Part shown: piece by piece, positions 1 to 64,000 of the stretch
Position numbering within the stretch: position 1 is the first letter of the stretch
How the letters are laid out: every line of letters begins with the position of its first letter
IMG/VR virus record: IMGVR_UViG_3300045961_000282
Coordinates: 62,001 to 126,000 of that record
Reading direction: 5' to 3' (one strand)
DNA length: 64,000 bases
Notes under the pieces: model-generated
The model's input: only the letters and a program-made list of their open reading frames with translations
Told to the model about the DNA's origin: nothing
The model's database searches: none
Translations under genes and position numbers: made by a program

Positions 1-1741
1 CGCTGGTCTCGAACGAAACCCTTCCCATCGCCCATGCTTCGGGATCGGCCCGGTTGGTCAATACCAGCGCGATCTGGTTCGCCAACTCCGCCGGGCGGTA
101 CCCGACAGGAACGGTACACAGGACATTGTTGACGTTCCTACCTGTCGTCAACGCCGCGCCCGTCCTACGGAACAGGGCGGAGAAGATGACGATCTGCCCA
201 ACCCGAGTTACCTTCGCTGCCGCATAGGCGCCCCAGTCTGGGGCATACGCACACTCGACCGTGCCCTTGCCTGCCATTTCGTCGGCGTACGCCTTGGTGG
301 CCGCATCCTCAGCCACCGAGGGGGTCGCCACTTGGAGTTGGACGAGGTTGCCAAACCCTCCATCCTTGACCTGCATCCGGTTGTTCGACCCCAGACCAAT
401 GGTTTGGAAGGACACGCCCGGCTTGTGGAACCGAATCCTCGGGTCGGCCGCGTTCTGCACCTCGAAGCCCAGTTGGGCAGTGTTGGTCAACTGCCCAGAC
501 ATCGTGTCGCCAGTTTCGTTGACCTTACCTGCCAGTGCGGTGGAAACCGCATTCTGACTGGGCGCCTGATCGGTGATGGAGCCCGGAGACATGGAATTGA
601 TAACTCTGCCGTTGGCATAGGCCTTTGAGGCGTTGACACTCATTGCCCTGTCGGTCTCAGATCCTGCCGAAGTGTTCAGGATTTTTCCGTCGACATATCC
701 CTTAGTGGCAATTCCAAGATTCGTGGTTGGACTTCCGACAATTTCAATAAGACCAGTTTGATTGCTGATTCTCAAAGCATCGGTGGCCGACGCATAGTCC
801 TTGCGCCACAGCCGGAACCGCACGTCGCCAGCATCTGCGCCGAGCGAGACTACCTGCGCCACCCACCCCCATCCATCGCGCGCCAACGTCAGGGCCGAAT
901 CGCCAGTGGGGGACGCGACGGCAAGGGCGTTGGCGTGGCCGCTGGCATCTGCGGTTACTTCGAGTCGAGGGGTTCTCAAAGTTCCGGTCATGCTGTCGCC
1001 ATCGACGTTGACGTACCGCAGGTCGGCCTGCTCCAAGGTCAGACCGCCGCCCGAGTCATCGTCTGTGTCGACCCAGATCTCGATGTTCGGGTCGACAGGC
1101 TGTTCTGCGTCGACCCAGACCTCTTTGACTCCGCCGCCGCTGGATGCCGTGACCGGGATCCACATGTCGTGGTCGGTGGAGTAGACGTGGGTCTTCGCGT
1201 CGCCGTGGGTGACATTGAATACCCGGATGCCGAAGACCTCGCAGGTTGCGCCGCCAAGCAACTCGATGCCGAACTCCTGCGGGGCCTTGTGCATAGAGGT
1301 CAGGGATATGGTTTGTTCCTCGTCCTGAACCTCGGCGAGTTTCCCGCTGACGACGAAACTCTGGGAGACGCGCACCTCGCCAGTCACCTTGCGTACGTCG
1401 AACTCGACGTGGATCGCGTCGCCGTCCTGCCAGCCAGAGGCGTCGTACTGCGCCCGCGCAAGGCCCTTGCTCGCAGGGCCAGTCAGGCGCACCACTCCGC
1501 CGCCCAGAGTCGTCAGAGCGACAGAGTCATAGCCGAATCCAAAGTTCAGTCTCCACTGGGTGGCGTTGGCGCCCCAGCCTGCAGTGATCAGGTTCGGCGC
1601 GATGGGTTCGATCCACACCATGCCCGCGGCGTAGAACTCCGGCGCGCTGGTGCCCACGTAGGGCTCGGCTCCGGCATCCCCCGTCGACACGAGGGGAATC
1701 CACTGGTCCGTGACGGGATCGCGGTACCACAGTTTCGCCAT
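1..1741 (-). CDS. Tail fibre / receptor-binding protein, 3'-truncated by the window edge
   Basis: Absent from the ORF track, consistent with no stop inside the window. Translated by hand at both ends: ATG at 1741 gives MAKLWYRDPVTDQWIPL..., and the frame is open near base 1 with the fibre motif DAATKAYAD and a C-terminal ...LCTVPVGYRP... typical of fibre tip domains. GGAGG lies upstream. Confidence 0.8.
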   Translation of the reverse strand, partial: MAKLWYRDPVTDQWIPLVSTGDAGAEPYVGTSAPEFYAAGMVWIEPIAPNLITAGWGANATQWRLNFGFGYDSVALTTLGGGVVRLTGPASKGLARAQYDASGWQDGDAIHVEFDVRKVTGEVRVSQSFVVSGKLAEVQDEEQTISLTSMHKAPQEFGIELLGGATCEVFGIRVFNVTHGDAKTHVYSTDHDMWIPVTASSGGGVKEVWVDAEQPVDPNIEIWVDTDDDSGGGLTLEQADLRYVNVDGDSMTGTLRTPRLEVTADASGHANALAVASPTGDSALTLARDGWGWVAQVVSLGADAGDVRFRLWRKDYASATDALRISNQTGLIEIVGSPTTNLGIATKGYVDGKILNTSAGSETDRAMSVNASKAYANGRVINSMSPGSITDQAPSQNAVSTALAGKVNETGDTMSGQLTNTAQLGFEVQNAADPRIRFHKPGVSFQTIGLGSNNRMQVKDGGFGNLVQLQVATPSVAEDAATKAYADEMAGKGTVECAYAPDWGAYAAAKVTRVGQIVIFSALFRRTGAALTTGRNVNNVLCTVPVGYRPAELANQIALVLTNRADPEAWAMGRVSFETS

Positions 1742-1822
1742 CAGGTGGGCTCCGATCCTCCAGTTCTGCCGCTCACCGCAGGGTATCGACGCCCACCGCT
1801 GCGGCGGCCCTCAAAACGCGAA

Positions 1823-2584
1823 TCAGCCGTTCAGCGGCACCCACCGCGTGCCGTTCCATGCCTTGGCATCCGAGCGCCAGCGGGTGCCGTTCCACATCTG
1901 GATCGGGTCCATCGCAACCCATGCAGAGCCGTTCCATGTCTTTGCTTCAGACTTGTCCTCGGGAACCTGTTGAGGCCCGGCCCATGTCGAGCCGGTGCCG
2001 TCCCAGAACATGTACACGTCGTCGATCCACGTCGTGGCTCCCGCCAGTTTGGTGAAGCGCAGCACCTCGGTGGAGGTATGGGTGCCGGTCAGAGGGGCAG
2101 CGCCCCCGTAGGGATTCTTGGCATTCACCCACTCCGTCCCGTCCACCCGAACGATCGCCTGCCCGACGTCCTTGCCGCCCGGCTTGAAGTAGACCTCGAT
2201 GTAGTGCCACTTGTTGAGGGTCAGCGTGTTCGTGGACGTGCCCCAGATCAAGAGTTGCGCGGTGTCACGCACCCGTATCTGCCCGGTCTGGGTGAGGCCC
2301 AGTGCGATGTCGGGGTTCGCCGTCGGGAACACCGCGAGAGCGCTGTTGACGACCGTCGTCGCCGAACCATACTTGAGAGCGAACCCCGCCCGCACCGAGC
2401 CCGAGCGGGCTCGTCCCTGCGCTGATATGGCGCGAAATGGGACGGTCGAGAGCGTTGCCCCGAAGAACTGCAAACACTTTCCCGTCCTGCCCGCGTCGAT
2501 GACGGAGAGGCCCGTGGCGGCGTCTACCCACGTGGGAGCAGAGTCCTGTGCGATGTTCGCACAGTTCCACAAGTAGTCAGTCAT
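1823..2584 (-). CDS. Putative fibre-tip adhesin (ConA/LamG-like beta-sandwich plus C-terminal triple WNGxxW repeat)
   Basis: 253 aa. LNKWHYIEVY...AIVRVDG...WIDDVY is a lectin-like pattern; it ends WNGSAWV-WNGTRW-WNGTRWV. Confidence 0.65.
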   Translation of the reverse strand: MTDYLWNCANIAQDSAPTWVDAATGLSVIDAGRTGKCLQFFGATLSTVPFRAISAQGRARSGSVRAGFALKYGSATTVVNSALAVFPTANPDIALGLTQTGQIRVRDTAQLLIWGTSTNTLTLNKWHYIEVYFKPGGKDVGQAIVRVDGTEWVNAKNPYGGAAPLTGTHTSTEVLRFTKLAGATTWIDDVYMFWDGTGSTWAGPQQVPEDKSEAKTWNGSAWVAMDPIQMWNGTRWRSDAKAWNGTRWVPLNG

Positions 2585-2587
2585 GGC

Positions 2588-3994
2588 TCAGCCCGCCGGA
2601 AGCCAGATGGTGCCCACGGTCGGGTTGGCGGGCGGGGTGGCACTCACCACGACCTTGCTGTCGACATACTCCTTGGTGGCAGCATGATCGGGTAGCGTCG
2701 GCTCCGCGACGGAGATGGGGATCAACTTCCCCGAGAGGGTCTGCCGGAAGTTGATCCCGTCGGCTTCGTCGGACCAGATCGACCGATCCACCGGACCCGA
2801 GAATCCTGTTCCCGTCTTGAGGATCAGGTCCTTGATCTCAAGGCCCTTGGCGGCCATGCGCCCGTTGGTGTTGTTGATGCTCAGCGTCGACTCGATGTAT
2901 GTGCCCGCGGCGTCATACCGGGCGACCGCCCACTCGCCGGGCTTGACCGACTGCTTCCAGCGGCGGATTCCGTCGAAGTGGTGATTGGTCGAGGTCTCGG
3001 TAGTCCCATAGGCGCCGGTGATGCCGTTGAGGTTCAGCGGGCCTTCCATGGTGTCGCCAGTCTTCTTGACGTATTCGAGGCCCGCTTCATCGACATATTG
3101 CTTGTTCGCCGCGTCGGTATTGTTCCCGGGCAGCGGCACGTTCCAGATCGCGCGCCCGTTGACGTCGATGGCCGGGCCGAGGATCGCGTCAGGCCCTTCG
3201 CGCGTGGCGAGGTTGAACATCAGGGGCCCCGTCATCGTGTCGCCGGTCTGCGCGACATAGCGGTCATCAGCCTCGGCCTGACCCATTCCCGATAGGCCGT
3301 CGACGTACTGCTTGTTTACCGCGTCCCGGTCATCCACCGGGTCGGCGAGGTTCGTCACCCGCTGCGGAGCCGTCCCGTTGTTCGTGATCTTGATCGGCTG
3401 ATTGCTGCCCAGTTGCAGATAGTCGATCCCGCGGATGTCGGTCCGCTTGCTGTACATGTCCATCTGGTCGATGGTCGAGTATTCGTTGCCGATCCCCACC
3501 ATCACCCAGTCATCGGTAGTGCGCTTGTGCAGGCCGAACGACGCCTGCTCGATCACCAGCGAGCCGGTCATCGTGTCGCCGGTCTTGGCCACGTAACGGT
3601 CGTCCAAGGCGAAGCGGTCGACATGGATCAATCCATCGTTGCCCAGTTTTGCCGCGTTGCCGGGGTCGGTGGACACCTTTGTCGGCCCCTCGGGACCAAT
3701 CGGACCCTGAATGCCCTGTGGCCCCTGTGGACCCTCACTGCCCTGTGGCCCCTGCTGGCCCTCGGGTCCGGGAGGCCCTTCGGGGCCCTGAACTCCCTCG
3801 GGGCCCTGAGGGCCCACGTCACCCTGCGGGCCCTGCGGTCCCTGCTCCCCCATGCCGACCCACTTCAGGCCGTCCCATGTCTTGGGCTGCCCATCGGTGG
3901 TGTCGAAGTAGGTGGCGCCCACGATCGGGCTGGCCGGAGGCGCGGCGAGCGCCACCAGCCCGATCGGAACGACGAACGTGTGAGCCTTGGCCAT
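2588..3994 (-). CDS. Collagen-like tail fibre protein
   Basis: 468 aa. Gly-X-Y run, repeated [11 protein letters not shown] and DAxNKxYVD motifs, ends [12 protein letters not shown]-terminus paralogous to 6295..7941. Confidence 0.8.
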
Positions 3995-4103
3995 TACGGT
4001 GGTCCTTCCGGGGGTGATGCCTCTCTGTCAGGGTAGCCGTGAGCCGCGCTCCCAAGGGGGCGTTTCCTCCAGTCGCCCCGTTCTTGCCGCCACGGCACTT
4101 TCG

Positions 4104-4928
4104 CTAGAAGGGACTCACGCTCAGTCGTTCGAACGAACCGTTGGCGACGCCCATGTATGCCCCCGCCCCCGCTCCACTCGAACGGCCTGCGCGACCCGCA
4201 ACCCTGAACCAGTTGCCATCCGCAGGGGCCGAGATGATTCCGGTGAGCACGCCGTGCGCGGTCCCGCCCCCAGCGAATCCCGTAGGAGCCCATAAGGATA
4301 ATACCGGAGAGAATGGATAGATAGTCCATCCAGATCCGTTGTAAGTCTCGAATCTAGCCTCTCGGAAAACCTGCTCACCAGAATCTGAAAAAATTGTCAG
4401 TGACACGCGATATGTGCCCTGCCCAAGCCACACCTGCCCATTCGCCTGCCACGCTACGCCTGTTTCGATTCCGTTCAGATGAAATCCTGATTTGATGGGA
4501 AGTCCATCGAATTCTCCCCAGCCACCATCGGCGGTCGGCCTCCACGCGCTTTCCTGACCATAGATTATCGAAATTGGAATACCGCGATCAACATCTTTTT
4601 TCTTGGCATACCTGTCATCAAGGATGCTCTCAGGAACGTAGATCAGGTTGTCGGTCCCCAGCGTCGCGAAATTGCCCGGGTCAACCGAGACGGCCGTTGG
4701 GCCCGCTGGCCCCACGGGACCCTGAATGCCCTGCGGGCCCTGCGGGCCCTGTGGTCCATCGCTTCCCTGCGGTCCCCGCTGCCCCTCGGGGCCGGGGGGT
4801 CCTTCGGGACCCTGAACCCCCTGCGCCCCCTGCGGACCAACGGCCCCCTGCGCGCCCGCCGGTCCGGGCGCGCCGACGATCGGCACGTACTGGCCAGAGG
4901 CCTCATCCCAGACCTTGAGAACGCCCAT
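4104..4928 (-). CDS. Collagen-like fibre protein with an AT-richer C-terminal domain
   Basis: Start moved to [14 protein letters not shown] (GGAGG upstream). Gly-X-Y repeat, then VSVDPGNxAxLGxDxLI shared with 2588..3994. Confidence 0.8.
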
Positions 4929-4945
4929 CAGCCCTCCTGCGGTTA

Positions 4946-5578
4946 CTATCGCCCGACGGCGATGTAGTAGATGCGGAACGCCCCGCCGTTGAAGGTGTGC
5001 CACAGACGAACCCATCCGAGCGATGGATTGTTCGGGTTCATCGCCGTGACCTGCCCGGCGTTGGCGCCGACGTCGCCGTTGATTGCATAGAAACTGATGA
5101 TTTCCGAAAGACCGGGAACTTTGAAGTCAGACGTCCCACCTCCGGAAAGAACTGCAGTTCCAGCCACCAATCTGGCCCCTTCGCCCATGATCGCGTCAAC
5201 GTAGCCCTTCGTAGCGGCTTCGTCGGCCTCGACTGGATTCGCGACCTTGACCCGAGCCTCTCCCGTCACCGCATCTGGGGTCGGCCGTGTGTAGAGCACT
5301 CCATTCTTGGCCTTGACGGTTTCGACGCCACGGACCTCGATGGTGCTCAACGGCCCCGTCATCGAGTCGCCCGACTTCTGCACGAACGACGACACGTCGG
5401 GAGCAGGCCCTTCCGGGCCCTGCGGCCCCTCGGGACCTTGGGCTCCGTCGGCTCCCGCAGGACCTTGCGGTCCCTCGGGGCCTTGGGGACCGGGCGGTCC
5501 CTGTGGGCCGCGAGGACCTGCCGTGTTCAGGGACCGCCACTCATTGGTCTCCGGGTCGCGGTACTTGATGACACCCAT
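4946..5578 (-). CDS. Short collagen-like fibre protein
   Basis: Start [14 protein letters not shown] is TGATG-coupled to the upstream stop. Gly-[10 protein letters not shown] and AATKGYVD motifs. Confidence 0.8.
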
Positions 5579-6291
5579 CAGGGCCTGCCTAGTGGAACCC
5601 AGCGGGTGCCGTTCCACACCTCAGCCTCGTGGCCAGATACCCAGCGGGTTCCGTTCCACAGTTCTGGGTAGGTCCACTTAGTGCCATCCCAGATCTGACC
5701 CGAAATCAAATCGGGTGGGTAGTTGAAGTTGCCGAAACTGAACCTGAATTCATCCTCTTCCCACTTGTTTGCACCCAGCCTGACGAAAACTACGTCCTTG
5801 GACCATGATATTAGGTGGCTGCCGATTATTTTCCAGCCCAATATTTTGCCGTTGTTTAGGGCGGGGGCGTATTCGAAGAACACCAGATCGTCTACGAAGC
5901 GAATTCGAAGCCATAAATATTGCAAAGAAACAGTTTCAGATTGTACATAATCTGTCCATCCCTGAGGATGGGTAACCGTTCCTTCTATCGAATCCGTTGA
6001 AACGAAGATGGACGCTTGCGCAGGACTCTTGCTTGAGTGAACTGAGAATTCAAGCGTAGCGTGATTGTATGGCCATTGAGTGACATCAATACTACAGAGC
6101 GCGTAAGAATTATCTGGAATGTAAGACGGATACGACTGCGCAGAAAACTCAGAAATGCCTACTCCGCCATCCTCCACCCACGCGCCTTGGTCACCAAAGC
6201 CTTCAACCACATCCCAGTCCCACCAGTTGCTCAGTGAATCCCTGAACTCGTGAAGTGGGATCGCAACAGCGCGCTCGTCGGGTTCGGTCAC
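5578..6291 (-). CDS. Putative fibre-tip adhesin (beta-rich, low GC) with C-terminal triple W(D/N)GxxW repeat
   Basis: 237 aa. Visibly AT-richer than its neighbours; ends WDGTKW-WNGTRW-WNGTRWV like 1823..2584. Confidence 0.65.
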
Positions 6292-6294
6292 AGA

Positions 6295-7941
6295 TCAGCC
6301 CGCCGGAACCCAGATCGTGCCCGGTGCCGGATCGGTCGGGCGGGTGGCGGCGATGACGACGTTGCTGGCTGGCTCCGTCCACTGGGGACGCCCGTACATA
6401 TCAAGAGAGAGAACCTTTCCCTCCTGAGCCAACGCGTTCCCTAGGTCGATCCGTGGCAACAACCGCAGCGCGTACGCGTTGCCACTCCGCTGGATCAGAG
6501 TGATGGGAGTCCAGTGCGCATTCTCGTCGCCCGGGTACGAGGGGGGCTCAAGAGTGGGGCGGTTAAACGTACACTGCCACAGCGCCTTGCTTGGCTCGTG
6601 CCACACGATGTCGCCGACGAAGTACCGACCACCCGCCTCCCATGTCGCGGGTGCCGCGGGCGGATTCGACGTGTCATCGGTTCCGCGCAGTGACGAGTAG
6701 AGCCGGGTGAGCCACTCGGATGGGTCGGGACGGTTTCCTCCGGGAATCCTCCACGTTGGCTCGCCATCCACCATAGTCAGAACTGATCCATCAGTTCCTC
6801 CGGTGAAAACCTGCACCTCTCCGGCAGGCCAACCTCCAATTACGAGATCGACACCCAAGTCGATGTCCCAGCCCATACTATTCGGGTTAATCGACTTGAT
6901 GGTATAGGTCTCCAGATCCGTACCACCGGACCGAATGAAAACAAACGAATCGCCCGCCTTGAGCGATGAGAAGTAACTCTCGCCGTCTGTACCGTTCTTG
7001 TCTACGCTGGCAACCCACGCCATCTTGTAACTGGAATCTACGGTCCATGAACCCGGGGCGAACCTGCCAGCAACGCCCCACGAGGTGCTCTTGGTGTAGA
7101 CCAGCGGGGGTTGGGCGGGCGGCAGTCCCTCATTCGGGACATCCATCGGCTCCCACTGCCCCTCAGCAGTGGTGCCCAGCACCTTGCCCGCCGGAGTGTC
7201 GGCCGGGGCCGTGACATCGGTAAGACCGTCGAGCACGCTGGCTCCGGGCTCGATCGGAATCGTCACCCCGCCAGAGCGGACATGGACCTTGCTGTTTTGG
7301 ATCCACATGGAGCCGTTTGAAGGGTTGGATGGCACATCACGCCAACCGTTTCCGACGGTGAGCACGCCGCCGATGAACAGAGGTCCGTTGGTGGAGGTGC
7401 CTTCCGGGGTGATCTCAAGATATGGGTAAGCGGGACCTTCGTCGACAGTCAGGCGAATCTTCCGCTTCTGAACAATTGCAGAAGTGGTCGAATCTGGCTT
7501 CATAGCCATTTCTTGATAGACTCGGAACTCTCCGAACGACTCGACAATCGACGTCGGGCCGGGAATCCATTCCTTGGCGACCGAATCCCAAATCAAGAAA
7601 ACGCGGCTGCTTCCTCCGTCCGGCAGCGCCGCAGCGCCCCCCTCGCCGCCCTCGGGCTCGGCGTCGGTGTCCCACCACAGGCCGGTGCGCTGCGGGTCCG
7701 GCGCGGGGGCGGGGGGCTCGTCGGGCTGGGCGAACATGATCGGGTACTGCAGATGGTCGTCGCCCTCCAGCCCGGTGAGTTCGCCGTGGTCGGCGACGCC
7801 GGACACCCACTGGGTGCCGTCCCACGTGCGGACCAACTTCAGGGTGGTGTCGAAGTAGGTGTCGCCCACGGCGGGGCTGTCAGGTGCTTCCGCCAGCGCG
7901 ACCAGACCAACGGGGACGACGAACTTATGTGCCTTGGCCAT
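6295..7941 (-). CDS. Tail fibre protein with a possible carbohydrate-binding module
   Basis: 548 aa. MAKAHKFVVP N-terminus; WEAGGRYFVGDIVWH...LWQC resembles CBM5/12-like modules; ends PAPGTIWVPAG. Confidence 0.75.
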   Translation of the reverse strand: MAKAHKFVVPVGLVALAEAPDSPAVGDTYFDTTLKLVRTWDGTQWVSGVADHGELTGLEGDDHLQYPIMFAQPDEPPAPAPDPQRTGLWWDTDAEPEGGEGGAAALPDGGSSRVFLIWDSVAKEWIPGPTSIVESFGEFRVYQEMAMKPDSTTSAIVQKRKIRLTVDEGPAYPYLEITPEGTSTNGPLFIGGVLTVGNGWRDVPSNPSNGSMWIQNSKVHVRSGGVTIPIEPGASVLDGLTDVTAPADTPAGKVLGTTAEGQWEPMDVPNEGLPPAQPPLVYTKSTSWGVAGRFAPGSWTVDSSYKMAWVASVDKNGTDGESYFSSLKAGDSFVFIRSGGTDLETYTIKSINPNSMGWDIDLGVDLVIGGWPAGEVQVFTGGTDGSVLTMVDGEPTWRIPGGNRPDPSEWLTRLYSSLRGTDDTSNPPAAPATWEAGGRYFVGDIVWHEPSKALWQCTFNRPTLEPPSYPGDENAHWTPITLIQRSGNAYALRLLPRIDLGNALAQEGKVLSLDMYGRPQWTEPASNVVIAATRPTDPAPGTIWVPAG

Positions 7942-8015
7942 CGCGGCGTTCCTCTCGGGGACGATCTGTGCCTACCGTGAGAGTACCGACGGAAGGCGGC
8001 GGTGGAGCGTCGTTT

Positions 8016-8174
8016 TCATTCATCTGCGGCGTCCGACCAGACCGAAATCCAATGGCCCTCACCATCGGACACCCAGACCCCCCGCGCGGGCGCCCACTGC
8101 CCCTCGTCGGTCATGACAGACACCGCAGTGGGCGGGACCCACCCCGTTCCGTCGCAGACCGTCAGCGGGTTCAT
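8016..8174 (-). CDS. Small 52-aa triple-Trp hairpin protein (below the ORF-track cutoff)
   Basis: ATG at 8174 overlaps the upstream TGA (TGATG). Hand translation: MNPLTVCDGTGWVPPTAVSVMTDEGQWAPARGVWVSDGEGHWISVWSDAADE, with three D-G/E-x-x-W units. Confidence 0.75.
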   Translation of the reverse strand: MNPLTVCDGTGWVPPTAVSVMTDEGQWAPARGVWVSDGEGHWISVWSDAADE

Positions 8175-8632
8175 CAGTATTGGATCCACACCGTTCCGGC
8201 GGGCTTGAGGCCCGAGGCTGGCTCCCGCGAGGTGATGAGCGCCGAGTCGCCGCGGCGGACCTCTTCGTCGGCGGGCGGGAACAGGGCGAACACCCCGTCG
8301 CCCTCGGTCTCGACGTAGAGTTTCAGGTTGTCCGGCGCGCGCGGGCCTTCGAGGCCGATCTGGACCTCGTCGATCAGCGCGGCGGAGATGGTGATGGTTC
8401 CGTCGCCGTTGTTGACGATCATGTCGCCGAGGACGTCCTGCGGGCGCAGGTAGTGCCCGTCGTGGGTGTGGTCCTTCAGCGCGTAGTTGTTCGAGACGTA
8501 GGTGAAGGTCGGGAACAGCGCATCGACTTCATCCTTGGTGTAGAAGTCGTCGAACTCGCTGTGCGCGTGATTGGGGACGTCAGGTTGCTCCCACTCGCCA
8601 GTGACGCCGTTGAAAATCCACACCTTGGCCAT
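8174..8632 (-). CDS. Short fibre-associated protein
   Basis: 152 aa. MAKVWIFNGVTGEW start, HxH metal-type fibre motifs (HAH, HTHDGHY), ends PAGTVWIQY. Confidence 0.7.
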   Translation of the reverse strand: MAKVWIFNGVTGEWEQPDVPNHAHSEFDDFYTKDEVDALFPTFTYVSNNYALKDHTHDGHYLRPQDVLGDMIVNNGDGTITISAALIDEVQIGLEGPRAPDNLKLYVETEGDGVFALFPPADEEVRRGDSALITSREPASGLKPAGTVWIQY

Positions 8633-8696
8633 CTGCCGCCCCTTGTGTCATTGGAGGACAGGGGGGCCCACTCGGGCCCCCCTGTCCGTTGTTCGA

Positions 8697-10835
8697 TCAG
8701 CCTGCGACGCGCCCGCCGGTCACGATGACGCGGTAGGTGCCGTCGGTGGCCTCAACGGTCACCGCATTCACACCGGCAGTGCAGACCGCCGCGCCGATGA
8801 AGCAAGCGCCGTCCCGCACCGCCACGATCACATCCTCGGTGCCGAGGTTGTGGGTGAAGGTGCCGGTTCCACCTGAAACGACGACCTGACCACCGACCGT
8901 CACCGCAATGCCTGCGGTAACAACGTCACCTCCAAGGCCCCCTTCAAGGTCACTCTTCAGTGCGAAGTCGGAGAGGTCGATCGCCAGCCCGCTGCCATCC
9001 TGCGACAGGACACCATCGGGATCAGCGATCTTGAGGCTGACGGCCTGCGTGTCAGCGTCGACATCGATCGCGTCCACGCCCGTAGCCGCCTTGTGAGTGT
9101 CGGCAATCGCACCGGAAACCGACCCGGTGGTGGCGTAGCCGCTGAGGTCGATCGCCAGACCCGCAGCGCTCTGCGACAACTCGGACGAAGCGAGATTGAG
9201 GCTAACTTCCTGCGTATCCGGATCCACCTCGATGGCGCTCGCCAGTGCCGCATTGGCGGCCTTATGGCTGTCTGTCGTCAGTTCGGTGATGTTCTGCTCG
9301 ATCGTGGTGATGTTCTGCTCGATCGTGCTGACATCGCCCTCAATGGTGACGACCTTGTTTTCGACCGTCGTGACCCGGTTATCGAGGTTGGTGACATTGG
9401 TCTGCAGGTTGGTGACGTCACCCGCCACGGCCTCGATTTCGTCAGTGAGGTCCTTGACGTACAGGCCCTCACCGGCGTTCAACTTGAGCGCCTGATCGGC
9501 CTCGCCCGACACCTTCACCGCAAGGCTGGAGGTCGGACCGGTCGGGTTGGCAATCGTCAGCGAATCGTTGACGTTGATCGCATTGATGCCCGCCGATGCA
9601 GCGGCCAGTTCCACCCACGCGGTCCCGCTGTAGATGAACGCCGAACCGGTACCGGTGTTGATGTACAGGTCGCCCGCCTGCACGTCAGTGCCGTCGAGTT
9701 GGGCATCGATCTCGGCGCCGTTTGAAGCCGTCCCTGAGTAGGTGTCGGCCAACCGCACTGCCTCAAGGGTCAGATTGAAAACGTCACCGGTCTTGTCGAC
9801 AACGATATAGCCGTCCGTCGTGATGTTGATTTCATCGATCCGCCCGTTGACCGCAGTCTCGACAGCACCTGCGGCAGCGGAAGCGGCGGCGTTCGCGGCG
9901 GTATCACGCGCGGTGGTGTACGCCGGATCGATGCCGACCTCGAACGTACCGTCACCCTTGACGACAGTGGTCTGGCCAGTGACGCCGTTGACGTCAATCT
10001 TGGAAGCAGCACCGGTGGCGATCTGGGTTCCCAACCAATCGGTGTCGATGCCGACGGCGAAGTTGCCACCGAGGGTCCCGCCACCCGTCAGGCCGGTGCC
10101 TGCGGTGACCGTGGTGGTCTTGTCGGCCTTGTTGGTATCGAGCAAGCCCTCGGCCGCCGTGGCGCGGTCGATCTCGGCCTGCAATGCCGACTGGTCGGCC
10201 TTAGCGGCGACGGTCGCCTTGAAAGCGGCGTCGAGACCGACGGTGTAGACGCCGCCAGTCTCACTGACGCCAATCTCACCGCCCACGCCCTGAACGTCGA
10301 TGTTGCCGACGGAGGCCTCAAGGTCGGTGACCTTGTCTTCCAGATCGGTGAGAGCGCCCGACAGATCCTCGACGAAGACGCCGTCCGAACTCACTACCAC
10401 GGCGTTGCCCTCGGTCGGACCAGCGACCACCGACACCACATCGGGGTCACCGCCTGTGCCCTCGACGATGGCGATGCCGTCACCGGCTTCGAGGTTGTTG
10501 GCAGAGAGTTCGGTGATCTTGTCATCGATCCACGTCTCGCTGACCTGAACCTCATTGTCCCCACTGAACTCAAGACCCACGCCGATAGCAACATCAAGCA
10601 TCAGATCATCTGCAAGGTCGCCGCCGCCCGTCAGGCCGCGACCCGTGTCGACCTTGCGAGTGTCAGGAACGTATCCATCGAGGGCACCACCCTCGCCCGT
10701 GATGCCCTCAAGGGCCTCGCCGATGGCATCGGTCAACTGCCCGAGGTTGACGGCCTCGTCGCTCGCCTCTGCGGCGAGTAGGCCCTCGATCTTGTGGTTG
10801 GTGAGGTCGAGATCTACGTAGAACTTCTGTGCCAT
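8697..10835 (-). CDS. Long fibre protein (coiled coil, AGTGLTGGG repeats, C-terminal HNLG domain)
   Basis: Start moved to MAQKFYVDL. TGxGLTGGGxL repeats, heptad run VTNLQTNVTNLDNRVTTVE..., C-terminal THNLGTEDVIV. Confidence 0.75.
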   Translation of the reverse strand: MAQKFYVDLDLTNHKIEGLLAAEASDEAVNLGQLTDAIGEALEGITGEGGALDGYVPDTRKVDTGRGLTGGGDLADDLMLDVAIGVGLEFSGDNEVQVSETWIDDKITELSANNLEAGDGIAIVEGTGGDPDVVSVVAGPTEGNAVVVSSDGVFVEDLSGALTDLEDKVTDLEASVGNIDVQGVGGEIGVSETGGVYTVGLDAAFKATVAAKADQSALQAEIDRATAAEGLLDTNKADKTTTVTAGTGLTGGGTLGGNFAVGIDTDWLGTQIATGAASKIDVNGVTGQTTVVKGDGTFEVGIDPAYTTARDTAANAAASAAAGAVETAVNGRIDEINITTDGYIVVDKTGDVFNLTLEAVRLADTYSGTASNGAEIDAQLDGTDVQAGDLYINTGTGSAFIYSGTAWVELAAASAGINAINVNDSLTIANPTGPTSSLAVKVSGEADQALKLNAGEGLYVKDLTDEIEAVAGDVTNLQTNVTNLDNRVTTVENKVVTIEGDVSTIEQNITTIEQNITELTTDSHKAANAALASAIEVDPDTQEVSLNLASSELSQSAAGLAIDLSGYATTGSVSGAIADTHKAATGVDAIDVDADTQAVSLKIADPDGVLSQDGSGLAIDLSDFALKSDLEGGLGGDVVTAGIAVTVGGQVVVSGGTGTFTHNLGTEDVIVAVRDGACFIGAAVCTAGVNAVTVEATDGTYRVIVTGGRVAG

Positions 10836-10869
10836 GTCTGTGTGCCCTTTCAAGGGGTGAACGTGCCGT

Positions 10870-10913
10870 GTCGCAGTGTCGCTTGCCCGCGGGGGCACAC
10901 AGTCGCAGTGTCG
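10870..10913. repeat. 12-bp direct repeat GTCGCAGTGTCG x2 in a divergent intergenic region
   Basis: Exact copies at 10870-10881 and 10902-10913, a 32-bp period. Confidence 0.7.
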
Positions 10914-11093
10914 TTCGCTACAAGTAGGGGGTCCTGCCGCTGGCAGTCTAGCCACGCAGCGCCGCGCCGAACGGGGAAATCCGCGGGAATCCTGCGCGGC
11001 CCGCTGCCCTGTTATGCTCCCGCGGCGCGGCGGGAATCCGTGGACGGATCGGTAGGGTGCCGCGCATCATGTCGGCGGTGGAGGGAGCCCTCG

Positions 11094-11480
11094 TTGAACC
11101 TGAACAACCTGCCCGGATGGACCACGCCACTGGTCGACGACGGCTGGGTGGGCGAGGACCAGAAGTTCCCGACCGCGCGGCAGGTGGTGTGCTGGACCGA
11201 CTGCCCGACCTGCGGGGCGCAGCGCGGCACGTATTGTTCAGCGGGGCTGGTGGTCAAGAAGACCGGCGAGATGCTCGACCTCGCGGCGTGGGTGGCCAGC
11301 AACGAGGGCAAGGCCGCGGCGGCACCGTCGTGCGCGCTGCGCCGCCAGCGGGCGCGCGGCGAACTGCGCAAGCGGATCAACGCCGAGAAGCGCCGCCTCA
11401 AGCAGATCGAGAAGGCGATGGACTGGTACTACGCCGAGCGCAACAAGCGCCGCGGGGATCAGACCGAGGCCCTCTTCTGA
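11094..11480 (+). CDS. Zinc-finger protein
   Basis: TTG start after GGAGGGAG. CPTCGAQRGTYC...SCALRR motif and a basic helical tail. Confidence 0.65.
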   Translation: MNLNNLPGWTTPLVDDGWVGEDQKFPTARQVVCWTDCPTCGAQRGTYCSAGLVVKKTGEMLDLAAWVASNEGKAAAAPSCALRRQRARGELRKRINAEKRRLKQIEKAMDWYYAERNKRRGDQTEALF

Positions 11481-11633
11481 GCCCGGTGGGCGGCGAAGAA
11501 CTCCGGCGGGGCGCACTCGATGTGGATCGCCCCCACGCCTTCCCAGACAACGGCGGGTTCCCCGCATACCCTGCAAGGACCACGACGATCCAGCCACTGC
11601 GGTCGGATGATCGGCATGAGAGGAACCCTAGCG

Positions 11634-12527
11634 ATGCCCAGTGACATCCGGATCGATCAAGCGCCGCGCAGCGGCGGCTATGACCTGACCGTGCGGGTGA
11701 CCGGCGAGGAGATGCGCGCGTGGAAGGACGCCGCGCGGCGCAACGGGATGGGCATGGCGCAGTGGATCTCCCTGAGCCTGACACTGGCCGAGAAGATGGC
11801 GCTGGTCGACGGCCACCAGCGCAACCCCGCCATCGGGCGCAAGATCGACCCGGTGCTGGCCAAGGCGATCGCACAGGCGGCCAAGGGCCAGCCGTGGGAG
11901 CACCGCGCGATGCTGCTGCTGGGAATCGGCGCGGAGTCCGATGAGGTCAAGACGCCGGTCAAGCGCAGCGGGCGCATTCCGGTGGAACTGACCGACCTGT
12001 TCGCCGAGTACGGCATCCCCTACCGCGACGTGGCGCCCAACTACTTCGCGGTGCTCGGCGACTGGGTGCTGTCGTGGCAGGAACTGGCGCTGGTGCTCAC
12101 CATCTGGCGCGAGGTGCAGTTCGACTGGTCGTTCATGACCGTCAAGCGGTTGCAGGAACTGGCCGGGATGACCACCCGCGACACCAAGAAGGCCATGGAG
12201 CGCGCGGTGGCCCAAGGCGTCGTGGAGCGCGAACCCTTGGATCTGGGCCGGGGCAACGGGCGTTCGTCGATGCGCACGCGGGTGGCCAAGGCAGCGGGCG
12301 AGGCCCTGCTGCGCGGCGAGATCCGCCCGGCCACGGTGGATGACTCCTTCAGTGAGAGTTACCTCACCGCGCAGTCGATGGTGTCGGCCTACGCCGACGG
12401 GTCCGAGGTCGACCCGCTGCTGCTCAAGGCCGCCCGGCAGGTGGCCGAGACCACCTCGCGGCCCACGGCCTCGGCGGTGATCAGCCGCTACCTCGAAGCC
12501 AAGGAAGCCAGTCAGTCGACGACCTGA
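11634..12527 (+). CDS. DNA-binding regulator (RHH-like N-terminus plus winged HTH)
   Basis: ATG after GAGAGGA. LTVRVTGEEMRAWKDAARRNGMGMAQWI is RHH-like; LSWQELALVLTIW...TVKRLQELAGMTTRDTKKAMERAVAQGVV is wHTH-like. Confidence 0.65.
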   Translation: MPSDIRIDQAPRSGGYDLTVRVTGEEMRAWKDAARRNGMGMAQWISLSLTLAEKMALVDGHQRNPAIGRKIDPVLAKAIAQAAKGQPWEHRAMLLLGIGAESDEVKTPVKRSGRIPVELTDLFAEYGIPYRDVAPNYFAVLGDWVLSWQELALVLTIWREVQFDWSFMTVKRLQELAGMTTRDTKKAMERAVAQGVVEREPLDLGRGNGRSSMRTRVAKAAGEALLRGEIRPATVDDSFSESYLTAQSMVSAYADGSEVDPLLLKAARQVAETTSRPTASAVISRYLEAKEASQSTT

Positions 12528-12997
12528 ACGCTCCACGCCTCGGCCAGCGCCCGGTCCTTGACCGCCGCCTGCTCGACCAGCCGGGCGGCCACCTTGGTCA
12601 CGTACTGCTGCTCGCCGTTGCTGCGCTGCAACGCCTTGAGCACGCCGGGGGCGTCCTTGATGATCGCTGCCCAGTGCCGCGGTTGCTCCGGGCACACCGG
12701 CCCATCCGGGTCAGGATGGCATTCCTCGCACGGCACCCCGCCGGTCGGCGGGGTGCCGACCTCCAGCCGGTTGCGACTGACCACATCGCAACTGGGGGAG
12801 TGGTACAGCGTCGAGTGCCCGACGCGCGCCAGCACGTAGGAGCCGCCGGTCGAGCGGTACAGGGAGAAGGAGATCCACCTGTGCGCGCCGTTGCGTCGCG
12901 AGTCGCTGCTGGCCAGCAACTGCCCGGTGAACCGGTACACCTGACCGTTGCCCGCAGGGATCGCGAACGGAGTCGTTGAGTCGTCTACTGTCATCAT
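12512..12997 (-). CDS. Hypothetical phage protein with a Cys cluster
   Basis: ATGA-coupled start MMTVDDS. RFTGQLLAS...RWISFSLYRSTGGSYVL pattern and CEEC. Overlaps the + strand gene by 16 nt. Confidence 0.65.
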   Translation of the reverse strand: MMTVDDSTTPFAIPAGNGQVYRFTGQLLASSDSRRNGAHRWISFSLYRSTGGSYVLARVGHSTLYHSPSCDVVSRNRLEVGTPPTGGVPCEECHPDPDGPVCPEQPRHWAAIIKDAPGVLKALQRSNGEQQYVTKVAARLVEQAAVKDRALAEAWSVQVVD

Positions 12998-14496
12998 GTC
13001 ATCCGATACTGAGTGGTCACTTCCACCTTGAGTCCCTTGATATCCAAATAACTGGCCTTCTGCGACCGAAAAACGGGACGAACTTGGTAGTCGCCGATGG
13101 CATCGAGCACGAACGGGACGTCGACCTCGATCTTGCGAGCCGCCCCCTGCCACTGAGTGGAACCCAGCACGTCCTCGAGTTTGCTGATCATGTAGTAGCC
13201 GCTGCCCCCGGAGTCGATGACCTGCTGGCCGTCCACATCGATCGTCGCGCCGCCGACGACCTCGACCGCGACGTCGACCGTCCCCTCGGGGTCGATCACC
13301 AGTTCCTCGGCGATCGGAACCGGCGTGCCGGGCAGCGTCACGTTGCGGATCTCGATGGCCATGTCGGCCACACCTGCCGGGTCGGTCTCCAGTTCCGGCA
13401 TCGCGCGGACTGCGGGGTCCGGCGGCGGCTTGATCTTCTTGACCTCGATGGTTGCGGTCAGCCGGGCGTAGACCATCGACTTCGGCGAGTAGTTGCGGAT
13501 GTAGAGGATCATCGCGATCTCGTCAGGCTTGGGCTTGTCTGGGTTGTAGGACGTGATGCTGCCGCTACCGATGCTGTGCCACCCGCCGTCGACCTGCAGT
13601 TCGAGGTCGAACGGGGAGGTCGCCCGGATGGCGGGCCCCTCGGCCCACGCCGACTCCCTGCCGGTGCGCAGGGCCGGTGAGTAGCGCGAGATGGCGATGT
13701 AGCCGGGGCTGCCGTCGGGCTTCTTGTCCCAGACGTACAGGGTCTTGGAGTCCGGCAGCCACAGCAACTGCCCCGGTCGCCCAGACACGCCTGCAGTCGA
13801 CTGCCCGCCGACCACCTTGGCCACCGAGGGAATCGTGCTCCATCCGTCCCTGTCGCGCTGGTACAGGACGTTCTCCTCGACCGAGAACGCCATGGAACCA
13901 TACGGAGCGTTGCCCGCCGTGGCACCGATCTCGGAGATGCTCCCGCCCACCAGCAACGTCCCGCCGAGCGCTGCGGTGTAGGTGCGGGCATCGGTGACCT
14001 TCACGTCGGCGTTGGCCGTCCCGGGGATGGTCACCTTGGCCAACGGCAGCCAGTTCTTTGCTGGCTGGGTCGTCTTCGCCACGATGCTCCACGCGCCGGG
14101 GGTGACGGTCGATCCACCCGCTTCCGGGTCGGAGATCTCGATGCCGACGAAGGCCGTGGTATCCACGTTGGGAACGTAGGCGGGCAGCACGGGCTGCTGC
14201 GGCCCATCAACGATCACGACGTATACTCCGGCGATCCCCTGCACCGCCGAATCCCCGGGGACGAAGGCAACCCCGGTGTTCACGCTGATCTTGGCTCCCG
14301 AGCCCGTCACCCGCAACGCCGTCTCCCCCAAGGAGTCGACCCCCTGCGGGCGCACGCCGGGCCGCGGGGACATCGGGACCAGACCCGACCCCGACTTCCC
14401 GCCGGGGGTCAGCAGGGCCCCGGTGTGGCTGCGGTCGAGCCGTGCAGGATAGATGCCGTCCTGCACGAACAGCGGCGGGTTGGCGTTGCTTGGCAT
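12994..14496 (-). CDS. Minor tail / baseplate protein
   Basis: 500 aa. Position after the tail tip genes. N-terminal YPARLDR...GVRP...LRVT...VNTGVAFV and PLAKVTIP...VTDART patterns are typical of actinophage minor tail proteins. Confidence 0.7.
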   Translation of the reverse strand: MPSNANPPLFVQDGIYPARLDRSHTGALLTPGGKSGSGLVPMSPRPGVRPQGVDSLGETALRVTGSGAKISVNTGVAFVPGDSAVQGIAGVYVVIVDGPQQPVLPAYVPNVDTTAFVGIEISDPEAGGSTVTPGAWSIVAKTTQPAKNWLPLAKVTIPGTANADVKVTDARTYTAALGGTLLVGGSISEIGATAGNAPYGSMAFSVEENVLYQRDRDGWSTIPSVAKVVGGQSTAGVSGRPGQLLWLPDSKTLYVWDKKPDGSPGYIAISRYSPALRTGRESAWAEGPAIRATSPFDLELQVDGGWHSIGSGSITSYNPDKPKPDEIAMILYIRNYSPKSMVYARLTATIEVKKIKPPPDPAVRAMPELETDPAGVADMAIEIRNVTLPGTPVPIAEELVIDPEGTVDVAVEVVGGATIDVDGQQVIDSGGSGYYMISKLEDVLGSTQWQGAARKIEVDVPFVLDAIGDYQVRPVFRSQKASYLDIKGLKVEVTTQYRMT

Positions 14497-14511
14497 GGGG
14501 ATCCTCCTGCG

Positions 14512-15249
14512 CTACAGCGGCGTCGGCGGGCTGGGGGCCTGCAGGCCCGGGGTCGTGGTGATCGGGCCGTAGTCGTCGACCCCGAGGATCGCGATGCCGA
14601 ACTCCGCGGGCACCAGATCGCGGATGGCCCACTTGTTTGGCTCCACCTCGACGCCGCGGGTGAACACCATCGGGTACACGTCGGGCGGCACCGGCTCAAG
14701 GGCGTCGATGTAGAGGTCGGGGTCGTAGACCACGTGGTCGAAGCCGATCCACCCGGTCAGTGGAACGTTCTGCGACGGGCGGGCGATGACGTCGGCGTAG
14801 ATGACGTGCTGCGTCCGGGTGGTTCCATCGATGTCGACGTATGGTTCGCTCTGCAGGAACGGCTGGACGTCCACCCGCACCACGCCCGGCGCGCCGCCGA
14901 CGCTGGAGCACGGGGCCAACGTGCTGACCCACGCCCGGTAGGTGGTGCCGTTGCCCAGCGGGGCGCACAGCCCCGGCAACCGCAGCACTGTCGTGCCGTT
15001 GGCCACGGACCCCGGGAACTGCACGCGCCCGCGCAACTCGATGCGCCCGTCGTTGAGTTTGCGCCACGCAGGCTCGCCGCCGTCCAGTTCGCTGGCGCCC
15101 GGGATCAGGGTCTGCACCCCGCGCCGCCACGCCCGCCGCCCGGTGCCGCGCTCGCGCGACTCGGCCTCGCTGAGGCGGCGCTCCAAGCGGTCGATGTGAT
15201 CCTCAAGGGTGATGGGGGAGATGGGCCCACCGATCATGCCGCCGCTCAT
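14512..15249 (-). CDS. Minor tail protein
   Basis: ATGA-coupled. N-terminal coiled coil IDRLERRLSEAE followed by a GRIELRG...VLRLP..AP beta domain. Confidence 0.65.
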   Translation of the reverse strand: MSGGMIGGPISPITLEDHIDRLERRLSEAESRERGTGRRAWRRGVQTLIPGASELDGGEPAWRKLNDGRIELRGRVQFPGSVANGTTVLRLPGLCAPLGNGTTYRAWVSTLAPCSSVGGAPGVVRVDVQPFLQSEPYVDIDGTTRTQHVIYADVIARPSQNVPLTGWIGFDHVVYDPDLYIDALEPVPPDVYPMVFTRGVEVEPNKWAIRDLVPAEFGIAILGVDDYGPITTTPGLQAPSPPTPL

Positions 15250-16727
15250 GGCCGACTGCCCCCCCACCCGCCAGTGCCGACGGCCCGGTGGGTGCCGTCC
15301 GAGGTCCGCAGGTACCGCAGGCCCTCGGAGTCCGACCCGGTGTCGACCTCGGGTGTCGGGGTGGTCTCCTCGACCGACTGGTCCTCCTCGTCGGGGCCGA
15401 TGTAGGGGTTGCGGGAGTTGATCGTGATCTCAGGCTTGACGTCCTCGATGCCGTCGTCGTTGGGGGTCACCGTGATGCCGCCGATCACGACGTACAGGTC
15501 CTCGGGGCGCACGTCGGACCCGGCGAAGATGTCGTCCTCGATCTTGATGCCGATCTCGTCGCCCATGAAGTATTGCTCGGTCCCGGGTGGGCCGAAGGTC
15601 GGCGGAAGGTCGGGATGCACAGTCAGGTCGAACTCGCCGACCGGCGGGTCGAAGGCCCGCAGGTACTTGGCTGCGTGCGACTCCATCGTGGCCTTGCTGC
15701 TGACCGTGGAGTGCGTGTAGGCCACGTCGATCAGCGGCCACCCCTCGTTGAGACGCTGCTGGTTGTAGAGCACCGCGTAGGCGCGCAGGTCGCCCTCGCC
15801 CGCGCCGAGCACGTAGGCCGCAGTCGCCGACTTGTCCGCATCGGCGGTCCATGAGTAGGACAGCATGTTGGCCGGGAATTCCCAGATGAACCCGGTCTCG
15901 AGGAACGGGCGGCCGAACCGCGGCCACGCGAACTCGATACGCCGGTCGACGCCGGAGATCGAGGTGGACCCCTCGGGCGCCTGCGCCACCGTGGCGTACC
16001 ACTCGAAGCCGTCCTTGAGCCCGGCGAGGGTCTCCAGATGCTCGCCGTAGGTGCGGAAGTCCCACTTCATGAACGACCGCCCCCGCTTGACCGTGTTGCG
16101 CGGCGTCGGACTGAGCAGCACGTGGATGTCGGAGTTGGGCCGCGGCGGCAGTTGGGCGGTTCCCAGCATGCCGCCCAGATACTCGCTTCGGTTCCCGCTC
16201 ATGTGGTCCCACAGCACCCGGAACATGTCGATCTGGTCGGTGCCCTCGATCGGCGGGTTCTTGGTCATGTCGCGGATGAACATCAGGTCCTGATCGAGGA
16301 TGCGGTGGTACATGTACGAATCGAAGGTGTCGCCCTCGATCTTGACCACCCGCTCCCCCGAGGACAGCGTGCGCTTCCACAGGATGCCGCCCCAGATCGG
16401 CACGCCGTCGCGGAACACGTAGACCACCGAGCGCCCGGGCGTCGTGGCCGTCATGTAGTCGCGCACCCGCGAGAACACCGGCACCGGCAGGTCGGCGGAG
16501 AACGTGCCGGGCTTCTTGATCGACCATGAGAACTGCACGTTGCGCAGCGGCAACTCCGCGATGGGGACGTCGGTGAACAGGTCGCACGCGACGTAGACGT
16601 ACTCGTGCCTCCGCCCATCCAGCGGCAGGCGACGGCCCAGCACGCTCGCCGGGGTTGCCCGCCCGACATCCACACCGACCTGCATCGGTGCAGACCACGT
16701 GCCCTCGACGCGACTGGACCCCGGCAT
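15246..16727 (-). CDS. Minor tail protein (tail-hub / ReqiPepy6 gp37-like)
   Basis: TGATG-coupled. IAELPL..VQFS....PGTFS, RDGVPIWGGILWKR, WEFPANM and AYVLGAGEG motifs; second gene after the tape measure. Confidence 0.75.
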   Translation of the reverse strand: MPGSSRVEGTWSAPMQVGVDVGRATPASVLGRRLPLDGRRHEYVYVACDLFTDVPIAELPLRNVQFSWSIKKPGTFSADLPVPVFSRVRDYMTATTPGRSVVYVFRDGVPIWGGILWKRTLSSGERVVKIEGDTFDSYMYHRILDQDLMFIRDMTKNPPIEGTDQIDMFRVLWDHMSGNRSEYLGGMLGTAQLPPRPNSDIHVLLSPTPRNTVKRGRSFMKWDFRTYGEHLETLAGLKDGFEWYATVAQAPEGSTSISGVDRRIEFAWPRFGRPFLETGFIWEFPANMLSYSWTADADKSATAAYVLGAGEGDLRAYAVLYNQQRLNEGWPLIDVAYTHSTVSSKATMESHAAKYLRAFDPPVGEFDLTVHPDLPPTFGPPGTEQYFMGDEIGIKIEDDIFAGSDVRPEDLYVVIGGITVTPNDDGIEDVKPEITINSRNPYIGPDEEDQSVEETTPTPEVDTGSDSEGLRYLRTSDGTHRAVGTGGWGGSRP

Positions 16728-18532
16728 CAGGACCCCATCCAGCCAGAGCGGTAGACCACCCAGCACTGGGTAGCGTCAAGGTCATCCGTGGTCGGCGGGT
16801 TGTTGGCAGGATCGACAGCGCCGTTGGCGTGGAACGTCAACTCGTTGTCGCCCTGCTGCAGGTAGATCCACGGGCTGGACAGTTTGAGCATCCACCGCCG
16901 GTTCTCGCCGTTGATGTCGTGCTGGTACATGTCGTCAACCATCACGTCTGCGGCCTGCCGCAGCACGACGGTGCGCCAGTAGCAGTCGACGATCAGCACC
17001 TCGCCGGTACGGATCGATCCTTGGAACGCCATGGTCTGGTTGGTGGTCCGATTGACGATCTTCGAATCGGTGGCGGGTCCGAAGATGTAGAACCGCGGCC
17101 ACACGTTGGTGGTGCCCTTGTTGACCGCAGGAAGGTAGGGATCGAACTCGACCGAACCATACGCTCGCCCGGGAGTCGGCGTGTAGCGCTGGTTGTGGCC
17201 CTCATCCTCGACGAGGTAGTCGCGGCCGTCGGTGGTTCCGTTGACCTTGATGTACTTGCGGTCCAACCCCCGTGCCCCCGACAGGTACTTCACCGGGTCC
17301 ACAGCCTTCAACTGCACCTCGAACTCAGTGCGACCGGTGCCGTCAAGGGTGTCGACCTTGGGCTGGTCGGACAGCCAGACCCACGCCTGCTTGGGCCACG
17401 GACCCTGCTCCCAGTCATGGAGCCCCTGATAGTCGAAGAACTCGACGTTGTTGCCCATCGGCTCCTTGGCCACGAACAGCGCGCCCGTGCGCACCGCATC
17501 GAGGGCGCGCAGCAGCCGCAGCCGCGGGACGGCCACCGACACCCCGCGGCCCGGCGTGAACGCCCCGCGCAGGGTGATGATGCGTGGCTCGTAGCGCCCG
17601 TCGATGGGGAACGACCCGTTGAGGTACCCCGGGCGCGGCAGGTCGGGCAGCGCGGGCGGCGGCAGGGTCCACCAGCCGTCGATGTCCAGCAGGCTCCAGC
17701 GGGTGCCGTCGGGGTCGGTGTAGTTCAGCAGCAGGGTGTCGGGTTCGTTCCAGACGTTGACCTCGGGAACATCCCAGTACGGCGCGACGGCGTTGTTGTT
17801 GATCAGGAAGACGTCCGATGCCTCGCAGGGCCCCGGCTTGGCCCAGAAGTCGTCGGACTCCGTCGGCGGCGGCTTGATGATCTCGCCGGTCCAGCGCAAC
17901 AGCAGAGCGGCATGGAACCACGGCCCCTGCCCGACCGAGCCGACGGTGTACTCCTGCTTGTTCCACGCATAGGCCGTGATCAGATCCGCAGGATCGGAGA
18001 CCTGCCCCTTGAGCGCGACGTGTCCGACGTCGTCCTTCCGGATGGTCGGCGGCTGGCCCTTTGAAGCGAAGATCCCGACGTAGGCCCGACGCTCATCCGT
18101 CCCCGACTCCAGCAGATCCAAGTTCCCTTCGCCATCGACCTGCGCGATCGTCATGCCGCTCATCGGCCGCCCATCGGCGTTGCGCACGAACGGCCCCGAC
18201 ATGGCCATCCCCAACGCCCGCCACTTGACCGGGTTGATCGGCGACGGGCTCAGGCGCAGCACGAGATCGTTCTGGATCGGCCCCTCGGCAACAAGGACAA
18301 CGGCAGTTTGTCCCGCGAGGGTCGAACCGTCCTCTGCACCCAACTGCCCATACTTGACGAATGACCCGGATCGCACCGAGACCTCAACCTCTGCGTCGAG
18401 GGTCAGCATGATCAGGTTCGCCAGCGAGTTGTAGGCCAGTTCGGAGACGTTGATCCGGATCTCTCCATCGATCGTCTGCCCGATGAAACTGGCCGTCGAC
18501 TGGACGATGTTGTTGACCGTCACGGTGCTCAT
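16727..18532 (-). CDS. Distal tail (Dit-like) protein with an N-terminal extension
   Basis: Directly after the tape measure. IDGWWTLPP...RYEPRIITLRG, QLKAVDPVKY, NKGTTNVWP...GPA and LQQGDNEL...YRSGW motifs. Confidence 0.75.
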   Translation of the reverse strand: MSTVTVNNIVQSTASFIGQTIDGEIRINVSELAYNSLANLIMLTLDAEVEVSVRSGSFVKYGQLGAEDGSTLAGQTAVVLVAEGPIQNDLVLRLSPSPINPVKWRALGMAMSGPFVRNADGRPMSGMTIAQVDGEGNLDLLESGTDERRAYVGIFASKGQPPTIRKDDVGHVALKGQVSDPADLITAYAWNKQEYTVGSVGQGPWFHAALLLRWTGEIIKPPPTESDDFWAKPGPCEASDVFLINNNAVAPYWDVPEVNVWNEPDTLLLNYTDPDGTRWSLLDIDGWWTLPPPALPDLPRPGYLNGSFPIDGRYEPRIITLRGAFTPGRGVSVAVPRLRLLRALDAVRTGALFVAKEPMGNNVEFFDYQGLHDWEQGPWPKQAWVWLSDQPKVDTLDGTGRTEFEVQLKAVDPVKYLSGARGLDRKYIKVNGTTDGRDYLVEDEGHNQRYTPTPGRAYGSVEFDPYLPAVNKGTTNVWPRFYIFGPATDSKIVNRTTNQTMAFQGSIRTGEVLIVDCYWRTVVLRQAADVMVDDMYQHDINGENRRWMLKLSSPWIYLQQGDNELTFHANGAVDPANNPPTTDDLDATQCWVVYRSGWMGS

Positions 18533-21500
18533 GCGCGCCTCCGATGCCTGAACGCAACCTCACGGCTGACCTTGACCGCCAGTTCGCGCTCGCTCATCCC
18601 CGGCGCCGGGAAGATCTGGAACGTGTCGCCGCCACGAACCCCGCTGGCCATGAGCGCCTCGGACATCTTGCGCAGTTCGGCGAGCATCTCGACCTCGGTC
18701 TGGCTGCGCCCCTTGGAGTCCAGCGGGGTGACCCGCTCGTGCCGCCCGCCCTCGGCCAGCAGCGCGGGGACGCCACCGGGGGTCGCCTTCACGATGCCGC
18801 CCTTGGCCAGCCGCACGCCGCGGCGCGCCATCATCCTGCGGGCGTCGTCGAAGCCCAACTCGAAGTGCAGGTGAGGGCCGGTGGATCCACCCGTGTTGCC
18901 CGACAGGCCGATCCGCTGGCCGACGCGCACCTTGGTCCCCACGCCGACGAACCGCTTGCTCAGGTGGGCGTACAGGCTGCGCGTGTTGTCGTGGTGCAGG
19001 ATCGCAAGGTACTGACCGTAGGACTTGTTCCCCCTGTCGGCCGAGGTGATCACGCGCCCCGAGGAGACCGCCTGCACGACGATGCCCGTCGGCGATCCGA
19101 TGTCGTAGGCGAACCACGGGTTGTGCCCACTGCGCGTGTAGGAGGGGAACCGCCGCGCCAACGGGTAGGTCCATCCATCGGCAGGGCCCTTGTAGGGCTC
19201 CACGGGACCCCCTGCACCGGACGACTTGTCGGCATCCAAGCCCTTCTGCGCCTTGTCAGCGAACTGTCGCAGCAATTGCAGGTTGTTGCGGAAGTAGTTG
19301 GTGACAAGCCCAATCATTCCGTCCTTGTCGGGAATCAGGGACAGGCCATTGGAAATGAGCGTGTTCAGTGCGTGGAACGCACCCTTGATCAACAGGTCAT
19401 CGATGAAGTCGGGCTTGAGGCTGCCCACCCAGTCCGTGGCCTTGCCGAACCACTCCTTGGCCCCACCCTGTGGCGGCGGGCCGCCTCGGCGCCACTTATC
19501 CAACGAGTCCTTACCAACCTGCTTGACCATGTTGCGCGTCAGCACGTACTCGCCCGGCGTCAACCGGGCCAACACGTTGTCGGCCCTGTCGCCGCGGTTA
19601 GGTCCCTTGACCTCACCGCCCGTGGCGTACCCGGGGATCCGCTTCAGTTCCTTGAGGTCAACGAAGGGCAACTTGTTCAACGACGGGATGATGTACTCGT
19701 TGATCTTGTCGGTCACCCAGTTGCTGGCCCGCGCCGCGCCCGACTTCAATCCGTCCCACAGGCCCGACATTCCGTCAGCAAATCTCTGCGGCAAGCCCCT
19801 GACCCACGGGATCACCGTGTCCGTGAAGAACGTCTTGAGCGAAGTGAACCCACTGACCGCCTTGTCCTTCAAGGACCCGAACAGGTTCCCGATGTTCTCT
19901 GCCACCCTGCTCGGCAGTCCCTTGACCCACGGGATGAAGGATTCCCTGAGCCACGTACCGAGGGAGACCATCAGGCCCTTGGCCTTCTCGATGATCCAGC
20001 CCCAGATGTTGATTCCAAGGTTGAGGATCTTGCCCGGGAGTCCCACCAGCCATGGCACGAATGAACCCACGAACCAGTTGGCAAGTTTAGGAATCAGATC
20101 AACGGCCTTGTTGACGATCCACGCGAAGATATCGATTCCCAGCGACAGGATCTTGAACGGCAGCGTCAGGAACCATGGAATCAATTTTGTGACGAGCCAC
20201 TTGCCCAAGCCTGAAATCAGATCCCATGCCTTGCTGAGCACCCATCCGAAGATGTCAATCCCCAGACCGAGGATCTTTCCGGGGAGCCCGGTCACCCACG
20301 GGATGAAACTGGTCGTGAACCAGTCGGTGACGGCGGGAACGATGTCCTTGACCTTGTCGGTGATCCATCCCCAGAAGTTTCCACCACCCTCGCTGGCCTC
20401 CTTGGGCGCGCCCTTGATCCATGGGATGAACGTGCCGGACCACCACTGCTGGATTGCGGGGATGATGTTGGAGATCTTGTCGGTGATCCACCCCCAGATG
20501 TTTCCAGCCGCATCGGATATCTTCGAGGGAAGACCCTTGAACCAAGCCCCGACCTTCTTCCCGAACTCCACCAGTTTCGGCTGAACCTTCGGCCAGATGT
20601 TCTGGAAGAACAGAATGATGAGTCCAATTGGGTTCGACGCCATGAGCAACGTCTTCCAATTCGACTTGAACCAGTCAGCAACCTTCTGACCGAATTCTTC
20701 AAGTGGGGCCTTGATCTTGCCCCAGAGGTTGCTGAAGACCTCCTTGATCTTGTCCCACGCCGCCGAGAACGCGCCCGTGATCTTGCCCCACAACTTGGGC
20801 GCCTCGGTGCTGAAGTTCTTGAAGAAGTTGATGATCTGATCGATGCTGATGCCGAACATTCCCAGCACATCGATGACCATCCACACGGCGCCGATGACGG
20901 CACCAACTGGGCCGAGGATCGCGAGGAATCCCTTGCCGAGGGCCTTCAGGCCCAACTTTCCGGCCACCTTGCCGAAGCCGCCCCAGATCTTGCTCAGGCC
21001 AGAGCCAACCTTGCCGAACTTTCCGGCCTTCTTGGCGGCATCAGCCATGTCGTCGGCTGCGCCAGCGACGGCGCCCCCCTTGCCGACCTTGCCGCCGAGG
21101 CCACCACCAACACCGCCGCCCGTGGTGACCGTGTCGATGATGACCGGCCCCGCGGACTTGGCCCCCAGTTTCGCAGCAACAGCGGCGTCCCTGCCTTCAT
21201 CGAACGCGTCGACGGACATGCCGTTCAAGGCGCGGCCGAAGTCGCGCTTGATCTCCATGCCGACTTCGGTGCCGGTCGTCTCAGTGGCGGTCTTCAGTCC
21301 TCGCTCAACAGCGTTGCCCATCTCGGTGCCGATGGACCCGACTCCGTTGGTCGCCTTGTCGAGTTCGTTCTTGATCTCGGCACCGACCTCGGAACCTGTG
21401 GTCTCCGTGGCTGCCTTGAGCCCCTGTTCGAGGCTGTTGCCCATGTCGGAACCCACGTCGGTCAGGCCCGTGGCAGCCTGCCGGAGTTCGTTCTCGATCT

Positions 21501-24500
21501 CGGTGACCAGCGTCTTCGCGGCCATGTCGAACTCGGCTTGGGTGAAGGAGTTGGCGATGCCTGCGATCATCTGGTCGCCGACCTGCTTCTCCATCACCGT
21601 CGAGGGTGACTTGATCCCCAAGTAGTCCTTGATGGCCTTGACCATCACCGCGCCAGCCTGCTCGCTCACCTTGGCCAGTTCGGAGAACCTCTCCCGCAAC
21701 CCCTTCTCGATGCCCTGAGCAGTGCCATCGCCGATCGCCTCTGCTGCAAAGCGGGCCTTGGCCTCGGTCTCCTTGGCCTCCTGCTCCCACTGCCTGCGCA
21801 TCTTGACGCCGATGGAGTTGATATCTCGATCCAATTTGTTTGAATCGATTTCAGCATCAACTTCCATCTTGACTTTTTGCTTGGCTGTTTTCCCTGCAGC
21901 CTTGGCGCCCGCCTTCGTCCCGAATGATCCCTCATCGAACCAATACTGGTTCTGCGCCTGCTTGGACGCCTTGCGCCCGTCGAAGAACCCCTGAACCTTC
22001 TTGCCGAAGTCCTTGAGCGAGCCGACAAACCTGCTCATCTGATCCTTCGCGCCCTTGAGGGCGTCCGGGATCTTCTTGATGGAGTCCACGATCCCCATGG
22101 CCTTGCCCGCCACGGTGCCCATGACTCCGGTGACGAGACGGAAGGCGAGAAGTGCGCCAACCACCTTGCCGATGATGCCTAGCAGGCCGTCAAAGCGAGA
22201 AAGCCATTCAACAACATTCCCGAGAACTGTGACAACAGTGCCGATAATGTCAGCAAAAGTTTGAATGGTTCCAGTTTCAGTGAAGAACTTTGCGAACTTC
22301 GGAACGGCTTCAATGATTTTGACGATGGCATCCGAGATCTGGCCGAAGGAGTCCTGCGCCACGGACTCAAGGGTCGGGATGATCGCGGTGAACGCGTCTG
22401 CGATCTTGCCGATTCCGGGGTCCGCGCCGAGACGGAACAGCATCCCGCCGATGGCACCAAGCAGTTCCAACAGCGACATGGCGTTGTTGCCTGCGCCGTT
22501 GAAAGTATCCGTGAGTCCCTTCTGGACCTTCTTGTCGTTCATGCGGGACGACCAGATTCTGGTCATAATTTCGATGTTGTCGAGGAAGACGCGGGCTGCG
22601 GGAAGGGCGGCCTCGAAGATTCCGCCCAATCCCTTGCCGATGTTCTTGATGATCCGCCACAACTGCCCGGCGATGTCGTTGGCCGTGCGGAAGAAGTCGG
22701 CGAGTTGGCTGTTCTCGCCGCCCTGCGCCTGTCCGTCGATGAACTTCTTGAACGTCCCCGTCGCCTCACTGATCGACAGCGACCACTCCTCAGCCAGTGG
22801 AGCCGTGGCGGCGAAGATCTGGGACAGGGGTTGCACGAGATTCAGGGCAGCGGTGGCGAGGTTCTGCAGGATGACGGCGTTGCTGTCGAGTATGGTTTTC
22901 AGCGCCGTCAGCGTCTTGGGCGTCGTGAACGCATTGGACAGGTTGATCGCGAAGTCGCCGAGGATCGTCGAGGTGTTGACGAACGCATCCTCGATCAACT
23001 GCATGAACGTCGTGTCTTCGATCAGGTTCTCGATGGCCTCCTGCAGTTTCGGGAAGAAGACCGCCTGTCCCGCCTTCTTGATCCGCTCGAAGACCGGCAG
23101 CACCTCATCGACCCAGAACCGCACGAAGTCCTGTGCCGCCGGGTCGAGTTTGGCGAAGGCGTCGTTCATGTTGTTGACCGCGGTGTCGAACGCCTTGGCC
23201 GAGTCGCTCATGGCGTCGTCGGTGCCGTCAATGGCCTTCTGCATGTTCAACTGAGCCCGGGCGATGGCCAGTTCGACATCCTTGGCCGTACGCGGCACAT
23301 CCTCCATGGCGCGCTTCAGGTCACGCTGCGCATCCGATACCCGCTCGGTCGCGTCAGCGATCCCCTCCTGCGCGTCCCGCACCCGCTCCTGTGCATCGGT
23401 CAGCGCCTCGTAGGCATCGCTGGTCCGCTCGACGGCATCGGCGTAGGCCTGCTGGGCGTTGAGGACCTCCTGATTCCCATCGACCCCCTCGGAGATCGCC
23501 TTGTTCGCCTCGTTGCGCAGGTCGCCGTTGCGCTCCTGCACCTCGCGCATGGTCTGCAGTTGCTCGCGATAGGCGAGGTCGGCCTCGTAGATGGCCTGCG
23601 CGTTGCCGCCTGCGCGGGCCTGCGCCAGTTTCTGCTCGGCCTTCTTGAGGTTGAGCGCCGCCCGCTCCTCGGTCAGGCTGGCCCGGTCCAGCGACATCCG
23701 CAGGTCTTCGATGCGCTCCTGCGCGCGCAGGCGGGCGTCGTTGATCGAGTTGAGCGCCTTCTCCTCGTCGGCGATCGCGCGCGTCACTCCGCGCTCAGCG
23801 TCGGAGACTCCCTCGATGGCGTCGCGCAGGCCCTCCTCGGCGTCGGACACACCCTCGATGGCATCCTCGAGACTCTCGTGCGCATCGTTGACCCGCTCGA
23901 CAGCATCTTGGTTCTTGCGCGCCCCCTCGATGATCGCGTCGTTGAGGGCGTCGCGCGCCTCGCGGATGCGCATCAGTCGCTCGGCCTCATCGGCCTGCGC
24001 CTTCTTCGTGGTGTCAGCAGAGGACTTCGTTGCCTTGGCGGCGGCGCTCTGCATCTTGGTGTACGAACTGATCGCCTCGCCCACGCCGCCGAACAGTTTC
24101 GTGGCGACGATCCCCGCCTGCCCAAGGGCCATCAGCACGTTGCCGAACTTCAGTGCTGCAGGAGCGGCGTAGACGAAGGCTGACCCCAGCATGACCACGG
24201 CTGATGCCAACGAGGAGACCGCGCCGATCACGCCCGTGATGACGCCCTGCATCACGTTCAACTGCACGATGTTCTGCAGCAGGCCGGTGATCAGGTTCTC
24301 GAACGGCGCGGGCGTGCGCTTGCTCATCCAACTGTCGAACGAGTTGCGGAACCCGAGGCCGTAGCGGTTCCCGCCGTCGCCGCCCGCGCCGCCGTAGTCG
24401 ATCCTGTTGCGCAGGGCGTCACTGACGCTGTCGGCCACTGACGACCCGAGGGTTCCGCCGCCGCCCGACGTCGACGCGCTCTGGATCTGGCGCTGCATCG

Positions 24501-24867
24501 CCCCCGCGAAATCGAGGTTGGACTCGAACCCCCGGCTGGCGTCGTCGGCGATCTGTCGCCCCATGCTGTCGCCATCGATGGCATCGGGCAGGAAATCGAG
24601 ATGGGCAACAGCCCTCTGCATGAACCCGTTGCCGAAGGCGTCGCCCGCCAGTTCCCCGGCAGCCTCGAAGTCCCGGGACATGTCGACCAACATGTCGGGC
24701 AGGTCGCCCAGACTGGCCGAGACCTGCTCGCGGATGCCCCGCCCGATCCGGTCGCCGATCTCCTGCCCGATGTTGCCGACGTCGATGCGGCCGAACTGGC
24801 GCTCGATGTCCTTGGCCAGTTGACTGACGTCGCCTAGAATTTTGACAGTCGCTGTTCCTACGAGCAT
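18529..24867 (-). CDS. Tape measure protein with a C-terminal M23 peptidase domain
   Basis: About 2112 aa from MLVGTATV. Long helical and coiled-coil regions, Trp-periodic repeats, YATGG and LAKGG motifs flanking YAHLS...GNTGGSTGPHLHFE (M23 HxH). Confidence 0.92.
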   Translation of the reverse strand: MLVGTATVKILGDVSQLAKDIERQFGRIDVGNIGQEIGDRIGRGIREQVSASLGDLPDMLVDMSRDFEAAGELAGDAFGNGFMQRAVAHLDFLPDAIDGDSMGRQIADDASRGFESNLDFAGAMQRQIQSASTSGGGGTLGSSVADSVSDALRNRIDYGGAGGDGGNRYGLGFRNSFDSWMSKRTPAPFENLITGLLQNIVQLNVMQGVITGVIGAVSSLASAVVMLGSAFVYAAPAALKFGNVLMALGQAGIVATKLFGGVGEAISSYTKMQSAAAKATKSSADTTKKAQADEAERLMRIREARDALNDAIIEGARKNQDAVERVNDAHESLEDAIEGVSDAEEGLRDAIEGVSDAERGVTRAIADEEKALNSINDARLRAQERIEDLRMSLDRASLTEERAALNLKKAEQKLAQARAGGNAQAIYEADLAYREQLQTMREVQERNGDLRNEANKAISEGVDGNQEVLNAQQAYADAVERTSDAYEALTDAQERVRDAQEGIADATERVSDAQRDLKRAMEDVPRTAKDVELAIARAQLNMQKAIDGTDDAMSDSAKAFDTAVNNMNDAFAKLDPAAQDFVRFWVDEVLPVFERIKKAGQAVFFPKLQEAIENLIEDTTFMQLIEDAFVNTSTILGDFAINLSNAFTTPKTLTALKTILDSNAVILQNLATAALNLVQPLSQIFAATAPLAEEWSLSISEATGTFKKFIDGQAQGGENSQLADFFRTANDIAGQLWRIIKNIGKGLGGIFEAALPAARVFLDNIEIMTRIWSSRMNDKKVQKGLTDTFNGAGNNAMSLLELLGAIGGMLFRLGADPGIGKIADAFTAIIPTLESVAQDSFGQISDAIVKIIEAVPKFAKFFTETGTIQTFADIIGTVVTVLGNVVEWLSRFDGLLGIIGKVVGALLAFRLVTGVMGTVAGKAMGIVDSIKKIPDALKGAKDQMSRFVGSLKDFGKKVQGFFDGRKASKQAQNQYWFDEGSFGTKAGAKAAGKTAKQKVKMEVDAEIDSNKLDRDINSIGVKMRRQWEQEAKETEAKARFAAEAIGDGTAQGIEKGLRERFSELAKVSEQAGAVMVKAIKDYLGIKSPSTVMEKQVGDQMIAGIANSFTQAEFDMAAKTLVTEIENELRQAATGLTDVGSDMGNSLEQGLKAATETTGSEVGAEIKNELDKATNGVGSIGTEMGNAVERGLKTATETTGTEVGMEIKRDFGRALNGMSVDAFDEGRDAAVAAKLGAKSAGPVIIDTVTTGGGVGGGLGGKVGKGGAVAGAADDMADAAKKAGKFGKVGSGLSKIWGGFGKVAGKLGLKALGKGFLAILGPVGAVIGAVWMVIDVLGMFGISIDQIINFFKNFSTEAPKLWGKITGAFSAAWDKIKEVFSNLWGKIKAPLEEFGQKVADWFKSNWKTLLMASNPIGLIILFFQNIWPKVQPKLVEFGKKVGAWFKGLPSKISDAAGNIWGWITDKISNIIPAIQQWWSGTFIPWIKGAPKEASEGGGNFWGWITDKVKDIVPAVTDWFTTSFIPWVTGLPGKILGLGIDIFGWVLSKAWDLISGLGKWLVTKLIPWFLTLPFKILSLGIDIFAWIVNKAVDLIPKLANWFVGSFVPWLVGLPGKILNLGINIWGWIIEKAKGLMVSLGTWLRESFIPWVKGLPSRVAENIGNLFGSLKDKAVSGFTSLKTFFTDTVIPWVRGLPQRFADGMSGLWDGLKSGAARASNWVTDKINEYIIPSLNKLPFVDLKELKRIPGYATGGEVKGPNRGDRADNVLARLTPGEYVLTRNMVKQVGKDSLDKWRRGGPPPQGGAKEWFGKATDWVGSLKPDFIDDLLIKGAFHALNTLISNGLSLIPDKDGMIGLVTNYFRNNLQLLRQFADKAQKGLDADKSSGAGGPVEPYKGPADGWTYPLARRFPSYTRSGHNPWFAYDIGSPTGIVVQAVSSGRVITSADRGNKSYGQYLAILHHDNTRSLYAHLSKRFVGVGTKVRVGQRIGLSGNTGGSTGPHLHFELGFDDARRMMARRGVRLAKGGIVKATPGGVPALLAEGGRHERVTPLDSKGRSQTEVEMLAELRKMSEALMASGVRGGDTFQIFPAPGMSERELAVKVSREVAFRHRRRA

Positions 24868-24874
24868 CGCTACA

Positions 24875-25333
24875 TCACCCCATCGGGCCGTCGAGCATCG
24901 GGAACGGGCGGGACCCACTCTGCGGCTTGGTCGGCGGGATGTACCCGGCAACAGGCTTCGTCGGGTCGCGGCTCACGTCACCGAGCGCCATGACGTCGCT
25001 GGCCACGGGGCCCTCGACGCGCTTGGGCTCGGGAATGCTACCGTCGCCGTAGACGAACTCCCACTCGGGCGAATGTCCTGACGGGGTGCCGTACGAGGAG
25101 CCGCTCGAAGTGGGTGTCTGGGCGATGATGTTGACCTCGTGGCGCATCGTCATCATCGCCTCGTACACCTCCTTCTCGACCAGCGCCTCCTCGACAATCC
25201 GCTGTTGAATCGCGTTCAGGGCGCGATCGGCTGGGAGAGTCCGGAGGTCTACTCCTCTTCCGATGAAGTGTCCGTCGACGTACGGCCACCATTCGATCGC
25301 CCACTGGCAGAGCGCGACCGCGCCTTGGTAGGG
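24875..25333 (-). CDS. Tail assembly chaperone, frameshifted C-terminal part (GT-like)
   Basis: The -1 frame relative to the upstream chaperone reads ...PYQGAVALCQWAIEWWPYVDG... up to the tape measure. No convincing independent start. Confidence 0.65.
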   Translation of the reverse strand, partial: PYQGAVALCQWAIEWWPYVDGHFIGRGVDLRTLPADRALNAIQQRIVEEALVEKEVYEAMMTMRHEVNIIAQTPTSSGSSYGTPSGHSPEWEFVYGDGSIPEPKRVEGPVASDVMALGDVSRDPTKPVAGYIPPTKPQSGSRPFPMLDGPMG

Positions 25334-25656
25334 CGGGTGGTGTACTGCTCCACCAGCCATCCTGCGATCTCCCCCAAGGTCTCGACGTCGACGATCTGAT
25401 CGGGGTCCTTGATCATCGCGTCGAACCGGATGGCGTCGTCCTCTTCCAGCGCGGTGTTCAGGAACTCCACGATCGCCTCGGCGGCGGCACCGCCCGAGTT
25501 GCTGTCCGCGCGGCGCACGAAGTCCAGAAGGGCTGCGCCGGACATCGCCTGTCGGCAAGAGAACTCCTCGCCATTGAGAGCGAAGCCGAGCGGGGGGAAC
25601 TCGTCAATCGCGGTGGTCTTGCCGAAATCCTTGAAACGGGCATCCTTTGTCGCCAT
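25249..25656 (-). CDS. Tail assembly chaperone (G-like)
   Basis: MATKDARFKDFG...FALNGEEFSC...WLVEQYTTRPT, in the canonical position before the tape measure. Confidence 0.8.
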   Translation of the reverse strand: MATKDARFKDFGKTTAIDEFPPLGFALNGEEFSCRQAMSGAALLDFVRRADSNSGGAAAEAIVEFLNTALEEDDAIRFDAMIKDPDQIVDVETLGEIAGWLVEQYTTRPTKARSRSASGRSNGGRTSTDTSSEEE

Positions 25657-25811
25657 GTCATTCCTCACTCGTGTCGGCGCAGTCCGGGTCGGCTGTCGAG
25701 GGCCGAGCGGTTGCTGCTGTGCGTCTCTGCATCGTTCCCGTGAACCATACGGGCAGGGTCATTCAATCACAGCGCCGCTGCACCGACCCGCGATTTCCGC
25801 CGGGCGAGAGT

Positions 25812-26219
25812 TCACGCGGCCTTGAACTTGATGACCACGGTCAAAGCATTCAAGAGATACCGATTTGCTTTGGTGCCGGGGTGATGCACGACGGTCGTGA
25901 CGACCATCCGCCCGCGCGACTTGAACCGCATCACCGACCCCGGCCGCGCATGGATCGCATGCGGTCGGGTGCCCTCGTGGTGCATGTAGGCGTAGGACAG
26001 TTTCGACCCGACCTCGACCTCCAGTCCGCGGGGGTGGCTGGTCACCCGCCCGACTTGGATGCTGCGCGCCAGTTTGCCGGTGCGCTTGCCCACCAGAACT
26101 CGGGCGTCGGCCTGCACCATCTTGCCCAGCACCTTGAGGTGCCGCCCGGTCATCCCGCCGGGGGTCCAGAACGTCCGAACGAAGTTGCTGTTCGGGGTGA
26201 ACGTGACCCCGCCCGCCAT
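25812..26219 (-). CDS. HK97 gp10-like tail completion / neck protein
   Basis: RTGKLARSI...VGSKLSYAYMHHEGTRPH...VHHPGTKANRYL. Confidence 0.75.
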   Translation of the reverse strand: MAGGVTFTPNSNFVRTFWTPGGMTGRHLKVLGKMVQADARVLVGKRTGKLARSIQVGRVTSHPRGLEVEVGSKLSYAYMHHEGTRPHAIHARPGSVMRFKSRGRMVVTTVVHHPGTKANRYLLNALTVVIKFKAA

Positions 26220-26716
26220 CAGGGCACCGCAGCCTGAATCGACAGCACGATGCCCACGAAGCCGCCGCTCGGCTCGCCCACGGCCACCGAGGTGATGATC
26301 CCGTAGTTCGGACCCAGCGGGTCACTGTCCATCGCGTTGGCCGCCTGCATCAGCAGCCACGCGTCGCGCATCAGCGACGTGCCGCTGGCGGTCAGCGTCT
26401 CGGCCTCCGGCGGCTTCATCCCGCGGCCTGTGGGAGTCGGGAAGCAGCGCACCAGATGCACCTCGAACGTCGCGGTGATCGGTGCGTGGCAGTTGCTGGG
26501 CTCCTCGCCCGCGCCGGGCGCGCCGTTCTCCAGCCCGCCGAATGTCAGGACCAGTTCCTCGCAGTCATGAACCGGCTCGCCCACCGTCATCAGCCGCCGC
26601 GAGGGCAGGTCGACCCCGGCTGTCTGGAACGTCAGGACCACTGTGTCGAGGATGTAGTCGGCGAAGCGCTCCAGCCGGTCGGCTTGGAACGTCCACGTCA
26701 ACGCCGGGCTGGTCAT
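26219..26716 (-). CDS. Tail terminator-like protein
   Basis: 165 aa in the neck block. VHLVRCFP and GEPSGGFVG motifs. Confidence 0.6.
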   Translation of the reverse strand: MTSPALTWTFQADRLERFADYILDTVVLTFQTAGVDLPSRRLMTVGEPVHDCEELVLTFGGLENGAPGAGEEPSNCHAPITATFEVHLVRCFPTPTGRGMKPPEAETLTASGTSLMRDAWLLMQAANAMDSDPLGPNYGIITSVAVGEPSGGFVGIVLSIQAAVP

Positions 26717-27084
26717 CAGTCCACCTGCAGGCGCTCTCGGATCATCGCCAGCGGGTCGACCTCCTCGGCCACCGCGACGACCTCGGTGCTGGTCGGCTCT
26801 GCGACGACGGGCGCCTCGACGACCTCAGGGGTGCTGTACTTCTTGATCACCGTCGTGAGGTTGGCCACCAGCGACACCCGCGGGCGGGACTCGGCCTGCT
26901 CCTTGGCGAGGTACCGCGCGGCGCGGTCAGGGTCCTCGCCGACCCACGTCATTACCTGAACCGCGGTGCCGATGGGCAGCCCGTCGCGGTCAGTCTCGAT
27001 GATCTGGTCCCCGCGGCGGGCCTTCGGCGCGGCCGGGGCGCGGTGCGAGTGCGGCAGGTAGGGGTTCTGGTAGTGAGCGGTCAC
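26716..27084 (-). CDS. Hypothetical virion-associated protein
   Basis: GTGA-coupled. GTAVQVMTWVGEDPDRAARYLAKE...RPRVSLV helical motif. Confidence 0.6.
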   Translation of the reverse strand: MTAHYQNPYLPHSHRAPAAPKARRGDQIIETDRDGLPIGTAVQVMTWVGEDPDRAARYLAKEQAESRPRVSLVANLTTVIKKYSTPEVVEAPVVAEPTSTEVVAVAEEVDPLAMIRERLQVD

Positions 27085-27281
27085 TGTGTCTCCTGACGGA
27101 TCGAGTCCCATGTGTCGGCGGGAACGTGGATGTCGATGGCCCACGTGTCGGGGTTGGTGGATTTCAGCAGAACCATATCCGCCTCGAGGCGGACCACCCG
27201 TTCCTGCAGTTCCACCAGCGTGTTCAGCAGCGCTTCGACGGTCGGATTTGAGGCAAGGCTCACCCAGTCCTGTCGCATCAT
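27081..27281 (-). CDS. Small coiled-coil hypothetical protein
   Basis: MMRQDW start after GGAAGGA; fills the gap in the operon. Confidence 0.55.
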   Translation of the reverse strand: MMRQDWVSLASNPTVEALLNTLVELQERVVRLEADMVLLKSTNPDTWAIDIHVPADTWDSIRQETQ

Positions 27282-27300
27282 CGTTCCTTCCGCAGTGTTG

Positions 27301-28659
27301 CTAGCCTGAAACAACGACCCAGTGTGGCCCCATGGATGGGACCTCCACCGTCACTCGTGCAAGGTTCTCGTCGACGCAGGTCACCGAAGTGATGACACGG
27401 TCTCCAGATTCCTCGTCATGGACAGCGACTGAAACCCAGCGCTGCCCGAGGTTGTGCCAGATATCGAATGGGCCAGAGCCGAAGACGTGCTCGCGATACA
27501 CGCGGGCTGGGGCCGTCTCGCTAGGCACCTGAACCCACGTGTTCGGATCCACGTCAGGATGCCACTGGGGCTGTGTCCCGATCTTGTCGACCGCCCAGAA
27601 CTTCGCCTTGTTCGCCGCGCCATCCTCGACGTAGACCCGCACGCCGGGGCGAAGGCTGTTGACCTCGCTGGTGTCAGGGGAGCGCTCGAAACCCGTCGCG
27701 GTGTGGACGTAGATGCCGTTCTGGATCGGGTTGCTCTGGTCCTTGATCAGGACCCGGCCACCCTCAGGGATAAGGGTGCCATCGATATACACATCACCGA
27801 CGGCGCCGAGATCCACCTCCTCGACCGAGGCGGCCACCACGGGCGCATAGCGGTACGCGCCGAGTAGGACGTTCTGCACGATCTGCGCAACCCACTCCGG
27901 ATCGACGTTGACCGCGCTGTTGACGATGACCCCATTGCCAGCAACGACATCAAGGGTCCGCCCAGTGCGCCCCCCGAGGCGTTCGGAGAGGCCGTTTCCG
28001 GCCTTGGTGAACAACTTGATGTAACTCGGGTCAACGGTGACCTTGCCGCCCTCAAGGACGATCCCGTCGCCCGGGTCGACCGACAGGGTGTCCTCGTCCT
28101 TGGTTAGGCCGTCGCCTGCAATGACGTTCGCCGACTGGTCGCCCAGTTCCTCGGCAACCGTGGCCATGTCGACGACCAGCGTCCGATGGTCGACGTTGTC
28201 GAGTTTCAGGCCACGGCCGAACTGCACCGAGATCGTCTGGTCGGGCGAATCGATCGGAGTGATGGCGATGCCGCCGCCCGCGACGAACGCGCTGCCGCCG
28301 ACGCTCTCACCGGGAGGACCCTGAGGCCCCGGAGGGCCATCGGGTCCCGCGGGTCCCTGTGGGCCGGGGGGGCCTTCCGGCCCCTGTTGGCCCTCCGGTC
28401 CGGGCGGGCCGGACAGGGGGCCGAGGTCCACCCACTCGCTTCCGGTCCATACCCACAGGTGCGAGTCGCTGTCGGAGATCAGCGCATCGCCGGGCTCGGT
28501 GCCGGGCTCGGTCGGCGGGCCGCTGGGGATGTGACCGATGATCCTGATGTTGAGGTTGATCGCCGGAATCGACGTGGTGTCGAACCAGAAATCGTCAGGG
28601 TCAGCCCCTACGGGCGGGGTGTCGCTGACCCAAATGTCAACATCAGGGATCTTGGTCAT
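27301..28659 (-). CDS. Collagen-containing head/neck fibre protein
   Basis: ATGA-coupled [10 protein letters not shown]. Gly-X-Y, AGxG(L/I) repeats, [19 protein letters not shown] domain, C-terminal HNLG domain. Confidence 0.75.
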
Positions 28660-31265
28660 CGCCGGACGGGCTCCCATGCGCCAAGGTGGCCGGTGATCAC
28701 GATGATGAACTGCTCCCCAATGGGCACGCCGGAGAAGTTGATCCGCACCGTGTTCTCGTCGACGCAAGTGACTCCGACGCCCGCCAGCGTGCCGTCCTCG
28801 ATGTCGAAGACCTGCGTGGTGACCCAACGGTTGCCGAAGTTGTGCGGAACCTCGAACTGCTCATTCACCTGACCGACGGTGTGGATCTCCTCGTAGGCGA
28901 CTGAGTTGCTCTTCAGCCACGCCTTGAAGTCATCCTCGTCCTTGTTCTCGTTGCCGGGCAGTTCCTGCCAGATCTCGACGACGCTGCGGCCGGGATCGCC
29001 CTTGATGGACTCAAGGTAGTCATCAACGGTTCCGTCTTCGTTGCCGGGCAGTTCCTTCCATACATCGAAGGCGCTCGGACCATCGGGGCCCGCCGGACCA
29101 GCCGGACCTGCGTCGCCCTGCGGACCCTTGATGGTTCCGACGTTCTGCCAGTCGGAGCCGTCCCAGACGTGCAGGTCCTCGCCGACGATCCACCCGTCGC
29201 CGGGCGTATTGTTCTCCGTCGGCAGTTCGCCGACGGTAGGCACGCTGCCCTTGATGACGACGCTGGTGCCATCGGCGCCCGCGGCCCCATCGGCACCCGC
29301 GGGACCCTCAGGGCCCATGGGGCCCTGAGGGCCAGTGATGGAATCAAGGAACTCGGCTTCGGTCAGACCCTCGTTGCCCTCGATCTGCAGCCAGACCTCA
29401 AAGGCGCTCTTGCCCTCGGGGCCGGGCTCGCCCTGCGGGCCAACCTCGCCCTGAATGCCCTGATCGCCGGGGTCACCCTTGTCGCCCTGTGGGCCGGGCG
29501 CTCCAGGGTCACCGGGGTCACCCTGCGGGCCCTGAATGCCCTGCTCGCCCTGTGGGCCAACCTCACCCTGCGGCCCCTGCGGACCCTGTGGCCCCTCGGG
29601 ACCAATCGGACCTTCGACACCCTGTGGTCCCTGAGGACCGATGTCACCCTGCAGTCCCTGCGGACCGGGGTCGCCCTGCGGACCGGGGTCGCCTTGATCG
29701 CCCTTGTCGCCCTGCGGGCCGGGCACGGTGGAGTCGGCTCCGGGGTCACCTTGCGGCCCCTGCTCGCCCTGTGGGCCAACCTCGCCTTGCGGCCCCTGCT
29801 CGCCCTGTGGGCCAACCTCGCCCTGCGGACCGACTTCACCCTGTGGGCCCTGCTCGCCGGGCTCACCCGGCTCGCCCTTCAGGCCATCAAGGAACTCTTC
29901 AAGAGTCCCGGTATTGCCCTCCTCTTGCCAGATCTCGTAGGCACTCTTGCCGTCGACACCGTCCTTGCCGTCGGCACCATCAGCGCCGTCGGCACCGGGC
30001 TCGCCCTTCAGCCCCTCAAGGAACTCCTCAAGGGTTCCGGTGTTGCCCTCCTCCTGCCAGATCTCGTAGGCGCTCTTTCCGGGGGCACCATCGGCTCCGT
30101 CAGCGCCAGCGGGACCCTCCGGTCCCTCGGGACCCTGCGGCCCACGGATCGGACCGACGTCGACCCACTTGCTGTTCTCGTCGTCCCAGACGTGCAGGTG
30201 ACCGGTATCCTCGGCGATGTAGCCGTCGCCGGGGTTGGTTCCCACAGCAGGCAGGGAGGCTTCGTCGGGAACAGTGCCCTTGATCGTGACACTGGTTCCT
30301 GCGTCGCCCTTGTCGCCCTGATCGCCCTTCTCGCCGGGGATGCCCTGCTCACCCTGCGGACCCGCAGGTCCCTGTTCTCCGGGCTCGCCCTTCAGGCCCT
30401 CAAGGAAGTCTTCAAGACTTCCCTCATTCCCCGCATCGAGCCACTGGTCGTAGGCGTCCTTGCCGTCAACGCCGTCAGCGCCGGGGTCGCCCTTGTCGCC
30501 CTTGAGCCCTTCGAGGAACTCGGTCTCGTCCTTGCCCTCGTTGCCGGGGATTTCCTGCCAGATCTCGAGGGCGCTCTTCCCGGGCTCCCCTTGCTCGCCC
30601 TGCGCCCCATCGGCACCAGCAGGACCTGCGGGCCCCTCCTGACCTTCGGGTCCCTCAACACCCTGTGGTCCCTCGGGACCAACGGGACCAACGGGACCAG
30701 CCTCGCCCTGCGGGCCAACCGGCCCTGCGGGGCCCATGGGCCCTTCGGGGCCAGCGGGACCCACAGGCCCCTCCACGCCCTGCGGGCCTTCTGCGCCATC
30801 GATGCCGGGCAGCCCCTGCGGACCCTCAGGGCCTTCGGGTCCCTCGGGGCCTGCGGGGCCCACCAAACCCTGCGGACCCTCGGGGCCGATGGGGCCGGGG
30901 TCGCCCTGCAGGCCCTGCTCACCCTGCGGGCCTTGGATGCCCTGCTGCCCCTCGGGACCCTCGATGCCCTGCTCACCCTGCGGGCCCTCGGGTCCTGCCG
31001 GTCCGGGCGGTCCGACGAACGGTCCGGCGTCGACCCACGCCTCGCCGCCCCACACCCACAGGTGGCCGTTGTCGTCGGACACCCACGCATCGCCGGGGGT
31101 CTCGCCTGCGTCGGCAGGCGGGCCCACCGGGATGTGCCCGAGGATGTTCAGCCCGAGGAGCGGCACCTTCGAGGTGTCGAACCAGAAGTCATCGGGATCC
31201 GCTGCCGTGGGGGGCGTGCTACCCACCCAGATGTCGGCATCGACGATCTCGAACGGGTCAGCCAT
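28656..31265 (-). CDS. Large collagen-like fibre protein
   Basis: About 869 aa from MADPFEIV. Extensive Gly-X-Y interrupted by KSA(Y/F)E(I/V)W...GN.G...FL..LKG repeats; C-terminal HNFG domain. Confidence 0.85.
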
Positions 31266-31788
31266 GTCGAACCTCCACTGCGCGGCGCAGGACCCCGTGG
31301 ACCCACGTTCCATTGATCTTGTAGGCGATCGTTCCCTGCACGCGCCAGTCATTGACGCTGTCGAACCGCAGGCCCTTCGTTTCGAAATCGATGGTCTGGT
31401 CGACCTCGACGACGGAGAAGCACTCCTTGGCCGCCTCGGACCACGTACCGGGGTCGGGGCAGCGCTGCTTGGCCTCGACGCAGTAGTCGCCCGGTGGCAG
31501 CGCGTCGTCGGGGGTGAACGACCACGTGCCGTCGGGATTGACCGTCGCGTAGACCGAGGACCCGCCGGGCTTGATGACCAGCCAGATCTGGCAGCCCGGC
31601 TTGCCCGTGCCAGTGATGGTCGGCGGGTTCTCCGGCAGGACCGGCGGGATCGGGTCGATGGTCGGCTTCTGCGAGGCGCCGCTGCCCGACCCGTGCGGGG
31701 CCTTGGGGTCCCACCAGATCCGCCAGTCGCGGGGCCACGGCGGGGCCGAGGACGTCACTGCCCGCCACTGGTTGCTCGGGATGCTCAC
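31258..31788 (-). CDS. Bacterial Ig-like domain protein
   Basis: GTGA-coupled start [17 protein letters not shown]...[20 protein letters not shown] is a Big-type Ig motif. Confidence 0.7.
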
Positions 31789-32558
31789 CTGCGCCTCCTT
31801 CTTGCAGGGGCTGCCACGGGCCACGTCTTGCGCCGCCCGACCGGCAGGTCGGGGGAGAAGACCCGGGCGGGCAACTGAGCCTTGTTCGGGTTGATTGCTT
31901 TCAGGAATACATCCACAGAGTAGAGACCAATGCGGCCGTCGGTCAGGAAATCCTGCGGATCGAAGATGCTGTAGTTGACACCCTGCCGCGACACGCTGGT
32001 GACCCGCTCGGGCAGGCGGCATTCGTCGGGGCACTCGATGGACTTCACGAACTCGTTGGCCAGATCCAGCACCGCGGTGACTCCGGCGGGCGGCGGCTTC
32101 GAACCATACGTGTAGGTCACCTCGAGGCCGCACGGGTCGAAGCACGGATCGCACACCCCATCACCCGCGGGCGCGAGGTAGGCGTGGTCGTAGACCGCCA
32201 GCGTCTTGAGGTCGACCTCGGCGCCCGAGGGCAGCCGTCGCACGGCCTTGATCTCGCGCACCGGGCGGCCCCGCAGGAACAGGAACTTCTGATCCTCGCG
32301 GCGGCCCCAGTTCGGGTCGCGGAACCGCGAGGCGAAGTAGGCGTACCCCGCCCGGTAGTCGCCCGCGTCGGGCACCCATCCCCCGCAACAGGGGATGCCG
32401 CCGTCGCAGATGTACTCCTCGGTGACCTCATGGACCCCGGACCACTTGCGCCCTGACAGCACCCACAGCAGGTAACTGGCCGTGGCCAGCGCCTCGGCGG
32501 CGTTCGGTGAGGTGGGCTTGTCGAGGTCGGTCACCTCGGCCCAGAGTCCGGCGGTCAC
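31785..32558 (-). CDS. Head-to-tail adaptor
   Basis: [13 protein letters not shown]...[10 protein letters not shown]...LANEF...[15 protein letters not shown]...G.IGL..VD.FL...NP motif. Confidence 0.8.
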
Positions 32559-33511
32559 GACGACAGCACCACCCAACCGCGGGACCCGTTGTGGTTGATG
32601 ATCGACTTCTCGCCAGTCAAGCGGATCAGGGTGTTGGACACGTACTCGATGTAGACCACGTTGTTCGACACGAAGGTGCCCGACCGCGTGTAGTCGATCA
32701 GGATCTCGACGTTCGGCCTCTTGTTGTAGAAGTTGTCCGGGATCGGAACGTCCATCTGTGCATAGACGTTGGCCAGCGGCCCCGAGGTCACCTGCAGGAA
32801 GGCGAGGGGGAACATGGCGTGCTCGGCACCCGGCCCCGGCTCACCCTGCGGTCCCTGCACCGTCCCGAAGTTGTACCACTCCGGAGCGCCGTTGACATCG
32901 ATCCATGCCCACAGGTTCCTGCAGGTATCGATGTAACCGTCGCCGACGTTGACGCCCGGGAACGGCGGCGGAAATTCGCAGTCGGGCCCGTTGGCGAAGG
33001 TGCCGATGATCAGGATGCCGCCGCCACGGGGACCCTCGGGACCCTGAATCCCCTGAATCCCCTGCGGGCCCTGCGGACCCTGCGGCCCCTCGGGGAGTTC
33101 GATCTTGGAGCCGGAGTTGATCCACTCGCCGAGCGTGCTGTTCCAGTACCAGATGTCTCCACTGACGCTGTCGAAGTAGAGATCATTCGGATTCGGCGGA
33201 CCTGTGGGGTGGATCGCGCTGGGCTCACCCTGACCGATCAACCACCGACCACCGTCGGCGCCATCCTTGCCCGGCGGCCCCTCGGGTCCGGCGGGACCCA
33301 TCGGCAGGCCCTGATGAACCTGTATGTACTCGATCGTCGTGTACCGCTCACCCTCGGCGCGACCCGCGACAGGATCCCCCTGCACGGGGAACCGCCCCTG
33401 CGGATGAATGATCTCCGTGGCAGGAACGTCGGGGTAGGGGATCCCGTCCCGGTTCAGGTCGACGTCCGGGATGGGAATCTCGACCGGAGATCCGATGTCG
33501 TAGTCGGCCAT
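32555..33511 (-). CDS. Collagen-containing fibre protein
   Basis: TGATG-coupled MADYDIG. Gly-X-Y and DLYFDSVSGDIWYW motifs. Confidence 0.7.
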   Translation of the reverse strand: MADYDIGSPVEIPIPDVDLNRDGIPYPDVPATEIIHPQGRFPVQGDPVAGRAEGERYTTIEYIQVHQGLPMGPAGPEGPPGKDGADGGRWLIGQGEPSAIHPTGPPNPNDLYFDSVSGDIWYWNSTLGEWINSGSKIELPEGPQGPQGPQGIQGIQGPEGPRGGGILIIGTFANGPDCEFPPPFPGVNVGDGYIDTCRNLWAWIDVNGAPEWYNFGTVQGPQGEPGPGAEHAMFPLAFLQVTSGPLANVYAQMDVPIPDNFYNKRPNVEILIDYTRSGTFVSNNVVYIEYVSNTLIRLTGEKSIINHNGSRGWVVLSS

Positions 33512-34380
33512 CAGTTCTCCTCCACGGGGCCGTTCATCTGGATCCAGACCTGCCCATGGGACCAGTTCGTGCCGTACCAACCGCGGGTTCCGCGGCGGTT
33601 CGGGATCGCTTCGCTCACGATGTTGGTCAACGGAATCCAGTCGGTCCAGTTCCCGTCGCGCATGACCCGGCTGAACATCAGCCCGCGCTCCATGTCGACG
33701 ACCGTTTGGGCCACGGTCGAGTTGCCGATCTTCTCCACCAAGCCGATCGTGCGCCCCGGCGTTCCGGGCGGGGCGCTCTTGCCCGCCGCGGGAGTTCCTG
33801 CGCCGCCGATCTGCTGGTAGATGCCCTGCTCGGTGGCGTTGTCCCAGTCGTGCCCCGTGTCGATGGCCTCGTTGACCCCAGAGACATAGTCTCCAAAGAA
33901 CCTCTGAAGGGGAACCCTGTCATAAACGCGATTGAAGTATTCGACATTCACCGCATCTCGAAGATTCGGCGCATCAAAATCAGGCGTTCCGACCTGAATT
34001 GCCTTGTCGAAGTCGGCCCCTTCGTTGCCGTACAGGGTTCCGGTCAGCGGGTTGTCGGGACCGGCAACGAAAGGCAGGTAGTCCAGATCGTGGTCATGCT
34101 CGTTGACGGACCCTGTCGGACCCTTGAGGGACGTCCCTGTCGGCTCCCAGACCCCGTTCTCAACCACCCACACGTCGCCGGAGTCGGAGTCAAGGTAGTA
34201 ACTGCCGTTCGGGACGCCGGGGGGATTGACGGGATCGCCTGAACCGATCTTCCAACCGATTCCCTCGGATCCTCGTGGCCCCATCGGCCCGCGAGGAAGT
34301 TCGATCGCCACGTCCACAGCGTCGATCCAGTCCACGGGCGTCGTCGCTGCCCGAGGAGTGATGCTCGGCTCAAGCGCCAC
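33511..34380 (-). CDS. Fibre protein with a pyocin-knob-like domain
   Basis: GSYYLDSDSGDVW, DAVNVEY, DWDNATEQGIY...QT......MFSR....GNWTDW. Confidence 0.65.
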   Translation of the reverse strand: MALEPSITPRAATTPVDWIDAVDVAIELPRGPMGPRGSEGIGWKIGSGDPVNPPGVPNGSYYLDSDSGDVWVVENGVWEPTGTSLKGPTGSVNEHDHDLDYLPFVAGPDNPLTGTLYGNEGADFDKAIQVGTPDFDAPNLRDAVNVEYFNRVYDRVPLQRFFGDYVSGVNEAIDTGHDWDNATEQGIYQQIGGAGTPAAGKSAPPGTPGRTIGLVEKIGNSTVAQTVVDMERGLMFSRVMRDGNWTDWIPLTNIVSEAIPNRRGTRGWYGTNWSHGQVWIQMNGPVEEN

Positions 34381-34383
34381 TGG

Positions 34384-34863
34384 TCACCTCCTCCTTGTTG
34401 CTACCGGCGTGATCATCGCGGGATGCGTGACGTCGGCAGGGGCGTAGATGAAGCCACGCACCAGAGTGCGCACGTGGTCGTAGTTGAAACCATACGAAGC
34501 AATGGTTTCGGTGACTTGGAAATCCCACATACTCACTGGCGGCAGGTACTGCGCGGATGGTTCCGACAGGTAGAGCCTGATGATTCCCTGCTGCCGGTAT
34601 GTGATGATGTCTCCGGTCAAAGGATCCCGGATTTCATCGCCGTTCTGGTCGAGGATCGGATGATCATCAATGATCTGGAACCGTGAAATCTCTGGACCGT
34701 CAGGATTTGCGCGAATATGCGCTTCCATCTTTGTCCAGTCGCTCACGTCGACGGGTTGCCCCTGATGGCGCATGCGGAGTCGGATGGTCAGTGAGTCACC
34801 GCGGTAGTGGGTGATGTCCAGCCGCGCGGGCGTGAGGTTCGGGAGTTCAGCGCGCCTTGGCAT
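34384..34863 (-). CDS. Beta-sandwich fibre-attachment protein (BppU-N/LtfC-like)
   Basis: RLDITHYRGDS...PVDVSDW...AHIR...WDFQVT...VRTLVRG...DVT. Confidence 0.6.
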   Translation of the reverse strand: MPRRAELPNLTPARLDITHYRGDSLTIRLRMRHQGQPVDVSDWTKMEAHIRANPDGPEISRFQIIDDHPILDQNGDEIRDPLTGDIITYRQQGIIRLYLSEPSAQYLPPVSMWDFQVTETIASYGFNYDHVRTLVRGFIYAPADVTHPAMITPVATRRR

Positions 34864-35332
34864 TTCCGTACTCCGTTGAATACTCGACAAGCCCGGTGGT
34901 GACGTCGTTGACCAGCGTGACGGTGCCGCGCAGGACCGTGCGCACCCAGCCCTGCGGAGTGATCGCCTCCAGATCCCAGATTCCACTGGTCGTGATGAGC
35001 CGCGACTGCTGGTTCGTCAGCCGCATGGCGACAACGCCGTTCTCGTTGTCCCGGGCGACCTCCTGCATCGCGGCCTGCAGGGGCGCGTCGGGCGACGCGC
35101 GGATCTCGGCCTTGAACCGCCAGTTGGTGATGTCCAGCACGGCGGGCGTGTTCCCATCGGGGCCCAGCGAGCCGACCACGAACCACCACTCGTAGGTGTC
35201 GCCGCGGTAGATCGAGATGTTGTAGGTCCCGGGAAACAGGAACTGCGGATCATAGGCACGCAGGGTGCGCGCAGGAAGCGGCGCAGGTGCAGTGCTGTAC
35301 CGGACAACGGCGCCATCGTCACGGACGGGCAT
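34847..35332 (-). CDS. Beta-sandwich fibre-attachment protein (paralog)
   Basis: YNISIYRGDT...LDITNW...AEIR...WDLE...VRTVLRG...DVT. Confidence 0.6.
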   Translation of the reverse strand: MPVRDDGAVVRYSTAPAPLPARTLRAYDPQFLFPGTYNISIYRGDTYEWWFVVGSLGPDGNTPAVLDITNWRFKAEIRASPDAPLQAAMQEVARDNENGVVAMRLTNQQSRLITTSGIWDLEAITPQGWVRTVLRGTVTLVNDVTTGLVEYSTEYGNAKAR

Positions 35333-36041
35333 CCAGCACGCTCCCTTCCTGCACCAACAGGATCCCGGCGAGCAGGATGCGCGGCTCATGGAAGGTGTTC
35401 CACGCGCGCAACACGTAACTGAATCGTCCGGGTGTCAGAGTCGCTGCGTCAGAGGCCGTGAGGCTCAGGATGATTGTGTCGCGGTTGGGGGAAACTGTCA
35501 GCCAAGGTGCACCGATCCACCGCAGAACCTCATCGCCCGCGAAGTCGGAGAGTACGAACTCCGGGGCGAGGGTGGAGTCGAAGGAGATCTCGTCATCCGC
35601 GGGCAGCAGTCCGGGGAGAGATATGGTTCTCTCGAAGGAATGCCCCGCCGTGAGGATCGGTGTCCACGACCCGGCCAGCGCACTGCGCGGCGGGTTGATC
35701 GACACAGACAACTCGGCGAACGCAGGACCGTGGGCGATCCGCTGGTTGGCCACCCAGATGTCGTAGTGCCCGGAGGATGTGACGGCCGCCGTGACCTCGG
35801 CGGGCAGGTCGACGTTGAGCATCGTCGTGTCGAGGGGATCGACCGAACAATACGGCGCGAGGTCGAGGATCAGCCGCCCTGCCGCGGCGGCCCGAATCTC
35901 GGCGCGCACAGGCTGCCCCTCGACACCGAACCCCGCAGGGAACGAGATGTTGAGGGGCTGCCCTTGAACGATGCACAGCGGGGTCGGCTGCGAGTCATCA
36001 CAGCCGACCCCCTCTGCACATCCGCGCGTCCGCCATGCCAC
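35319..36041 (-). CDS. Tandem beta-sandwich structural protein (distant paralog of the two downstream genes)
   Basis: LCIVQGQP...RAEIR...YDIWV, plus a second repeat ...ILSLTASD...YVL...RILLAG. Confidence 0.55.
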   Translation of the reverse strand: MAWRTRGCAEGVGCDDSQPTPLCIVQGQPLNISFPAGFGVEGQPVRAEIRAAAAGRLILDLAPYCSVDPLDTTMLNVDLPAEVTAAVTSSGHYDIWVANQRIAHGPAFAELSVSINPPRSALAGSWTPILTAGHSFERTISLPGLLPADDEISFDSTLAPEFVLSDFAGDEVLRWIGAPWLTVSPNRDTIILSLTASDAATLTPGRFSYVLRAWNTFHEPRILLAGILLVQEGSVLDARP

Positions 36042-36076
36042 GGAATCGCCTCTTCCTCAGGTGACGACTCCGGGGG

Positions 36077-36919
36077 TCAGCGGGTTGCGCCAGCGTCGAG
36101 AGCCGAGGTCGCCTGCCCGAGATCCGCCTCGTAGGAGAACGGGGTGACGGTCTCCGGGTGCGGCTTGATGTTGGCAGAGTCGGCCACGCCGGGATCGTTG
36201 GTGACGCCGCTGTTGTCCACCCAGCCGCGAGTGTTCGGCCCGGTCTCGCAGGGAATCTCGTTGTCGCGGGCGTACATGTACGGACGGTCGGTGGCATCCG
36301 GCCACGCCCAGTCGTCCACACCACCAGTGCCGAAGTTGATGTTGCCGACGCCGAAGCCCTCGAAGGCGTTGGCCAGCACACCGTTCTCGATCACACGGTC
36401 GCCCGACGGGCGCAACTGCACCTTCGGGAAGACCCAGCGGTAGTACGGCAGGTCGTTGTCGCGGGCGCCATCACGGATGGCCAGCGACCAGACCTCGATC
36501 GCCACACCGTCCTGATTGGGCGCGTCGCCGACCTTGCCCGAGGCGTAGCCGATCGTCGAGCCCTCAAGGTCCTTGCCCTGCAGCGGAGCGGGCAGGTCGC
36601 CATCGCTCTCCGGCAGATTGAGCAGGACGCCGCCGGTCAGCAGTTCGGTGACCTCTGGGTCTGGCTCACAGATCGCCAGTTCCATCGTGGCGCGCTTGAG
36701 CGTGTCGGGGGCCTTGTAGGTGATGCAGACCTCGCCCGCCGCGTTCTTCTCGGTCGTCTCGTCACCCTCTTCGTACTCGGGGGTGAACGAGACCCGCATG
36801 AAGGCCTTGGTGACGTAGACCGTCCCCTCGGCTGCCTTCATCGGGGTGCCGTCAGGCGCAAGGCGGGTCAGTCGAAGGCAGACCCCCTGCACGCTGGCCG
36901 CGTAGTTATTGACAGCCAT
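36077..36919 (-). CDS. Major tail protein
   Basis: MAVNNYAASVQGVCLRLTRL...FTPEYEEGDE..EKNAAGEVC...DTLKR...ICEPDPE...AIEVWS...YYRWVFP. Confidence 0.85.
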   Translation of the reverse strand: MAVNNYAASVQGVCLRLTRLAPDGTPMKAAEGTVYVTKAFMRVSFTPEYEEGDETTEKNAAGEVCITYKAPDTLKRATMELAICEPDPEVTELLTGGVLLNLPESDGDLPAPLQGKDLEGSTIGYASGKVGDAPNQDGVAIEVWSLAIRDGARDNDLPYYRWVFPKVQLRPSGDRVIENGVLANAFEGFGVGNINFGTGGVDDWAWPDATDRPYMYARDNEIPCETGPNTRGWVDNSGVTNDPGVADSANIKPHPETVTPFSYEADLGQATSALDAGATR

Positions 36920-36939
36920 TTGTGTGTCTCCTAATCGGT

Positions 36940-37782
36940 TCAGACTTGGTTGAGGTCGACCTTGACGGCGAAGGTGCAGCATCCGTCGAATGCGACCGCC
37001 GCAAGGCGCTCTGCCTTGAAGCGAATGTCGTTTTTTGCCACATCGACTGCTTGGCCGAGCGTCTCGGGATAGATCGCCGGATCCCCCAACCAGACCTGCA
37101 CCGGCCCGGTGGCGAACGCCCACGTCCCGTCCCACGCGCCACCACCGGACGGGTCACTGGTGCTGTACCCGCTGCCCGCGATGACCATGGACCCGACTTT
37201 GGTGAACAGGACCCCGTCTTCCTCCACGAGGCTCTTGATGGCCCCGGCTGTCCCTCGGGTGAGGTGCAGCACAGGGGCACCGCCGTAGCCGCAGTCGGCG
37301 TAGGCATCCTCAAGGAGTGCGATGGCCGCCTTCGGGGAAACCCCGGAGGAGTCGACGATCACGGTGCCGGGCCCGGTGAGCCAGCGGCCCACGGGGTCGG
37401 CCTGTGACGCCACGGCGCCCCACTTGAGTTCGAACTCCAGCGCCTTCTGCGTGGAGGCCTCAAGCAGGTCCTTGACCCGCCCCTCGGCCTTGTTGCGGAA
37501 GTCCGCCCCGAAGGTCGAGGTGCAGGTGTCGGTGACCGTGATGCCCATGGGCGGCGCGCTGACGATCCGGTCCTTGCCCGTCCCGTCGGAGACGTTGGTC
37601 TCGTTCGGGTCGCACAGGTCCCAGAGGTCAACCTTGGCCGCGCAGGACAGCGACTCGTAGGCGACTCCCCCCTCCCACCGATCGACATCGGGGGTCAGGG
37701 TGATCCTGTTGACCAGTCCGAAAGGGGCCGCGGCCAGCGCGGGAGCGTCGACGACTCCGCCGACAGTCTTGTTCGTGGCCAC
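36940..37782 (-). CDS. Second capsid protein (major capsid pentamer-type)
   Basis: 280 aa directly after the major capsid gene. RWEGGVAY, ALEFEL..G, IAGSGY, ATGPV...N.....AER motifs. Confidence 0.7.
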   Translation of the reverse strand: MATNKTVGGVVDAPALAAAPFGLVNRITLTPDVDRWEGGVAYESLSCAAKVDLWDLCDPNETNVSDGTGKDRIVSAPPMGITVTDTCTSTFGADFRNKAEGRVKDLLEASTQKALEFELKWGAVASQADPVGRWLTGPGTVIVDSSGVSPKAAIALLEDAYADCGYGGAPVLHLTRGTAGAIKSLVEEDGVLFTKVGSMVIAGSGYSTSDPSGGGAWDGTWAFATGPVQVWLGDPAIYPETLGQAVDVAKNDIRFKAERLAAVAFDGCCTFAVKVDLNQV

Positions 37783-37823
37783 GGCCCCTCCTCGGTCTGC
37801 TCTTTCGCCTGTCAGTCAGTCGA

Positions 37824-39821
37824 TCAGTAGTCGACCGCGCTGACGTCCAGCGTGCCCGCGGACGCGCCGTTGACGTTCAGCGTCTGGGTGACCCACAGGC
37901 TGTCGAGGCCGGTCTTGGCCACGGCGAGGAACTGCTCGGTGAACATGCAGTAGTCGTTCTTCTGGACGAGGTTCATGTCCCGAACGATGCCGATGTCCAG
38001 CGTGCCGCCGTCGAGCAGCGTGAAGGTGCCCTCCGCGAACAGCGCCCACTCGACGGTGTCCGGGTAGTCGTCCACGGTCGGCTCGGCGCCGCCGGACGCA
38101 CCCTCCATCGACCACGTGGGCCGGATGTTGCGGGCGGCGAAGAACCGCTCGATGGTGGCGTCAGCCAGCGCGAAGGTGGTCTCCAGCCCGTCGCCCGGCA
38201 ACTGCGCGGTCAGATCCGAGCGGATCATCGCGTGCAGCCACTGCGGCCCGACGAAGCGGAGCGGCAGGTTCGGGTCGAGGCGGTGCTTGTAGCGGTACGC
38301 CACAGCGGCGCGCTCCACGGCGATCAGCACGTCGCGTGCGGTGCCGAGGGTCGCGTCGACGGTGTGCGCGTCGGACAGATCCTTGATCTTGTCGAGGACG
38401 TACTGCTCGGCGAACCGGGCAGCGGCGACCAGCGCCAGATCGTTGTGCCGGGCGATCAACTCGGGGAAGGCCCGGGTCATCAGGTTGCCGAAGCACATGC
38501 ACATCGTGACGGCCTCGAGGTACACGTCGGTCTCCGGCGCGCACTGAACGGTGAGGCAGTTCTTCTTGAGGTCCGGGTCCGAAGCGGCGGCGATGTCGTC
38601 GTCGTTGGTCCAGACACCGAAGGCGCCGAGGTACTCGTCGAACGTCGGCGACGGGACGAACCGGATGCCACCGCGGTCGGCGTTGAACGTCGGCAGCGAG
38701 TCCTTGACCGGGGTCGCGGTCGAGCCGCCGATGTCGAACAGGTCGTAGTTCACCGGCAGCGGGGCGCACCAGCCGCCGGAGGCCACGATCACGCTCGGAT
38801 CGGTGACGTTCTTGATCTTCTCGGTGTTGGTGTCGACCTCGTTGCCGCGCAGGGTGCGCTCCTCCGGGAAGGTCGCCAGCAGCGAGGCCACGACGACCTG
38901 CTCGCCGTTGCCACCGGAAGCGCGGCGCAGGCCATGCAGGCGCATCGCCATGGCCTCAGCCAGTGCGAGTCGATCCTTCAGCGGCGACCCGGCGGAGATG
39001 CCGGGGATGTCGCCGCCCGCCACGAGGGCGATCGGGGCCGCGTTGCCGCGGGCCACGGGAAGACGGTCAGCCGGGGCCGAGAACGTCGGCTCCGAGGTTT
39101 CGTTGCTCATCTGAGCCTCCGTGCTCGTAGCGGTGGTGTCTTCGTTGGCGAAGACGGGGGTCTCTTCTTCCTTGTCCTCCTCGGTCGCCTCGGGGGCCTC
39201 AGCGATCTCCTCAGCGGGGATCTCGATGACCTCCTCGATGACCTCGGGAACCTCGTCCTCCTCGGACTCATCCATGGAGAACTCGGCCTCGACAGCGGCC
39301 TCGACGGCCTCCTCAACCGCGGCCTCGGCCTCAGCCGTGACCTCGACGGAGGCCTCGACGGTCTCCTCGACTGCGGCCTCGATGACCTCGTCGGTCGCCG
39401 CCTCTGCCTCGACCGGGACCTCAGTGGCGGCCTCGACGGCCTCCTCGATCACGGCCTCGGTGGAAGCGATCACCGGCTCCTCGGCGACTGCCTCGGCAGC
39501 CTCCTCGGTGGCGAAGGTGGTCGGCGGCTCGGTGGCCTCCTCGGCAGGAGCCTCAGCGGCCTCGGCGTCGGCGCTCTGGATCCGCGTCGCGGCCTGCGCG
39601 GCCTCTGCGGCCAGTTCTGCCTTCTCGGCGTCGCGGCGGCCCATCTCGGCCCGCACGCTCTCCACCGAGTCGGCGAGGAACGTCATCTCAGCCACGGACT
39701 CGCGGCTGACTTCCTGCCCTTCGACAACCTCGAAGGCAGCGATGATGCTGCTCTCCAGTTCCGAGAGTTCGTCTTCGGACAGATCTGCAAGACGGTCGAT
39801 CATCCCTCGGATGTCGTCCAT
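37824..39821 (-). CDS. Major capsid protein (hexamer-type) with a long acidic N-terminal extension
   Basis: AGGAGG RBS. ASGGWCAPLPVNYDL, DSLPTFNADRGGIRF, FGNLMTRAFPELI and LDGGTLDIGIVRD..L...NDY..F.E motifs. Confidence 0.9.
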   Translation of the reverse strand: MDDIRGMIDRLADLSEDELSELESSIIAAFEVVEGQEVSRESVAEMTFLADSVESVRAEMGRRDAEKAELAAEAAQAATRIQSADAEAAEAPAEEATEPPTTFATEEAAEAVAEEPVIASTEAVIEEAVEAATEVPVEAEAATDEVIEAAVEETVEASVEVTAEAEAAVEEAVEAAVEAEFSMDESEEDEVPEVIEEVIEIPAEEIAEAPEATEEDKEEETPVFANEDTTATSTEAQMSNETSEPTFSAPADRLPVARGNAAPIALVAGGDIPGISAGSPLKDRLALAEAMAMRLHGLRRASGGNGEQVVVASLLATFPEERTLRGNEVDTNTEKIKNVTDPSVIVASGGWCAPLPVNYDLFDIGGSTATPVKDSLPTFNADRGGIRFVPSPTFDEYLGAFGVWTNDDDIAAASDPDLKKNCLTVQCAPETDVYLEAVTMCMCFGNLMTRAFPELIARHNDLALVAAARFAEQYVLDKIKDLSDAHTVDATLGTARDVLIAVERAAVAYRYKHRLDPNLPLRFVGPQWLHAMIRSDLTAQLPGDGLETTFALADATIERFFAARNIRPTWSMEGASGGAEPTVDDYPDTVEWALFAEGTFTLLDGGTLDIGIVRDMNLVQKNDYCMFTEQFLAVAKTGLDSLWVTQTLNVNGASAGTLDVSAVDY

Positions 39822-40002
39822 GTCTTACCTCCTGTCGGAAGCGGTGATCGACGGCGAGGGGATTCATGGGGACTGTCCCGAAACCATCGGCTCGTAGAAC
39901 GAGGGCGCATCACCGCGTGGGTGCGTATGTCATTCGGGGCATCCGAGGGGTCGGGGCCTTCCGCCGGGGGCGGGGGCGCGGAGCGCTCGCTGCTTGTGGT
40001 TC

Positions 40003-40030
40003 ATCGTATGGCTCGAACCATACGCGTCAA
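40003..40030 (-). promoter_or_regulatory. SigA-like promoter for the capsid genes with an embedded palindrome
   Basis: TTGACG-16 nt-TACGAT on the minus strand. Inverted repeat CGTATGG-N6-CCATACG at 40005-40024. Confidence 0.65.
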
Positions 40031-40082
40031 CAGATTCCGCGAATCCGTCAAAACTTCTTTGATCCAGTTCTCATCCCGGCCG

Positions 40083-40121
40083 GAAAGCGAACGCCACCCC
40101 CGGTTGCCCGGGGGTGGTGTT
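40083..40121 (-). terminator. Intrinsic terminator-like hairpin after the protease gene
   Basis: AACACCACCCCCGG-GCAA-CCGGGGGTGGCGTT followed by CGCTTT, 9 nt after the TAG. Confidence 0.65.
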
Positions 40122-40130
40122 CTTGCCTGC

Positions 40131-43100
40131 CTACACCCTTTCGGTGTCGTAGCCACGCCTGTAGTTCTGCGAATCCACGATGATGCGCTCGAGGAAATTC
40201 ACGATGTCGGCCACGGACCGCTCGACCTCGCCGCTCATGTACGGCCCGAAGTGCTTGGTGATCCGCTCTTCGAGGTTGCTCTGCTTCATGTACCTCTTCA
40301 TCGCGTCTTGGATCTCGGTGGGCAACTGGTCGAACGGGATCGTCGCCTCCGGGCCGCGGGCTTCGATGCGCTCCATCAGGCTGGCCATGTCCTGCGCCGC
40401 CTTGATCACCTCGGACTGGGTGCGCTCGTCGATCTTGCTCTCGGCTGCGGAGTCGAGGGCCTCCTTGGCCAACTTCGCTGTCTCTGGCTCCGCCATCCCC
40501 TCCTGCTCCGCAACGCGCTCGGCCTCCTTGATGGCCTTGAGTGCCGCGCGCACCTCGGGGGCCGAGGAACTCGGCGAGTTGCGCAGCCGGTAGTAGATCT
40601 TGCGGAACCGACCCACGTCGTCGCGGGAGATCTTCTGCTCATCCCACTCGCGGCGGCGCATCGTCTTCAGAGATGCCACCAGCGCCTCGGTGGCCTCAAC
40701 GAAAGGGACGTCGGCAGACAAGTCCTTCCATGTGTCGGGGATCAGTTCCGGGTGACCAAGGGCACGGGCCCGCTTCGAGATATGCTTTCGGATCTCGGGC
40801 TTGTCCGCGGGGTTCCCGCGACCGTACGCCTTGATGGCCGCCTTGAGGTCAGCGACGGTGGCGATCGGGTAGCGACCGCCCTTCATCGCGATACCCTCCT
40901 TGGCCATCTCCTCGCGCTTCTCCGAGGAGTAGTCGCGGAACTCCGCGGCGTCGACGGCCTGCATGGCCAGCGTGATCTCCGACCAGTCGGACAGGTTCTT
41001 CCAGTCCTCGGGGATCAGTTCCGGGTGGCCGAGGGCACGGGCGCGCTTGGCGATGTGCTTGCGCACCTTGGCCCGCTCCGACTCCTTGGCCCGACCGTAG
41101 GACTTGATGGCCCGCTTGAGGTCGGCGACGTCGGCGATCGGGTAGGCCCCATCGGGCAGGGCCCAGCCCTTCTTGGCCATCGCCTTGCGGCGCTCGACGC
41201 TCACCGGCTGAGTCGAGAGAACCCGCGCCTTGGCCATCCGCGCCGAGACCTCCAGCGCCTTGGCATCCAGTGGCGCGAACACCCGCCGCCGGGCGGCCAG
41301 CGCCGCGGCCTGCGGGTCCAGTGCGATCAACTGGTCGGCGTACAGCGGGGCAAGGCCTGCGGCGACCAGCGCCAGCACCTCGCCCGAGGCGACGCGAGCC
41401 TCCACCAGCGGGAACCCGGGGACGTTGACCGAGCACGCGGCAACCAGTTCCAGCGCGCCTTGGATCGGTCGCCAGTCCCCGGAGATGCTCGACGCCCGCG
41501 CGGCACGGACCTGCTCGGCGGTGACCGCCGGGCGCAGCGACCCGGCGACCCAGATGCCGTGGCTGTCCTCGCCTGCCGCCACATCGGCCCACGCGCTGGC
41601 GGTGTCATCGTAGTGCTTGACTGCCTCGCGCGCGTCGGCGCTCAGGCTGGCGTGCCCGCCGGTCAGCGTCAACTGGCCAACGCGAACATCCTCGCCCTCC
41701 TTGGTGCGCACCAGCCCGGTCATGAAGTAGGCGTAGCCCGAGCGCGAGCGCGGCGGGCGGGTGCCGAACCCCATGCCGATGTGGTCGACGTGCCATGCCG
41801 CGAGGTGGCCGAACACCCGGCCGTCGTCGGTGATGGTCAGCCGGGTGGGCTTGGTCAGCCCGGGATTGTCGAACCACTCCTTCGGCGGGTAGATCGGCGC
41901 GGCCTTGAAGCCCGACGCGGTGATCGCGAAGGTGGCCTGCGCCTCCTCGCGCAGCAGGGTGGCCAGTTCCTCAAGCATCCGCTGCTCATCGGGGCCGAGT
42001 TCCTGCGTGTACTCGCCGTCGGGCAGCGGGGCGGGCTCGTCCAGTTCGATGCGGCACTCTTGGAAGGCAGGCTTGGCCACCAGCGTCGCGGCCATGATGC
42101 GACCCTTGGTGATGTCCATCTTGTCGGGGGTGACGGTCTCCTCGTCATCCTCCTTCTTCTCGGCCTCCGTGGTGCCCGGGCCCTTGCCCTTGATCTTGGC
42201 CTCGAAGCGGTCGAGGTCGGCGGACACGCCGCGCAGGAAGCCCTCGCGGATCATCCGCACAGCCTCCATCGCCAGCGGGCTGGTGTCGAACACGCCGGTC
42301 GCGTTGCCCATCCCGCCCTCGACCCGCTCGACGGAATCGATGCGGCCCACGATCGCCGCGCCGTCATGGCCCTGCATGGAGTTGGGCTGCCACAGCAACG
42401 GGATCGGCAGGTCGCGCAGTTCGACCACGCCCTCCTTGAAGGTCCGGCCGTCGCCGGACTCGATCCCCTCCGGCAGCAGCAGGGGGATCCGGAACGTGAC
42501 GGGCGCGGGCTTCTGGCCGTTGAGCATCATCAGGATCGGGTTTGCATCGGGCATGGCTTCTCCTGAGTGATCGGCGGTGGCCACTAGCACCGTATTGTTC
42601 GCGTTCGCCGCGCTGCGCGCAGCCACTTTTGCCCAATACGAACCGGGGCGACCACCCCAGCCGTACATGATCCGGTGCTTCATGTCACCGGTCCACATCC
42701 GTGTCATTTCCTTGTGGCGCAATGCGCACCAACCCTTTGCCCGCGGACCAAGATGCTTGGACAGGTACTTCACGCAGCGATCAAAGTCACCCGGGGAGTT
42801 CCACCTGATCTTCGCTCCGCCCTTCCCGATGGTCCAGTACCGGCGCAACTTCTCGGCATTCCCCCGGTTCCGGTCGGCCCCACCCGCGGCGATCAGGGCG
42901 TCCAGTTCCTCGTCGCTGTACGCCTCCAGCCCGGTGGTGGCCGACTCCAGCGCCGCCGTCAGGCTCATCGTCGCCCCGTCGCGCAGGGCCATCGCCATCG
43001 GGAAGGTGTACTCGGTCCAGAAGTCATCCTCGCCGACGACCAGCGAGTTGAAGACCTGCGTCGGCTGCGACTCGGGGAACGGCGGCAGTTCGGCGATCGG

Positions 43101-43646
43101 CGCGGTCATGTAGGCGATCGTCTCGTGCGGGGTGAAGTCGTGGTCCTCGGAGACGTCGAACCCCTCGGCCTTGAGGTCGTTGACCAACTGCGTGCGCATC
43201 TCGGCCAACCCGGGGATGTCCCACGACATCCACAGCACTGGCTTGCCATCCTCCGGCGGGGTGAACGTGCCCCAACCCTGTGCGCGGCCCTCGACCGGCG
43301 GCCAGTCCGACTCGGCCAACCAACGCCGGGTGAAGTCGTGCAGCCGCTGACGCTCCAGACCGTCGGCCTCACCGATGTAGGCCAACGTGATGTGGCGCTC
43401 GTCGAGGGGCAGTTCCTGCGCCTGTGCTGCAGCCGTGGGACCCACGCCGTACTGGCTGGCCACCTCCGGCACGATGCGGAACGCCAACATCGTCTTGACC
43501 GGTGCCTGCGGGTCGCGCTCCCCCTGCCCCTCGTGGTGCACGTCGCGCACGACTCGGCCACGCGGCAGGATGCGGGAGTCGCGGGCGACGAAGGTCGCGA
43601 CCGACCCGTCGGGGTTCCACAGCGGGGTGATCTCGTCGGGAATCAT
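40131..43646 (-). CDS. Multidomain capsid maturation protease with an N-terminal 2H phosphoesterase
   Basis: ATGA-coupled MIPDEI, about 1171 aa. HITL and HETI 2H motifs; PEGIESGDGR...PLLWQ...GHDGA..VGRI...GVSADLD protease core; DDGRVFGH...SGDWR domain; two ~65-aa repeats (G.YPIA.V.DLK.AIK.YGR). Confidence 0.8.
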   Translation of the reverse strand: MIPDEITPLWNPDGSVATFVARDSRILPRGRVVRDVHHEGQGERDPQAPVKTMLAFRIVPEVASQYGVGPTAAAQAQELPLDERHITLAYIGEADGLERQRLHDFTRRWLAESDWPPVEGRAQGWGTFTPPEDGKPVLWMSWDIPGLAEMRTQLVNDLKAEGFDVSEDHDFTPHETIAYMTAPIAELPPFPESQPTQVFNSLVVGEDDFWTEYTFPMAMALRDGATMSLTAALESATTGLEAYSDEELDALIAAGGADRNRGNAEKLRRYWTIGKGGAKIRWNSPGDFDRCVKYLSKHLGPRAKGWCALRHKEMTRMWTGDMKHRIMYGWGGRPGSYWAKVAARSAANANNTVLVATADHSGEAMPDANPILMMLNGQKPAPVTFRIPLLLPEGIESGDGRTFKEGVVELRDLPIPLLWQPNSMQGHDGAAIVGRIDSVERVEGGMGNATGVFDTSPLAMEAVRMIREGFLRGVSADLDRFEAKIKGKGPGTTEAEKKEDDEETVTPDKMDITKGRIMAATLVAKPAFQECRIELDEPAPLPDGEYTQELGPDEQRMLEELATLLREEAQATFAITASGFKAAPIYPPKEWFDNPGLTKPTRLTITDDGRVFGHLAAWHVDHIGMGFGTRPPRSRSGYAYFMTGLVRTKEGEDVRVGQLTLTGGHASLSADAREAVKHYDDTASAWADVAAGEDSHGIWVAGSLRPAVTAEQVRAARASSISGDWRPIQGALELVAACSVNVPGFPLVEARVASGEVLALVAAGLAPLYADQLIALDPQAAALAARRRVFAPLDAKALEVSARMAKARVLSTQPVSVERRKAMAKKGWALPDGAYPIADVADLKRAIKSYGRAKESERAKVRKHIAKRARALGHPELIPEDWKNLSDWSEITLAMQAVDAAEFRDYSSEKREEMAKEGIAMKGGRYPIATVADLKAAIKAYGRGNPADKPEIRKHISKRARALGHPELIPDTWKDLSADVPFVEATEALVASLKTMRRREWDEQKISRDDVGRFRKIYYRLRNSPSSSAPEVRAALKAIKEAERVAEQEGMAEPETAKLAKEALDSAAESKIDERTQSEVIKAAQDMASLMERIEARGPEATIPFDQLPTEIQDAMKRYMKQSNLEERITKHFGPYMSGEVERSVADIVNFLERIIVDSQNYRRGYDTERV

Positions 43647-43960
43647 TTCGACTCCGCCTTCTTCCGGTCGTAGGCGTCCATCTGCTCGATGACGGTCATC
43701 AACGTCTCCTGATCGAGTTCCACGACCGGTGGCGGCTTGATCCCGGTCAGGGCGCGCAGGAAGTTGGGGGCCTCGACCCAGCCGCCGTTCTTGCGCTCGA
43801 AGGCCCGCAGCCCCGAGCCGTCCGGCTTGGGGACGATGGCCAACAGGTTCACGACCGCCGAAGGGTCGATGGAGTCGACCAGAGCGCCAAACCAAGGACT
43901 TATGGGCTGACCAGCCGCTGTCAGAGCCACCTCGGCCCGGCTCCACGTGGTGGCGCTCAT
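43643..43960 (-). CDS. Hypothetical head-module protein
   Basis: ATGA-coupled at both ends. ALVDSIDPSAV..LLAIVP...PPPVVELD. Confidence 0.7.
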   Translation of the reverse strand: MSATTWSRAEVALTAAGQPISPWFGALVDSIDPSAVVNLLAIVPKPDGSGLRAFERKNGGWVEAPNFLRALTGIKPPPVVELDQETLMTVIEQMDAYDRKKAESK

Positions 43961-45183
43961 GCCCCGATCCCCATCTGCTCGCGGGCCCATTCGAGGTAGG
44001 CCTCAAGGCGCGCCTTGGGGTCCTCGACCAACGGCAGCGGCTCGGGCAGTCGCGCCGGGGACTCCTTGGTCACGACCTCGATGCTGTTGGAGTCGACCGT
44101 GCGCCGGTTGCCCTCGTCGTCCTCGATGACCAACTGGCCGTTCTCGATGCCCTTGACGTAGCCGAGGGCGCCGTCCTTGCTGCGCACCCGCGCACCCACC
44201 TTCGCGAACCGGCCGTGCCAGTCGCGCGGCTGGTTCGTGCTGTGGTGGTCAGAGGCTCGCTCTTTTGGGTCGGCATCAGCCGCGGGCTCGGCCCCTTCCT
44301 CGGCGACAGGAGCCGCGGCTGGCTCTCCTGCGGCGGCCAGTGTCATCCGCGTCGAGGCCATCTTCGCCATCGCGAGGCTGCGCTGGCGCACCAGTGCCGC
44401 CTTGGCCATCCGCTCCCGCGCCTCGGCTGCCTCGGCGCTGAAGTCGGTGGCGACCAGTTCGCTCAGCGAGGCGCCGTCGTGCACAACCTCGGCGAGGGCG
44501 TCGCGAACCATACTGGCTTCGAGTTCGTCGTCTTCATCGTCGTCGCCGTCGGGGCCATCGTCGCCCATCGCATCCTCAAGGGCGTCGGCCAACTTCTCTA
44601 CGGTCTCGTCGAGTTGGGTGGCAAGGCCCAGTGCGGTTTCGACGATCTCTTGGAGTTCCTCCGGCTCGTCATTCTCGGGCTCACTGTCGGGCATCTCCAT
44701 GGACTGGACCGACAGTTCGGCTGACCCCGTGACGTCGGGCTCCTCGGAGGTGGCCTGCGGGGCCTGCGGGGTTTCCCCGGCCATCTTGGTGAGGAAGTCG
44801 ATGATCGCGGTCGTTTCCTCGTCGGTGAACTCGAACAGTTCCTCGACGTCGATGTCGGCATCCTCGTCCACCGCCCCGTCGGGATCCTCGGCGGCAGCCA
44901 GCATCGCCACGCAGCGCTGCGCCCACTCCCGCCCGGCGTCCCCGCCATAGAGCCCCGCCTGCCCGGCCCGGTTGGGGTCGTAGCGCCAGTCTCCGGAGAA
45001 GAACCGCAGCATCTCCATCGGAACGCTCAGGTCCACCGGCATGGAGGAGTTGAGCACCTGTGCGACTGACACCGAGGGGGCGTCGCTGATCCCGAGGGCC
45101 TCACCCTGCCGCGCCTTGAGGGCGGCGTCGGCGCGCTGGGCCACCTTCTTGGGGACCCGCAGAGTCCGCTTCTTATTGCTCAT
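43957..45183 (-). CDS. Head-module protein (GGDAG..WA domain, acidic linker, RDxxGRF plus SH3-like domain)
   Basis: Start MSNKKRTL overlaps the upstream stop. LYGGDAGREWA; QPRDWHGRFAKVGARVR. Confidence 0.7.
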   Translation of the reverse strand: MSNKKRTLRVPKKVAQRADAALKARQGEALGISDAPSVSVAQVLNSSMPVDLSVPMEMLRFFSGDWRYDPNRAGQAGLYGGDAGREWAQRCVAMLAAAEDPDGAVDEDADIDVEELFEFTDEETTAIIDFLTKMAGETPQAPQATSEEPDVTGSAELSVQSMEMPDSEPENDEPEELQEIVETALGLATQLDETVEKLADALEDAMGDDGPDGDDDEDDELEASMVRDALAEVVHDGASLSELVATDFSAEAAEARERMAKAALVRQRSLAMAKMASTRMTLAAAGEPAAAPVAEEGAEPAADADPKERASDHHSTNQPRDWHGRFAKVGARVRSKDGALGYVKGIENGQLVIEDDEGNRRTVDSNSIEVVTKESPARLPEPLPLVEDPKARLEAYLEWAREQMGIGA

Positions 45184-45739
45184 CGGCCACATCCTCGTCG
45201 TCGAGTTCCTGCCGTGACAGCCAATCTTGAAGGAACGCGACGCGCTCAGCCCGCTCCTCGGCGGTGTAGGGAATCGCCATCGCTCCGGCGGCGGCGCGGA
45301 ACTCCGCGGCCACGTCGGGCTTCCATGCCTCATCGAGCCCCTCGACGTTGGCGAGGCAGGCCGAGGGGTCATCCATGGCCAGTCGCTCCCGCGCGCGGCG
45401 CACTTGGTCGAGGCGGCCCTGTCGCTCCGGTGACGCCTGTCGGATCGCGGCAGCCAACTGCGCCCGCATGGCATCGATGGCGGGCACAAACTCCATGTCC
45501 AGTTGCACTGGGTCGGAGATGGCAAGGTTGCCGTGGGCGGTTCCGTAGAGTTCGAAAGCCAACTCGTCAGACAGCGGAACGTTGGCCTGTTGGTACAGCG
45601 CATGCATAGCGACCAACGCGGCCTTGGATCCCGGCACTTCGCCGTCGGCCGAGATGATGCGGCCAACCTTGCCGTCAGAGAGGAACGCCAGAGTCGGGGC
45701 TCCGGTGAGCGGGTTCGAGGCAACCAGTGCGGTGACCAT
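45173..45739 (-). CDS. Hypothetical protein (second small gene after the giant ORF)
   Basis: TGATG-coupled MVTALVAS, 188 aa. Confidence 0.7.
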   Translation of the reverse strand: MVTALVASNPLTGAPTLAFLSDGKVGRIISADGEVPGSKAALVAMHALYQQANVPLSDELAFELYGTAHGNLAISDPVQLDMEFVPAIDAMRAQLAAAIRQASPERQGRLDQVRRARERLAMDDPSACLANVEGLDEAWKPDVAAEFRAAAGAMAIPYTAEERAERVAFLQDWLSRQELDDEDVADEQ

Positions 45740-46011
45740 CAGGACAGGCCCTCCCCGGAGACGTTGATGCCGCGGGCGGTCAGCATGGCCATGTAGGCAA
45801 GCCACTCCTCGCGGGACGCCGACACGATGTTGGCGTGCTCCTCGTAGTCGCTCTGCCGCTCGCCGGTCTCGTCATCGACCGACCCACCCGCTCGGTACTC
45901 GGCCGCGGCGATCGGATCGTAGCGATCGACGCCCTGATCCTTGAGCCACTGTGCCCACATGCTCTGCACCTCGGCAATTGTGGCCAGTTGCTCCTGACCG
46001 CTCGCGCTCAC
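45739..46011 (-). CDS. Small acidic protein, candidate immunity protein
   Basis: 90 aa, GTGA-coupled to the stop of the giant ORF. The immunity role is inferred from position only. Confidence 0.65.
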   Translation of the reverse strand: MSASGQEQLATIAEVQSMWAQWLKDQGVDRYDPIAAAEYRAGGSVDDETGERQSDYEEHANIVSASREEWLAYMAMLTARGINVSGEGLS

Positions 46012-49000
46012 ACCACACCTCCGCTCGCTCCGCCGCCCGCAGGGGCGCCCGCCTCAGGTACTGCGCCCTCGGGGACCTCACCCTCGGGGACTTGCGGAGC
46101 GGGGGCCGCGGGGGCTGCTGGCCCACTGCCCCCGCGCTGCGCCTCTGCCTTTCGACGCATGCGCTCCATCCTGCGCATCATCTTCTCGGTGTAGTAGTTC
46201 TCGACGAGGGTGTACAGCCGATCCCTGCGCAGGTTCTTGCGTCCCTGCCATGAATTGCCCAGCATGCCCTTCTTGCCCGCCCATGGCTGCCCAGATTCAT
46301 CGGCTGGGTCGTAGCCGATCTGAGACAACTCGAACGGGGTCGGGAAGTTCTCGTCGCTTGGCGAGGTGTTCTGCATGCGCTCTTGGATCGCGGCAAAGTC
46401 GGCACGGTCCTTGTCCGTCCTCAGGTGCCGTTGGATAGATGACATCAAGTACCGGGCCTGACCGAGAGGGTCTGACTTCCAGCCGAATCCTGCCGTTGCC
46501 CATGCATATCCACCGACTGAGATGTTTGCATGAACATCATAATGCTTGATGCCATTCAGAATGGACCAATCGGACGTCTGTTTCACCAATTGTCCAGCAA
46601 GTCCGGTGTTCTGAACGTCATTATCCATGATCATGTATGCGGCATAAATGCTGGTGTTTTGAACCGTGACGTAGCCGTTTCCGACTCGCGGCATGTCCCG
46701 CAGGACATTTTCGCGCTGCCGTTCAATTGCTTGCGCCAGTTCAGATGGTGAATCAGCATTGAGCGCTTGGCTGATCGCGTCATCACCGACCTTGGCTCGG
46801 CGCAGGGCGTCGGCGATGTCGGATGTTGAAGCAGCATCCATGTCAACGATCCATCGGCTCGCTTCAAGGATCTGTGGTGCGGTCAACTGCAACCCGGAAG
46901 ACCCGACTTGATGCAGTTCGGCCAGCGCCTTCTCGCCGTACGCCTTGCGCGCGGAGCCAAACGCATCAGACAACTTCTTCACATTTTGCCCGACCGCATT
47001 CCACAGATCTTCGATAGATGCGACGTTCCCATCGGAATCGAGAATCGTGGCCCCTCGCGCATAGGACCGCATCAATGAGAAGTCGAACGAGGAGGATCCA
47101 TCCCCTGCATAACTGCTCAGAGCCTTCTGCAATTCACGAAGTTGGTTGTAATTTCCAATCGAGAATCCCGTTTCACCGAGCGGTTTCGATTGGTCCGCTT
47201 CGCTGACGAATTCACGGAACTCGTAGTTGATGTTTCCGTTGCGATCCCGGATCGGGCTTGAGGTGACGACCATTGCCAGCGCCGGGGCACCGGGGCGATC
47301 GGATATCTGAGTCGCCTCAGCAACGGCCCGCAAGGCACGTGTCGAGTTGTCCGCGGTCATGTCATCGAGCCGCGTTGCGGCCCCTGCGCGCTCGAAATCG
47401 TGGCCCAGCGGGTTGAACTGAGCAACCAACTGCTGGATCTCGCGCTTCTTGATCTGCTCGGCGCGGCGGCTCATCACCGACGGGCCATTGAGTTCCCTGA
47501 CCGGGACCCACGAGCGCGACCGCAGGGCGGCGGCGCCGAGGTTGGTTCGGTTGACGCTGGCCAGTGACGCGATCTCGAACGGTGTCGGGAGCCCCTCGAG
47601 GTCGGTGGCATCCTCGAGGTCGCGAACCATATCCGCGATGATCGCCTGCGCCGCTTCGTCGTCGCCCGAATCCCGGGCCGCCCGCGCCAGCATGGCCCGC
47701 ACGATGTCCTTGGTGGAGTCAAAGCCACCCATGGCGATGACGTCCCAGTCGAAGCCCGAGTTCGCCGCCGTGAGCCGCGCCGACGGGGGTGCATCGACAA
47801 TCTGCAGCGACGTTGCGCCGTTGGCGATCGCGTGGCGCTCCGCCGCCTTCAGGGCCTCCTGTTGGGCAAGGCGCACCGACTGCGACGTTCCCGGATCGAT
47901 CCCGACCCTGACGGTCGGAGGAAGGTCGCCGCTGCGGTCGATCTGCAGGGTGAACTTGCCGCCATTTTCGGCGCGGCCTCGCGGCTGGAGGGTCACGGCG
48001 ATGCGCCCGCCGGTCGGGGTCAGTTCGATGCTGTCAATCGACTGAATCCCACGGAACTCGGGGTTGGACAGCAGGTCGGCGAACAACTGCTCGCGAACCG
48101 CGTCGGGGACCGAGGAATCGGCAAGATTGGCGATGGATGGCGCCGACTGCCCTATGTGCATGATCCGGGCCGCTTCGCCCGCCCCGTGGCGACTGCGCAG
48201 GGCGTCGGAGTCAGCGGGACTGAAGGAGGCATTGATCCCCGACGTCCCGAAGTAACGGACTGGGTCGGCGACCAACGGGCTGGACTGCGCCAGCGACAGA
48301 TCGTAACCGCGCTCCCGTCGCACCTCCCCGGTGCGCAGGTCGCGAACTGTCACATACCCCCACGAGGCAGCAGCGTTCGTCCCGGGCTCCGGTTCGGTGC
48401 CAAGAACCACGGCAGACTGGGCGCTTGAGCCATATCCCATCCTTACCGTGTCGCCGACGACCAGACCGTTTCCGCCCCCGTCCGTGACAACGCCATCGGT
48501 CCCGGAAGTTGGTCGACGAACCAGTTGTCCATCGGAATCGACCAAGGCATTGACCTGTGCCTGACGGACTCGCTCGACGTCCATCTCGTCCTGCAGGGTC
48601 CGCATCGCGAACAGCGCCTCGCGGCGTTGCTGCATGGGGGTTGCGGGATCCAAGGCGATGCGCTCGACGACCGCGAGCGCCTGCATGTTCACCTCATGGC
48701 GGGCCGCGTACAGCATCGTGGGTGATGAGAGGCCGTTGGCCGCCGAAATCCCTGTCCGATAGGCCCGCGCAGCGTCCGGATCAACGCTCTCCATGACCCC
48801 AGTGAGGTCGTCGCCATAGCGGTTGATCGCGATCTGCATCAGCGATGAGTTGGCAGCCACCAATCCCGGCGGGACCGTCTGGCCTCGCTCGCGCCGGGCG
48901 ACCATGAGGTTGCGCAGGATCCCATTCGCTCCGACGAGGTCTCCGCCATCGATGGCCCTGCTCGCGACCTGCAGCGCCGACCGCTCTGCCTCACTGACCC

Positions 49001-52000
49001 CATCAGACGCAGCCGCTTGGTCGATGGCCGCCTTCGCAGAATTCCGGCGCGATGTCGCCGAGTAGCCTGAGGGTTGCTGAACTTCCCCAATCCCCCCCAT
49101 CGCGTCGCGGATCGATGCGTAGGCCAAGTTGACCGCATCGGCACGATCTGGGTCATAGCCTTCAAACGAAGAGCCCAGACCGGCGTTGTTCAGCAACGCC
49201 GCGGACGCCCGCTCGAGTTGATCTCGCGCCGTGGCGGCATCGCCGTCGCGCAGAGCGGTCGCTGCGGACTGCAGGACCGTGGAAACGTCAGCATCGGCCG
49301 TGTCCGCGAAGACTGATTGAGCCAGTTCATCGATCTGGTCGGCCTTCTCGGTGAAATCAACCGGGGGTGCCTCGGGAGTCGTTGACTCAGGAACGGTCGC
49401 CTCAGGCTGCGGCTGGTTCGACCCAACCCGCATCCTGCTATCGATCCGGTCGCGCAGGCCGACCGCGACGGACCGCCGGTAGTCACCGTAGGCGAGCGAG
49501 TCGATCACGTCGGTCAGGATGTTGCGCGCGGTGGCTCCGTCGCCGTTGCGCAGCGCGTCCACGGCTCGCTGCCCCATCCTGCGCAGGTCGGCCGGAACGC
49601 CTTGGGCTTCGAGGATTCCGGTTGCCTCGGAGATGAGGTCGCTGTAATCCACCTGCGGCTGAGCCTCGGGAGCCTCGGGCTCGGGAGCCTCGGGAGCCTC
49701 GGGCGCCGTCGGCTCCTCGGGGGCCTCGGGGGCCTCTGGGGCCTCTGGGGCGGCTTCGGGCTCGGGGGCCGGGGGTTCCTCGGGGGTCGGCCTGTCCTGT
49801 GGCGCCTGTCCGCGGGACAGTTCCTCTCGAACCATACGGACGATGTCGGCATCACTGATGGCGCCGTCGACCGCGGGGTTCTCCCAAAGGCGCTCACCCG
49901 GGCGGATGTCAGCGCCGCTGTTGCGGAGGTCCTCGATCGACTCCGGGTCCATCTCATGCAGGACCCCGGCGCGCTCAAGGACGCGCAGGACGCGCTGAAC
50001 CTCGTCGTCGCTCCACTGCGGGAACATGCCCCGGATCTCCGTGAGATCCCAGTTGACGACGCCGTTCTGGCCAACGAGTGCATCGACCGCTTGGGCGACA
50101 TTGGAATCCACCGAAGCGATGTCAAGACCGACCGACTCGCTCTGTGCGTAGGCGCGCACAATCTGATCGGCGATCTCGGCGTCGGTGAGGTTGGCGGCGC
50201 CCGCCCCGTACCCGTACCGCGCCATGCTGTCGCCGATGTCGATCCGCGACAGGACTCCGGCGTCGACCAGTCGGTCCAGCATCCCTTGGGCGCGGGCCAT
50301 GTTCATGTTACCGTACGTCGCCACGAACTCCGGCGTGACCGCGAGGTAATCGCGCAGCGCGGCGGCGAACTGCTGGGCGCGGGCAATCTCGGCGCTGCCG
50401 GGTGCCGACACGGGCAGGCCCGGAACGCCGTCATTGGGATCGCGTCGGTCGGGCATGGCGTCGCGCACGTCACCGTTGGGATCCCACACGGCGAGGGCAT
50501 CGCGCAGTTCTGCATCGCGCGCGTCGCCCGCTTGGCGCAGCCGCCACAGGGCGGCGTCGAACATGATCCGCTGCTCCGCTGAACCGTCAGGGAGTTGCAG
50601 CGCCGCAGCCAGCGTGGCACGGGCGTTCTGGCGATGCCGGTGGGCGGTCGCCTTCGCCGGGTCGCGCGGGGACACCGACATGTTGGTCGGCAGGCCACCC
50701 ATGATGTTCGCCACGCGCGACCGGGTGTCGGCGGCGGCGGCGGCCCAGTCGTTGTCGCCCCAGTGGGAGTCGCGCAGGGCCATCATGCGCCGCACTGCGT
50801 CCGCATCGCCCGCCTGCGACAGCCGCGAGAGGCCGAGGGAGTAGAAGGCCTCGAACTCGCCGAACTGCCCCGCCCGGTAGGCGCGTCGGGCCAGCGCGAA
50901 GGAGTTGGCCGCCTTCCGCCGGGCGTCGGCCTCCTGCCCCTCGCCGAGTTCGGCCACGAGGGCCCGCTGGCGGGTGACCTCATCAGAGATCGAGGCGATC
51001 TCCGCGTCGGTCCACGAAGCCCCCCGGGCGGTCGGGCGGCTCGGGGCGAGGTTGTCGTCGGCCAACCGGAACGTCGGATCGTCAAGGTTGCGCAGCCGGT
51101 CGGGGTTGACCCGAACCCGCGCGGCGTTCATCAAGCCCCGCAACTCCGTAGCGTGCACGAGATCCAGCGCGTTGCGGGCGCGCATCAGGGCGGCCCAGCG
51201 CTTCGCCGAACCCGGCTCAGCGTTCAGCGCATCCCCGAATGCCTTCTTCGCGAAGATCAGGGCCGACCCCGCCTCGCTGCCGCGTCCCATGTAGCGGATC
51301 AGTGCTGCGATCGACCCGCTGATCGCCTCGTCGTCCATGTCCCATGAGGTGTCGCTCAGGGAACGGCCGTGAGCACGATGCCGGATGTCCAGCAACTCAT
51401 CGCGCAGTTGGGCCAGATCGGCATTGTCGCCGGAGCGGCTCGCGGCGCGGTTGAGGCGGTTGATGACCCGCTCCAGCACGGCTTCGCGATCGAAGTTGGT
51501 GGCCGGTCCGAGGTCGCCGCGCAGCAGCCGGTTCAGATCGCGCTGGGCGACGTTGATGGCCGCCTGCACCTGCTGGCTGGTCAGGAATCGGGGGTCGCCC
51601 GCCAGTCCGTTGAGCCGGTCGGCCACGGACTGCAGGCTGTCGACCGAGGATGAGTAGTCAGCCTCATCCATGTAGTCGTCCATGTACCAGTACCCGTCGG
51701 GATCACCCTCGGGGGTCTGGAGGATCCGGTTCCCGGACTCGATCCACTCGCTGGTCGCGTCGGCCTGCTCGCGGGTGTAGTTCTCGAGGCTAACCTGCGG
51801 GTAGTCGTCCAGATAGCGGTTGAGCAGGGCATCGGCCCGTGCTGACGCCTCAAGCAGGCTCACCCGATCGGCTGCGCTGAACGCACCGTTGGCCTCTTGG
51901 GTGAAATGCCGCGACGCGAAGAGCAGCCGGTTGGCGCGGCCACGGTTGGCCCGGCGCGTTCCCAGCGGCTCGGACAGATCACCGATGCTGTCGACCAGTT

Positions 52001-55000
52001 CCTGCCAGTAGCGCTGGACGTTGGGGCGCGCCCCGGACAGCGCCTCAGTGATGCCGGACAACTGATCCGCATAAGGCTGCTGCCGCCACCCTGCAGAGTC
52101 GGTGGCCCGCTCCGCCGAAACCTGCGCCTCCTGCGGGGTGACCGTCGGCGCGGCGTCGGGCTCGTCTCCCGCGTCGGCCATCTGCATCGCCTGCGCGTAG
52201 GCGTCCAGCGCCGCAGGATCGGCGTCCTGCCCTTGCGCGTTGGCCTCCAGCGCCGCGTTCGTCGCGGGGTCGTTGCGCACCGCCTCGGCCGCGTCGGCCT
52301 CGGAGAGGGCGGTTTCCACGTGGCGGGTGGTGGATTCGTCCATCCCCGCCTCGCGCGCCACCTGTGCAACAGACTCACGGGTCGGCTCGGGGGTACTGGC
52401 CTCTGGGGTCGCAGAAACAGCCCCTCGGGGCCCTTCGCCCAACAGCGCATCCGCATACTCGGCACTATCGCTGCCTGCGAGGTCGTTCAAGAACTCGTCG
52501 ACGTTGCCATCGTGCTCATCCATGAGGTTGCGCACGAGCGCATTGCGTTGCCGCTGCGTCAGCGAGTCCCACTGATCCACCGCGTCGCTGATTGCGCCTT
52601 CCGCGCGCAGGTTGATCGGATCTTCGTCCTCGATCGGCGCGACCTCTGCGGCGGGCGCCTGCTGCGCCCCGGTGCGTTCGCGCCGTCGCCGCTCCCGCTG
52701 CAGGTCGCGGCGGTCGCGATTGATCTGGCGCTGCCAGTCGCGTGCCGCTGCCCGGCGCTCGGCCCGGTACTGCCGCGCCGCCCGGCGCTCGGCGGCCAGC
52801 CGTCGGCGCTCGCGGGCCTTGGGCTGGTTGCGCCGGTCGATGCGCGTGCGCGGGTATCCGGCCTTGCGCAGCATGCTGCCGATCCGGCGGCTCTGTGCAC
52901 GGGCCTTGCGGGCGGCGTTGACCTCACCAAGCGCCTCGGCCTCGGCGGCCCAGTCGCTCAACGCCTGCTGCATGTCGGCCAGCGCCTGCGCTGCGGCATC
53001 CTCGTCGCCGTTGGCGAGGGCTTCGCTGTACCGACCGCGCGCGTCATCGAGCCGCGAAGTCGCTCCGCCCGAACGCTCCTCGATCTGCCGCTTCGTCTCC
53101 GCGAGGTACTCGGCGTCCTCGGCGAAGTCGAAGTTGTCGTTGGGGTTACGACCAACCGCCGGGTTCTCGCCCAGCGGCACCCGTGGCGGCCCGTTCTGCT
53201 CGGCCTGCTCCCGGGCAGCGGCAATGTCAGCCGCTTCTTCGAGGGTGTCCGCGGCGTCGTCGAGGGCCCCGGCGACGTTGTCGCTGTCCTGAGCCGCAAT
53301 GGCGCCGTCGTCCACAGCGTTGGCGGCGTCCGACAGGCTGTGGCTGTCGGCGTCGGGGCGGATCGAGCCGTCGTCGCTGACCACCGAGTTGATGGCATCG
53401 CGAGCCGCCTGAACCTCGGGACGCGCGGCAACCTCGGGCTCGGCCTCGACGGCGTCCTCGACGTTGAACAGCGCCATCTGGTTGAGGTCATCGGCTTCGG
53501 CGTCGAACTCGGTGTTCAGCCACGCCCCGCGCGCGTCGTCTTCCTCGGCATCGAAATCTGCGTCGTGCTGGCGCAGGAAGTCGGCCAACTCGGTCCGCAG
53601 CGGGCCCATATGGTTCCGAAGGCCACGCCACGCAGCGAAGTCGTCATCCTCGATGTCATCGAGGCGGGACATCATGCTGTCGATGGTTCCGACGGCTGCG
53701 CGGATGTTGCGGATCGTGTCGTCGCCACTTCCGGCGTCTGCTAGCGCGAGGAAGTCGCTGATCCGACGCATCCGCTCACGCAGGTAGTCATGCGTGAGTT
53801 CGTCGGGGAAGGCGTTGATGGCGTCGCCGATCAAGCCAACCCCGTTGGCCGCGTCGTCGATGTCGATCAGTTGCTCCATCAGGTCGCCCTGAGAAAGGCC
53901 CTGCCATGCACCCATCGCACCTTCGGCGGCCAGATCGGGAAGGACCTCCAGACCCGACTCCTCCAGCGCCTGCAGTTCCTCGTTGCTCAGGCCCTCGGGG
54001 GCGCCAGCGATGTCGACCAGATTCCCGTCGGCGTCATACTCGACCTCGATGCGATCGCCGGGGGACAGTTCGGTTCCGGGCCACTGGCTGGACCAGCCCA
54101 AGGGCACCTCGAAGTAGCGGCGGCCCGGGGCGGGGCGAGCCTCGGCCTCGGGGGCCTCGCCTGCCGTCACCTCTTCGTGGCTGACGATCCGCCCGTCGCG
54201 GCGGACCACCCGGAAGGTCCTGCCGCTTTCGGCTCCCCGGTACGGGTACACCGTGGTGATCTCGCCATCGGGGGTGCGCTGGGTTTCCAGCCACCCGCTG
54301 ATCTCCTCGCCGTCCGGGGTGCGGTAGTTCCCAGTCATTCCCTGAACTGGGCGCTGCTCTTCGGGGGCTTCGGGGATTTCGGCGCGCGGCTCCTCCTCGG
54401 GAATCTCGGCCCGCACCCCCTCGGGGGCCTCTTCATCGACCTCTTCAAGATCCGTCGACTCGAAGGTAGCCAGATCCAGCGTCCGTCGGGCACCGCGCTC
54501 GCGGGCCGCGGCCTCAGCCGCCTCGGGGGTGTCGTAGACGTCGACGATGTCGGCGACGACCTCTCCGGTGTCGGGGTCGACGACGAACGCGACATGCGCG
54601 CCGTTCTCGCCGCTCAACTCCTCCCAGTTGTCGTCGATGAACGTCGCCGCATTGGCCCGCTGGAACTCCGCGAACTGGAACCGCCGCTCATTGCCGCGGG
54701 CAACCGCGATGCCGGACTCGGGGAAAGCCCCCTCGGCGGGGTCGAACGCGACGCCCTGCCGCTCATCGAAGGCACGAATGACGTGCTCGACTGCATCGTT
54801 GGGAACCATATCCTCGTCGGCGTTGACCCGGAGGTGCCTGCGGTGCCGGTCGAGACGCTGGCGGAACTTGCGGTCGGTCTCCTCCTGCTTGGCCCGCTGG
54901 GCCTCAAGGTCGAACGGCTCGACGCCGCGCTCGATGCCGCCGTCGACCGCAGCCTTGAGGATGGCGACCATGTCCTCGACGTCGGTGTCGGCGTGGTGCT

Positions 55001-57938
55001 CGCCCGTGCGGTCGATGCCGTAGAACCGGCGCATCGTGTCCATCTTGTCGTTGCGCGGAACTCCCTCGCCCCGACCGCGCAGGTTCTCGCCATGGAGCGC
55101 GCGGAACACCGGAAGGGTGTCGAGGATGCCGCCCTCAGGCATCCAATCCTGTCCGCCGGTCACACCCAAGTCGCGCAAGCGCTGCCGGATCGGCTCAAGG
55201 TCGACCCCCTCGGACTCCCCTGCGCGAGACGGGTTCATCACCGCGTCGATCATGTCGCGCAGCATCGAGGTGTCGAAGGCGGCGTTCTGCGCCACCACCA
55301 TGTCGGGCCCGATGAACTCGACCATCTCGGGCAGGACTTCCTGCCACGGGCGTTCCTGCGATGCCTCCTCGTCGGTGATGCCGTGAACCTGCTGAGCGAA
55401 CGGGTTGCTCGGCTTCCCGGGGTTCATCCTGAAGACGCGGCGATCGACCTCTTCGCCGTTCTCGAAGCGGATCAGCGCAGCGGAGACGGGGCGGTCTGGA
55501 AGGTCCATGCCCTCGGCGTCGGCCTGCATCCGCTCGCCCGCAAGGCCAGTGGTCTCCAAGTCGAAGCCGACCAAGGATCCATTGTTGATCCGGTCACGCA
55601 GCGCTTCGAGCGAAACAGTCCCATCCTCGTTCTGAATGCCAGCGGCCCGTCCCTGCAGGGCGGGGAACGTGCGGCCGGGCAGGAAGGGCTCCTTCAACTT
55701 GCCACGGACGAACTGCTTGCTCGGCAGCCGCTCGCTGGCCCGCTTGCCAAGGATGCGGGCAGTCTCCACCAAACCCGCAGCGGCGTCGCTGACGTCAACC
55801 GCGAGCCTGCTGTCGTCGCCACCCGACAACCGACGGCGCAGGGCGGCCCGCTGCACGGCGGTGGCCGCGTTGGCAACATCCTTGGCCCACTTGCCGAGAT
55901 CGCTCTCGCGCGCCTCGCTGTCGGCGTCGACTGCGCGCAGGGCGGCCACGGCGTCGGCTGCGTCGGGGTTGTCGGCCACGAACCCGTCGAGCAGCCCGTC
56001 GAGGTTGTCGTAGGCCATGTCGAAGTTGCGCCGCGCCGGGGCGGTGATGTTCTCTAGCCGCTTGTGCATGTCGCGGCTGTCGCGCGCGAACGTCTCCACC
56101 ATGCCTGCGCGCTCTTGAACGCCTGCCGCAACGTCGCGGCGGGCACGATCCTCAGCGGAAACTAGCGCACTGGGCTGCCCGTCGATCTCCGCGATGCGCC
56201 GCTCGGCGGCCTTGCGGGCCCGGTTTGCGGCCAGAGCGGCGCGGTCGAAGACCGTGCTGCGCATCGCCAGCGGCTCGATCTCACCGGACTCGATGTTGCG
56301 CGCCATTGCCTCAAGGGCATTGACATCCTCGGGGCCCAGCGCGTCGACAGTGTCCGGGTCGGTGATCAGCGCCCGGGCGTCGGCGACAGCGTCGTCCGAA
56401 CCATACGGCGAGGTCTCGGGGGCGGCCTCCGGCTCCGACTCGGGAATCTCCGCGACGACCTCGGGCTCGGGGGCTACTTCACCGGCATCCCCGACGCCCT
56501 CAGCGCCTCGGTCACCCTCTGCAGAAACTGCTCCTTCGTCTCCCCCGGGTTCGGCTTCATCAGCACCGGCTGGGGCTGCGCCTTCGGGGCCTTCTCCTCG
56601 TCCACCTTCTTCTCCCTCTGGTTGTGGCTCGGGGGCCGCCGGGGCCTCGGCTTCGGGGGCTTCCTGCGGCTCGGTCGTGGCCCGCTGCTCCGGGCGCGTG
56701 AATGCCCGGATCGTATCCTCGCGGCCACCTGATCCGGCGGCCACGCCGATCTCGTCGATGCGCTCCTGAATGTCCGCAGGCTGGTCCTCGCGGGCGTCGC
56801 GCAGAGCGCGGCGCAGGTTCTCGCGGCGGTCGTCGCCGGGGTCGTTGAGCAGGCCGACGATGGCGTCAGCGACCTTGTTGCGCTGGTCGAAGTCGGGATC
56901 AACGGGGGCGAGGCTGCGGAACAGATCCACCGCCTGTTGCGCCAGCGCGTCATCCCCTTCCTCGGTGGGGATGTCCATCCGGTCGGCGACCTCGCGCAAC
57001 TGGCGGCCGAGGTCGCGGCCCTGCGCGAAGGCGAAGTTCCCGCGCTCGAAGTCATCGGCGATGCGTCGCAGGTTGTCGGCCGCGAACGGATCGACGATCC
57101 CGTCCGCGTTCCTCGCGATGGCCTTGTCGGCGATCTGCAGTGCCCGGGCGAAGCGGTCCTTCTGTCCTGCCGGGGCCATCCGCTGGCGCCGCTTGGCGCC
57201 CTCCATCAGGCGGTTGAGTTCCCGCACCTGCTGCTGCCCGAGCGGCTCGCCGCGCGCGCCCGATCCGTCCCATTTCTCGTAGTCCCCGCCGATCAGGTCC
57301 TCGGGGTCGTTCTCGCCGAGGGCCTCGGCATCATTCGGGTTGTCCGGCAGTTGGGCCCGCCCGCCCGCCTTGGTCCCGGGGTCGGAAACGATCTCCAACT
57401 GGTCCGGGGACAGGCGCACAAACCGCGTCTCGCCGGGCTGCAGGTCATCGGGAACCCCGATTCCCATGCTCTCGATGTCGTCGTTGGTCGGATCACCGCC
57501 GCGCCCGAGATCATTTACTCGGGTGCTGATTTCAACAACAACGTCTTCATTGTTGTTCAATGCGCCCGCAATTCGCCCGTAGGCAACCGCGTCGCGACCA
57601 TCGGGGCGCTTGAAGACGGAGACGATCTGGAACGTCGCCTCTTCCTCGCCGTTCTCGTTGCGCACCCAGTTGGGCTGCTTGCGCCGCCGCGGGCCGATGT
57701 ACTTGAGGAACCGGCCCTTGCGGTCACGCAGCCAGTAGATCTCCTTGAAGTCCGCAATCAGCGCAAGGACCGCGCCGGGCAACGCCCCGCGGCCGACGAA
57801 CTGGGAATCCGTCCCGTAGAAATCGAGGATGTCGAACTCGGTCGCCAGCGGCGGCAGGCCGATCTCCTTCCGTGCCGCGTTGGTGCTTGCGACCATCGAA
57901 TCGAAGCCGAAAACCGGCGAGCGGTCGTCAGAGTGCAC
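46008..57938 (-). CDS. Giant polyvalent head-associated protein (DEDDh 3'-5' exonuclease, wHTH pair, SH3-like, two GNAT-like domains)
   Basis: 3976 aa open frame, GTG start after AGGAG. FDLETTG...HGIT...VAQNAAFD...LDTL...HHADTD (DnaQ-like, ~54950-55590); VQNTGLAG...HANISVGGYAWATAGF (GNAT-like, ~46230-46680). Confidence 0.85.
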   Translation of the reverse strand: MHSDDRSPVFGFDSMVASTNAARKEIGLPPLATEFDILDFYGTDSQFVGRGALPGAVLALIADFKEIYWLRDRKGRFLKYIGPRRRKQPNWVRNENGEEEATFQIVSVFKRPDGRDAVAYGRIAGALNNNEDVVVEISTRVNDLGRGGDPTNDDIESMGIGVPDDLQPGETRFVRLSPDQLEIVSDPGTKAGGRAQLPDNPNDAEALGENDPEDLIGGDYEKWDGSGARGEPLGQQQVRELNRLMEGAKRRQRMAPAGQKDRFARALQIADKAIARNADGIVDPFAADNLRRIADDFERGNFAFAQGRDLGRQLREVADRMDIPTEEGDDALAQQAVDLFRSLAPVDPDFDQRNKVADAIVGLLNDPGDDRRENLRRALRDAREDQPADIQERIDEIGVAAGSGGREDTIRAFTRPEQRATTEPQEAPEAEAPAAPEPQPEGEEGGRGEGPEGAAPAGADEAEPGGDEGAVSAEGDRGAEGVGDAGEVAPEPEVVAEIPESEPEAAPETSPYGSDDAVADARALITDPDTVDALGPEDVNALEAMARNIESGEIEPLAMRSTVFDRAALAANRARKAAERRIAEIDGQPSALVSAEDRARRDVAAGVQERAGMVETFARDSRDMHKRLENITAPARRNFDMAYDNLDGLLDGFVADNPDAADAVAALRAVDADSEARESDLGKWAKDVANAATAVQRAALRRRLSGGDDSRLAVDVSDAAAGLVETARILGKRASERLPSKQFVRGKLKEPFLPGRTFPALQGRAAGIQNEDGTVSLEALRDRINNGSLVGFDLETTGLAGERMQADAEGMDLPDRPVSAALIRFENGEEVDRRVFRMNPGKPSNPFAQQVHGITDEEASQERPWQEVLPEMVEFIGPDMVVAQNAAFDTSMLRDMIDAVMNPSRAGESEGVDLEPIRQRLRDLGVTGGQDWMPEGGILDTLPVFRALHGENLRGRGEGVPRNDKMDTMRRFYGIDRTGEHHADTDVEDMVAILKAAVDGGIERGVEPFDLEAQRAKQEETDRKFRQRLDRHRRHLRVNADEDMVPNDAVEHVIRAFDERQGVAFDPAEGAFPESGIAVARGNERRFQFAEFQRANAATFIDDNWEELSGENGAHVAFVVDPDTGEVVADIVDVYDTPEAAEAAARERGARRTLDLATFESTDLEEVDEEAPEGVRAEIPEEEPRAEIPEAPEEQRPVQGMTGNYRTPDGEEISGWLETQRTPDGEITTVYPYRGAESGRTFRVVRRDGRIVSHEEVTAGEAPEAEARPAPGRRYFEVPLGWSSQWPGTELSPGDRIEVEYDADGNLVDIAGAPEGLSNEELQALEESGLEVLPDLAAEGAMGAWQGLSQGDLMEQLIDIDDAANGVGLIGDAINAFPDELTHDYLRERMRRISDFLALADAGSGDDTIRNIRAAVGTIDSMMSRLDDIEDDDFAAWRGLRNHMGPLRTELADFLRQHDADFDAEEDDARGAWLNTEFDAEADDLNQMALFNVEDAVEAEPEVAARPEVQAARDAINSVVSDDGSIRPDADSHSLSDAANAVDDGAIAAQDSDNVAGALDDAADTLEEAADIAAAREQAEQNGPPRVPLGENPAVGRNPNDNFDFAEDAEYLAETKRQIEERSGGATSRLDDARGRYSEALANGDEDAAAQALADMQQALSDWAAEAEALGEVNAARKARAQSRRIGSMLRKAGYPRTRIDRRNQPKARERRRLAAERRAARQYRAERRAAARDWQRQINRDRRDLQRERRRRERTGAQQAPAAEVAPIEDEDPINLRAEGAISDAVDQWDSLTQRQRNALVRNLMDEHDGNVDEFLNDLAGSDSAEYADALLGEGPRGAVSATPEASTPEPTRESVAQVAREAGMDESTTRHVETALSEADAAEAVRNDPATNAALEANAQGQDADPAALDAYAQAMQMADAGDEPDAAPTVTPQEAQVSAERATDSAGWRQQPYADQLSGITEALSGARPNVQRYWQELVDSIGDLSEPLGTRRANRGRANRLLFASRHFTQEANGAFSAADRVSLLEASARADALLNRYLDDYPQVSLENYTREQADATSEWIESGNRILQTPEGDPDGYWYMDDYMDEADYSSSVDSLQSVADRLNGLAGDPRFLTSQQVQAAINVAQRDLNRLLRGDLGPATNFDREAVLERVINRLNRAASRSGDNADLAQLRDELLDIRHRAHGRSLSDTSWDMDDEAISGSIAALIRYMGRGSEAGSALIFAKKAFGDALNAEPGSAKRWAALMRARNALDLVHATELRGLMNAARVRVNPDRLRNLDDPTFRLADDNLAPSRPTARGASWTDAEIASISDEVTRQRALVAELGEGQEADARRKAANSFALARRAYRAGQFGEFEAFYSLGLSRLSQAGDADAVRRMMALRDSHWGDNDWAAAAADTRSRVANIMGGLPTNMSVSPRDPAKATAHRHRQNARATLAAALQLPDGSAEQRIMFDAALWRLRQAGDARDAELRDALAVWDPNGDVRDAMPDRRDPNDGVPGLPVSAPGSAEIARAQQFAAALRDYLAVTPEFVATYGNMNMARAQGMLDRLVDAGVLSRIDIGDSMARYGYGAGAANLTDAEIADQIVRAYAQSESVGLDIASVDSNVAQAVDALVGQNGVVNWDLTEIRGMFPQWSDDEVQRVLRVLERAGVLHEMDPESIEDLRNSGADIRPGERLWENPAVDGAISDADIVRMVREELSRGQAPQDRPTPEEPPAPEPEAAPEAPEAPEAPEEPTAPEAPEAPEPEAPEAQPQVDYSDLISEATGILEAQGVPADLRRMGQRAVDALRNGDGATARNILTDVIDSLAYGDYRRSVAVGLRDRIDSRMRVGSNQPQPEATVPESTTPEAPPVDFTEKADQIDELAQSVFADTADADVSTVLQSAATALRDGDAATARDQLERASAALLNNAGLGSSFEGYDPDRADAVNLAYASIRDAMGGIGEVQQPSGYSATSRRNSAKAAIDQAAASDGVSEAERSALQVASRAIDGGDLVGANGILRNLMVARRERGQTVPPGLVAANSSLMQIAINRYGDDLTGVMESVDPDAARAYRTGISAANGLSSPTMLYAARHEVNMQALAVVERIALDPATPMQQRREALFAMRTLQDEMDVERVRQAQVNALVDSDGQLVRRPTSGTDGVVTDGGGNGLVVGDTVRMGYGSSAQSAVVLGTEPEPGTNAAASWGYVTVRDLRTGEVRRERGYDLSLAQSSPLVADPVRYFGTSGINASFSPADSDALRSRHGAGEAARIMHIGQSAPSIANLADSSVPDAVREQLFADLLSNPEFRGIQSIDSIELTPTGGRIAVTLQPRGRAENGGKFTLQIDRSGDLPPTVRVGIDPGTSQSVRLAQQEALKAAERHAIANGATSLQIVDAPPSARLTAANSGFDWDVIAMGGFDSTKDIVRAMLARAARDSGDDEAAQAIIADMVRDLEDATDLEGLPTPFEIASLASVNRTNLGAAALRSRSWVPVRELNGPSVMSRRAEQIKKREIQQLVAQFNPLGHDFERAGAATRLDDMTADNSTRALRAVAEATQISDRPGAPALAMVVTSSPIRDRNGNINYEFREFVSEADQSKPLGETGFSIGNYNQLRELQKALSSYAGDGSSSFDFSLMRSYARGATILDSDGNVASIEDLWNAVGQNVKKLSDAFGSARKAYGEKALAELHQVGSSGLQLTAPQILEASRWIVDMDAASTSDIADALRRAKVGDDAISQALNADSPSELAQAIERQRENVLRDMPRVGNGYVTVQNTSIYAAYMIMDNDVQNTGLAGQLVKQTSDWSILNGIKHYDVHANISVGGYAWATAGFGWKSDPLGQARYLMSSIQRHLRTDKDRADFAAIQERMQNTSPSDENFPTPFELSQIGYDPADESGQPWAGKKGMLGNSWQGRKNLRRDRLYTLVENYYTEKMMRRMERMRRKAEAQRGGSGPAAPAAPAPQVPEGEVPEGAVPEAGAPAGGGASGGVV
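56474..56605 (-). CDS. Nested 43-aa gene in the +1 frame of the giant gene
   Basis: AGGGAG-N6-GTG start; MDEEKAPKAQPQPVLMKPNPGETKEQFLQRVTEALRASGMPVK then TAG. Host-frame codons become A/T-ending over exactly this interval. Confidence 0.65.
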   Translation of the reverse strand: MDEEKAPKAQPQPVLMKPNPGETKEQFLQRVTEALRASGMPVK

Positions 57939-58473
57939 CAGACTCTCCTGTCGTACCGTTGCTGTTCGTCATGCCGTCACGCTGTGCTTCACAGATGTTT
58001 GAGAGTAATGCGTCGAACTGATCCGCCGAAGGCATTTCCGCGATCCCCTGCTCGGCGTCAAAGCGACGCACCATCGAATCCGCCCACCGCTTGCCCGGGT
58101 CGCCGCCCCAAAGCAGCCACGCCACGTAGCCCGGGGTCTCCGAGCCCTTCTTGGCCCAGTCGGGTTTGCGGTCCACCGCGTGCCGGGCGAAGTACGCATG
58201 CATCTTCCGTATGGTTTCCCGACTACATGACTGCCCCGCAGCCAACTGCTTGCCGCGCGCCCGGCCGACGTCGGTCAGGTTCTTTCCGCCGCGGCCCTCC
58301 TTGAGCAGGTCGAGGCCGCGCTGCGCAGCCTTCTGCACGTCCTTCGGCGGGGCGTAGGTGTCGCTGGCCGCCGCCGTGATGGGCGCTACGGCTGCCAGTG
58401 GGGCGCCGATCTTGGCCATCATCCGCCGCCGCAGGTCGTCGCTGCCGATCTGGTAGCCGGTCTGGCTGGTCAT
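57928..58473 (-). CDS. Head-associated protein (WLLWGGDPGxxWA family)
   Basis: ATGA-coupled to the portal. PPKDVQKAAQRGL...VGRARGKQLA...TIRKMHAYFARH...VAWLLWGGDPGKRWA. Confidence 0.75.
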   Translation of the reverse strand: MTSQTGYQIGSDDLRRRMMAKIGAPLAAVAPITAAASDTYAPPKDVQKAAQRGLDLLKEGRGGKNLTDVGRARGKQLAAGQSCSRETIRKMHAYFARHAVDRKPDWAKKGSETPGYVAWLLWGGDPGKRWADSMVRRFDAEQGIAEMPSADQFDALLSNICEAQRDGMTNSNGTTGESGAL

Positions 58474-60215
58474 CGAACCCTCCGCAAACCATACTCATCG
58501 GGCATCGGGATCGATGTGTCCGTCGGGATCCTCTTGCGCAGTTGCTCCGGCTGCTGCGGTGGCGCCTCTTCCTCAGGAACCTCCTCCGGCTCCGGCGCGG
58601 CGGGGCCCTGCCCAACCTCCGGCAGCGGCAGGCCCTCAAGGACTTCCGGTGGCAGCGGGGCGGCCCCTTCGCCCGGGGCGGGCATCTGGCCGGTCTCCAG
58701 CAGGCTCTGCAGGTTCTCCGGCATCGGCGTCTTGGCCCCGGCGATGTTCTGCTCGCGTACCTCGCCCAGCAGGTCGGGGGCGATCCGCTGGTAGACCGAC
58801 TCGGCGAACTCGCCTGCGATCTGTCCGCGGCTGACGGTGATGCGCTTGATCAACTCATCGCCGCTGGGGGCGTCGGTCTCGGCAAAGCCGTGCGCCGAGC
58901 GCCACGCGCTGCCGGACAACAGGTAGCGATCCCATCCATCGGAGGCGCTCTGTGCCCGGTCGGCCGAGGTGAGGATGTCCGACGGGTCGTACCAGACGAC
59001 GATCTTCTCGGCAATGTCCGGGTCAACGCCCTTGGCAATCAGGGCGGGCCGCATGAACATTGCAGTCAGGGCGTCGCAGAGCAGCAACGTCATGGGCTCG
59101 ATGTGCCCGCGGTACATGGTCTGGTTGATCTGCACCGCGTTGCTGTACTTGACGTTGGCCAAGCCGGTCACGACGTCCTTGGGCACATCGACGCCCTGCA
59201 GGATCCGCTCCAGAACCCGGTCGGCGCGCTCAGCCAGCGCAGCATCGAAGGACCGCTCGAAACTGAAGTGCCTGATCTGGGAACCCAACTCACCGGGGCC
59301 GCGGATGAGCAGCGGAACCACGGCGCTGGCCGATTCCTCGTCGGCGATGGGAGTCGTCATCGCGGCCATCAGTTCGGCTTCGAAGGAGTCGGCATCCTCC
59401 TCGAAGGAGCCGTCCTCGTTGACCACATCCGGCGCGGCGGCGACACTCAGGCCGTCTGGGACGAACAGTGCGCCCGCGTTGAGCCGCGATTTCGCCGTGG
59501 CCCGCACGGTGCGGTTGAGCAGCAGCAGTTCCTCACACAGTTGCAGCAGGGCCCGCATCGAGGAGTCGGCCTCGTCGTGGAACCGCGCGTGGGGCCGCCA
59601 GATCCGTCCCACGAACGCGCTGGACTCCAGCGGCTTGATTCCTTGGGTGCCCATCGAGCGAGCGGTCTGGACCGAGATCTTCCCGTTGTTGTCGACCTGC
59701 ACCTCGTCGATCGACCGGATCGTCCACTTCTCTGGAACCGTTCCATCAATGGAGGGCAACTGCTGGACCAGATAGCACTCGCCTGCGACCGAGAGGTTGA
59801 TGGAGGCGTCGGCGATCATCCCGGGGATGCCGCCGTGGCAGGACTGCAGTCGGTTGAGTTGGTTGTGCGCGAGGGCGACGACGTCCTCGTCGAGCGCAGG
59901 TACGTCCGACAGCGTCGACGGGGGATCGGAGGGCTCAGCGACGTAGGCGACATGAAGCCGCATTCGCGACATCAGGGCCGCGACCAGCATGAAGGCGTAC
60001 TTGATCTCCCCGATGCTGTCGTAATACTCCCACGCCTCGGACTGCCACGCCGACGTGGCGCCCTTGCGCTTCTTCAACTGCTCCAGTTCGCCGCGATCGG
60101 TGATCTTCATCCGCGCGGCGGCGGCGACCAACGGGCGGGGGGCGTTGAAGGGCAATGCCTCGGCGCGCTCGACCCCGGCGGGCAGGGGCTCGGGGGCCCT
60201 GCTGAAGACGCCCAT
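58470..60215 (-). CDS. Portal protein
   Basis: TGATG-coupled MGVFSRA. AWQSEAWEYYDSIGEIKYA, NLSVAGECYL, RIWRPH.R...EADS, SRLNAG and SASAVVP motifs of actinophage portals. Confidence 0.9.
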   Translation of the reverse strand: MGVFSRAPEPLPAGVERAEALPFNAPRPLVAAAARMKITDRGELEQLKKRKGATSAWQSEAWEYYDSIGEIKYAFMLVAALMSRMRLHVAYVAEPSDPPSTLSDVPALDEDVVALAHNQLNRLQSCHGGIPGMIADASINLSVAGECYLVQQLPSIDGTVPEKWTIRSIDEVQVDNNGKISVQTARSMGTQGIKPLESSAFVGRIWRPHARFHDEADSSMRALLQLCEELLLLNRTVRATAKSRLNAGALFVPDGLSVAAAPDVVNEDGSFEEDADSFEAELMAAMTTPIADEESASAVVPLLIRGPGELGSQIRHFSFERSFDAALAERADRVLERILQGVDVPKDVVTGLANVKYSNAVQINQTMYRGHIEPMTLLLCDALTAMFMRPALIAKGVDPDIAEKIVVWYDPSDILTSADRAQSASDGWDRYLLSGSAWRSAHGFAETDAPSGDELIKRITVSRGQIAGEFAESVYQRIAPDLLGEVREQNIAGAKTPMPENLQSLLETGQMPAPGEGAAPLPPEVLEGLPLPEVGQGPAAPEPEEVPEEEAPPQQPEQLRKRIPTDTSIPMPDEYGLRRVR

Positions 60216-60517
60216 CAGAGCCTCGTCGAGATCATGCCGGTCACTGCTGAGGCTGTGAGCATTCGTGCCACCGGCTCCCATGTCGTTGGCGAGACCCGCC
60301 GGGCGACGACGACGGCCGCTCCGGCCCAGATGCTCACGCACCACGGGCAGGTGAACAGGTATCCGATCTTGCTGTCGGCAGGATCGTGCCTGTCCCACAC
60401 CCAGTCGCGCACGGGTGCAGCGATCTCGTCCTCGATCAGAAGGCGGGTCAGTCGATATGTCGCTAAGGCGTCCACGACCAACGCAAGGCCGCTGCCACCA
60501 GAGTTGAGGGTACCCAC
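60215..60517 (-). CDS. DUF1360-like membrane protein
   Basis: LATYRLTRLL.ED.I..PVR...YLFTCPWCVSIW. Confidence 0.75.
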   Translation of the reverse strand: MGTLNSGGSGLALVVDALATYRLTRLLIEDEIAAPVRDWVWDRHDPADSKIGYLFTCPWCVSIWAGAAVVVARRVSPTTWEPVARMLTASAVTGMISTRL

Positions 60518-60545
60518 GAATCGATTCCTCTACCGTCGGTTTTGC

Positions 60546-60764
60546 TCAGGAGTGGCGGGACTCGTTGGCACCGATGGCGCGCATGTTCTGCCACGTGATG
60601 ATCGTGGAGAGGTACCACCTCGGCCGGTCGGCCAGCATCACGTCGGGCTCAGGCAGGTAGCCGCGCTTTCGGTAGTTGCGCAGGGTCGCCTCGCCGACGC
60701 CGGTCCGCGCCGAGATGTCCTTGTAGCCGAGCAGGGGATCGTCGGGTCCGCCCTTGGTGAGCAT
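60546..60764 (-). CDS. Small HTH DNA-binding protein (AlpA/excisionase-like)
   Basis: LLGYKDISARTGVGEATLRNYRKRGYLPEPD....RPRW; GGAGG RBS. Confidence 0.8.
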   Translation of the reverse strand: MLTKGGPDDPLLGYKDISARTGVGEATLRNYRKRGYLPEPDVMLADRPRWYLSTIITWQNMRAIGANESRHS

Positions 60765-60861
60765 GGTTCCTCCGCATTGTGGTTCGTGCCGCGCTGTGTG
60801 GCAGCGTAACCATACGAAGGAGGGGCGTCAGGGAAATCTGTATTTGACGGTCATTTGATTC

Positions 60862-60937
60862 TGGTACGGGCGGCGGGATTCGAACCCGCACTGCATCGGT
60901 TTTGAGCCGATTGTCTCTGCCGTTGGACTACGCCCGC
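60862..60937 (-). tRNA. tRNA-Leu(CAA) with a short variable loop and encoded CCA
   Basis: Acceptor GCGGGCG/CGCCCGT+ACCA, anticodon arm ATCGG-CTCAAAA-CCGAT, 5-nt variable loop, T arm GCGGG-TTCGAAT-CCCGC; 76 nt. Confidence 0.92.
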
Positions 60938-61171
60938 CTATTCAGTTTCCAGCAACAGGCACGCAGGCCATGACCCATAAGTCCGCTGCGGCCCACCGAA
61001 GTTGCCCGGCTCGACACACTGGGCAGAGATGCCGACTCGCTGGTAGAAGACGCACTCTCCGCAGGTCGCCTCAGTCGGGCACCGCTTGCGCAGCAACCAC
61101 GCCTTGGATGCCGGATGGATCCCCAGTCTCAGGAGTGCGCGATCGCTTCCGCCCGCCACACGTCCTTCCAC
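60938..61171 (-). CDS. Small Cys-rich hypothetical protein
   Basis: GIHP...TCGEC...C...WPAC; its stop abuts the tRNA. Confidence 0.55.
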   Translation of the reverse strand: MEGRVAGGSDRALLRLGIHPASKAWLLRKRCPTEATCGECVFYQRVGISAQCVEPGNFGGPQRTYGSWPACLLLETE

Positions 61172-61434
61172 AGCAACCCTCCATGGTCGGCATAGGCGGG
61201 GATGGAGTGCTTGAGCGCGGCGGACAAACCGGACTGCGCGACGCGCATCGCCTCGGGCATCGCCGCGACGCCGGATGCCTTGACGTTCGAGCAGCGGAAC
61301 AGGATCAGCCCGTCCTCGCGGCCCTCGACCTCAACTGCGAATTTCGGACCTTCGACGGCCATCTCGAACGCGACCTGTTCAGCGGTAACGGAATCAGGTG
61401 GGCGGACGAAGAGTTGGACGGTGAACTCAGGCAC
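61129..61434 (-). CDS. Hypothetical protein
   Basis: GTG start PEFTVQLFV overlaps the upstream stop and follows GGAG. Confidence 0.55.
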   Translation of the reverse strand: MPEFTVQLFVRPPDSVTAEQVAFEMAVEGPKFAVEVEGREDGLILFRCSNVKASGVAAMPEAMRVAQSGLSAALKHSIPAYADHGGLLWKDVWRAEAIAHS

Positions 61435-61888
61435 CCGCGCGCTCCTGCGCCTCGGCGACGATCTGGCTCCACGGCTTGCCGATCCGCAGTCGGATGGTGG
61501 CCACCGACGGTGCGCGCTTGCCCTCCTTGCGCCGGGCGTCGATCCACGTGGTGAACGCGGCCAGTGACTTCCCCTCGCCGCTGCGCACCCACTGCGCCAC
61601 CCAGTCGAGGCACTCATTGGCGGTCCACTTGGGCTTCGGTCCGTTGAGGGACTTCGCCGCCTGCTCCTCGGAGATGCCCGCCGACACGCGCGCTTCGTTC
61701 CATGTGCGCCACGTGTAGGGCACGATGGCGGTGGAGGAGGGGATCCCCTTGCGGTCGGCCGGGGGGATCAGGTCGCGCCACGCGCGATAGGACACCGCCG
61801 ATGGGACCTGCCCGGTCTCCTTGAGGCACAATCGAAGCGATTTGATCGCCCGACTTTCCAAAGATTCCTGAACGGCCGCATGTGACAT
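61427..61888 (-). CDS. Homing-endonuclease-associated repeat (HNH_repeat-like) DNA-binding protein
   Basis: Two repeats: G.VPS...Y..W...PSS..I....TWNEA...AG and KWT..EC...PSVATI..R.G..W. Confidence 0.65.
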   Translation of the reverse strand: MSHAAVQESLESRAIKSLRLCLKETGQVPSAVSYRAWRDLIPPADRKGIPSSTAIVPYTWRTWNEARVSAGISEEQAAKSLNGPKPKWTANECLDWVAQWVRSGEGKSLAAFTTWIDARRKEGKRAPSVATIRLRIGKPWSQIVAEAQERAGA

Positions 61889-61894
61889 GGTGGA

Positions 61895-61903
61895 ATCATA
61901 GCA
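61895..61903 (-). promoter_or_regulatory. Extended -10 (TGcTATGAT) for a leaderless transcript
   Basis: TATGAT ends 6 nt before the ATG at 61888; no RBS present. Confidence 0.6.
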
Positions 61904-61990
61904 AACAAAACTAACCACGGACGGGAAGCAGCGGGGGTATGGTTCACGTCAGTGACGCACGACGTTCCCCGAGCCGATGGAGCACCTGCG

Positions 61991-62233
61991 ATGTTGCGCA
62001 AGCCTCGCGTGAAGAAGGCCGAACCGGCACCCGCCGCGAAGAAGCCTGCGCCCAAGCCCGAGCGGGCCGCCGTCCCCGCCACCCCGGCGTCACAGGCAAC
62101 CCCCGCCACCCCGGCGTCACAGGCAACCCCCGCCACCCCGGCGACACCACCGCCGCCGCCCGAGCCGCCGAAGCCCCCGGTGACTCCGCCTGCTGGCGAG
62201 CCGGTGTCCGACGAGGTCCCCCCGCTGCCCTGA
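61991..62233 (+). CDS. Lys/Pro/Ala-rich low-complexity protein
   Basis: ATG after GGAG; TGATG-coupled to the HNH gene. Confidence 0.55.
   Translation: MLRKPRVKKAEPAPAAKKPAPKPERAAVPATPASQATPATPASQATPATPATPPPPPEPPKPPVTPPAGEPVSDEVPPLP
62074..62143. repeat. 27-bp tandem repeat, about 2.6 copies (PATPASQAT)
   Basis: CCCCGCCACCCCGGCGTCACAGGCAAC at 62074 and 62101, partial copy at 62128. Confidence 0.85.
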
Positions 62234-62709
62234 TGAGGCCGCGCCGTCCGCGGGGGATGGTGTTCCGGGCCGACCCGTCGTCGCAGATGGCGGCCTACAT
62301 GGCCTACATGCGCTCCCCCGCGTGGCGGGCGTTCCGCGCCGCGTGGTTGGCGACGTACGACAGCAAGTACAAGGTGCGGCGGTGCTATGTCTGTCGCATC
62401 TCACAGGCCGAGTTCGGGAAGTCGTTGGATCTGCATCACCGCACGTATGAGCGGGTGGGGGGCAACGAGAGGTTCACGGATCTCGTGTTGGTGTGCCGTC
62501 CCTGCCATCGGCGCATCACCCGGGAGTGGCGCGCGCGGGGGAAGACCGGCCTCACCCTGACGCTGTGGGAACTGACGAGCCTGCACCGCGCGAGGGCGGG
62601 TAGCCCAAAATCCGGCGGCACTCATCGTCGTTCTTCGGGTGCCCCTTCCCCCGCGGGATCCCCAGCGCGTCGCAGCAGTGGGCGCAGCGCGGGGCGGAAA
62701 GCCGGGTGA
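62233..62709 (+). CDS. HNH endonuclease
   Basis: Y.AY.RSPAW...CYVC...LDLHHRTYERVG.E...DLVLVCRPCH. Confidence 0.85.
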   Translation: MRPRRPRGMVFRADPSSQMAAYMAYMRSPAWRAFRAAWLATYDSKYKVRRCYVCRISQAEFGKSLDLHHRTYERVGGNERFTDLVLVCRPCHRRITREWRARGKTGLTLTLWELTSLHRARAGSPKSGGTHRRSSGAPSPAGSPARRSSGRSAGRKAG

Positions 62710-62893
62710 ACAGGCCGGGCAGCGTCAGGTGCCCTGAGCGCCCACAGACGGTCACGCCGGGGCCTGAGGTCCAGTAGTCATCGGGGTCGTAGTGGTAGTC
62801 CTCGGCGCTGCGCACGGCGTGGATGGCACGCCAACTGGGCAGCATGGCCCACTCGGGCCACGTCGTGTCCCGGGCGGCGAGGAACGTGGCCAT
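62552..62893 (-). CDS. Cys/His-rich hypothetical protein
   Basis: IHAV...TVCG...APRCAHC; has its own leaderless promoter; overlaps the HNH 3' end. Confidence 0.6.
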   Translation of the reverse strand: MATFLAARDTTWPEWAMLPSWRAIHAVRSAEDYHYDPDDYWTSGPGVTVCGRSGHLTLPGLFTRLSAPRCAHCCDALGIPRGKGHPKNDDECRRILGYPPSRGAGSSVPTASG

Positions 62894-62923
62894 GCCCAAA
62901 GGTTAGCATGCTAAGATTCAAGA
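62894..62923. promoter_or_regulatory. Bidirectional leaderless promoter on the palindrome TTAGCATGCTAA
   Basis: TGcTAAGAT-N6-ATG on + (62924) and TGcTAACCT-N6-ATG on - (62893). Confidence 0.7.
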
Positions 62924-63127
62924 ATGGATCTGGTGCAGGAAGCCAAGGCTGCGGTCAAGGAACTGTGGGACCGCCACTGGGACGACAGGGACATCTATCC
63001 GCCGCCCACCGACCACGACATCGTTGTGGCAATTGTGCAACGGATCGAGCCGGTGATCCGTGCCAGCGAGCGGCAGCGGATCGTGGACGCGCAGTATGGG
63101 CCCGATGGGAGCCGGTGGAATGGCTGA
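62924..63127 (+). CDS. Hypothetical protein
   Basis: 67 aa with a leaderless start. Confidence 0.6.
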   Translation: MDLVQEAKAAVKELWDRHWDDRDIYPPPTDHDIVVAIVQRIEPVIRASERQRIVDAQYGPDGSRWNG

Positions 63128-63311
63128 GTACACGTGGAACCAGCCGATGTGCGATGCCTGCTGGCGGCGCGAGCGCGGCGAGCGCACCCCCGTGCGGGTC
63201 CGTGAGTCCGAACTGGAGCAGTGCGCCTTCTGTGGGTTCGGCACGTCGAGCGGCATCTACGTGCGACAGGACCCGCTGACCGTCAAGTATCCGCGGATCA
63301 AAGAGGACTGA
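63120..63311 (+). CDS. Small zinc-binding protein
   Basis: CDACW...CAFCG; overlaps both neighbours. Confidence 0.65.
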   Translation: MAEYTWNQPMCDACWRRERGERTPVRVRESELEQCAFCGFGTSSGIYVRQDPLTVKYPRIKED

Positions 63312-63574
63312 TGATCGAGTTCTGGTGGGAGGTCTTTCTGGGAATGCTGCTGGTCGCCTCACCTTTCCTGCTCATCTACGGCGGCGTCGCCATCTGGGCA
63401 GTGGTCGACCTGATCATCCAGCGGCGCCGATGTCCCGCATGCAAGGGTCACACCGCCGCCGTTCTGGCGGTCGGCCCCGACCTCTCCCTGTTGTGCAGTT
63501 ACCACAGGACTCGCCTGCGCATCATCGAGCGCAAGGAGGCTGAGGTGCTCGGCGAGTGGCCGAACATCTCCTGA
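63311..63574 (+). CDS. Small membrane protein with a CxxC...CxxH motif
   Basis: TGATG-coupled; hydrophobic N-terminal half, CPAC and CSYH. Confidence 0.6.
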   Translation: MIEFWWEVFLGMLLVASPFLLIYGGVAIWAVVDLIIQRRRCPACKGHTAAVLAVGPDLSLLCSYHRTRLRIIERKEAEVLGEWPNIS

Positions 63575-63575
63575 C

Positions 63576-64000
63576 CTACTCCATCGTCGCGGCGACGGCG
63601 TCCAACTGATCCGCCGAAGCCCGCAGCGCAGCCGCCTTGGCGCGCAGGTCCGCCACCGCTGGGTGCGGCTTGGACGTCTCCGGCTGCGGCTCGGGTTCCC
63701 ATGCGACCGAGCGCAGGAACTGGTCGCGGGCGATGACGCCCCATGAGGTCGGCTTGACGTTGCTCCCGTCGGTCAGGGCATTGACGTCGAACCACGGGCC
63801 GAACAGGAACGGGATGGCCCCGGCGAAGTTGGGTGAGTCCTTGAACCTGCTGGCGAAGAACGCACAGGCGTCCTTGGTCCACTGCTCGCTGACCGTGTCC
63901 GGCGTTCCGTTGTAGTTGCCGAACTCGCTCTCTTCCATGACGTGCTTGGTCGAGGTGCCGCCGTTGTCGGCGATCCACTTCGCCCGATCCCACTTCTTGT
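63576..64000 (-). CDS. C-terminal part of a gene entering from the right edge, possibly glycoside-hydrolase-like
   Basis: Frame open to base 64000 (KKWDRAKWIAD...SEFG...FAGAIPF). SEFG resembles a clan-A nucleophile strand, but this is weak. Confidence 0.5.
   Translation of the reverse strand, partial: KKWDRAKWIADNGGTSTKHVMEESEFGNYNGTPDTVSEQWTKDACAFFASRFKDSPNFAGAIPFLFGPWFDVNALTDGSNVKPTSWGVIARDQFLRSVAWEPEPQPETSKPHPAVADLRAKAAALRASADQLDAVAATME

What the first reader, a model, noticed from the sequence alone, without database searches (positions are those of the whole stretch)
1306..61944. Dispersed, strongly over-represented octamer RTATGGTT written through coding frames and onto promoters
Seen, by hand count (may be incomplete): GTATGGTT on the minus strand at 2365, 13896, 17155, 25743, 32102, 34488, 40016, 44506, 49830, 56399, 58487, 60808, and on the plus strand at 14839, 22890, 58209, 61937. 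ATATGGTT at 27171, 47625, 54804 (minus) and 1306, 35621, 53608 (plus). That is about 22 sites, against about 1 expected from a rough mononucleotide model at ~67% GC. Inside genes it occurs in different frames (TAT GGT TCG = YGS; CGT/AGT/GAT ATG GTT = RMV/SMV/DMV) using codons rare in this genome, so selection appears to act on the DNA rather than the protein. Four copies are intergenic at promoters: capsid, tail chaperone, HTH gene, and 61937. Two of these share the 12-mer GTATGGTTCACG. It is absent from the variable fibre block at 2.4-13.9 kb. Inference: a genome-wide protein-binding code, comparable to mycobacteriophage stoperators or KOPS/Chi-like oriented sites. Candidate readers are the HTH at 60546, whose own -10 it overlaps, the RHH-wHTH at 11634, or the wHTH pair of the giant protein.
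Basis: partly seen in the sequence, partly recalled or inferred. Interest (0 to 1): 0.82.

Follow-up and report, generated by a model that had tools for sequence, protein, structure and literature searches.

The report
Genome-wide promoter-like word in a phage
A large uncultivated phage of actinobacteria has written one short promoter-like DNA word (RTATGGTT) about 75 times through its genes and spacers, mostly on the coding strand and using rare codons, while removing nearly all other promoter-like hexamers from its genes. This points to a dedicated transcription signal, not chance.

Summary
All 22 sites are real: 0.46 are expected from dinucleotide shuffles, and 11 sense plus 5 antisense sites lie in genes against about 0.4 each after synonymous-codon shuffles. 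The window is part of a 206-kb, 66% GC, actinophage-like siphovirus contig. It carries 75 RTATGGTT sites (85 with the core TATGGTT), the top k-mer at k=6-10, about one per 2.75 kb.

The word fits the actinobacterial -10 hexamer TANNNT plus T, with no -35. 24% of all peptide contexts that can encode it in sense do so. Orientation follows individual genes (40 sense, 8 antisense). It is again the top 7-mer in two relatives and enriched in a third, partly at orthologous positions with the same rare codons. All other TANNNT hexamers are about 4-fold depleted in genes on both strands.

Two sites sit 6-7 nt before leaderless start codons, one of them the terminase. A relative has TAGGGT at that spot.

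Best reading (about 0.5): the core of a phage-specific, -35-less promoter class. Main rival (about 0.27): a stoperator-like operator. It is supported by the strict sequence, by the capsid-gene copy lying inside a canonical promoter's spacer, and by antisense copies in the structural region. Chi/KOPS-like readings are rejected. No reader protein was identified and no RNA data exist.

The parts
1306..1313 (+). ATATGGTT, antisense inside a minus-strand 608-aa gene that runs over the window start
2365..2372 (-). GTATGGTT, sense, 24 nt inside my called start of gene 1823-2395(-); it may lie upstream of the true start
13896..13903 (-). GTATGGTT, sense in gene 12994-14496(-), read as TAT GGT TCC
14839..14846 (+). 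GTATGGTT, antisense in gene 14512-15249(-)
17155..17162 (-). GTATGGTT, sense in the Dit-like tail gene 16727-18532(-)
22890..22897 (+). GTATGGTT, antisense in the tape-measure gene 18529-24867(-)
25743..25750 (-). GTATGGTT, intergenic, 86 nt upstream of gene 25249-25656(-), which sits in the tail-chaperone position
27171..27178 (-). ATATGGTT, sense in the small gene 27081-27278(-)
32102..32109 (-). GTATGGTT, sense in gene 31785-32558(-), read as TAT GGT TCG; relative L003 has TGG GGT GGG here
34488..34495 (-). GTATGGTT, intergenic, 107 nt upstream of gene 33511-34380(-); part of an imperfect palindrome AAACCAT-n8-ATGGTTT
35621..35628 (+). ATATGGTT, antisense in gene 35319-35909(-)
40016..40023 (-). 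GTATGGTT, intergenic, 194 nt upstream of the major capsid gene 37824-39821(-); present at the orthologous place in relatives L003 and L004
40002..40030 (-). Canonical-looking promoter TTGACG-N16-TACGAT whose spacer holds the 40016 word. It is the only TTGACn-N16-18-TAnnnT match in the structural region. A degenerate inverted copy GAACCACA follows the TACGAT hexamer.
39822..40015 (-). Roughly 190-nt leader between the word and the capsid start codon. It is strongly conserved in L003 and L004, and largely recognisable in L042. Sequence upstream of the word is not conserved.
44506..44513 (-). GTATGGTT, sense in the 408-aa gene 43957-45183(-), read as agT ATG GTT; kept in L003 and L004 as cgT ATG GTT
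47625..47632 (-). ATATGGTT, sense in the giant ORF, read as gaT ATG GTT = D-M-V; L003 encodes the same D-M-V as gaC ATG GTG, without the word
49830..49837 (-). GTATGGTT, sense in the giant ORF 46008-57938(-)
53608..53615 (+). ATATGGTT, antisense in the giant ORF
54804..54811 (-). ATATGGTT, sense in the giant ORF
56399..56406 (-). GTATGGTT, sense in the giant ORF
58209..58216 (+). GTATGGTT, antisense in gene 57928-58473(-)
58487..58494 (-). GTATGGTT, sense, at the 3' end of the portal gene 58470-60215(-), 14 nt before the next gene's start codon
60808..60815 (-). GTATGGTT, intergenic, between tRNA-Leu (60862-60937, minus) and the 72-aa HTH gene, 43 nt before its ATG
61937..61944 (+). GTATGGTT, intergenic, 46 nt upstream of plus-strand ORF 61991-62233, in a divergent control region

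Best explanation
RTATGGTT(C) is the core of a phage-specific, -35-less promoter class. TATGGT is a -10 hexamer of the actinobacterial TANNNT type, followed by the T that this phage's canonical promoters also carry. It is read on the non-template strand by sigma-type recognition. The phage has placed it about every 2.75 kb. It uses spacers where they exist and otherwise writes it into coding sequence on the sense strand through rare synonymous codons. Transcription can then start or restart along tightly packed operons. These include the roughly 66-kb structural region, which has no extended -10 promoters of the canonical class. All other -10-like hexamers have been purged from the genes, so this one word is the only licensed start signal inside them. 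Shown: enrichment, codon-level selection, gene-level orientation, conservation in relatives, -10 anatomy and leaderless geometry, and purging of other TANNNT hexamers. Inferred: that transcripts start at the sites, who reads them, and when.
For: (1) TATGGTT occurs 85 times against 4.65 expected (Markov-3) and is the top k-mer at k=6-10. Only S-R-TATGGTT-C-(G) is informative, and there is no -35. (2) Changes at T1, A2, T6 or T7 abolish the enrichment. The same T-A-n-n-n-T-T skeleton is seen in the phage's canonical promoters (GATTTGAC-N17-gTGcTAnnnTT). All 44 TGnTAnnnTT copies are intergenic. (3) Synonymous shuffles give 40 sense against 2.96 expected and 8 antisense against 1.98. 40 of 165 compatible peptide contexts carry the word in sense, against 8 of 150 in antisense. 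All 6 sites in genes that oppose their arm follow the gene. (4) Other TANNNT hexamers are specifically depleted in genes on both strands: observed/expected 0.26 and 0.24, against 0.72 for TA alone and 0.8-0.9 for TAnnnC and TAnnnG. TATGGT makes up 43 of the 138 sense-strand TANNNT hexamers in coding DNA. In mycobacteria TANNNT alone, without a -35, is the dominant promoter determinant, and new TANNNT hexamers create new transcription starts (PMC3898074, PMC6728331). (5) Leaderless geometry: TATGGT-7 nt-ATG at the terminase gene, and TATGGT-6 nt-ATG at a 48-aa CxxC...CxxC ORF. In relative L036 (terminase 73% identical) the terminase ATG is preceded by TAGGGT-6 nt instead. (6) It is the top 7-mer in L003 (8 against 0.85) and L004 (6 against 0.40), and occurs 4 times in the 13 kb of L036. 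Several sites are orthologous and keep the same rare codons, such as cgT ATG GTT and gaT ATG GTT. (7) Upstream of the capsid gene, conservation begins at the word and runs through the leader. (8) A WhiB-like gene points to an actinobacterial host.
Against: The three middle bases and both flanks are fixed. Only TATGGTT and TATTGTT are enriched in genes, which is more specific than plain sigma-A recognition needs. No sigma region 2, no RNA-polymerase catalytic motif and no other reader was found. Intragenic sense sites show no tendency to lie close to the next gene start. Antisense copies are also enriched. There are 6 in the structural region against about 0.7 expected (my scaling of the genome-wide 1.98 by coding length; measured for the window's genes as 5 against 0.39). 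In L003 and L004 there are 5 against 1.3, and one is positionally conserved between those two. The capsid-gene copy lies inside the spacer of a canonical-looking TTGACG-N16-TACGAT promoter, with a partly conserved inverted copy just after that hexamer. A fourth relative (L042) has a plain TTGACA-N16-TAGTCT promoter there and no word. Two perfect palindromes AACCATAC-GnG-ATATGGTT exist at 187.75 and 205.54 kb. There are no transcript data.
Confidence: 0.5

Rival explanations
1. Stoperator-like operator. A phage-encoded, probably monomeric, DNA-binding regulator binds the asymmetric word. It represses promoters that contain it and blocks elongating polymerase at the dispersed copies in an orientation-dependent way. 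On this reading the -10 look of the word is a legacy of an operator that overlaps a -10. The L5 stoperator similarly contains a -35-like TTGACA on its complement (my own reading of the published consensus).
For: All 9-10 positions are specific. Density (1 per 2.75 kb), asymmetry and co-orientation with transcription match the published description of stoperators (PMC3029335 and PMC9283540). Site positions turn over between relatives while density is maintained. The capsid-promoter copy lies in the spacer, with an inverted partner after the -10 that is perfect in L004. There are two perfect palindromes. In the right arm many copies sit just after hairpins or terminators and ahead of the next canonical promoter. 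Candidate HTH proteins exist, including a two-HTH 200-aa protein next to a cluster of three sites.
Against: No tyrosine or serine integrase and no ParA or ParB was found, so there is no sign of lysogeny. Roughly half the sites are intragenic, whereas stoperators are mainly intergenic. Only 11 of 44 canonical promoters have a site within 300 nt, and none is overlapped as an operator would be. The same word is kept in relatives that are 27-35% diverged in protein sequence, whereas immunity specificities diverge fast. This model would have to tolerate about 40 -10-like hexamers in genes of a genome that purges all others. No repressor homologue was identified.
Confidence: 0.27
2. A signal read during elongation, not initiation. 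One option is a -10-like non-template-strand element that re-engages sigma or a NusG/RfaH-like factor, giving pausing or antitermination. The other is the RNA word UAUGGUU read in the transcript by an RNA-binding protein or nuclease.
For: Strict sense-strand bias outside the structural region (27 sense to 2 antisense). Even spacing without regard to gene starts. The compact 9-10-nt size matches the strand exposed in a transcription bubble (inference).
Against: Other TANNNT hexamers are depleted equally on both strands, which fits avoidance of initiation rather than of pausing. The leaderless geometry, and TAGGGT standing before the orthologous terminase start in L036, are initiation features. 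Antisense copies are enriched in the structural region. No RNA family or conserved structure is associated with the sites. Cleavage sites inside genes would be costly.
Confidence: 0.1
3. Mark or target linked to the phage's own DNA enzymes. For example, AACCATAY would be the asymmetric site of the phage-encoded MmeI-like type IIL restriction-modification enzyme, or of the N6/N4 methyltransferase, and would be used as a self mark.
For: The genome encodes an 840-aa MmeI-family enzyme and a separate N6_N4 methyltransferase. MmeI-family sites are asymmetric, 6-8 bp long, and carry an A at the penultimate position (own knowledge). AACCATAC fits that.
Against: Restriction targets are normally avoided, not enriched 25-fold or more. 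The A-type copies (AACCATAT) do not fit the usual ...AC or ...AG ending. Methylation has no reason to follow the orientation of single genes. Nothing links the enzyme to the sites.
Confidence: 0.04
4. Chi-, KOPS- or primase-type polar signal tied to DNA ends, replication or packaging.
For: It is an over-represented oriented 8-mer. At the scale of genome arms the left part is mostly minus and the right part mostly plus.
Against: Orientation tracks individual genes. All 6 intragenic sites in genes that oppose their arm follow the gene, and the minus-strand gene island at 167.9-171.1 kb carries three minus sites. The word is about 4-fold denser in spacers than in genes. Its critical positions are those of a -10 hexamer.
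Confidence: 0.03
5. Compositional, codon-usage or repeated-peptide artefact.
For: None beyond the general risk with short motifs.
Against: Dinucleotide, Markov-3, codon-order and synonymous shuffles all fail to reproduce the count. The word is used in three frames with different peptides. It recurs in independent metagenomic relatives.
Confidence: 0.01

Closest known systems
Actinobacterial sigma-A promoters defined by a -10 TANNNT alone, often driving leaderless mRNAs (M. tuberculosis TSS maps, PMC3898074)
   Same: The hexamer fits TANNNT. There is no -35. S-R bases precede it. Some copies sit 6-7 nt before a start codon, as in leaderless genes.
   Different: Here one exact hexamer plus its flanks is used about 75 times, half of them inside genes, while all other TANNNT hexamers are purged. 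The S-R prefix is one position closer to the hexamer than the published S-R-N prefix.
Phage T4 late promoters (TATAAATA, read by the phage sigma gp55; own knowledge; PMC1524935 listed but not read)
   Same: A short, nearly invariant -10-like word without a -35, repeated many times over a large lytic genome and present ahead of structural genes.
   Different: No gp55-like or sigma-70 region 2 protein was detected. The host is a GC-rich actinobacterium. Massive embedding in coding sequence by codon choice has not, to my knowledge, been described for T4.
Stoperators of Cluster A mycobacteriophages (L5 gp71, Bxb1 gp69; PMC3029335, PMC9283540)
   Same: An asymmetric word, tens of copies across the whole genome at similar density, oriented with transcription, with some copies at promoters.
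   Different: It has 9-10 informative bases, not 13. About half the copies are intragenic. No lysogeny genes or repressor homologue were found. The canonical promoters are not overlapped. The word itself is a -10 hexamer.
Promoter-specificity switching to -35-less promoters by phage factors (Thermus phage P23-45 gp39/gp76, own knowledge; sigma displacement by D29 gp53-gp52, bioRxiv 10.64898/2026.10.05.756390)
   Same: The concept is shared: host polymerase is redirected by small phage proteins that no domain search would flag as sigma factors.
   Different: No homologue was tested or found here. The promoter word differs.
Chi and KOPS polar octamers
   Same: An over-represented, oriented octamer.
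   Different: Orientation follows genes rather than replication arms or DNA ends, and the word is enriched in spacers.

Membership tests
Sigma-A type -10 promoter element (TANNNT, -35-independent) | The hexamer is T-A-n-n-n-T, with T1, A2 and T6 indispensable | tested here: met
   Single substitutions at positions 1, 2, 6 and 7 abolish the enrichment. The canonical promoters of the same genome share the TAnnnTT skeleton.
Sigma-A type -10 promoter element (TANNNT, -35-independent) | The hexamer ends 6-8 nt before the transcription start; the proxy used is the start codon of a leaderless gene | tested here: inconclusive
   Met at the terminase gene (7 nt) and a 48-aa Zn-ribbon ORF (6 nt), and at two TGc-TATGGTT sites. 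In L036, TAGGGT-6 nt precedes the orthologous terminase start. It cannot be judged for the other roughly 70 sites.
Sigma-A type -10 promoter element (TANNNT, -35-independent) | Transcripts start at the site | not testable with these tools
   The only run found is one DNA metagenome kept as contigs, and no RNA run was listed.
Sigma-A type -10 promoter element (TANNNT, -35-independent) | The middle three bases are free to vary | tested here: not met
   Inside genes only TATGGTT (40 sense) and TATTGTT (7 sense) are enriched. This implies an extra specificity factor.
T4-type late promoter system | A phage-encoded sigma reads the word | tested here: not met
   No Sigma70_r2 match at E<=0.1. There are only weak region-4-like HTH hits. 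No DxDGD polymerase motif is present in the large proteins. Divergent sigma mimics would escape these searches.
T4-type late promoter system | The word lies ahead of late (structural and packaging) genes | tested here: met
   Copies lie upstream of the capsid gene, the tail-chaperone-position gene, the 289-aa gene and the terminase. The structural region has none of the 44 extended -10 promoters.
Cluster A stoperators | An asymmetric site in tens of copies across the genome, oriented with transcription | tested here: met
   75 copies. 40 sense and 8 antisense in genes, and 27 to 2 outside the structural region.
Cluster A stoperators | Sites situated primarily in short intergenic regions | tested here: not met
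   48 of 85 core sites are inside my called genes, and at least two of the 'intergenic' ones lie in a WhiB-like gene that I had missed.
Cluster A stoperators | A cognate immunity repressor and a temperate life style | tested here: not met
   No Phage_integrase, Resolvase, ParA (AAA_31) or ParB_N matches. No PDB or Pfam link between the HTH candidates and the TipsytheTRex/L5 repressor. This rests on absence of detectable homologues.
Cluster A stoperators | An operator copy overlaps the early lytic promoter | tested here: not met
   11 of 44 canonical promoters have a site within 300 nt, at no fixed offset. The capsid promoter, however, does hold a copy in its spacer.
Chi / KOPS polar sites | Orientation set by replication arm or DNA end, not by single genes | tested here: not met
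   All 6 sites in genes that oppose their arm follow the gene.
Target of an MmeI-type enzyme | An asymmetric 6-8 bp site ending in A-C or A-G, usually avoided by the genome that must survive it | tested here: inconclusive
   The enzyme is present. AACCATAC fits the ending and AACCATAT does not (own knowledge of the family). The word is enriched, not avoided. Methylation could not be examined.

The most novel reading that the evidence does not exclude
A lineage of lytic, roughly 200-kb actinobacteriophages runs whole-genome transcription on a single licensed word. Every other -10-like hexamer has been purged from the genes. One exact word has been written into about a quarter of all codon contexts that can hold it. 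It is read by a dedicated, still unrecognised phage factor: a minimal sigma or sigma-mimic, or an orientation-dependent roadblock protein working in a lytic cycle. That would be a new kind of phage transcription system in Actinobacteria. It would also be a clear case of regulatory code and protein code being co-written on a large scale.
Probability: 0.3. Interest if true: 0.78.

Novelty: new variant of a known kind. Interest (0 to 1): 0.62.

Why it matters
If the word is a promoter core, it shows how a large phage with almost no spacers can drive long operons in a host where a bare TANNNT suffices for initiation. The phage would remove all accidental starts and install one controllable start signal inside its own genes. 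It gives a clean, quantifiable example of selection on synonymous sites for a regulatory word: 24% of possible contexts are used, and the same rare codons are kept in relatives. It also predicts an undiscovered phage factor that gives actinobacterial RNA polymerase, or a roadblock protein, a 9-10-bp specificity. Such a factor would be useful as an orthogonal expression part in GC-rich actinobacteria. If the operator reading is right instead, stoperator-type genome silencing would extend beyond temperate Cluster A mycobacteriophages to a lytic giant phage.

Tried and rejected
- Close relatives in the phage collection (megablast) and in IMG/VR (capsid patterns): none found.
- The cultured distant relatives Arthrobacter phage Mimi and Microbacterium phage Pumpernickel (capsid about 45% identical): the word is not enriched (12 and 4 copies). 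Mimi's own top motif, TTTTGTAAC, belongs almost entirely to early promoters confined to its 20-kb terminal repeats. Pumpernickel's is an ordinary extended -10. More distant metagenomic relatives L040, L041 and L042 also lack the word.
- A -35 or any distal element around the sites: none.
- Inverted or direct partners within 45 nt: 8 of 85 against about 5 expected, so most sites are solitary.
- A fixed offset to canonical promoters: none.
- A bias of intragenic sites toward the next gene start: none.
- Regular spacing: only weakly more even than random (CV 0.80, p about 0.03).
- RNA structure linking the upstream GC-box to the word: a weak fold without covariation.
- Rfam: only tRNAs.
- Literature search for the word itself: nothing relevant.
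- Reader candidates: the Pfam, PHROG, PDB and Atlas searches gave generic HTH hits only.
- Sequencing runs: one DNA metagenome kept as contigs and no RNA run listed.
- Not done: a dicodon-preserving shuffle, and structure prediction of candidates.
- Caveat: gene calls are my own rough GC3/codon-model calls. They miss some small or atypical genes, such as the WhiB-like gene, so the intergenic/intragenic counts are approximate.

Full report
**Observation**

100 dinucleotide-preserving shuffles of the window give a mean of 0.46 and a maximum of 3.

The window is bases 62001-126000 of a single 206,257-bp virus contig. The contig is 66% GC, classed as linear and estimated 99% complete. It comes from a freshwater-sediment metagenome.

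The word does not stop at the window. The contig holds 75 RTATGGTT sites, about one per 2.75 kb, in every 10-kb bin. An unbiased k-mer scan against a third-order Markov model puts the 7-mer core TATGGTT (85 copies against 4.65 expected) and its extensions at the top for k=6 to 10. Aligning all copies shows information only at S-R-TATGGTT-C-(G). There is no -35 or any other distal element.

**What the genome is**

PHROG and Pfam hits identify a major head protein, a portal, tail proteins and a 2112-aa tape measure. There is also a 3976-aa ORF between portal and capsid, in which the only recognisable domain is a DnaQ-like exonuclease.

The capsid protein is about 45% identical to those of the roughly 190-kb actinobacteriophages Arthrobacter phage Mimi and Microbacterium phage Pumpernickel, with the same gene order. 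A WhiB-like gene and frequent leaderless gene starts also point to an actinobacterial host.

No integrase (tyrosine or serine), ParA or ParB was found. Nor was a sigma-70 region 2 domain or an RNA-polymerase catalytic motif.

**Selection acts on the nucleotides**

I made rough gene calls with a codon model. I then shuffled synonymous codons within each gene, keeping every protein and each gene's codon usage.
- Genome-wide, TATGGTT occurs 40 times in sense and 8 times in antisense. The shuffles give 2.96 (maximum 7) and 1.98 (maximum 6).
- For the window's genes alone, RTATGGTT is 11 and 5 against 0.42 and 0.39.
- Of the 165 places in the proteome where the peptide would allow the word in sense (Y-G-x, x-M-V, [ILV]-W-[FL]), 40 carry it (24%). 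For Y-G-x the figure is 18 of 47. In antisense it is 8 of 150.
- A direct example is window 47625, which encodes D-M-V as gaT ATG GTT. Relative L003 encodes the same D-M-V as gaC ATG GTG.

**Orientation**

In genes the word follows the coding strand (40 to 8). It does so at the level of single genes: all 6 intragenic sites in genes that oppose their arm follow the gene. The minus-strand island at 167.9-171.1 kb in the plus-strand right arm carries three minus-strand sites. This rules out signals set by replication arms or DNA ends, such as Chi, KOPS or primase sites.

The bias is not uniform. It is 17:2 in the left region, 10:0 in the right region, and 13:6 in the structural region.

Most intergenic copies point at a downstream gene 30-200 nt away. 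One of a back-to-back pair points at tRNA-Cys.

**Relatives**

The word is not enriched in Mimi or Pumpernickel, nor in the more distant metagenomic relatives L040, L041 and L042.

In the closest metagenomic relatives it recurs:
- L003: capsid 65% identical, 8 copies against 0.85 expected, the top 7-mer.
- L004: capsid 64% identical, 6 copies against 0.40 expected, the top 7-mer.
- L036: terminase 73% identical, 4 copies in 13 kb.

Some positions are orthologous:
- The site about 200 nt upstream of the capsid gene is present in all three of the window, L003 and L004.
- The x-M-V site in the 408-aa protein is present in all three, as cgT or agT ATG GTT.
- Three sites in and next to the terminase are kept in L036 with the same rare codons.
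- One antisense site is shared by L003 and L004.

Other sites have turned over while density is kept.

**The word has the anatomy of a -10 hexamer**

Single substitutions at T1, A2, T6 or T7 abolish the enrichment. Variants in the three middle bases (TATGCTT, TAGGGTT, TAAGGTT, TATAGTT, TATGATT) exist almost only in spacers. There they are the -10 of a clear canonical promoter family, GATTTGAC-N17-gTGc-TAnnnTT followed by a CA-rich leader.

All 44 TGnTAnnnTT copies are intergenic, and none lies between 50 and 120 kb, which is the structural region. The ten TATGGTT copies that lack the R prefix mostly belong to this canonical class.

The strongest context result concerns all other TANNNT hexamers. 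Inside genes they are depleted about 4-fold on both strands: 95 and 78 observed against about 365 expected each. Controls are much less affected. TA alone has an observed/expected ratio of 0.72, TAnnnC 0.89, TAnnnG 0.77, and CAnnnT, GAnnnT and TGnnnT about 1.0. TGnTAnnnT is 0 in sense and 4 in antisense, against 17.5 and 33.5 expected. L003 and L004 show the same depletion.

In mycobacteria TANNNT, without a -35, is the dominant promoter determinant, and new TANNNT hexamers create new transcription starts (PMC3898074, PMC6728331). The phage therefore appears to purge accidental start signals while enriching one particular one. TATGGT alone is 43 of the 138 sense-strand TANNNT hexamers in coding DNA.

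Two R-class copies have exact leaderless geometry. One is TATGGT-7 nt-ATG at the intein-containing terminase gene. The other is TATGGT-6 nt-ATG at a 48-aa CxxC...CxxC ORF. In L036 the terminase ATG is preceded by TAGGGT-6 nt instead, so a -10 hexamer stands before the start in both phages but is a different hexamer at a different position.

**Points that pull toward an operator**
- The exactness of the middle bases and flanks exceeds what sigma A needs.
- Intragenic sites are not biased toward the next gene start.
- Antisense copies are enriched in the structural region and in relatives.
- The capsid-gene copy lies inside the 16-nt spacer of TTGACG-N16-TACGAT, the only canonical -35/-10 match in the structural region. 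A degenerate inverted copy (GAACCACA; perfect in L004) follows that hexamer.
- L042 keeps the conserved leader but has a plain TTGACA-N16-TAGTCT promoter there and no word.
- Two perfect palindromes AACCATAC-GnG-ATATGGTT lie in large spacers at 187.75 and 205.54 kb.

These features fit a protein-bound operator of the stoperator kind (PMC3029335, PMC9283540). Against that reading:
- There are no lysogeny genes.
- About half of the sites are intragenic.
- The word has no relation to the 44 canonical promoters.
- The identical word persists in diverged relatives.
- The model would require about 40 -10-like hexamers inside genes of a genome that removes all others.

**Verdict**

- **Best explanation (about 0.5):** a phage-specific, -35-less promoter core read by sigma-type recognition with an unidentified specificity factor.
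- **Main rival (about 0.27):** a stoperator-like operator or roadblock site.
- **Minor rivals:** an elongation or RNA-level signal (about 0.1), a mark linked to the phage's MmeI-like enzyme (about 0.04), a Chi/KOPS-like signal (about 0.03), and an artefact (about 0.01).

No transcript data exist for this uncultivated phage. The choice between initiation and roadblock therefore needs the bench tests listed under next steps.

Noticed in passing
whole contig; in the window, 42 sense and 37 antisense TANNNT hexamers in genes against about 125 and 130 expected: Generic -10-like hexamers TANNNT are about 4-fold depleted inside genes on both strands, far more than TA-containing controls. TGnTAnnnT is absent from the sense strand of all genes. 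Density is 8.8 per kb in spacers against 1.4 per kb in genes.
   Followed up: yes
contig 145-190 kb and 10-50 kb (outside the window); one in the window at about 61894-61903 (-): A canonical promoter family GATTTGAC-N17-gTGc-TAnnnTT followed by a CA-rich leader (accaacaccacaac...). All 44 TGnTAnnnTT copies are intergenic and none lies in the 50-120 kb structural region. Several sit 6 nt before start codons, giving leaderless genes.
   Followed up: partly
contig 148-200 kb; copies in the window at 49446-49455 (-) and 50715-50724 (+), inside the giant ORF: A second dispersed word, GCGCGACCGG, usually preceded by an alternating purine-pyrimidine run (gtgtgtacgcgcgc). The pattern search listed 28 exact copies, 24 of them on the plus strand between 148 and 200 kb regardless of gene strand; my own scan found a few more minus-strand copies. 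Eight copies lie 53-76 nt upstream of an RTATGGTT site, with CTCGAG boxes and a hairpin between. Its function is unknown.
   Followed up: partly
contig 202.3-203.25 kb and 196.3-197.7 kb (L013:12270-13250 and L013:6300-7670): Two non-coding stretches of 1-1.4 kb, each holding three RTATGGTT copies. The first also has five CCATGTCAC repeats in 11-bp phase, an AT-rich patch and the palindrome CCAAAAGCATA-n4-TATGCTTTTGG. It looks like an origin or a control hub. A two-HTH 200-aa protein is encoded just downstream.
   Followed up: partly
window 39822-40015 (-): The roughly 190-nt leader of the major capsid gene is strongly conserved in L003 and L004 and largely recognisable in L042, whose capsid proteins are 60-65% identical. 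That is more conserved than the flanking sequence and may indicate a structured RNA leader. There are too few sequences to test covariation.
   Followed up: partly
window 46008-57938 (-): A 3976-aa ORF between portal and capsid genes in which the only recognisable domain is a DnaQ/RNase T-like exonuclease (residues about 790-1000). The counterpart in Mimi (2709 aa) is annotated as a DNA helicase. It is probably a polyvalent virion or ejected protein.
   Followed up: partly
window 40131-43646 (-): A 1171-aa protein that combines an N-terminal 2'-5' RNA ligase (LigT-like) domain with a region matching PHROGs annotated as portal or head-maturation protease. The same fusion is present in L003 and L004.
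   Followed up: no
contig 175704-178226 (+), L011:15704-18226: A complete-looking MmeI-family type IIL restriction-modification enzyme (N-terminal, helicase-spacer and methyltransferase domains) encoded by the phage. A separate N6_N4 methyltransferase lies at contig 433-1749 (-).
   Followed up: partly
contig 149588-151432 (-) and 43548-45608 (+): The terminase large subunit carries an intein. A second 686-aa protein also has an intein-splicing hit.
   Followed up: no
window 2400-13900: The tail-fibre block has lower GC (60-65%) and lacks the word over 11.5 kb. This is consistent with recent acquisition, although a gap of this size is not statistically unusual.
   Followed up: partly
window 60862-60937 (-); contig 180119-180191 (+) and 187551-187623 (-): Three tRNA genes: Leu-CAA, Trp-CCA and Cys-GCA. 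The Cys gene lies 130 nt downstream of the minus-strand half of a perfect back-to-back pair of the word.
   Followed up: partly
contig 127.7-138.4 kb (L009): A cluster of host-like sugar genes: a galactose-oxidase-like protein, two family-2 glycosyltransferases and a UDP-glucose/GDP-mannose dehydrogenase.
   Followed up: no
Arthrobacter phage Mimi, 1-20 kb and 172.6-192.5 kb (L016, L024-L025): Mimi's most over-represented word, TTTTGTAAC, belongs to about 28 near-identical early promoters (GTCAAC ... TATTCAAG TTTTGTAACTA) confined to its roughly 20-kb direct terminal repeats. This is a different strategy from the genome-wide word studied here.
   Followed up: partly

What the first reader, a model, noticed from the sequence alone, without database searches (positions are those of the whole stretch)
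1823..8632. Three fibre + triple-Trp partner pairs: a modular trimer-to-monomer adhesin system
Seen: each gene ending in P..GT(I/V)W (8174..8632, 6295..7941, 2588..3994) is immediately followed by a gene with three tandem (D/N)GxxW-type hairpins. These are the unannotated 52-aa gene 8016..8174 (repeat only) and two genes with unrelated lectin-like domains in front (5578..6291, 1823..2584). Established analogy: the T-even/S16 gp38 monomeric adhesin docks on the gp37 trimer through three tryptophans. Inference: a pseudo-threefold plug that caps trimeric fibres with swappable receptor-binding heads, with the 52-aa version acting as a blank cap.
Basis: partly seen in the sequence, partly recalled or inferred. 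Interest (0 to 1): 0.66.

Follow-up and report, generated by a model that had tools for sequence, protein, structure and literature searches.

The report
Three-hairpin plug for trimeric phage fibres
In this phage, and in many others, a tail-fibre gene that ends in a short proline/tryptophan strand is followed by a gene with exactly three tryptophan hairpins, and modelling predicts that one copy of the second protein locks onto the three chain ends of the fibre, giving a likely general way to mount exchangeable single-chain binding heads on three-chain fibres.

Summary
The 548-aa and 468-aa fibres end in ...P..P..GTIW(V/L)PAG*. Each is followed within 3 nt by a gene ending in three W(D/N)GxxW hairpins (237 aa, 253 aa). 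The 152-aa fibre ends ...KPAGTVWIQY*, but its 52-aa follower has only degenerate repeats and no profile support.

A fourth canonical pair lies just left of the window.

The syntax is general:
- In IMG/VR contigs the hairpin count is fixed at three.
- 57 of 112 hairpin ORFs follow a gene ending in xVxVxSxxPxxxxxGDxWxx*, against 35 of 1549 control ORFs.
- Many of those fibres carry collagen repeats just before the tail, so they are trimers.

A 3:1 model (three tails, one hairpin module) scored ipSAE 0.74, best control 0.00. Each tail lies on a different hairpin. The module's pLDDT fell from about 85 to 37 when the tails were replaced.

Best reading: a small strand-plus-hairpin module, found whole in other fibres, is split between two genes. 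It lets a monomer with a ConA-like head cap a trimeric fibre.

This works like T-even gp38 on gp37 but uses a different structural device. All evidence is computational. I found no description in the literature.

The parts
8174..8632 (-). 152-aa short fibre or adaptor. It has an N-terminal single hairpin (MAKVWIFNGVTGEW), HxH motifs, and a C-terminal tail ...REPASGLKPAGTVWIQY* (tail = 8177..8239).
   Evidence: ORF and sequence. GC3 0.90. A tail profile built only from foreign tails ranks it 4th of 3666 genome ORFs, though E is only 0.55.
8016..8174 (-). 52-aa ORF in the partner position. It has three degenerate xDGxxW-like units with a period of about 15 residues. It is a possible head-less cap; membership is unproven.
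   Evidence: TGATG overlap with the fibre's stop and GC3 0.79. Not hit by the triple-hairpin profile. hhalign in register but p about 0.06 against shuffles. No relatives.
6295..7941 (-). 548-aa fibre. Its N-terminal module is complete in cis (strand plus one hairpin, residues 17-47 = 7801..7893). Its C-terminal tail is ...VVIAATRPTDPAPGTIWVPAG* (6298..6360).
   Evidence: The C-terminus gives a weak DUF7360 match at residues 532-545. The N-terminus hits phrog_20787.
5578..6291 (-). 237-aa partner. It has a beta-sandwich head (about residues 45-190, ConA-like by fold search) and a C-terminal triple hairpin (residues 199-233 = 5593..5697).
   Evidence: E 5e-12. AF2 model. Foldseek against PDB. 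Relatives P0009, P0010, P0015 and P0017 share head and hairpins.
2588..3994 (-). 468-aa collagen-like fibre. It has the N-terminal cis module (residues 17-47 = 3854..3946), Gly-X-Y repeats at residues 49-104, and the C-terminal tail ...[21 protein letters not shown] (2591..2653).
   Evidence: Pfam Collagen 34.3 bits against a cut-off of 27.2. The foreign-tail profile ranks this tail first in the genome (E 0.003). Residues 448, 450, 454-455 and 458-467 form the predicted interface.
1823..2584 (-). 253-aa partner. It has a ConA-like/LamG jelly-roll head (residues 1 to about 210) and a C-terminal triple hairpin (residues 213-253 = 1826..1948).
   Evidence: E 1e-12. ESM-Atlas structure matches at TM 0.72-0.77 to LamG and polysaccharide-lyase-like clusters. 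The hairpin module was used as the partner chain in the 3:1 model.

Best explanation
Proposed mechanism: a split docking module joins a trimeric fibre to a monomeric distal protein.

- The socket. The fibre gene ends in a conserved tail, xVxVxSxxPxxxxxG(D/T)x W xx*, so a fibre trimer presents three free C-terminal strands.
- The plug. The next gene is translationally coupled to the fibre gene. It encodes a protein with exactly three tandem W(D/N)GxxW beta-hairpins, at its C-end, N-end or middle.
- The junction. Each fibre strand pairs with the first strand of one hairpin, and the tail Trp packs on that hairpin's second Trp. Three small three-stranded sheets form around the fibre axis at 3:1 stoichiometry.
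- Co-folding. The hairpin module is predicted to be ordered only when the tails are present.
- The head. The rest of the partner (ConA-like jelly rolls in this window; FN3, LRR, Gly-rich, beta-helix-like or nothing elsewhere) is thereby mounted as a single-copy head on the fibre tip. It most likely acts in glycan or cell-wall recognition.

Shown by computation: the motifs, the fixed copy number of three, the gene adjacency, the trimer-type fibres, and the predicted interface.

Inferred, not shown: real binding, presence in the virion, and receptor-binding function.
For: 1. In-genome rule, 4 of 4. Every gene ending in the tail is followed by a hairpin gene (three canonical, one degenerate). Fibres without the tail are not.

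2. Generality.
- A DNA-pattern scan of IMG/VR gave 60 non-junk ORFs, each with exactly three hairpins.
- A two-hairpin scan showed a degenerate third hairpin in nearly all non-junk cases.
- 57 of 112 hairpin ORFs with upstream DNA are preceded by a tail-motif gene ending at their start, against 35 of 1549 control ORFs in the same loci (odds ratio 45).
- The stop-codon frame is spread 20/21/15, so readthrough is not the explanation.

3. The tails belong to trimers. Collagen Gly-X-Y repeats lie 3-35 residues before many tails and occur in the 468-aa fibre.

4. The 3:1 model.
- ipSAE was 0.75, 0.72 and 0.74; the best of three controls was 0.00.
- Partner pLDDT was at least 84 and the runs agreed in at least 93% of contacts.
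- The mark was reached by 58 of 80 solved complexes and 2 of 110 mismatched pairs. Those counts hold only roughly here, because my own alignments and a 3+1 design were used.
- All three fibre copies use the same residues, and each contacts a different hairpin. Examples: T84 with partner residues 4-5, 19 and 28-31; W86 with W10 and W36.
- With the tails replaced, partner pLDDT fell to 37.

5. The same sequence exists unsplit.
- Bacillus phage Grass gp85 has ...VIVSATEPANPVNGTIWLNT... followed in cis by a Y-K-D-G-V-W hairpin.
- The N-termini of the 468- and 548-aa fibres carry strand plus one hairpin.
- They align weakly with the C-terminal module of Gp49 in PDB 9d83.
- 54 of 55 hairpin modules hit only the second half of Pfam DUF2510.

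6. Relatives keep plug and socket while shafts and heads change (L160 with P0009, L162 with P0013).

7. A cultured example: Rhodococcus phage Mbo4 gp22 (collagen, tail) is followed by gp23 (N-terminal triple hairpin plus a CBM-like head).
Against: - No experiment exists. The complex score is a model's confidence, obtained with hand-made alignments and outside the tool's calibration design.
- Only 3:1 was tested.
- About half of the hairpin ORFs have no recognisable tail gene upstream, for example the L094 family, the L005 family and Rhodobacter phage RcPescado gp14. Either the socket can be encoded elsewhere or the hairpins have another use.
- Homology between the tail and the first half of the cis module rests on short motifs with weak E-values (0.1 to 0.14). 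The tail profile does not hit the N-terminal cis modules.
- The AF2 model of the 237-aa partner is of low quality (pLDDT 59.6).
- The adjacency counts include related contigs, so the p-value is inflated.
Confidence: 0.62

Rival explanations
1. The partner is a tail-fibre assembly chaperone or transient cap. It binds the three C-terminal strands to nucleate or protect trimer folding, and is released or lost before or at infection. It is not a permanent receptor-binding head.
For: - The gene sits directly downstream of the fibre gene, as tfa-type genes do.
- Head-less hairpin-only ORFs exist (the 52-aa ORF here; L026 and L096).
- The hairpins are predicted to be ordered only with the tails, which also suits a folding helper.
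- Chaperone caps on fibres are documented in other phages (PMC10579305 abstract; Pam3 gp25, PMC9608196).
Against: - Most partners carry large and very diverse extra domains (ConA-like, FN3, LRR, Gly-rich, beta-helix-like). A pure chaperone has no need for these.
- No Pfam or PHROG match to Tfa or other chaperone families.
- The documented Tfa-type complex of Pam3 is 3:3 with a trimeric chaperone, unlike a fixed triple repeat in one chain.
Confidence: 0.13
2. Tail and hairpins do bind, but not at 3:1. Each fibre chain recruits its own partner (3:3), or the partner itself oligomerises. The spare hairpins then serve another purpose.
For: - Only the 3:1 arrangement was modelled.
- Pfam DUF2510-type cellular proteins, and cis modules such as Grass gp85, show that one strand plus one hairpin is a self-sufficient unit. 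One hairpin per tail is therefore all that binding needs.
Against: - The copy number is fixed at exactly three in all 60 pattern hits, and a degenerate third hairpin is visible in the two-hairpin hits.
- In cis there is one hairpin per chain, which gives three per trimer, the same ratio.
- All three hairpins are engaged equivalently and confidently in the model.
Confidence: 0.1
3. The hairpins are not a docking device. They are a Trp-rich glycan-binding or cell-wall-binding repeat, and the adjacency merely reflects that fibre genes and accessory binding proteins cluster together.
For: - The hairpin profile gives weak local hits to the blade hairpin of the Ralstonia fucose lectin RSL.
- Half of the hairpin ORFs lack a tail gene upstream.
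- Rhodobacter phage gp14 lies beside nuclease and RNR genes.
Against: - Clustering alone does not explain a roughly 45-fold enrichment of one specific C-terminal motif in the gene immediately upstream.
- It does not explain the fixed number of three hairpins.
- It does not explain the confident, symmetric tail-hairpin interface with zero-score controls.
- The RSL hits are single hairpins inside 45-residue propeller blades, which is a different architecture.
Confidence: 0.07

Closest known systems
T-even / S16 long-tail-fibre tip: gp37 trimer capped by the monomeric adhesin gp38 (PDB 6F45; PMC6851490)
   Same: - One monomer sits on the end of a homotrimeric fibre, using a three-fold repeated element with conserved tryptophans spaced 120 degrees apart.
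- The adhesin gene follows the fibre gene.
- A variable distal part determines binding.
- Che8 gp25 combines the triple hairpin with a glycine-rich domain (PF21722), which recalls the glycine-rich part of gp38.
   Different: - gp38 attaches through a three-helix bundle whose apical Trp residues enter pockets on the side of the gp37 beta-helix.
- Here the elements are beta-hairpins that pair with the fibres' free C-terminal strands.
- There is no sequence or family match.
- The heads in this window are ConA-like jelly rolls, not polyglycine sandwiches.
Pfam DUF2510 (PF10708), a 35-residue module of unknown function
   Same: 54 of 55 triple-hairpin modules match it, best E 3e-8. The matched part is the WDGxxW hairpin.
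   Different: - Only about profile positions 17-24 match. The window's own modules score below the gathering cut-off (16.7 against 24 bits).
- My recollection, not tested here, is that the family is mainly actinobacterial and that its profile begins with a GWY.DP-type strand that the partners lack and the fibre tail could stand in for.
- No paper in the searched library mentions the family.
Unsplit (cis) strand-plus-hairpin modules in fibres: the N-termini of the 468- and 548-aa fibres, Bacillus phage Grass gp85, and the C-terminus of Gp49 in PDB 9d83/9d84 (probably Shigella phage B2 gp49, PMC11654681)
   Same: - The sequence logic is the same: P..P..G.(I/L)(W/F/Y)... followed by x(W/Y)xDGxW.
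- In B2, gp49 co-purifies with a second fibre protein, gp48, as a C3 complex. The module therefore sits in a protein that forms a two-protein C3 complex.
   Different: - One hairpin per chain, with both halves in one polypeptide, in a symmetric trimer.
- The matches are weak (E 0.1 to 0.14).
- The identity of 9d83 Gp49 with B2 gp49 rests only on the C-terminal residues encoded by a published primer.
- I could not inspect the coordinates.
Tfa-type tail-fibre assembly chaperones (Mu Tfa; Pam3 gp25 with gp24)
   Same: [quoted passage not shown]
   Different: - Pam3 gp25 is a trimer that binds 3:3 through beta-sandwich domains and a helical trimerisation domain.
- There is no family match here.
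Pfam Phage_tail_C (PF24243), a 26-residue 'phage tail tip domain'
   Same: - It is a short conserved C-terminal fibre end with the pattern ...P....G.LYV..*.
- It is present in the 507-aa fibre just left of the window and in a neighbour of P0009.
   Different: - By eye only (not tested), it looks complete in cis, with a W.GT...Y hairpin before the strand.
- The 507-aa fibre that carries it is followed by a 515-aa ORF with no triple W[DN]G..W cluster.
- The window's tails do not match it.

Membership tests
gp38-type monomeric fibre-tip adhesins (T2/T6/S16) | N-terminal three-helix attachment domain with one apical Trp per helix | tested here: not met
   The repeats are 12-15-residue W(D/N)GxxW units. 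AF2 assigns only short strands there. No sequence or Pfam similarity was found. The feature itself is described in PMC6851490.
gp38-type monomeric fibre-tip adhesins (T2/T6/S16) | One monomer bound to the distal end of a homotrimeric fibre (3:1) | tested here: met
   Met in prediction only. Three tails plus one module scored ipSAE 0.74 against a best control of 0.00, and each tail sits on a different hairpin.
gp38-type monomeric fibre-tip adhesins (T2/T6/S16) | Polyglycine (PGII) sandwich receptor-binding domain | tested here: not met
   The window heads are ConA-like beta sandwiches. A glycine-rich domain (PF21722) is found only in the analogous Che8 gp25.
Pfam DUF2510 (PF10708) | Match to the whole 35-position profile above the gathering score (24 bits) | tested here: not met
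   The 253-aa module scores 16.7 bits on profile positions 17-24 only. The 330-aa partner scores 15.8 bits. 54 of 55 modules hit the same half.
Tfa-type tail-fibre assembly chaperones | Sequence-family match (Pfam or PHROG) to tail-fibre assembly or chaperone proteins | tested here: not met
   No such family for the 52-, 237- or 253-aa proteins. The only hit is phrog_2448 (unknown function) for the 253-aa head.
Collagen-like trimeric phage fibres | Gly-X-Y triple-helix repeats above the Pfam cut-off | tested here: met
   The 468-aa fibre scores 34.3 bits against 27.2 for PF01391. 8 of 58 tail segments carry collagen repeats within 50 residues of the tail. L162 runs from a long collagen stretch straight into the tail. 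The 548- and 152-aa fibres have no collagen repeats.
ConA-like lectin/glucanase (LamG-like) fold, partner heads | Structural match of the head to ConA-like jelly rolls | tested here: met
   This row is for the 253-aa head: TM 0.72-0.77 by query to LamG, PL14 and related clusters.
ConA-like lectin/glucanase (LamG-like) fold, partner heads | The same, for the 237-aa head | tested here: inconclusive
   The AF2 model has pLDDT 59.6. The top Foldseek hits are all ConA-like (3o12, 3mep, GH16 glucanases, galectin-7, phage J-1 Dit CBM2) at E 2e-5 to 1e-3, but TM is at most 0.52.
Triple-hairpin plug (the class defined here by alignment A1) | Three in-register W(D/N)GxxW hairpins detected by the A1 profile | tested here: met
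   Met for the 253-, 237- and 330-aa proteins, at E 1e-12, 5e-12 and 1e-8.
Triple-hairpin plug (the class defined here by alignment A1) | The same, for the 52-aa ORF 8016..8174 | tested here: inconclusive
   No hit at E up to 10. The hhalign alignment is in register with score 14.4, but 2 of 50 shuffles reach it. Position and translational coupling fit.
Pfam Phage_tail_C (PF24243) fibre tip | Profile match at the C-terminus | tested here: not met
   No hit for the 152-, 548- or 468-aa fibres at E up to 1. The family does hit the neighbouring 507-aa fibre (28 bits).

The most novel reading that the evidence does not exclude
The tail and the hairpin are two halves of one universal phage plug-and-socket, and the socket accepts more than one kind of plug.

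- The same C-terminal socket of a trimer could accept a monomer carrying three hairpins, or another trimer carrying one N-terminal hairpin per chain.
- Many fibres in this genome begin with such a hairpin, for example MAKLWYRDPVTDQW or [14 protein letters not shown].
- Phages could then build chains and branches of fibres, and swap heads combinatorially across distant lineages, with folding of the plug coupled to binding.

This would be a general assembly grammar for fibre networks. It could be used to re-target phages of actinobacteria and others by exchanging cassettes.
Probability: 0.2. Interest if true: 0.85.

Novelty: new variant of a known kind. Interest (0 to 1): 0.7.

Why it matters
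How a one-chain receptor-binding protein is mounted on a three-chain fibre is known in atomic detail for very few systems; the one verified here is gp38 on gp37.

If this split strand/hairpin junction is real, three things follow.
- It is a second, structurally different solution to the symmetry mismatch.
- It is widespread. It also appears in Rhodococcus phage Mbo4 and, with a variant tail, in Mycobacterium phage Che8.
- It gives a sequence rule that annotators can apply. A fibre ending in ...P....G.xW..* followed by a gene with three WDGxxW units marks the distal binding head.

It also marks natural cassette boundaries for host-range studies in laboratory phage-host pairs. It would assign a role to many small or orphan 'hypothetical' and 'minor tail' proteins, and to half of the DUF2510 motif.

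Tried and rejected
- Megablast of the region and tblastn of both partners against 50,697 phage records found no match.
- phmmer of both partners, and a profile of the hairpin module, against PDB found no solved relative. There were only weak local hits to RSL lectin blade hairpins, rejected as a different architecture.
- Stop-codon readthrough or a split gene read as one: rejected. The fibre stop falls in all three frames relative to the partner (20/21/15), and start codons sit at the junction.
- A fifth tail-motif ORF near genome position 197,680: rejected as an antisense frame over a 192-aa plus-strand gene.
- A tail profile built from foreign tails did not detect the N-terminal cis modules. 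Homology of the tail with the first half of the cis module therefore rests on motif-level matches only.
- Word-based homologue searches of the 253-, 237- and 52-aa proteins gave 2, 0 and 0 relatives. Only the exhaustive search found nine relatives of the 237-aa protein.
- Literature searches found no description of the system. The searches covered 9D83, the gp38/S16 terms, gp49, pseudo-threefold/monomeric RBP, DUF2510, TfaMu, and mycobacteriophage glycine-rich minor tail proteins. One call failed on a term that was too short.
- P0011 from the exhaustive search, a membrane protein with KLWxGxxWV repeats, was set aside as unrelated.
- I did not claim a 3:1 stoichiometry for Mu Tfa, because I could not verify it. 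The Pam3 paper reports 3:3.
- Not used: the reads tools, any genetic code other than table 11, and any sequence taken for human.


Full report
SETTING

The window is bases 62,001-126,000 of a single 206,257-bp IMG/VR virus record. The record is linear and CheckV rates it 99% complete. It is about 65% G+C. It has no nucleotide or protein match to the region of interest in 50,697 deposited phage genomes.

All relevant genes are on the minus strand. They lie downstream of a siphovirus-type structural module:
- major head protein, 37824..39821
- major tail protein, 36077..37135
- tape measure protein, 18529..24951
- Dit-like protein, 16727..18532

After a 752-aa coiled-coil fibre (8697..10955) comes a long array of fibre genes. 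It runs past the left end of the window.

THE OBSERVATION

The three gene pairs exist as described.

- The 548-aa fibre ends ...DPAPGTIWVPAG*, and the 468-aa fibre ends ...[12 protein letters not shown].
- Each is followed after 3 nt by a gene whose last 40 or so residues hold three W(D/N)GxxW units (237 aa and 253 aa).
- The 152-aa protein ends ...KPAGTVWIQY*. Its stop overlaps, as TGATG, the start of a 52-aa ORF with coding-like GC3.
- The repeats of that 52-aa ORF are degenerate.

The 52-aa ORF has little independent support:
- A profile of 55 triple-hairpin modules hits the 253-, 237- and 330-aa proteins among all six-frame ORFs of the genome (E 1e-12, 5e-12, 1e-8). It does not hit the 52-aa ORF.
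- hhalign aligns it in register, but 2 of 50 shuffles score as high.
- It has no relatives.

Two pairs are therefore solid, and the third is probable by position only.

A fourth canonical pair lies just outside the window. A 136-aa protein ending ...PADPPVGQIWVPL* (L154:10411-10821, minus) overlaps by 4 nt a 330-aa protein with the triple hairpin in its middle (L154:9422-10414, minus).

Fibres that do not end in the tail are not followed by a hairpin gene. These are the 608-, 303-, 223- and 507-aa fibres.

GENERALITY

A DNA pattern for three in-frame WDG..W/W(D/N)G..W units found 66 IMG/VR loci, six of them low-complexity junk.

- In the remaining ORFs the module sits at the extreme C-end, at the N-end, or rarely in the middle, of proteins from 44 to more than 1500 residues.
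- The other domains are unrelated to one another: LamG-like, FN3, beta-helix-like, or none.
- Every ORF has exactly three hairpins.
Nearly all non-junk cases show a slightly degenerate third hairpin.
- In the alignment of 55 modules the W, G and W of each unit are invariant.

In most loci with upstream sequence, the gene that ends within a few bases of the partner's start terminates in xVxVxSxxPxxxxxG(D)xWxx*. The P and the W are invariant over 58 tails.

- Against other ORFs of at least 150 aa in the same loci, the enrichment is 57 of 112 versus 35 of 1549, an odds ratio of 45. Related contigs inflate the p-value but not the effect size.
- The fibre's stop lies in all three frames relative to the partner (20/21/15). 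Readthrough of one long gene is therefore not the explanation.
- Many tails follow collagen Gly-X-Y repeats by only 3-35 residues. The tails therefore emerge from obligate trimers.

Close metagenomic relatives of the 237-aa partner keep the arrangement while shaft and head change:
- In L160 a 202-aa collagen fibre ending ...RPANPAPGTIWVPEG* precedes P0009. P0009 has the same head, a near-identical plug in the middle, and then BspA-type LRRs.
- In L162 a long collagen fibre ending ...RPASADPGTIWVPSG* precedes P0013.

Cultured phages:
- Rhodococcus phage Mbo4 gp22 (minor tail protein, collagen repeats, ending ...LPGSGTTGVIYWIPV*) is followed by gp23. gp23 has an N-terminal triple hairpin and a head that its annotators matched to PDB 4B1M by HHpred.
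- Mycobacterium phage Che8 gp24 (minor tail protein) ends in a variant tail...GTAGVLYVVVP*. It overlaps gp25, which has an N-terminal WNGxx(F/Y) triple hairpin and a Pfam glycine-rich domain.
- Rhodobacter phages carry an 82-aa protein with a C-terminal plug but no tail-motif gene upstream.

STRUCTURE PREDICTION

I modelled three copies of the last 90 residues of the 468-aa fibre (alignment of 58 tails) with one copy of the 41-residue plug of the 253-aa partner (alignment of 55 modules).

- ipSAE was 0.75, 0.72 and 0.74. The best of three controls was 0.00.
- Partner pLDDT was at least 84, and the runs agreed in at least 93% of contacts.
- The tool's mark was reached by 58 of 80 solved complexes and 2 of 110 mismatched pairs. 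Those counts hold only roughly here, because my own alignments and a 3+1 design were used.

The interface has these features:
- The three fibre copies use the same residues: 70, 72, 76-77 and 80-89 of the fragment. These are V448, V450, P454, P455 and P458-A467 of the protein.
- Each copy lies on a different hairpin. T84-W86 of one copy pairs with A28-W31 and touches W36. Another copy touches T4/W5 and W10. The third touches W19.
- The invariant residues of both motifs are therefore at the interface.
- In the control that kept the plug but replaced the tails, plug pLDDT fell to 37.
- AF2 likewise leaves the hairpin region of the free 237-aa partner below pLDDT 50.

This suggests that the plug folds on binding. 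It is a model's confidence, not a measurement.

WHAT THE MODULE IS

The tail and one hairpin together look like a single small module that other proteins carry unsplit.

- The 468- and 548-aa fibres begin with ...PP.SP.VG.TYFDTT......TWDG..WV.
- Bacillus phage Grass gp85 contains ...VIVSATEPANPVNGTIWLNT..., 70% identical to the window tail over 20 residues. A Y-K-D-G-V-W hairpin follows it directly.
- The C-terminus of Gp49 in PDB 9d83/9d84 aligns with the N-terminal module, with an ...FDTTLGKPIWFNGTAWVD end (E 0.14).
- Its last residues match those encoded by the published reverse primer for Shigella phage B2 gp49. That protein is a tailspike component that co-purifies with gp48 as a C3 complex.
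- Pfam DUF2510 is hit by 54 of 55 plugs, but only in its hairpin half.

In cis there is one hairpin per chain, which gives three per trimer. In trans there are three hairpins in one chain for three tails. The ratio is the same, and this is the main argument for 3:1 apart from the model. These links are motif-level and individually weak. The tail profile does not detect the cis modules.

THE HEADS

- The 253-aa head matches LamG and polysaccharide-lyase-like jelly rolls at TM 0.72-0.77.
- The 237-aa head has a modest AF2 model (pLDDT 59.6). Its Foldseek hits are uniformly ConA-like, including GH16 glucanases, DUF1349-like proteins, galectin and a phage Dit CBM, at E down to 2e-5 and TM up to 0.52.
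- The two heads share no sequence similarity beyond the plug.

Carbohydrate recognition is the likeliest role, but this is inference.

COMPARISON WITH KNOWN SYSTEMS

The system works like gp38 on gp37 of S16 and other T-even phages: a monomer on a trimer, with a three-fold repeated Trp element. It fails that family's defining features. In gp38 the attachment uses three helices whose apical Trp residues enter pockets of the gp37 beta-helix.

It is not a Tfa-type chaperone by sequence. The Pam3 example of that type is 3:3.

I found no description of the triple-hairpin/tail pair in the searchable literature. That search is limited.

VERDICT

This is a real, non-random and widespread gene-pair syntax. 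Its best explanation is a split strand/hairpin junction that mounts a monomeric head on a trimeric fibre at 3:1.

- Confidence is about 0.6 for physical 3:1 docking. It is lower for the receptor-binding role and for the 52-aa 'blank cap'.
- Novelty: a new variant of a known kind.

Noticed in passing
L154:9422-10821 (genome 60421-61820, just left of the window): A fourth tail/plug pair. A 136-aa short fibre ending ...PADPPVGQIWVPL* overlaps by 4 nt a 330-aa protein whose triple hairpin sits in the middle (about residues 150-185), between two other domains.
   Followed up: partly
window 3854-3946 and 7801-7893 (minus strand): The 468- and 548-aa fibres share a near-identical N-terminus (MAKAH.FVVP.GLVALA...). 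It carries the whole strand-plus-hairpin module in cis. This is probably their own attachment end, and it resembles the C-terminus of Gp49 in PDB 9d83.
   Followed up: partly
window 4104-5617 and 2-1741; L154: Several other fibres (223, 303, 608, 507, 136 and 152 aa) begin with a single N-terminal hairpin of the type M..(L/I)K(Y/V)(W/R)D(P/E)..(G/D/N)(E/Q)(W/Y). Whether these dock on the same kind of socket was not tested.
   Followed up: no
L154:2917-4440 (minus strand): A 507-aa collagen-like fibre ends in Pfam Phage_tail_C (PF24243, 28 bits). By eye this tip motif looks like a hairpin followed by a ...P....GVLYV..* strand. It is similar to the variant tail of Che8 gp24.
   Followed up: partly
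window 46008-57938 (minus strand): A giant 3976-aa ORF in the structural region upstream of the head gene. Its only Pfam match is an RNase_T/DEDD exonuclease domain at residues 790-991.
   Followed up: partly
window 40131-44006 (minus strand): A 1291-aa ORF with a 2'-5' RNA ligase superfamily domain (residues 200-303), next to the major head protein gene.
   Followed up: no
window 18529-24951 (minus strand): The 2140-aa tape measure protein carries a C-terminal metallo-endopeptidase/endolysin-like domain (about residues 1940-2035 by PHROG matches).
   Followed up: no
window about 29100-29200 (inside ORF 28656-31352, minus strand): The 898-aa collagen-rich protein has one cis strand-plus-hairpin unit (...[22 protein letters not shown]...) near its C-terminal end.
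   Followed up: no
window 8174-8632 (minus strand): The 152-aa adaptor-like fibre contains two HxH motifs (HAH, HTH). From my own knowledge, not tested here, such motifs bind metal ions on the axis of some trimeric fibres.
   Followed up: no
L157 (Rhodobacter phage RcPescado gp14) and L058: Small proteins with a C-terminal triple hairpin whose upstream gene ends ...GTVRGGGK(I)(A/I)HG* instead of the tail motif. They lie beside nuclease and ribonucleotide reductase genes. This may be a different partner or a different use of the plug.
   Followed up: partly
L094, L099, L100, L109, L133, L141 (IMG/VR): A family of proteins of about 760-776 aa starts with the triple hairpin (MHKVWDGTEW... / MQKVWDGSNW...) and has no tail-motif gene upstream.
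   Followed up: no
L154:8580-9425 and 9422-10414 (minus strand): By eye, the C-terminal domain of the 330-aa partner resembles the start of the next gene (281 aa), with W.PW...WRY...V.YRGL.K motifs. This suggests a duplicated distal domain.
   Followed up: no

What the first reader, a model, noticed from the sequence alone, without database searches (positions are those of the whole stretch)
43000..43646. Acb1-like 2H phosphoesterase fused to the prohead protease
Seen: two HxT motifs (RHITLAYIG, FTPHETIAY) about 90 aa apart at the protease N-terminus. Established: T4 Acb1 is a 2H phosphoesterase that cleaves CBASS cyclic nucleotides, and phage prohead proteases and capsid proteins have been reported as CBASS triggers. 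Inference: the counter-defence enzyme is physically linked to a likely trigger, or is packaged for delivery. LigT-type RNA repair is the alternative.
Basis: partly seen in the sequence, partly recalled or inferred. Interest (0 to 1): 0.68.

Follow-up and report, generated by a model that had tools for sequence, protein, structure and literature searches.

The report
LigT-type phosphoesterase on a prohead protease
A 206-kb actinobacterial phage carries an intact LigT-like 2H phosphoesterase at the front of its capsid-maturation protease polyprotein. The same enzyme domain is fused again and again to different head-interior proteins in other phages, which points to an enzyme loaded into the capsid. 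It is not a member of the Acb1 family.

Summary
Window 40131-43646 (- strand) is one 1171-aa gene between portal and major capsid genes. Residues 47-217 are a 2H phosphoesterase (Pfam PF13563 above cut-off; H85xT87 and H174xT176 invariant in 28 relatives). Residues 380-540 have the T4 gp21/herpesvirus assemblin protease fold, with invariant His427 and Ser475.

The label "Acb1-like" is not supported as family membership:
- The Pfam Acb1 model gives no hit.
- A PDB sequence profile finds LigT/ThpR enzymes but not Acb1.

"Packaged for delivery" is supported by comparison, not shown. The same 2H subfamily is fused to four kinds of prohead protease, and to portal, a MuF-like protein and major capsid proteins. 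A published virion proteome of Gordonia phage GMA2 holds a peptide spanning the second HxT motif of such a fusion.

The 80 closest protease homologues lack the domain. The phage has no detectable RNA ligase or polynucleotide kinase, which weakens stand-alone RNA repair. The substrate is unknown.

2H fusions to MuF and portal were described in 2017. I found no description of protease fusions. I rate it a new variant of a known kind, of moderate to good interest.

The parts
40131..43646 (-). Whole gene, 1171 aa (P0001): 2H phosphoesterase, small conserved domain, prohead protease, conserved beta-rich domain, two repeats and a C-terminal tail. The stop codon is at 40131-40133.
   Evidence: ATGA start/stop overlap, GGAG. 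Full-length orthologues P0002-P0006, 1172-1262 aa.
43509..43646 (-). N-terminal extension, residues 1-46. It forms three short beta-strands in the model. It is conserved in P0002-P0005; P0006 has a longer, different N-terminus.
   Evidence: pLDDT 55-87.
42996..43508 (-). 2H phosphoesterase core, residues 47-217, LigT/ThpR-like.
43371..43397 (-). First catalytic motif RHITLAYIG (His85, Thr87).
   Evidence: H85 and T87 are invariant in 28 sequences.
43110..43136 (-). Second catalytic motif FTPHETIAY (His174, Thr176). It is preceded by invariant His169, within the subfamily signature DH[GD]F[TQ]PHxT.
42678..42869 (-). Small conserved domain of unknown function, residues 260-323 (phrog_6439). Most relatives of this protease have it just before the protease. 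It also follows the 2H domain in the S78-2H fusions.
42027..42509 (-). Prohead (capsid maturation) serine protease fold, residues 380-540. His427 (42366-42368) and Ser475 (42222-42224) are invariant.
41178..41912 (-). Conserved beta-rich domain, residues 579-823, with no fold assigned. It matches the N-terminal part of phrog_18402, 'head maturation protease'.
40716..41171 (-). Two copies of a 61-aa repeat (residues 826-886 and 917-977, 64% identical).
   Evidence: P0003 has further copies.
40134..40715 (-). C-terminal tail, residues 978-1171, rich in charged residues and not modelled. By its position before the capsid gene it may act as scaffold or capsid-targeting segment (inference).
   Evidence: Matched in Microbacterium phage Cece gp70 up to residue 1156.
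37824..39821 (-). Context: major head protein gene, immediately downstream.
   Evidence: phrog_777, E 3e-94.
58470..60398 (-). Context: portal protein gene.
   Evidence: phrog_776, E 3e-99.
46008..57938 (-). Context: 3976-aa head-module protein with a DEDD/RNase T-like exonuclease domain (residues 790-991). It resembles a polyvalent protein.

Best explanation
The gene encodes a head-maturation polyprotein whose N-terminus is a catalytically intact, LigT/ThpR-like 2H phosphoesterase.

Shown:
- the domain, its intact active-site motifs and its conservation;
- the protease fold, with an invariant His/Ser pair;
- the position of the gene between portal and capsid genes.

Inferred:
- Because the enzyme is one chain with the protease and scaffold-like protein, it is carried into the procapsid interior during assembly.
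- It is probably cut free there by the protease and stays in the filled head.
- It enters the next host cell with the DNA, as T4 Alt, the T4 internal proteins and 'polyvalent' MuF/portal fusion proteins do.
- As a late protein it is also made in the cytoplasm, one copy per protease.
- Its job is most likely counter-defence by cleaving a phosphodiester or cyclic phosphate. The target would be a host immune nucleotide signal (CBASS or type III CRISPR cyclic oligonucleotides, 2'-5'-linked species) or an RNA end.

I lean towards signal degradation over RNA repair, but the substrate is open.
For: 2H identity:
- Pfam hit above cut-off.
- Invariant catalytic residues in 28 homologues sharing 23-92% identity with the window protein.

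Protease identity. Head-module position. The fusion is conserved in five full-length orthologues with 50-92% identity in the 2H part.

The same 2H subfamily is fused, in one open frame, to many head proteins:
- Peptidase_S78 (L008, L009, L012, L014);
- Mu gpI protease PF10123 (L013, L017, L024, L025);
- S78 plus major capsid protein (L029);
- a capsid protein (L020);
- portal (L021, L016);
- XkdF-type protease in Arthrobacter phage Edmundo gp18;
- this same protease type in more distant phages (P0008, L007).
All of these partners are head-assembly proteins that, from general knowledge of tailed-phage assembly, lie in or face the procapsid interior.

Experimental anchor from the literature: Gordonia phage GMA2 Orf10 ends in a domain that scores 60.8 bits against my profile of this subfamily. 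Mass spectrometry of purified GMA2 virions found Orf10 at 29% coverage. One peptide spans its second HxT motif (PMC4524720 Table S5).

Iyer et al. 2017 (PMC5512222) predicted that 2H domains fused to MuF or portal are injected effectors and noted that they never accompany RNA ligases. Consistent with that, this 206-kb, about 99% complete genome gives no hit for RNA_ligase, RtcB or AAA_33 kinase.
Against: - No experiment bears on this protein.
- Retention of the 2H domain in mature heads is shown only for a MuF-like fusion in a distant phage, not for any protease fusion. Prohead proteases commonly digest themselves and leave the head.
- No cleavage site between the domains was identified.
- By sequence and fold the nearest characterised enzymes are RNA 2',3'-cyclic phosphodiesterases, which points to RNA ends rather than immune signals.
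- One relative, P0007, couples the domain to a Zeta/PNK-like kinase, as RNA repair enzymes do.
- The 80 closest protease homologues work without the domain, so it is accessory.
Confidence: 0.6

Rival explanations
1. RNA end-healing (ThpR/LigT-type RNA repair). The domain opens 2',3'-cyclic phosphate ends on tRNA or rRNA cut by host anticodon nucleases or toxins. A host ligase such as RtcB, or another enzyme, then completes the repair.
Against: TIGR02258 scores 36-39 bits, far below its 65.7 equivalog cut-off. The phage genome shows no RNA ligase of the Rnl2 or RtcB type and no AAA_33 kinase; the Rnl1 control was silent, so that search is uninformative. Iyer et al. found that head-associated 2H domains never pair with RNA ligases. 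A healing enzyme gains little from being inside the capsid unless the damage is immediate.
Confidence: 0.2
2. Cis-linked antidote only. The domain is not delivered. It acts late in the producing cell and destroys the CBASS signal set off by its own protease. Fusion guarantees one antidote per trigger.
For: Prohead proteases activate CD-NTases by cleavage, and this explains late CBASS firing (PMC12991175; see also 10.1101/2023.05.21.541620). The 2H domain is fused to four kinds of prohead protease. Viral LigT-like enzymes can cleave cGAMP isomers (PMC11410667).
Against: The domain is equally fused to portal, a MuF-like protein and capsid proteins that are not proteases. It is found in mature virions in GMA2. 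It is not a member of the Acb1 family. No cyclic-nucleotide activity is known for this subfamily.
Confidence: 0.12
3. Offensive RNase. Like Usb1, the 2H domain trims or cuts RNA and leaves cyclic phosphate ends. It is injected to attack host or defence RNAs such as crRNA, in parallel with PBECR RNase domains fused to MuF or portal.
Against: Sequence identity to Usb1 is only 8%. No RNA-binding module is seen next to the domain. No data exist on activity.
Confidence: 0.08

Closest known systems
Bacterial and archaeal LigT/ThpR RNA 2',3'-cyclic phosphodiesterases (E. coli LigT 5LDI, D. radiodurans CPDase 5H7E, P. horikoshii PH0099 1VDX, T. thermophilus 1IUH)
   Different: Only 17-19% identity. 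Below the TIGR02258 equivalog cut-off. Those enzymes are free-standing cellular proteins; this one is the N-terminus of a phage head protease polyprotein. It has a subfamily signature DH[GD]F[TQ]PHxT with an extra invariant His169.
2H domains of phage 'polyvalent' proteins fused to MuF or portal (Iyer, Burroughs, Anand, de Souza, Aravind 2017, PMC5512222). An example detected in virions is Gordonia phage GMA2 Orf10 (phrog_2659).
   Same: Same 2H subfamily: GMA2 Orf10 scores 60.8 bits against the profile built here. Head-gene context. No RNA ligase partner. Predicted delivery with the DNA.
   Different: Here the carrier is the prohead protease, not MuF or portal. I found no mention of a protease carrier in that paper ('prohead protease' occurs only in its reference list).
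Arthrobacter Laroyevirus gp18 (Edmundo, Laroye, Salgado and others), annotated variously as RNA ligase, aldolase or capsid maturation protease
   Same: N-terminal 2H domain, 36% identical over 110 residues to this one. It is followed by a prohead protease and lies between the portal/MuF genes and the capsid gene.
   Different: The protease is the XkdF type (Peptidase_S78_2), a different family. The protein is only 370 aa, in a 60-kb siphovirus.
Anti-CBASS nuclease Acb1 (T4 gp57B, phage FBB1 7T26/7T27; Pfam PF23474)
   Different: No Pfam Acb1 hit and no profile hit. Acb1 is a compact protein of about 150 aa with a C-terminal lid and 69-residue His spacing. It is a free protein, with no mention of packaging in that paper. 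This domain is larger, LigT-like and fused.
Capsid maturation proteases of actinobacteriophages (Microbacterium phage Cece gp70; mycobacteriophage 'capsid maturation protease and MuF-like fusion protein')
   Same: Residues about 265-1156 align at 42-55% identity to Cece, Zooman and A3Wally. Same gene order: portal, very large protein, protease, capsid.
   Different: Those proteins carry other N-terminal regions of 660 to more than 1000 aa and no 2H domain.

Membership tests
2H phosphoesterase superfamily | Two H-x-T/S-x motifs on two pseudo-symmetric lobes | tested here: met
   H85-I-T87-L and H174-E-T176-I. Invariant in 28 homologues. The model shows the 2H fold.
2H phosphoesterase superfamily | Significant match to a curated family model | tested here: met
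   PF13563 at 42.8-46 bits against a cut-off of 27.
LigT/ThpR (RNA 2',3'-cyclic phosphodiesterase, TIGR02258 equivalog) | Score above the equivalog cut-off | tested here: not met
   36.4-39.2 bits against a cut-off of 65.7. PF02834 LigT_PEase scores 16-19 bits against a cut-off of 23.3.
LigT/ThpR (RNA 2',3'-cyclic phosphodiesterase, TIGR02258 equivalog) | Closest structural neighbours are LigT/ThpR enzymes | tested here: met
LigT/ThpR (RNA 2',3'-cyclic phosphodiesterase, TIGR02258 equivalog) | 2',3'-cyclic phosphodiesterase activity on RNA or nucleotides | not testable with these tools
   Needs an enzyme assay.
Acb1 anti-CBASS nuclease (PF23474) | Match to the Acb1 family model or to Acb1 sequences | tested here: not met
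   No PF23474 hit at E<=1, although the model is in the library (it appears). Acb1 chains are absent from the PDB profile search at E<=10.
Acb1 anti-CBASS nuclease (PF23474) | Compact fold of about 150 aa with a C-terminal lid; Acb1 as nearest structural neighbour | tested here: not met
Acb1 anti-CBASS nuclease (PF23474) | Hydrolysis of 3'3'-cGAMP, cA3 and related signals; rescue from CBASS | not testable with these tools
   Needs biochemistry and plaque assays.
Prohead (capsid maturation) serine protease, HK97 gp4 / T4 gp21 / herpesvirus assemblin fold | Assemblin-like fold | tested here: met
Prohead (capsid maturation) serine protease, HK97 gp4 / T4 gp21 / herpesvirus assemblin fold | Conserved catalytic His and Ser | tested here: inconclusive
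   His427 and Ser475 are invariant in 30 homologues and 48 residues apart. Their equivalence to the catalytic pair of gp21 was not checked residue by residue.
Prohead (capsid maturation) serine protease, HK97 gp4 / T4 gp21 / herpesvirus assemblin fold | Match to Pfam Peptidase_S78 | tested here: not met
   No Pfam hit for residues 380-1171. The homologue Cece gp70 gives only E 0.015. hhalign against S78 domains was not significant.
Prohead (capsid maturation) serine protease, HK97 gp4 / T4 gp21 / herpesvirus assemblin fold | Gene between portal and major capsid genes | tested here: met
   Portal at 58470-60398, capsid at 37824-39821. Same order in phage Cece.
Phage polyvalent / head-delivered effector proteins (Iyer et al. 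2017) | Effector enzyme domain fused to a head-interior anchor and encoded among virion genes | tested here: met
   2H domain plus protease/scaffold-like chain in the head module.
Phage polyvalent / head-delivered effector proteins (Iyer et al. 2017) | Physical presence in virions and injection | not testable with these tools
   Only indirect evidence: peptides of the GMA2 Orf10 2H domain in purified virions.

The most novel reading that the evidence does not exclude
The 2H domain is a built-in antidote to protease-sensing immunity. Prohead proteases are now reported to switch on CBASS by cutting the CD-NTase. Phages would then have repeatedly welded a signal-degrading LigT-like phosphodiesterase onto the trigger itself and onto other head-interior proteins. 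The antidote would be made one-for-one with the trigger late in infection and also carried into the next cell. This would be a new, non-Acb1 family of anti-signalling nucleases, defined by the DH[GD]F[TQ]PHxT signature, and the first case of a counter-defence enzyme fused to its own trigger.
Probability: 0.18. Interest if true: 0.85.

Novelty: new variant of a known kind. Interest (0 to 1): 0.58.

Why it matters
Virion-carried enzymes act before any phage gene is expressed, so they are candidates for the first moves of counter-defence, and few are characterised.

This work links three things:
- a distinct, conserved subfamily of LigT-like 2H enzymes;
- its repeated capture by at least four kinds of prohead protease, and by portal, a MuF-like protein and capsid proteins;
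- published proteomic evidence that one member sits in mature virions.

Prohead protease activity was reported in 2026 to activate CBASS. An enzyme of a fold known to destroy cyclic-nucleotide signals, joined to that protease, is therefore a sharp and testable hypothesis.

Members exist in culturable SEA-PHAGES phages (Arthrobacter Laroyevirus, Gordonia phages). There they are inconsistently annotated as RNA ligase, aldolase or protease, so the test is within easy reach and the annotations could be corrected.

Tried and rejected
- A word-index protein search with the 2H domain alone (residues 40-225) found nothing. This reflects the method's length and word limits, not absence of relatives; IMG/VR pattern scans then found 27 loci.
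- Pfam gives no hit for the protease part.
- hhalign of this protease family against Pfam-confirmed S78 domains was not significant with shallow alignments. The protease call therefore rests on the fold, the invariant His/Ser pair and synteny.
- PHROG phrog_859 labels the region 'portal protein'. I reject that label, because the true portal is elsewhere and the fold is that of a protease.
- Searches of the phage genome for RNA ligase (PF09414), RtcB (PF01139) and AAA_33 kinase were negative. The T4 Rnl1 model (PF09511) was negative too, but its control rang nowhere, so it is uninformative.
- No tandem DNA repeat explains the protein repeats.
- A paper on the Burkholderia phage BCSR5 phosphodiesterase (PDB 9Q2G/9Q2Y) was not found in the library.
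- The tree of 2H domains left the deep nodes unresolved. The number of independent fusion events cannot be counted from it. The argument for several events rests on the different partner families and domain orders.
- The big representative search and the complex prediction were not used, because no claim here rests on them.
Full report
**What is there.** The window is part of a 206,257-bp IMG/VR virus record judged about 99% complete. It has about 66% G+C. Its closest cultured relatives are roughly 190-kb Microbacterium and Arthrobacter phages. On the - strand, an ORF runs from an ATG at 43646 to a stop at 40131-40133 and encodes 1171 aa (P0001). The ATG overlaps the TGA of the upstream gene as ATGA and has a GGAG 5 nt upstream. 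Five full-length orthologues from metagenomes start at the same residue. The gene lies in the head module. The portal is at 58470-60398 (phrog_776), a 3976-aa protein at 46008-57938, and the major head protein at 37824-39821 (phrog_777) directly downstream. Microbacterium phage Cece has the same gene order.

**The observation.** RHITLAYIG is at residues 84-92 and FTPHETIAY at residues 171-179, so the two histidines are 89 residues apart. Pfam PF13563 (2'-5' RNA ligase superfamily) matches residues 80-183 at 42.8-46 bits, against a cut-off of 27. In an alignment of 28 homologues sharing 23-92% identity with the window protein, the invariant residues are H85, T87, H174, T176, G124, G126, F128, D143, H169, F171 and P173. 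An AlphaFold2 model of residues 1-260 has mean pLDDT 83, with the core mostly above 90.

**Which 2H family.** A sequence profile of the domain finds LigT/ThpR-type cyclic phosphodiesterases in the PDB: 1vdx at 1.6e-8, 5h7e at 1.2e-7 and 1iuh. It does not find Acb1 even at E<=10.
- Foldseek ranks 5h7e, 1iuh and E. coli LigT first (E 2e-9 to 1e-5). Acb1 7t27 is at rank 32, E 8e-4.
- Usb1 scores 15.5-16, AKAP18 about 14, and rotavirus VP3 and coronavirus ns2 about 12.5.
- Acb1 scores 9.9-10.2 and a poxvirus cGAMP phosphodiesterase 9.6.
- The Pfam library holds an Acb1 model, PF23474 (seen), and it gives no hit here.
- T4 Acb1 has its histidines 69 residues apart in a compact fold with a lid, described for the 152-aa phage FBB1 homologue (PMC9117128).

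So the domain is LigT-like and is not a member of the Acb1 family. It is also below the NCBIfam equivalog cut-off for ThpR, so it is not simply ThpR either. The fold does not fix the substrate. Viral LigT-like phosphodiesterases are polyphyletic, and different lineages cleave 2'-5' oligoadenylate or cGAMP isomers (PMC11410667).

- a small conserved domain at residues 260-323 (phrog_6439);
- a conserved beta-rich domain at residues 579-823;
- two 61-aa repeats at residues 826-886 and 917-977;
- a charged C-terminal tail.

**How general is the fusion?** Within this protease family the fusion is rare. The 80 best IMG/VR homologues (51-58% identity) have no 2H domain within 3 kb. They carry other N-terminal regions, mostly 800 to more than 1000 aa. 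The cultured relatives also lack it. The 2H part is thus an accessory module in a variable N-terminal slot.

Seen from the side of the 2H domain, the picture is striking. A scan of IMG/VR with the domain profile gave 27 loci, and most of these domains sit inside long head proteins. The architectures found are:
- Peptidase_S78 followed by 2H (L008, L009, L012, L014);
- 2H followed by the Mu gpI protease (L013, L017, L024, L025);
- 2H, S78 and major capsid protein in one chain (L029);
- 2H with a capsid protein (L020);
- portal followed by 2H (L021, and L016, which has the window's own portal family);
- 2H followed by this same protease type in more distant phages (P0008, L007);
- 2H plus a kinase in a 1732-aa polyvalent protein (P0007);
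- a few stand-alone copies (L005, L010, L011).

In cultured Arthrobacter Laroyevirus phages, gp18 is 2H plus an XkdF-type protease. It is annotated in different records as RNA ligase, aldolase or capsid maturation protease. phrog_18402, 'head maturation protease', itself holds a 2H segment. The nearest predicted viral structures are large actinophage proteins named RNA ligase, structural protein or capsid morphogenesis protein. A tree of the domains puts each architecture in its own well-supported clade, with unresolved deep nodes.

**Evidence for packaging.** All the fusion partners are head-assembly proteins that, from general knowledge of tailed-phage assembly, lie in or face the procapsid interior. 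Iyer et al. 2017 described 2H domains fused to MuF and portal in 'polyvalent' proteins. They predicted injection with the DNA, noted that these domains never accompany RNA ligases, and proposed RNase or signal-degrading roles (PMC5512222).

I found one experimental anchor. Gordonia phage GMA2 Orf10 (883 aa, phrog_2659) ends in a domain scoring 60.8 bits against my subfamily profile. The virion mass spectrometry of Dyson et al. 2015 lists Orf10 at 29.4% coverage. One of its peptides contains the second HxT motif (PMC4524720 Table S5; translation). A member of this subfamily is therefore physically present in mature virions. For protease fusions this remains an inference.

**Function.** The phage genome shows no RNA ligase, RtcB or polynucleotide-kinase-like gene. 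This weakens a self-contained RNA repair pathway. Repair with host enzymes remains possible, and it fits the nearest characterised relatives best. Prohead proteases have recently been reported to activate CBASS by cleaving the CD-NTase (PMC12991175).

My best account is a capsid-loaded, LigT-like counter-defence phosphoesterase riding on the protease, with the substrate unresolved. I give this 0.6. The specific anti-CBASS cis-antidote reading gets about 0.1-0.2.

**Novelty.** 2H domains on MuF and portal carriers are known, and Acb1 is known. I found no description of recurrent fusion of this 2H subfamily to several prohead protease families. The fusion is present but inconsistently annotated in GenBank. 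I file it as a new variant of a known kind.

Noticed in passing
window 46008-57938 (-): A 3976-aa ORF lies in the head module. Its only recognisable domain is an RNase T/DEDD exonuclease at residues 790-991. It looks like a giant polyvalent (head-delivered) protein. By eye, its C-terminal ~250 aa resemble the C-terminus of P0009, the gene just upstream of the 2H-protease in a 49-kb IMG/VR contig (L004 2752-5472).
   Followed up: partly
window 40716-41171 (-), residues 826-886 and 917-977 of P0001: A 61-aa repeat, 64% identical between the two copies, lies after the protease domains. Orthologue P0003 has more copies, and an unrelated 2H fusion (the L018 ORF) shares the motif. Its function is unknown.
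   Followed up: partly
PHROG profiles phrog_18402 and phrog_859: phrog_18402, 'head maturation protease', contains both the 579-823 domain of this protein (profile 9-251) and a 2H domain (profile about 379-574). phrog_859 is labelled 'portal protein' but matches the protease region 384-808, which is probably a mislabel.
   Followed up: partly
L016:3315-6380 and L021:2289-5426: Both are portal proteins with a C-terminal 2H domain. L016 belongs to phrog_776, the same portal family as the window's portal.
   Followed up: partly
L029:4677-7349: A single 891-aa chain holds the 2H domain, a Peptidase_S78 protease and an HK97-type major capsid protein: a triple fusion.
   Followed up: no
window 57928-58473 (-): A 181-aa ORF just after the portal matches phrog_2859. 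In relatives the same domain sits at the N-terminus of the long protease polyproteins (L032) or just before the 2H domain (L020, L022). It may be another movable head-interior module.
   Followed up: no
window 38232-42566 (+): A 1444-aa open frame lies antisense to the capsid and protease genes. It is a typical high-G+C shadow ORF, not a gene.
   Followed up: no
GenBank records of Arthrobacter Laroyevirus phages (for example MN585972 gene 18, L001:5764-6876): The same orthologous gene is annotated as 'RNA ligase', 'aldolase class I', 'capsid maturation protease' or hypothetical in different records. Pfam shows 2H plus an XkdF protease.
   Followed up: yes
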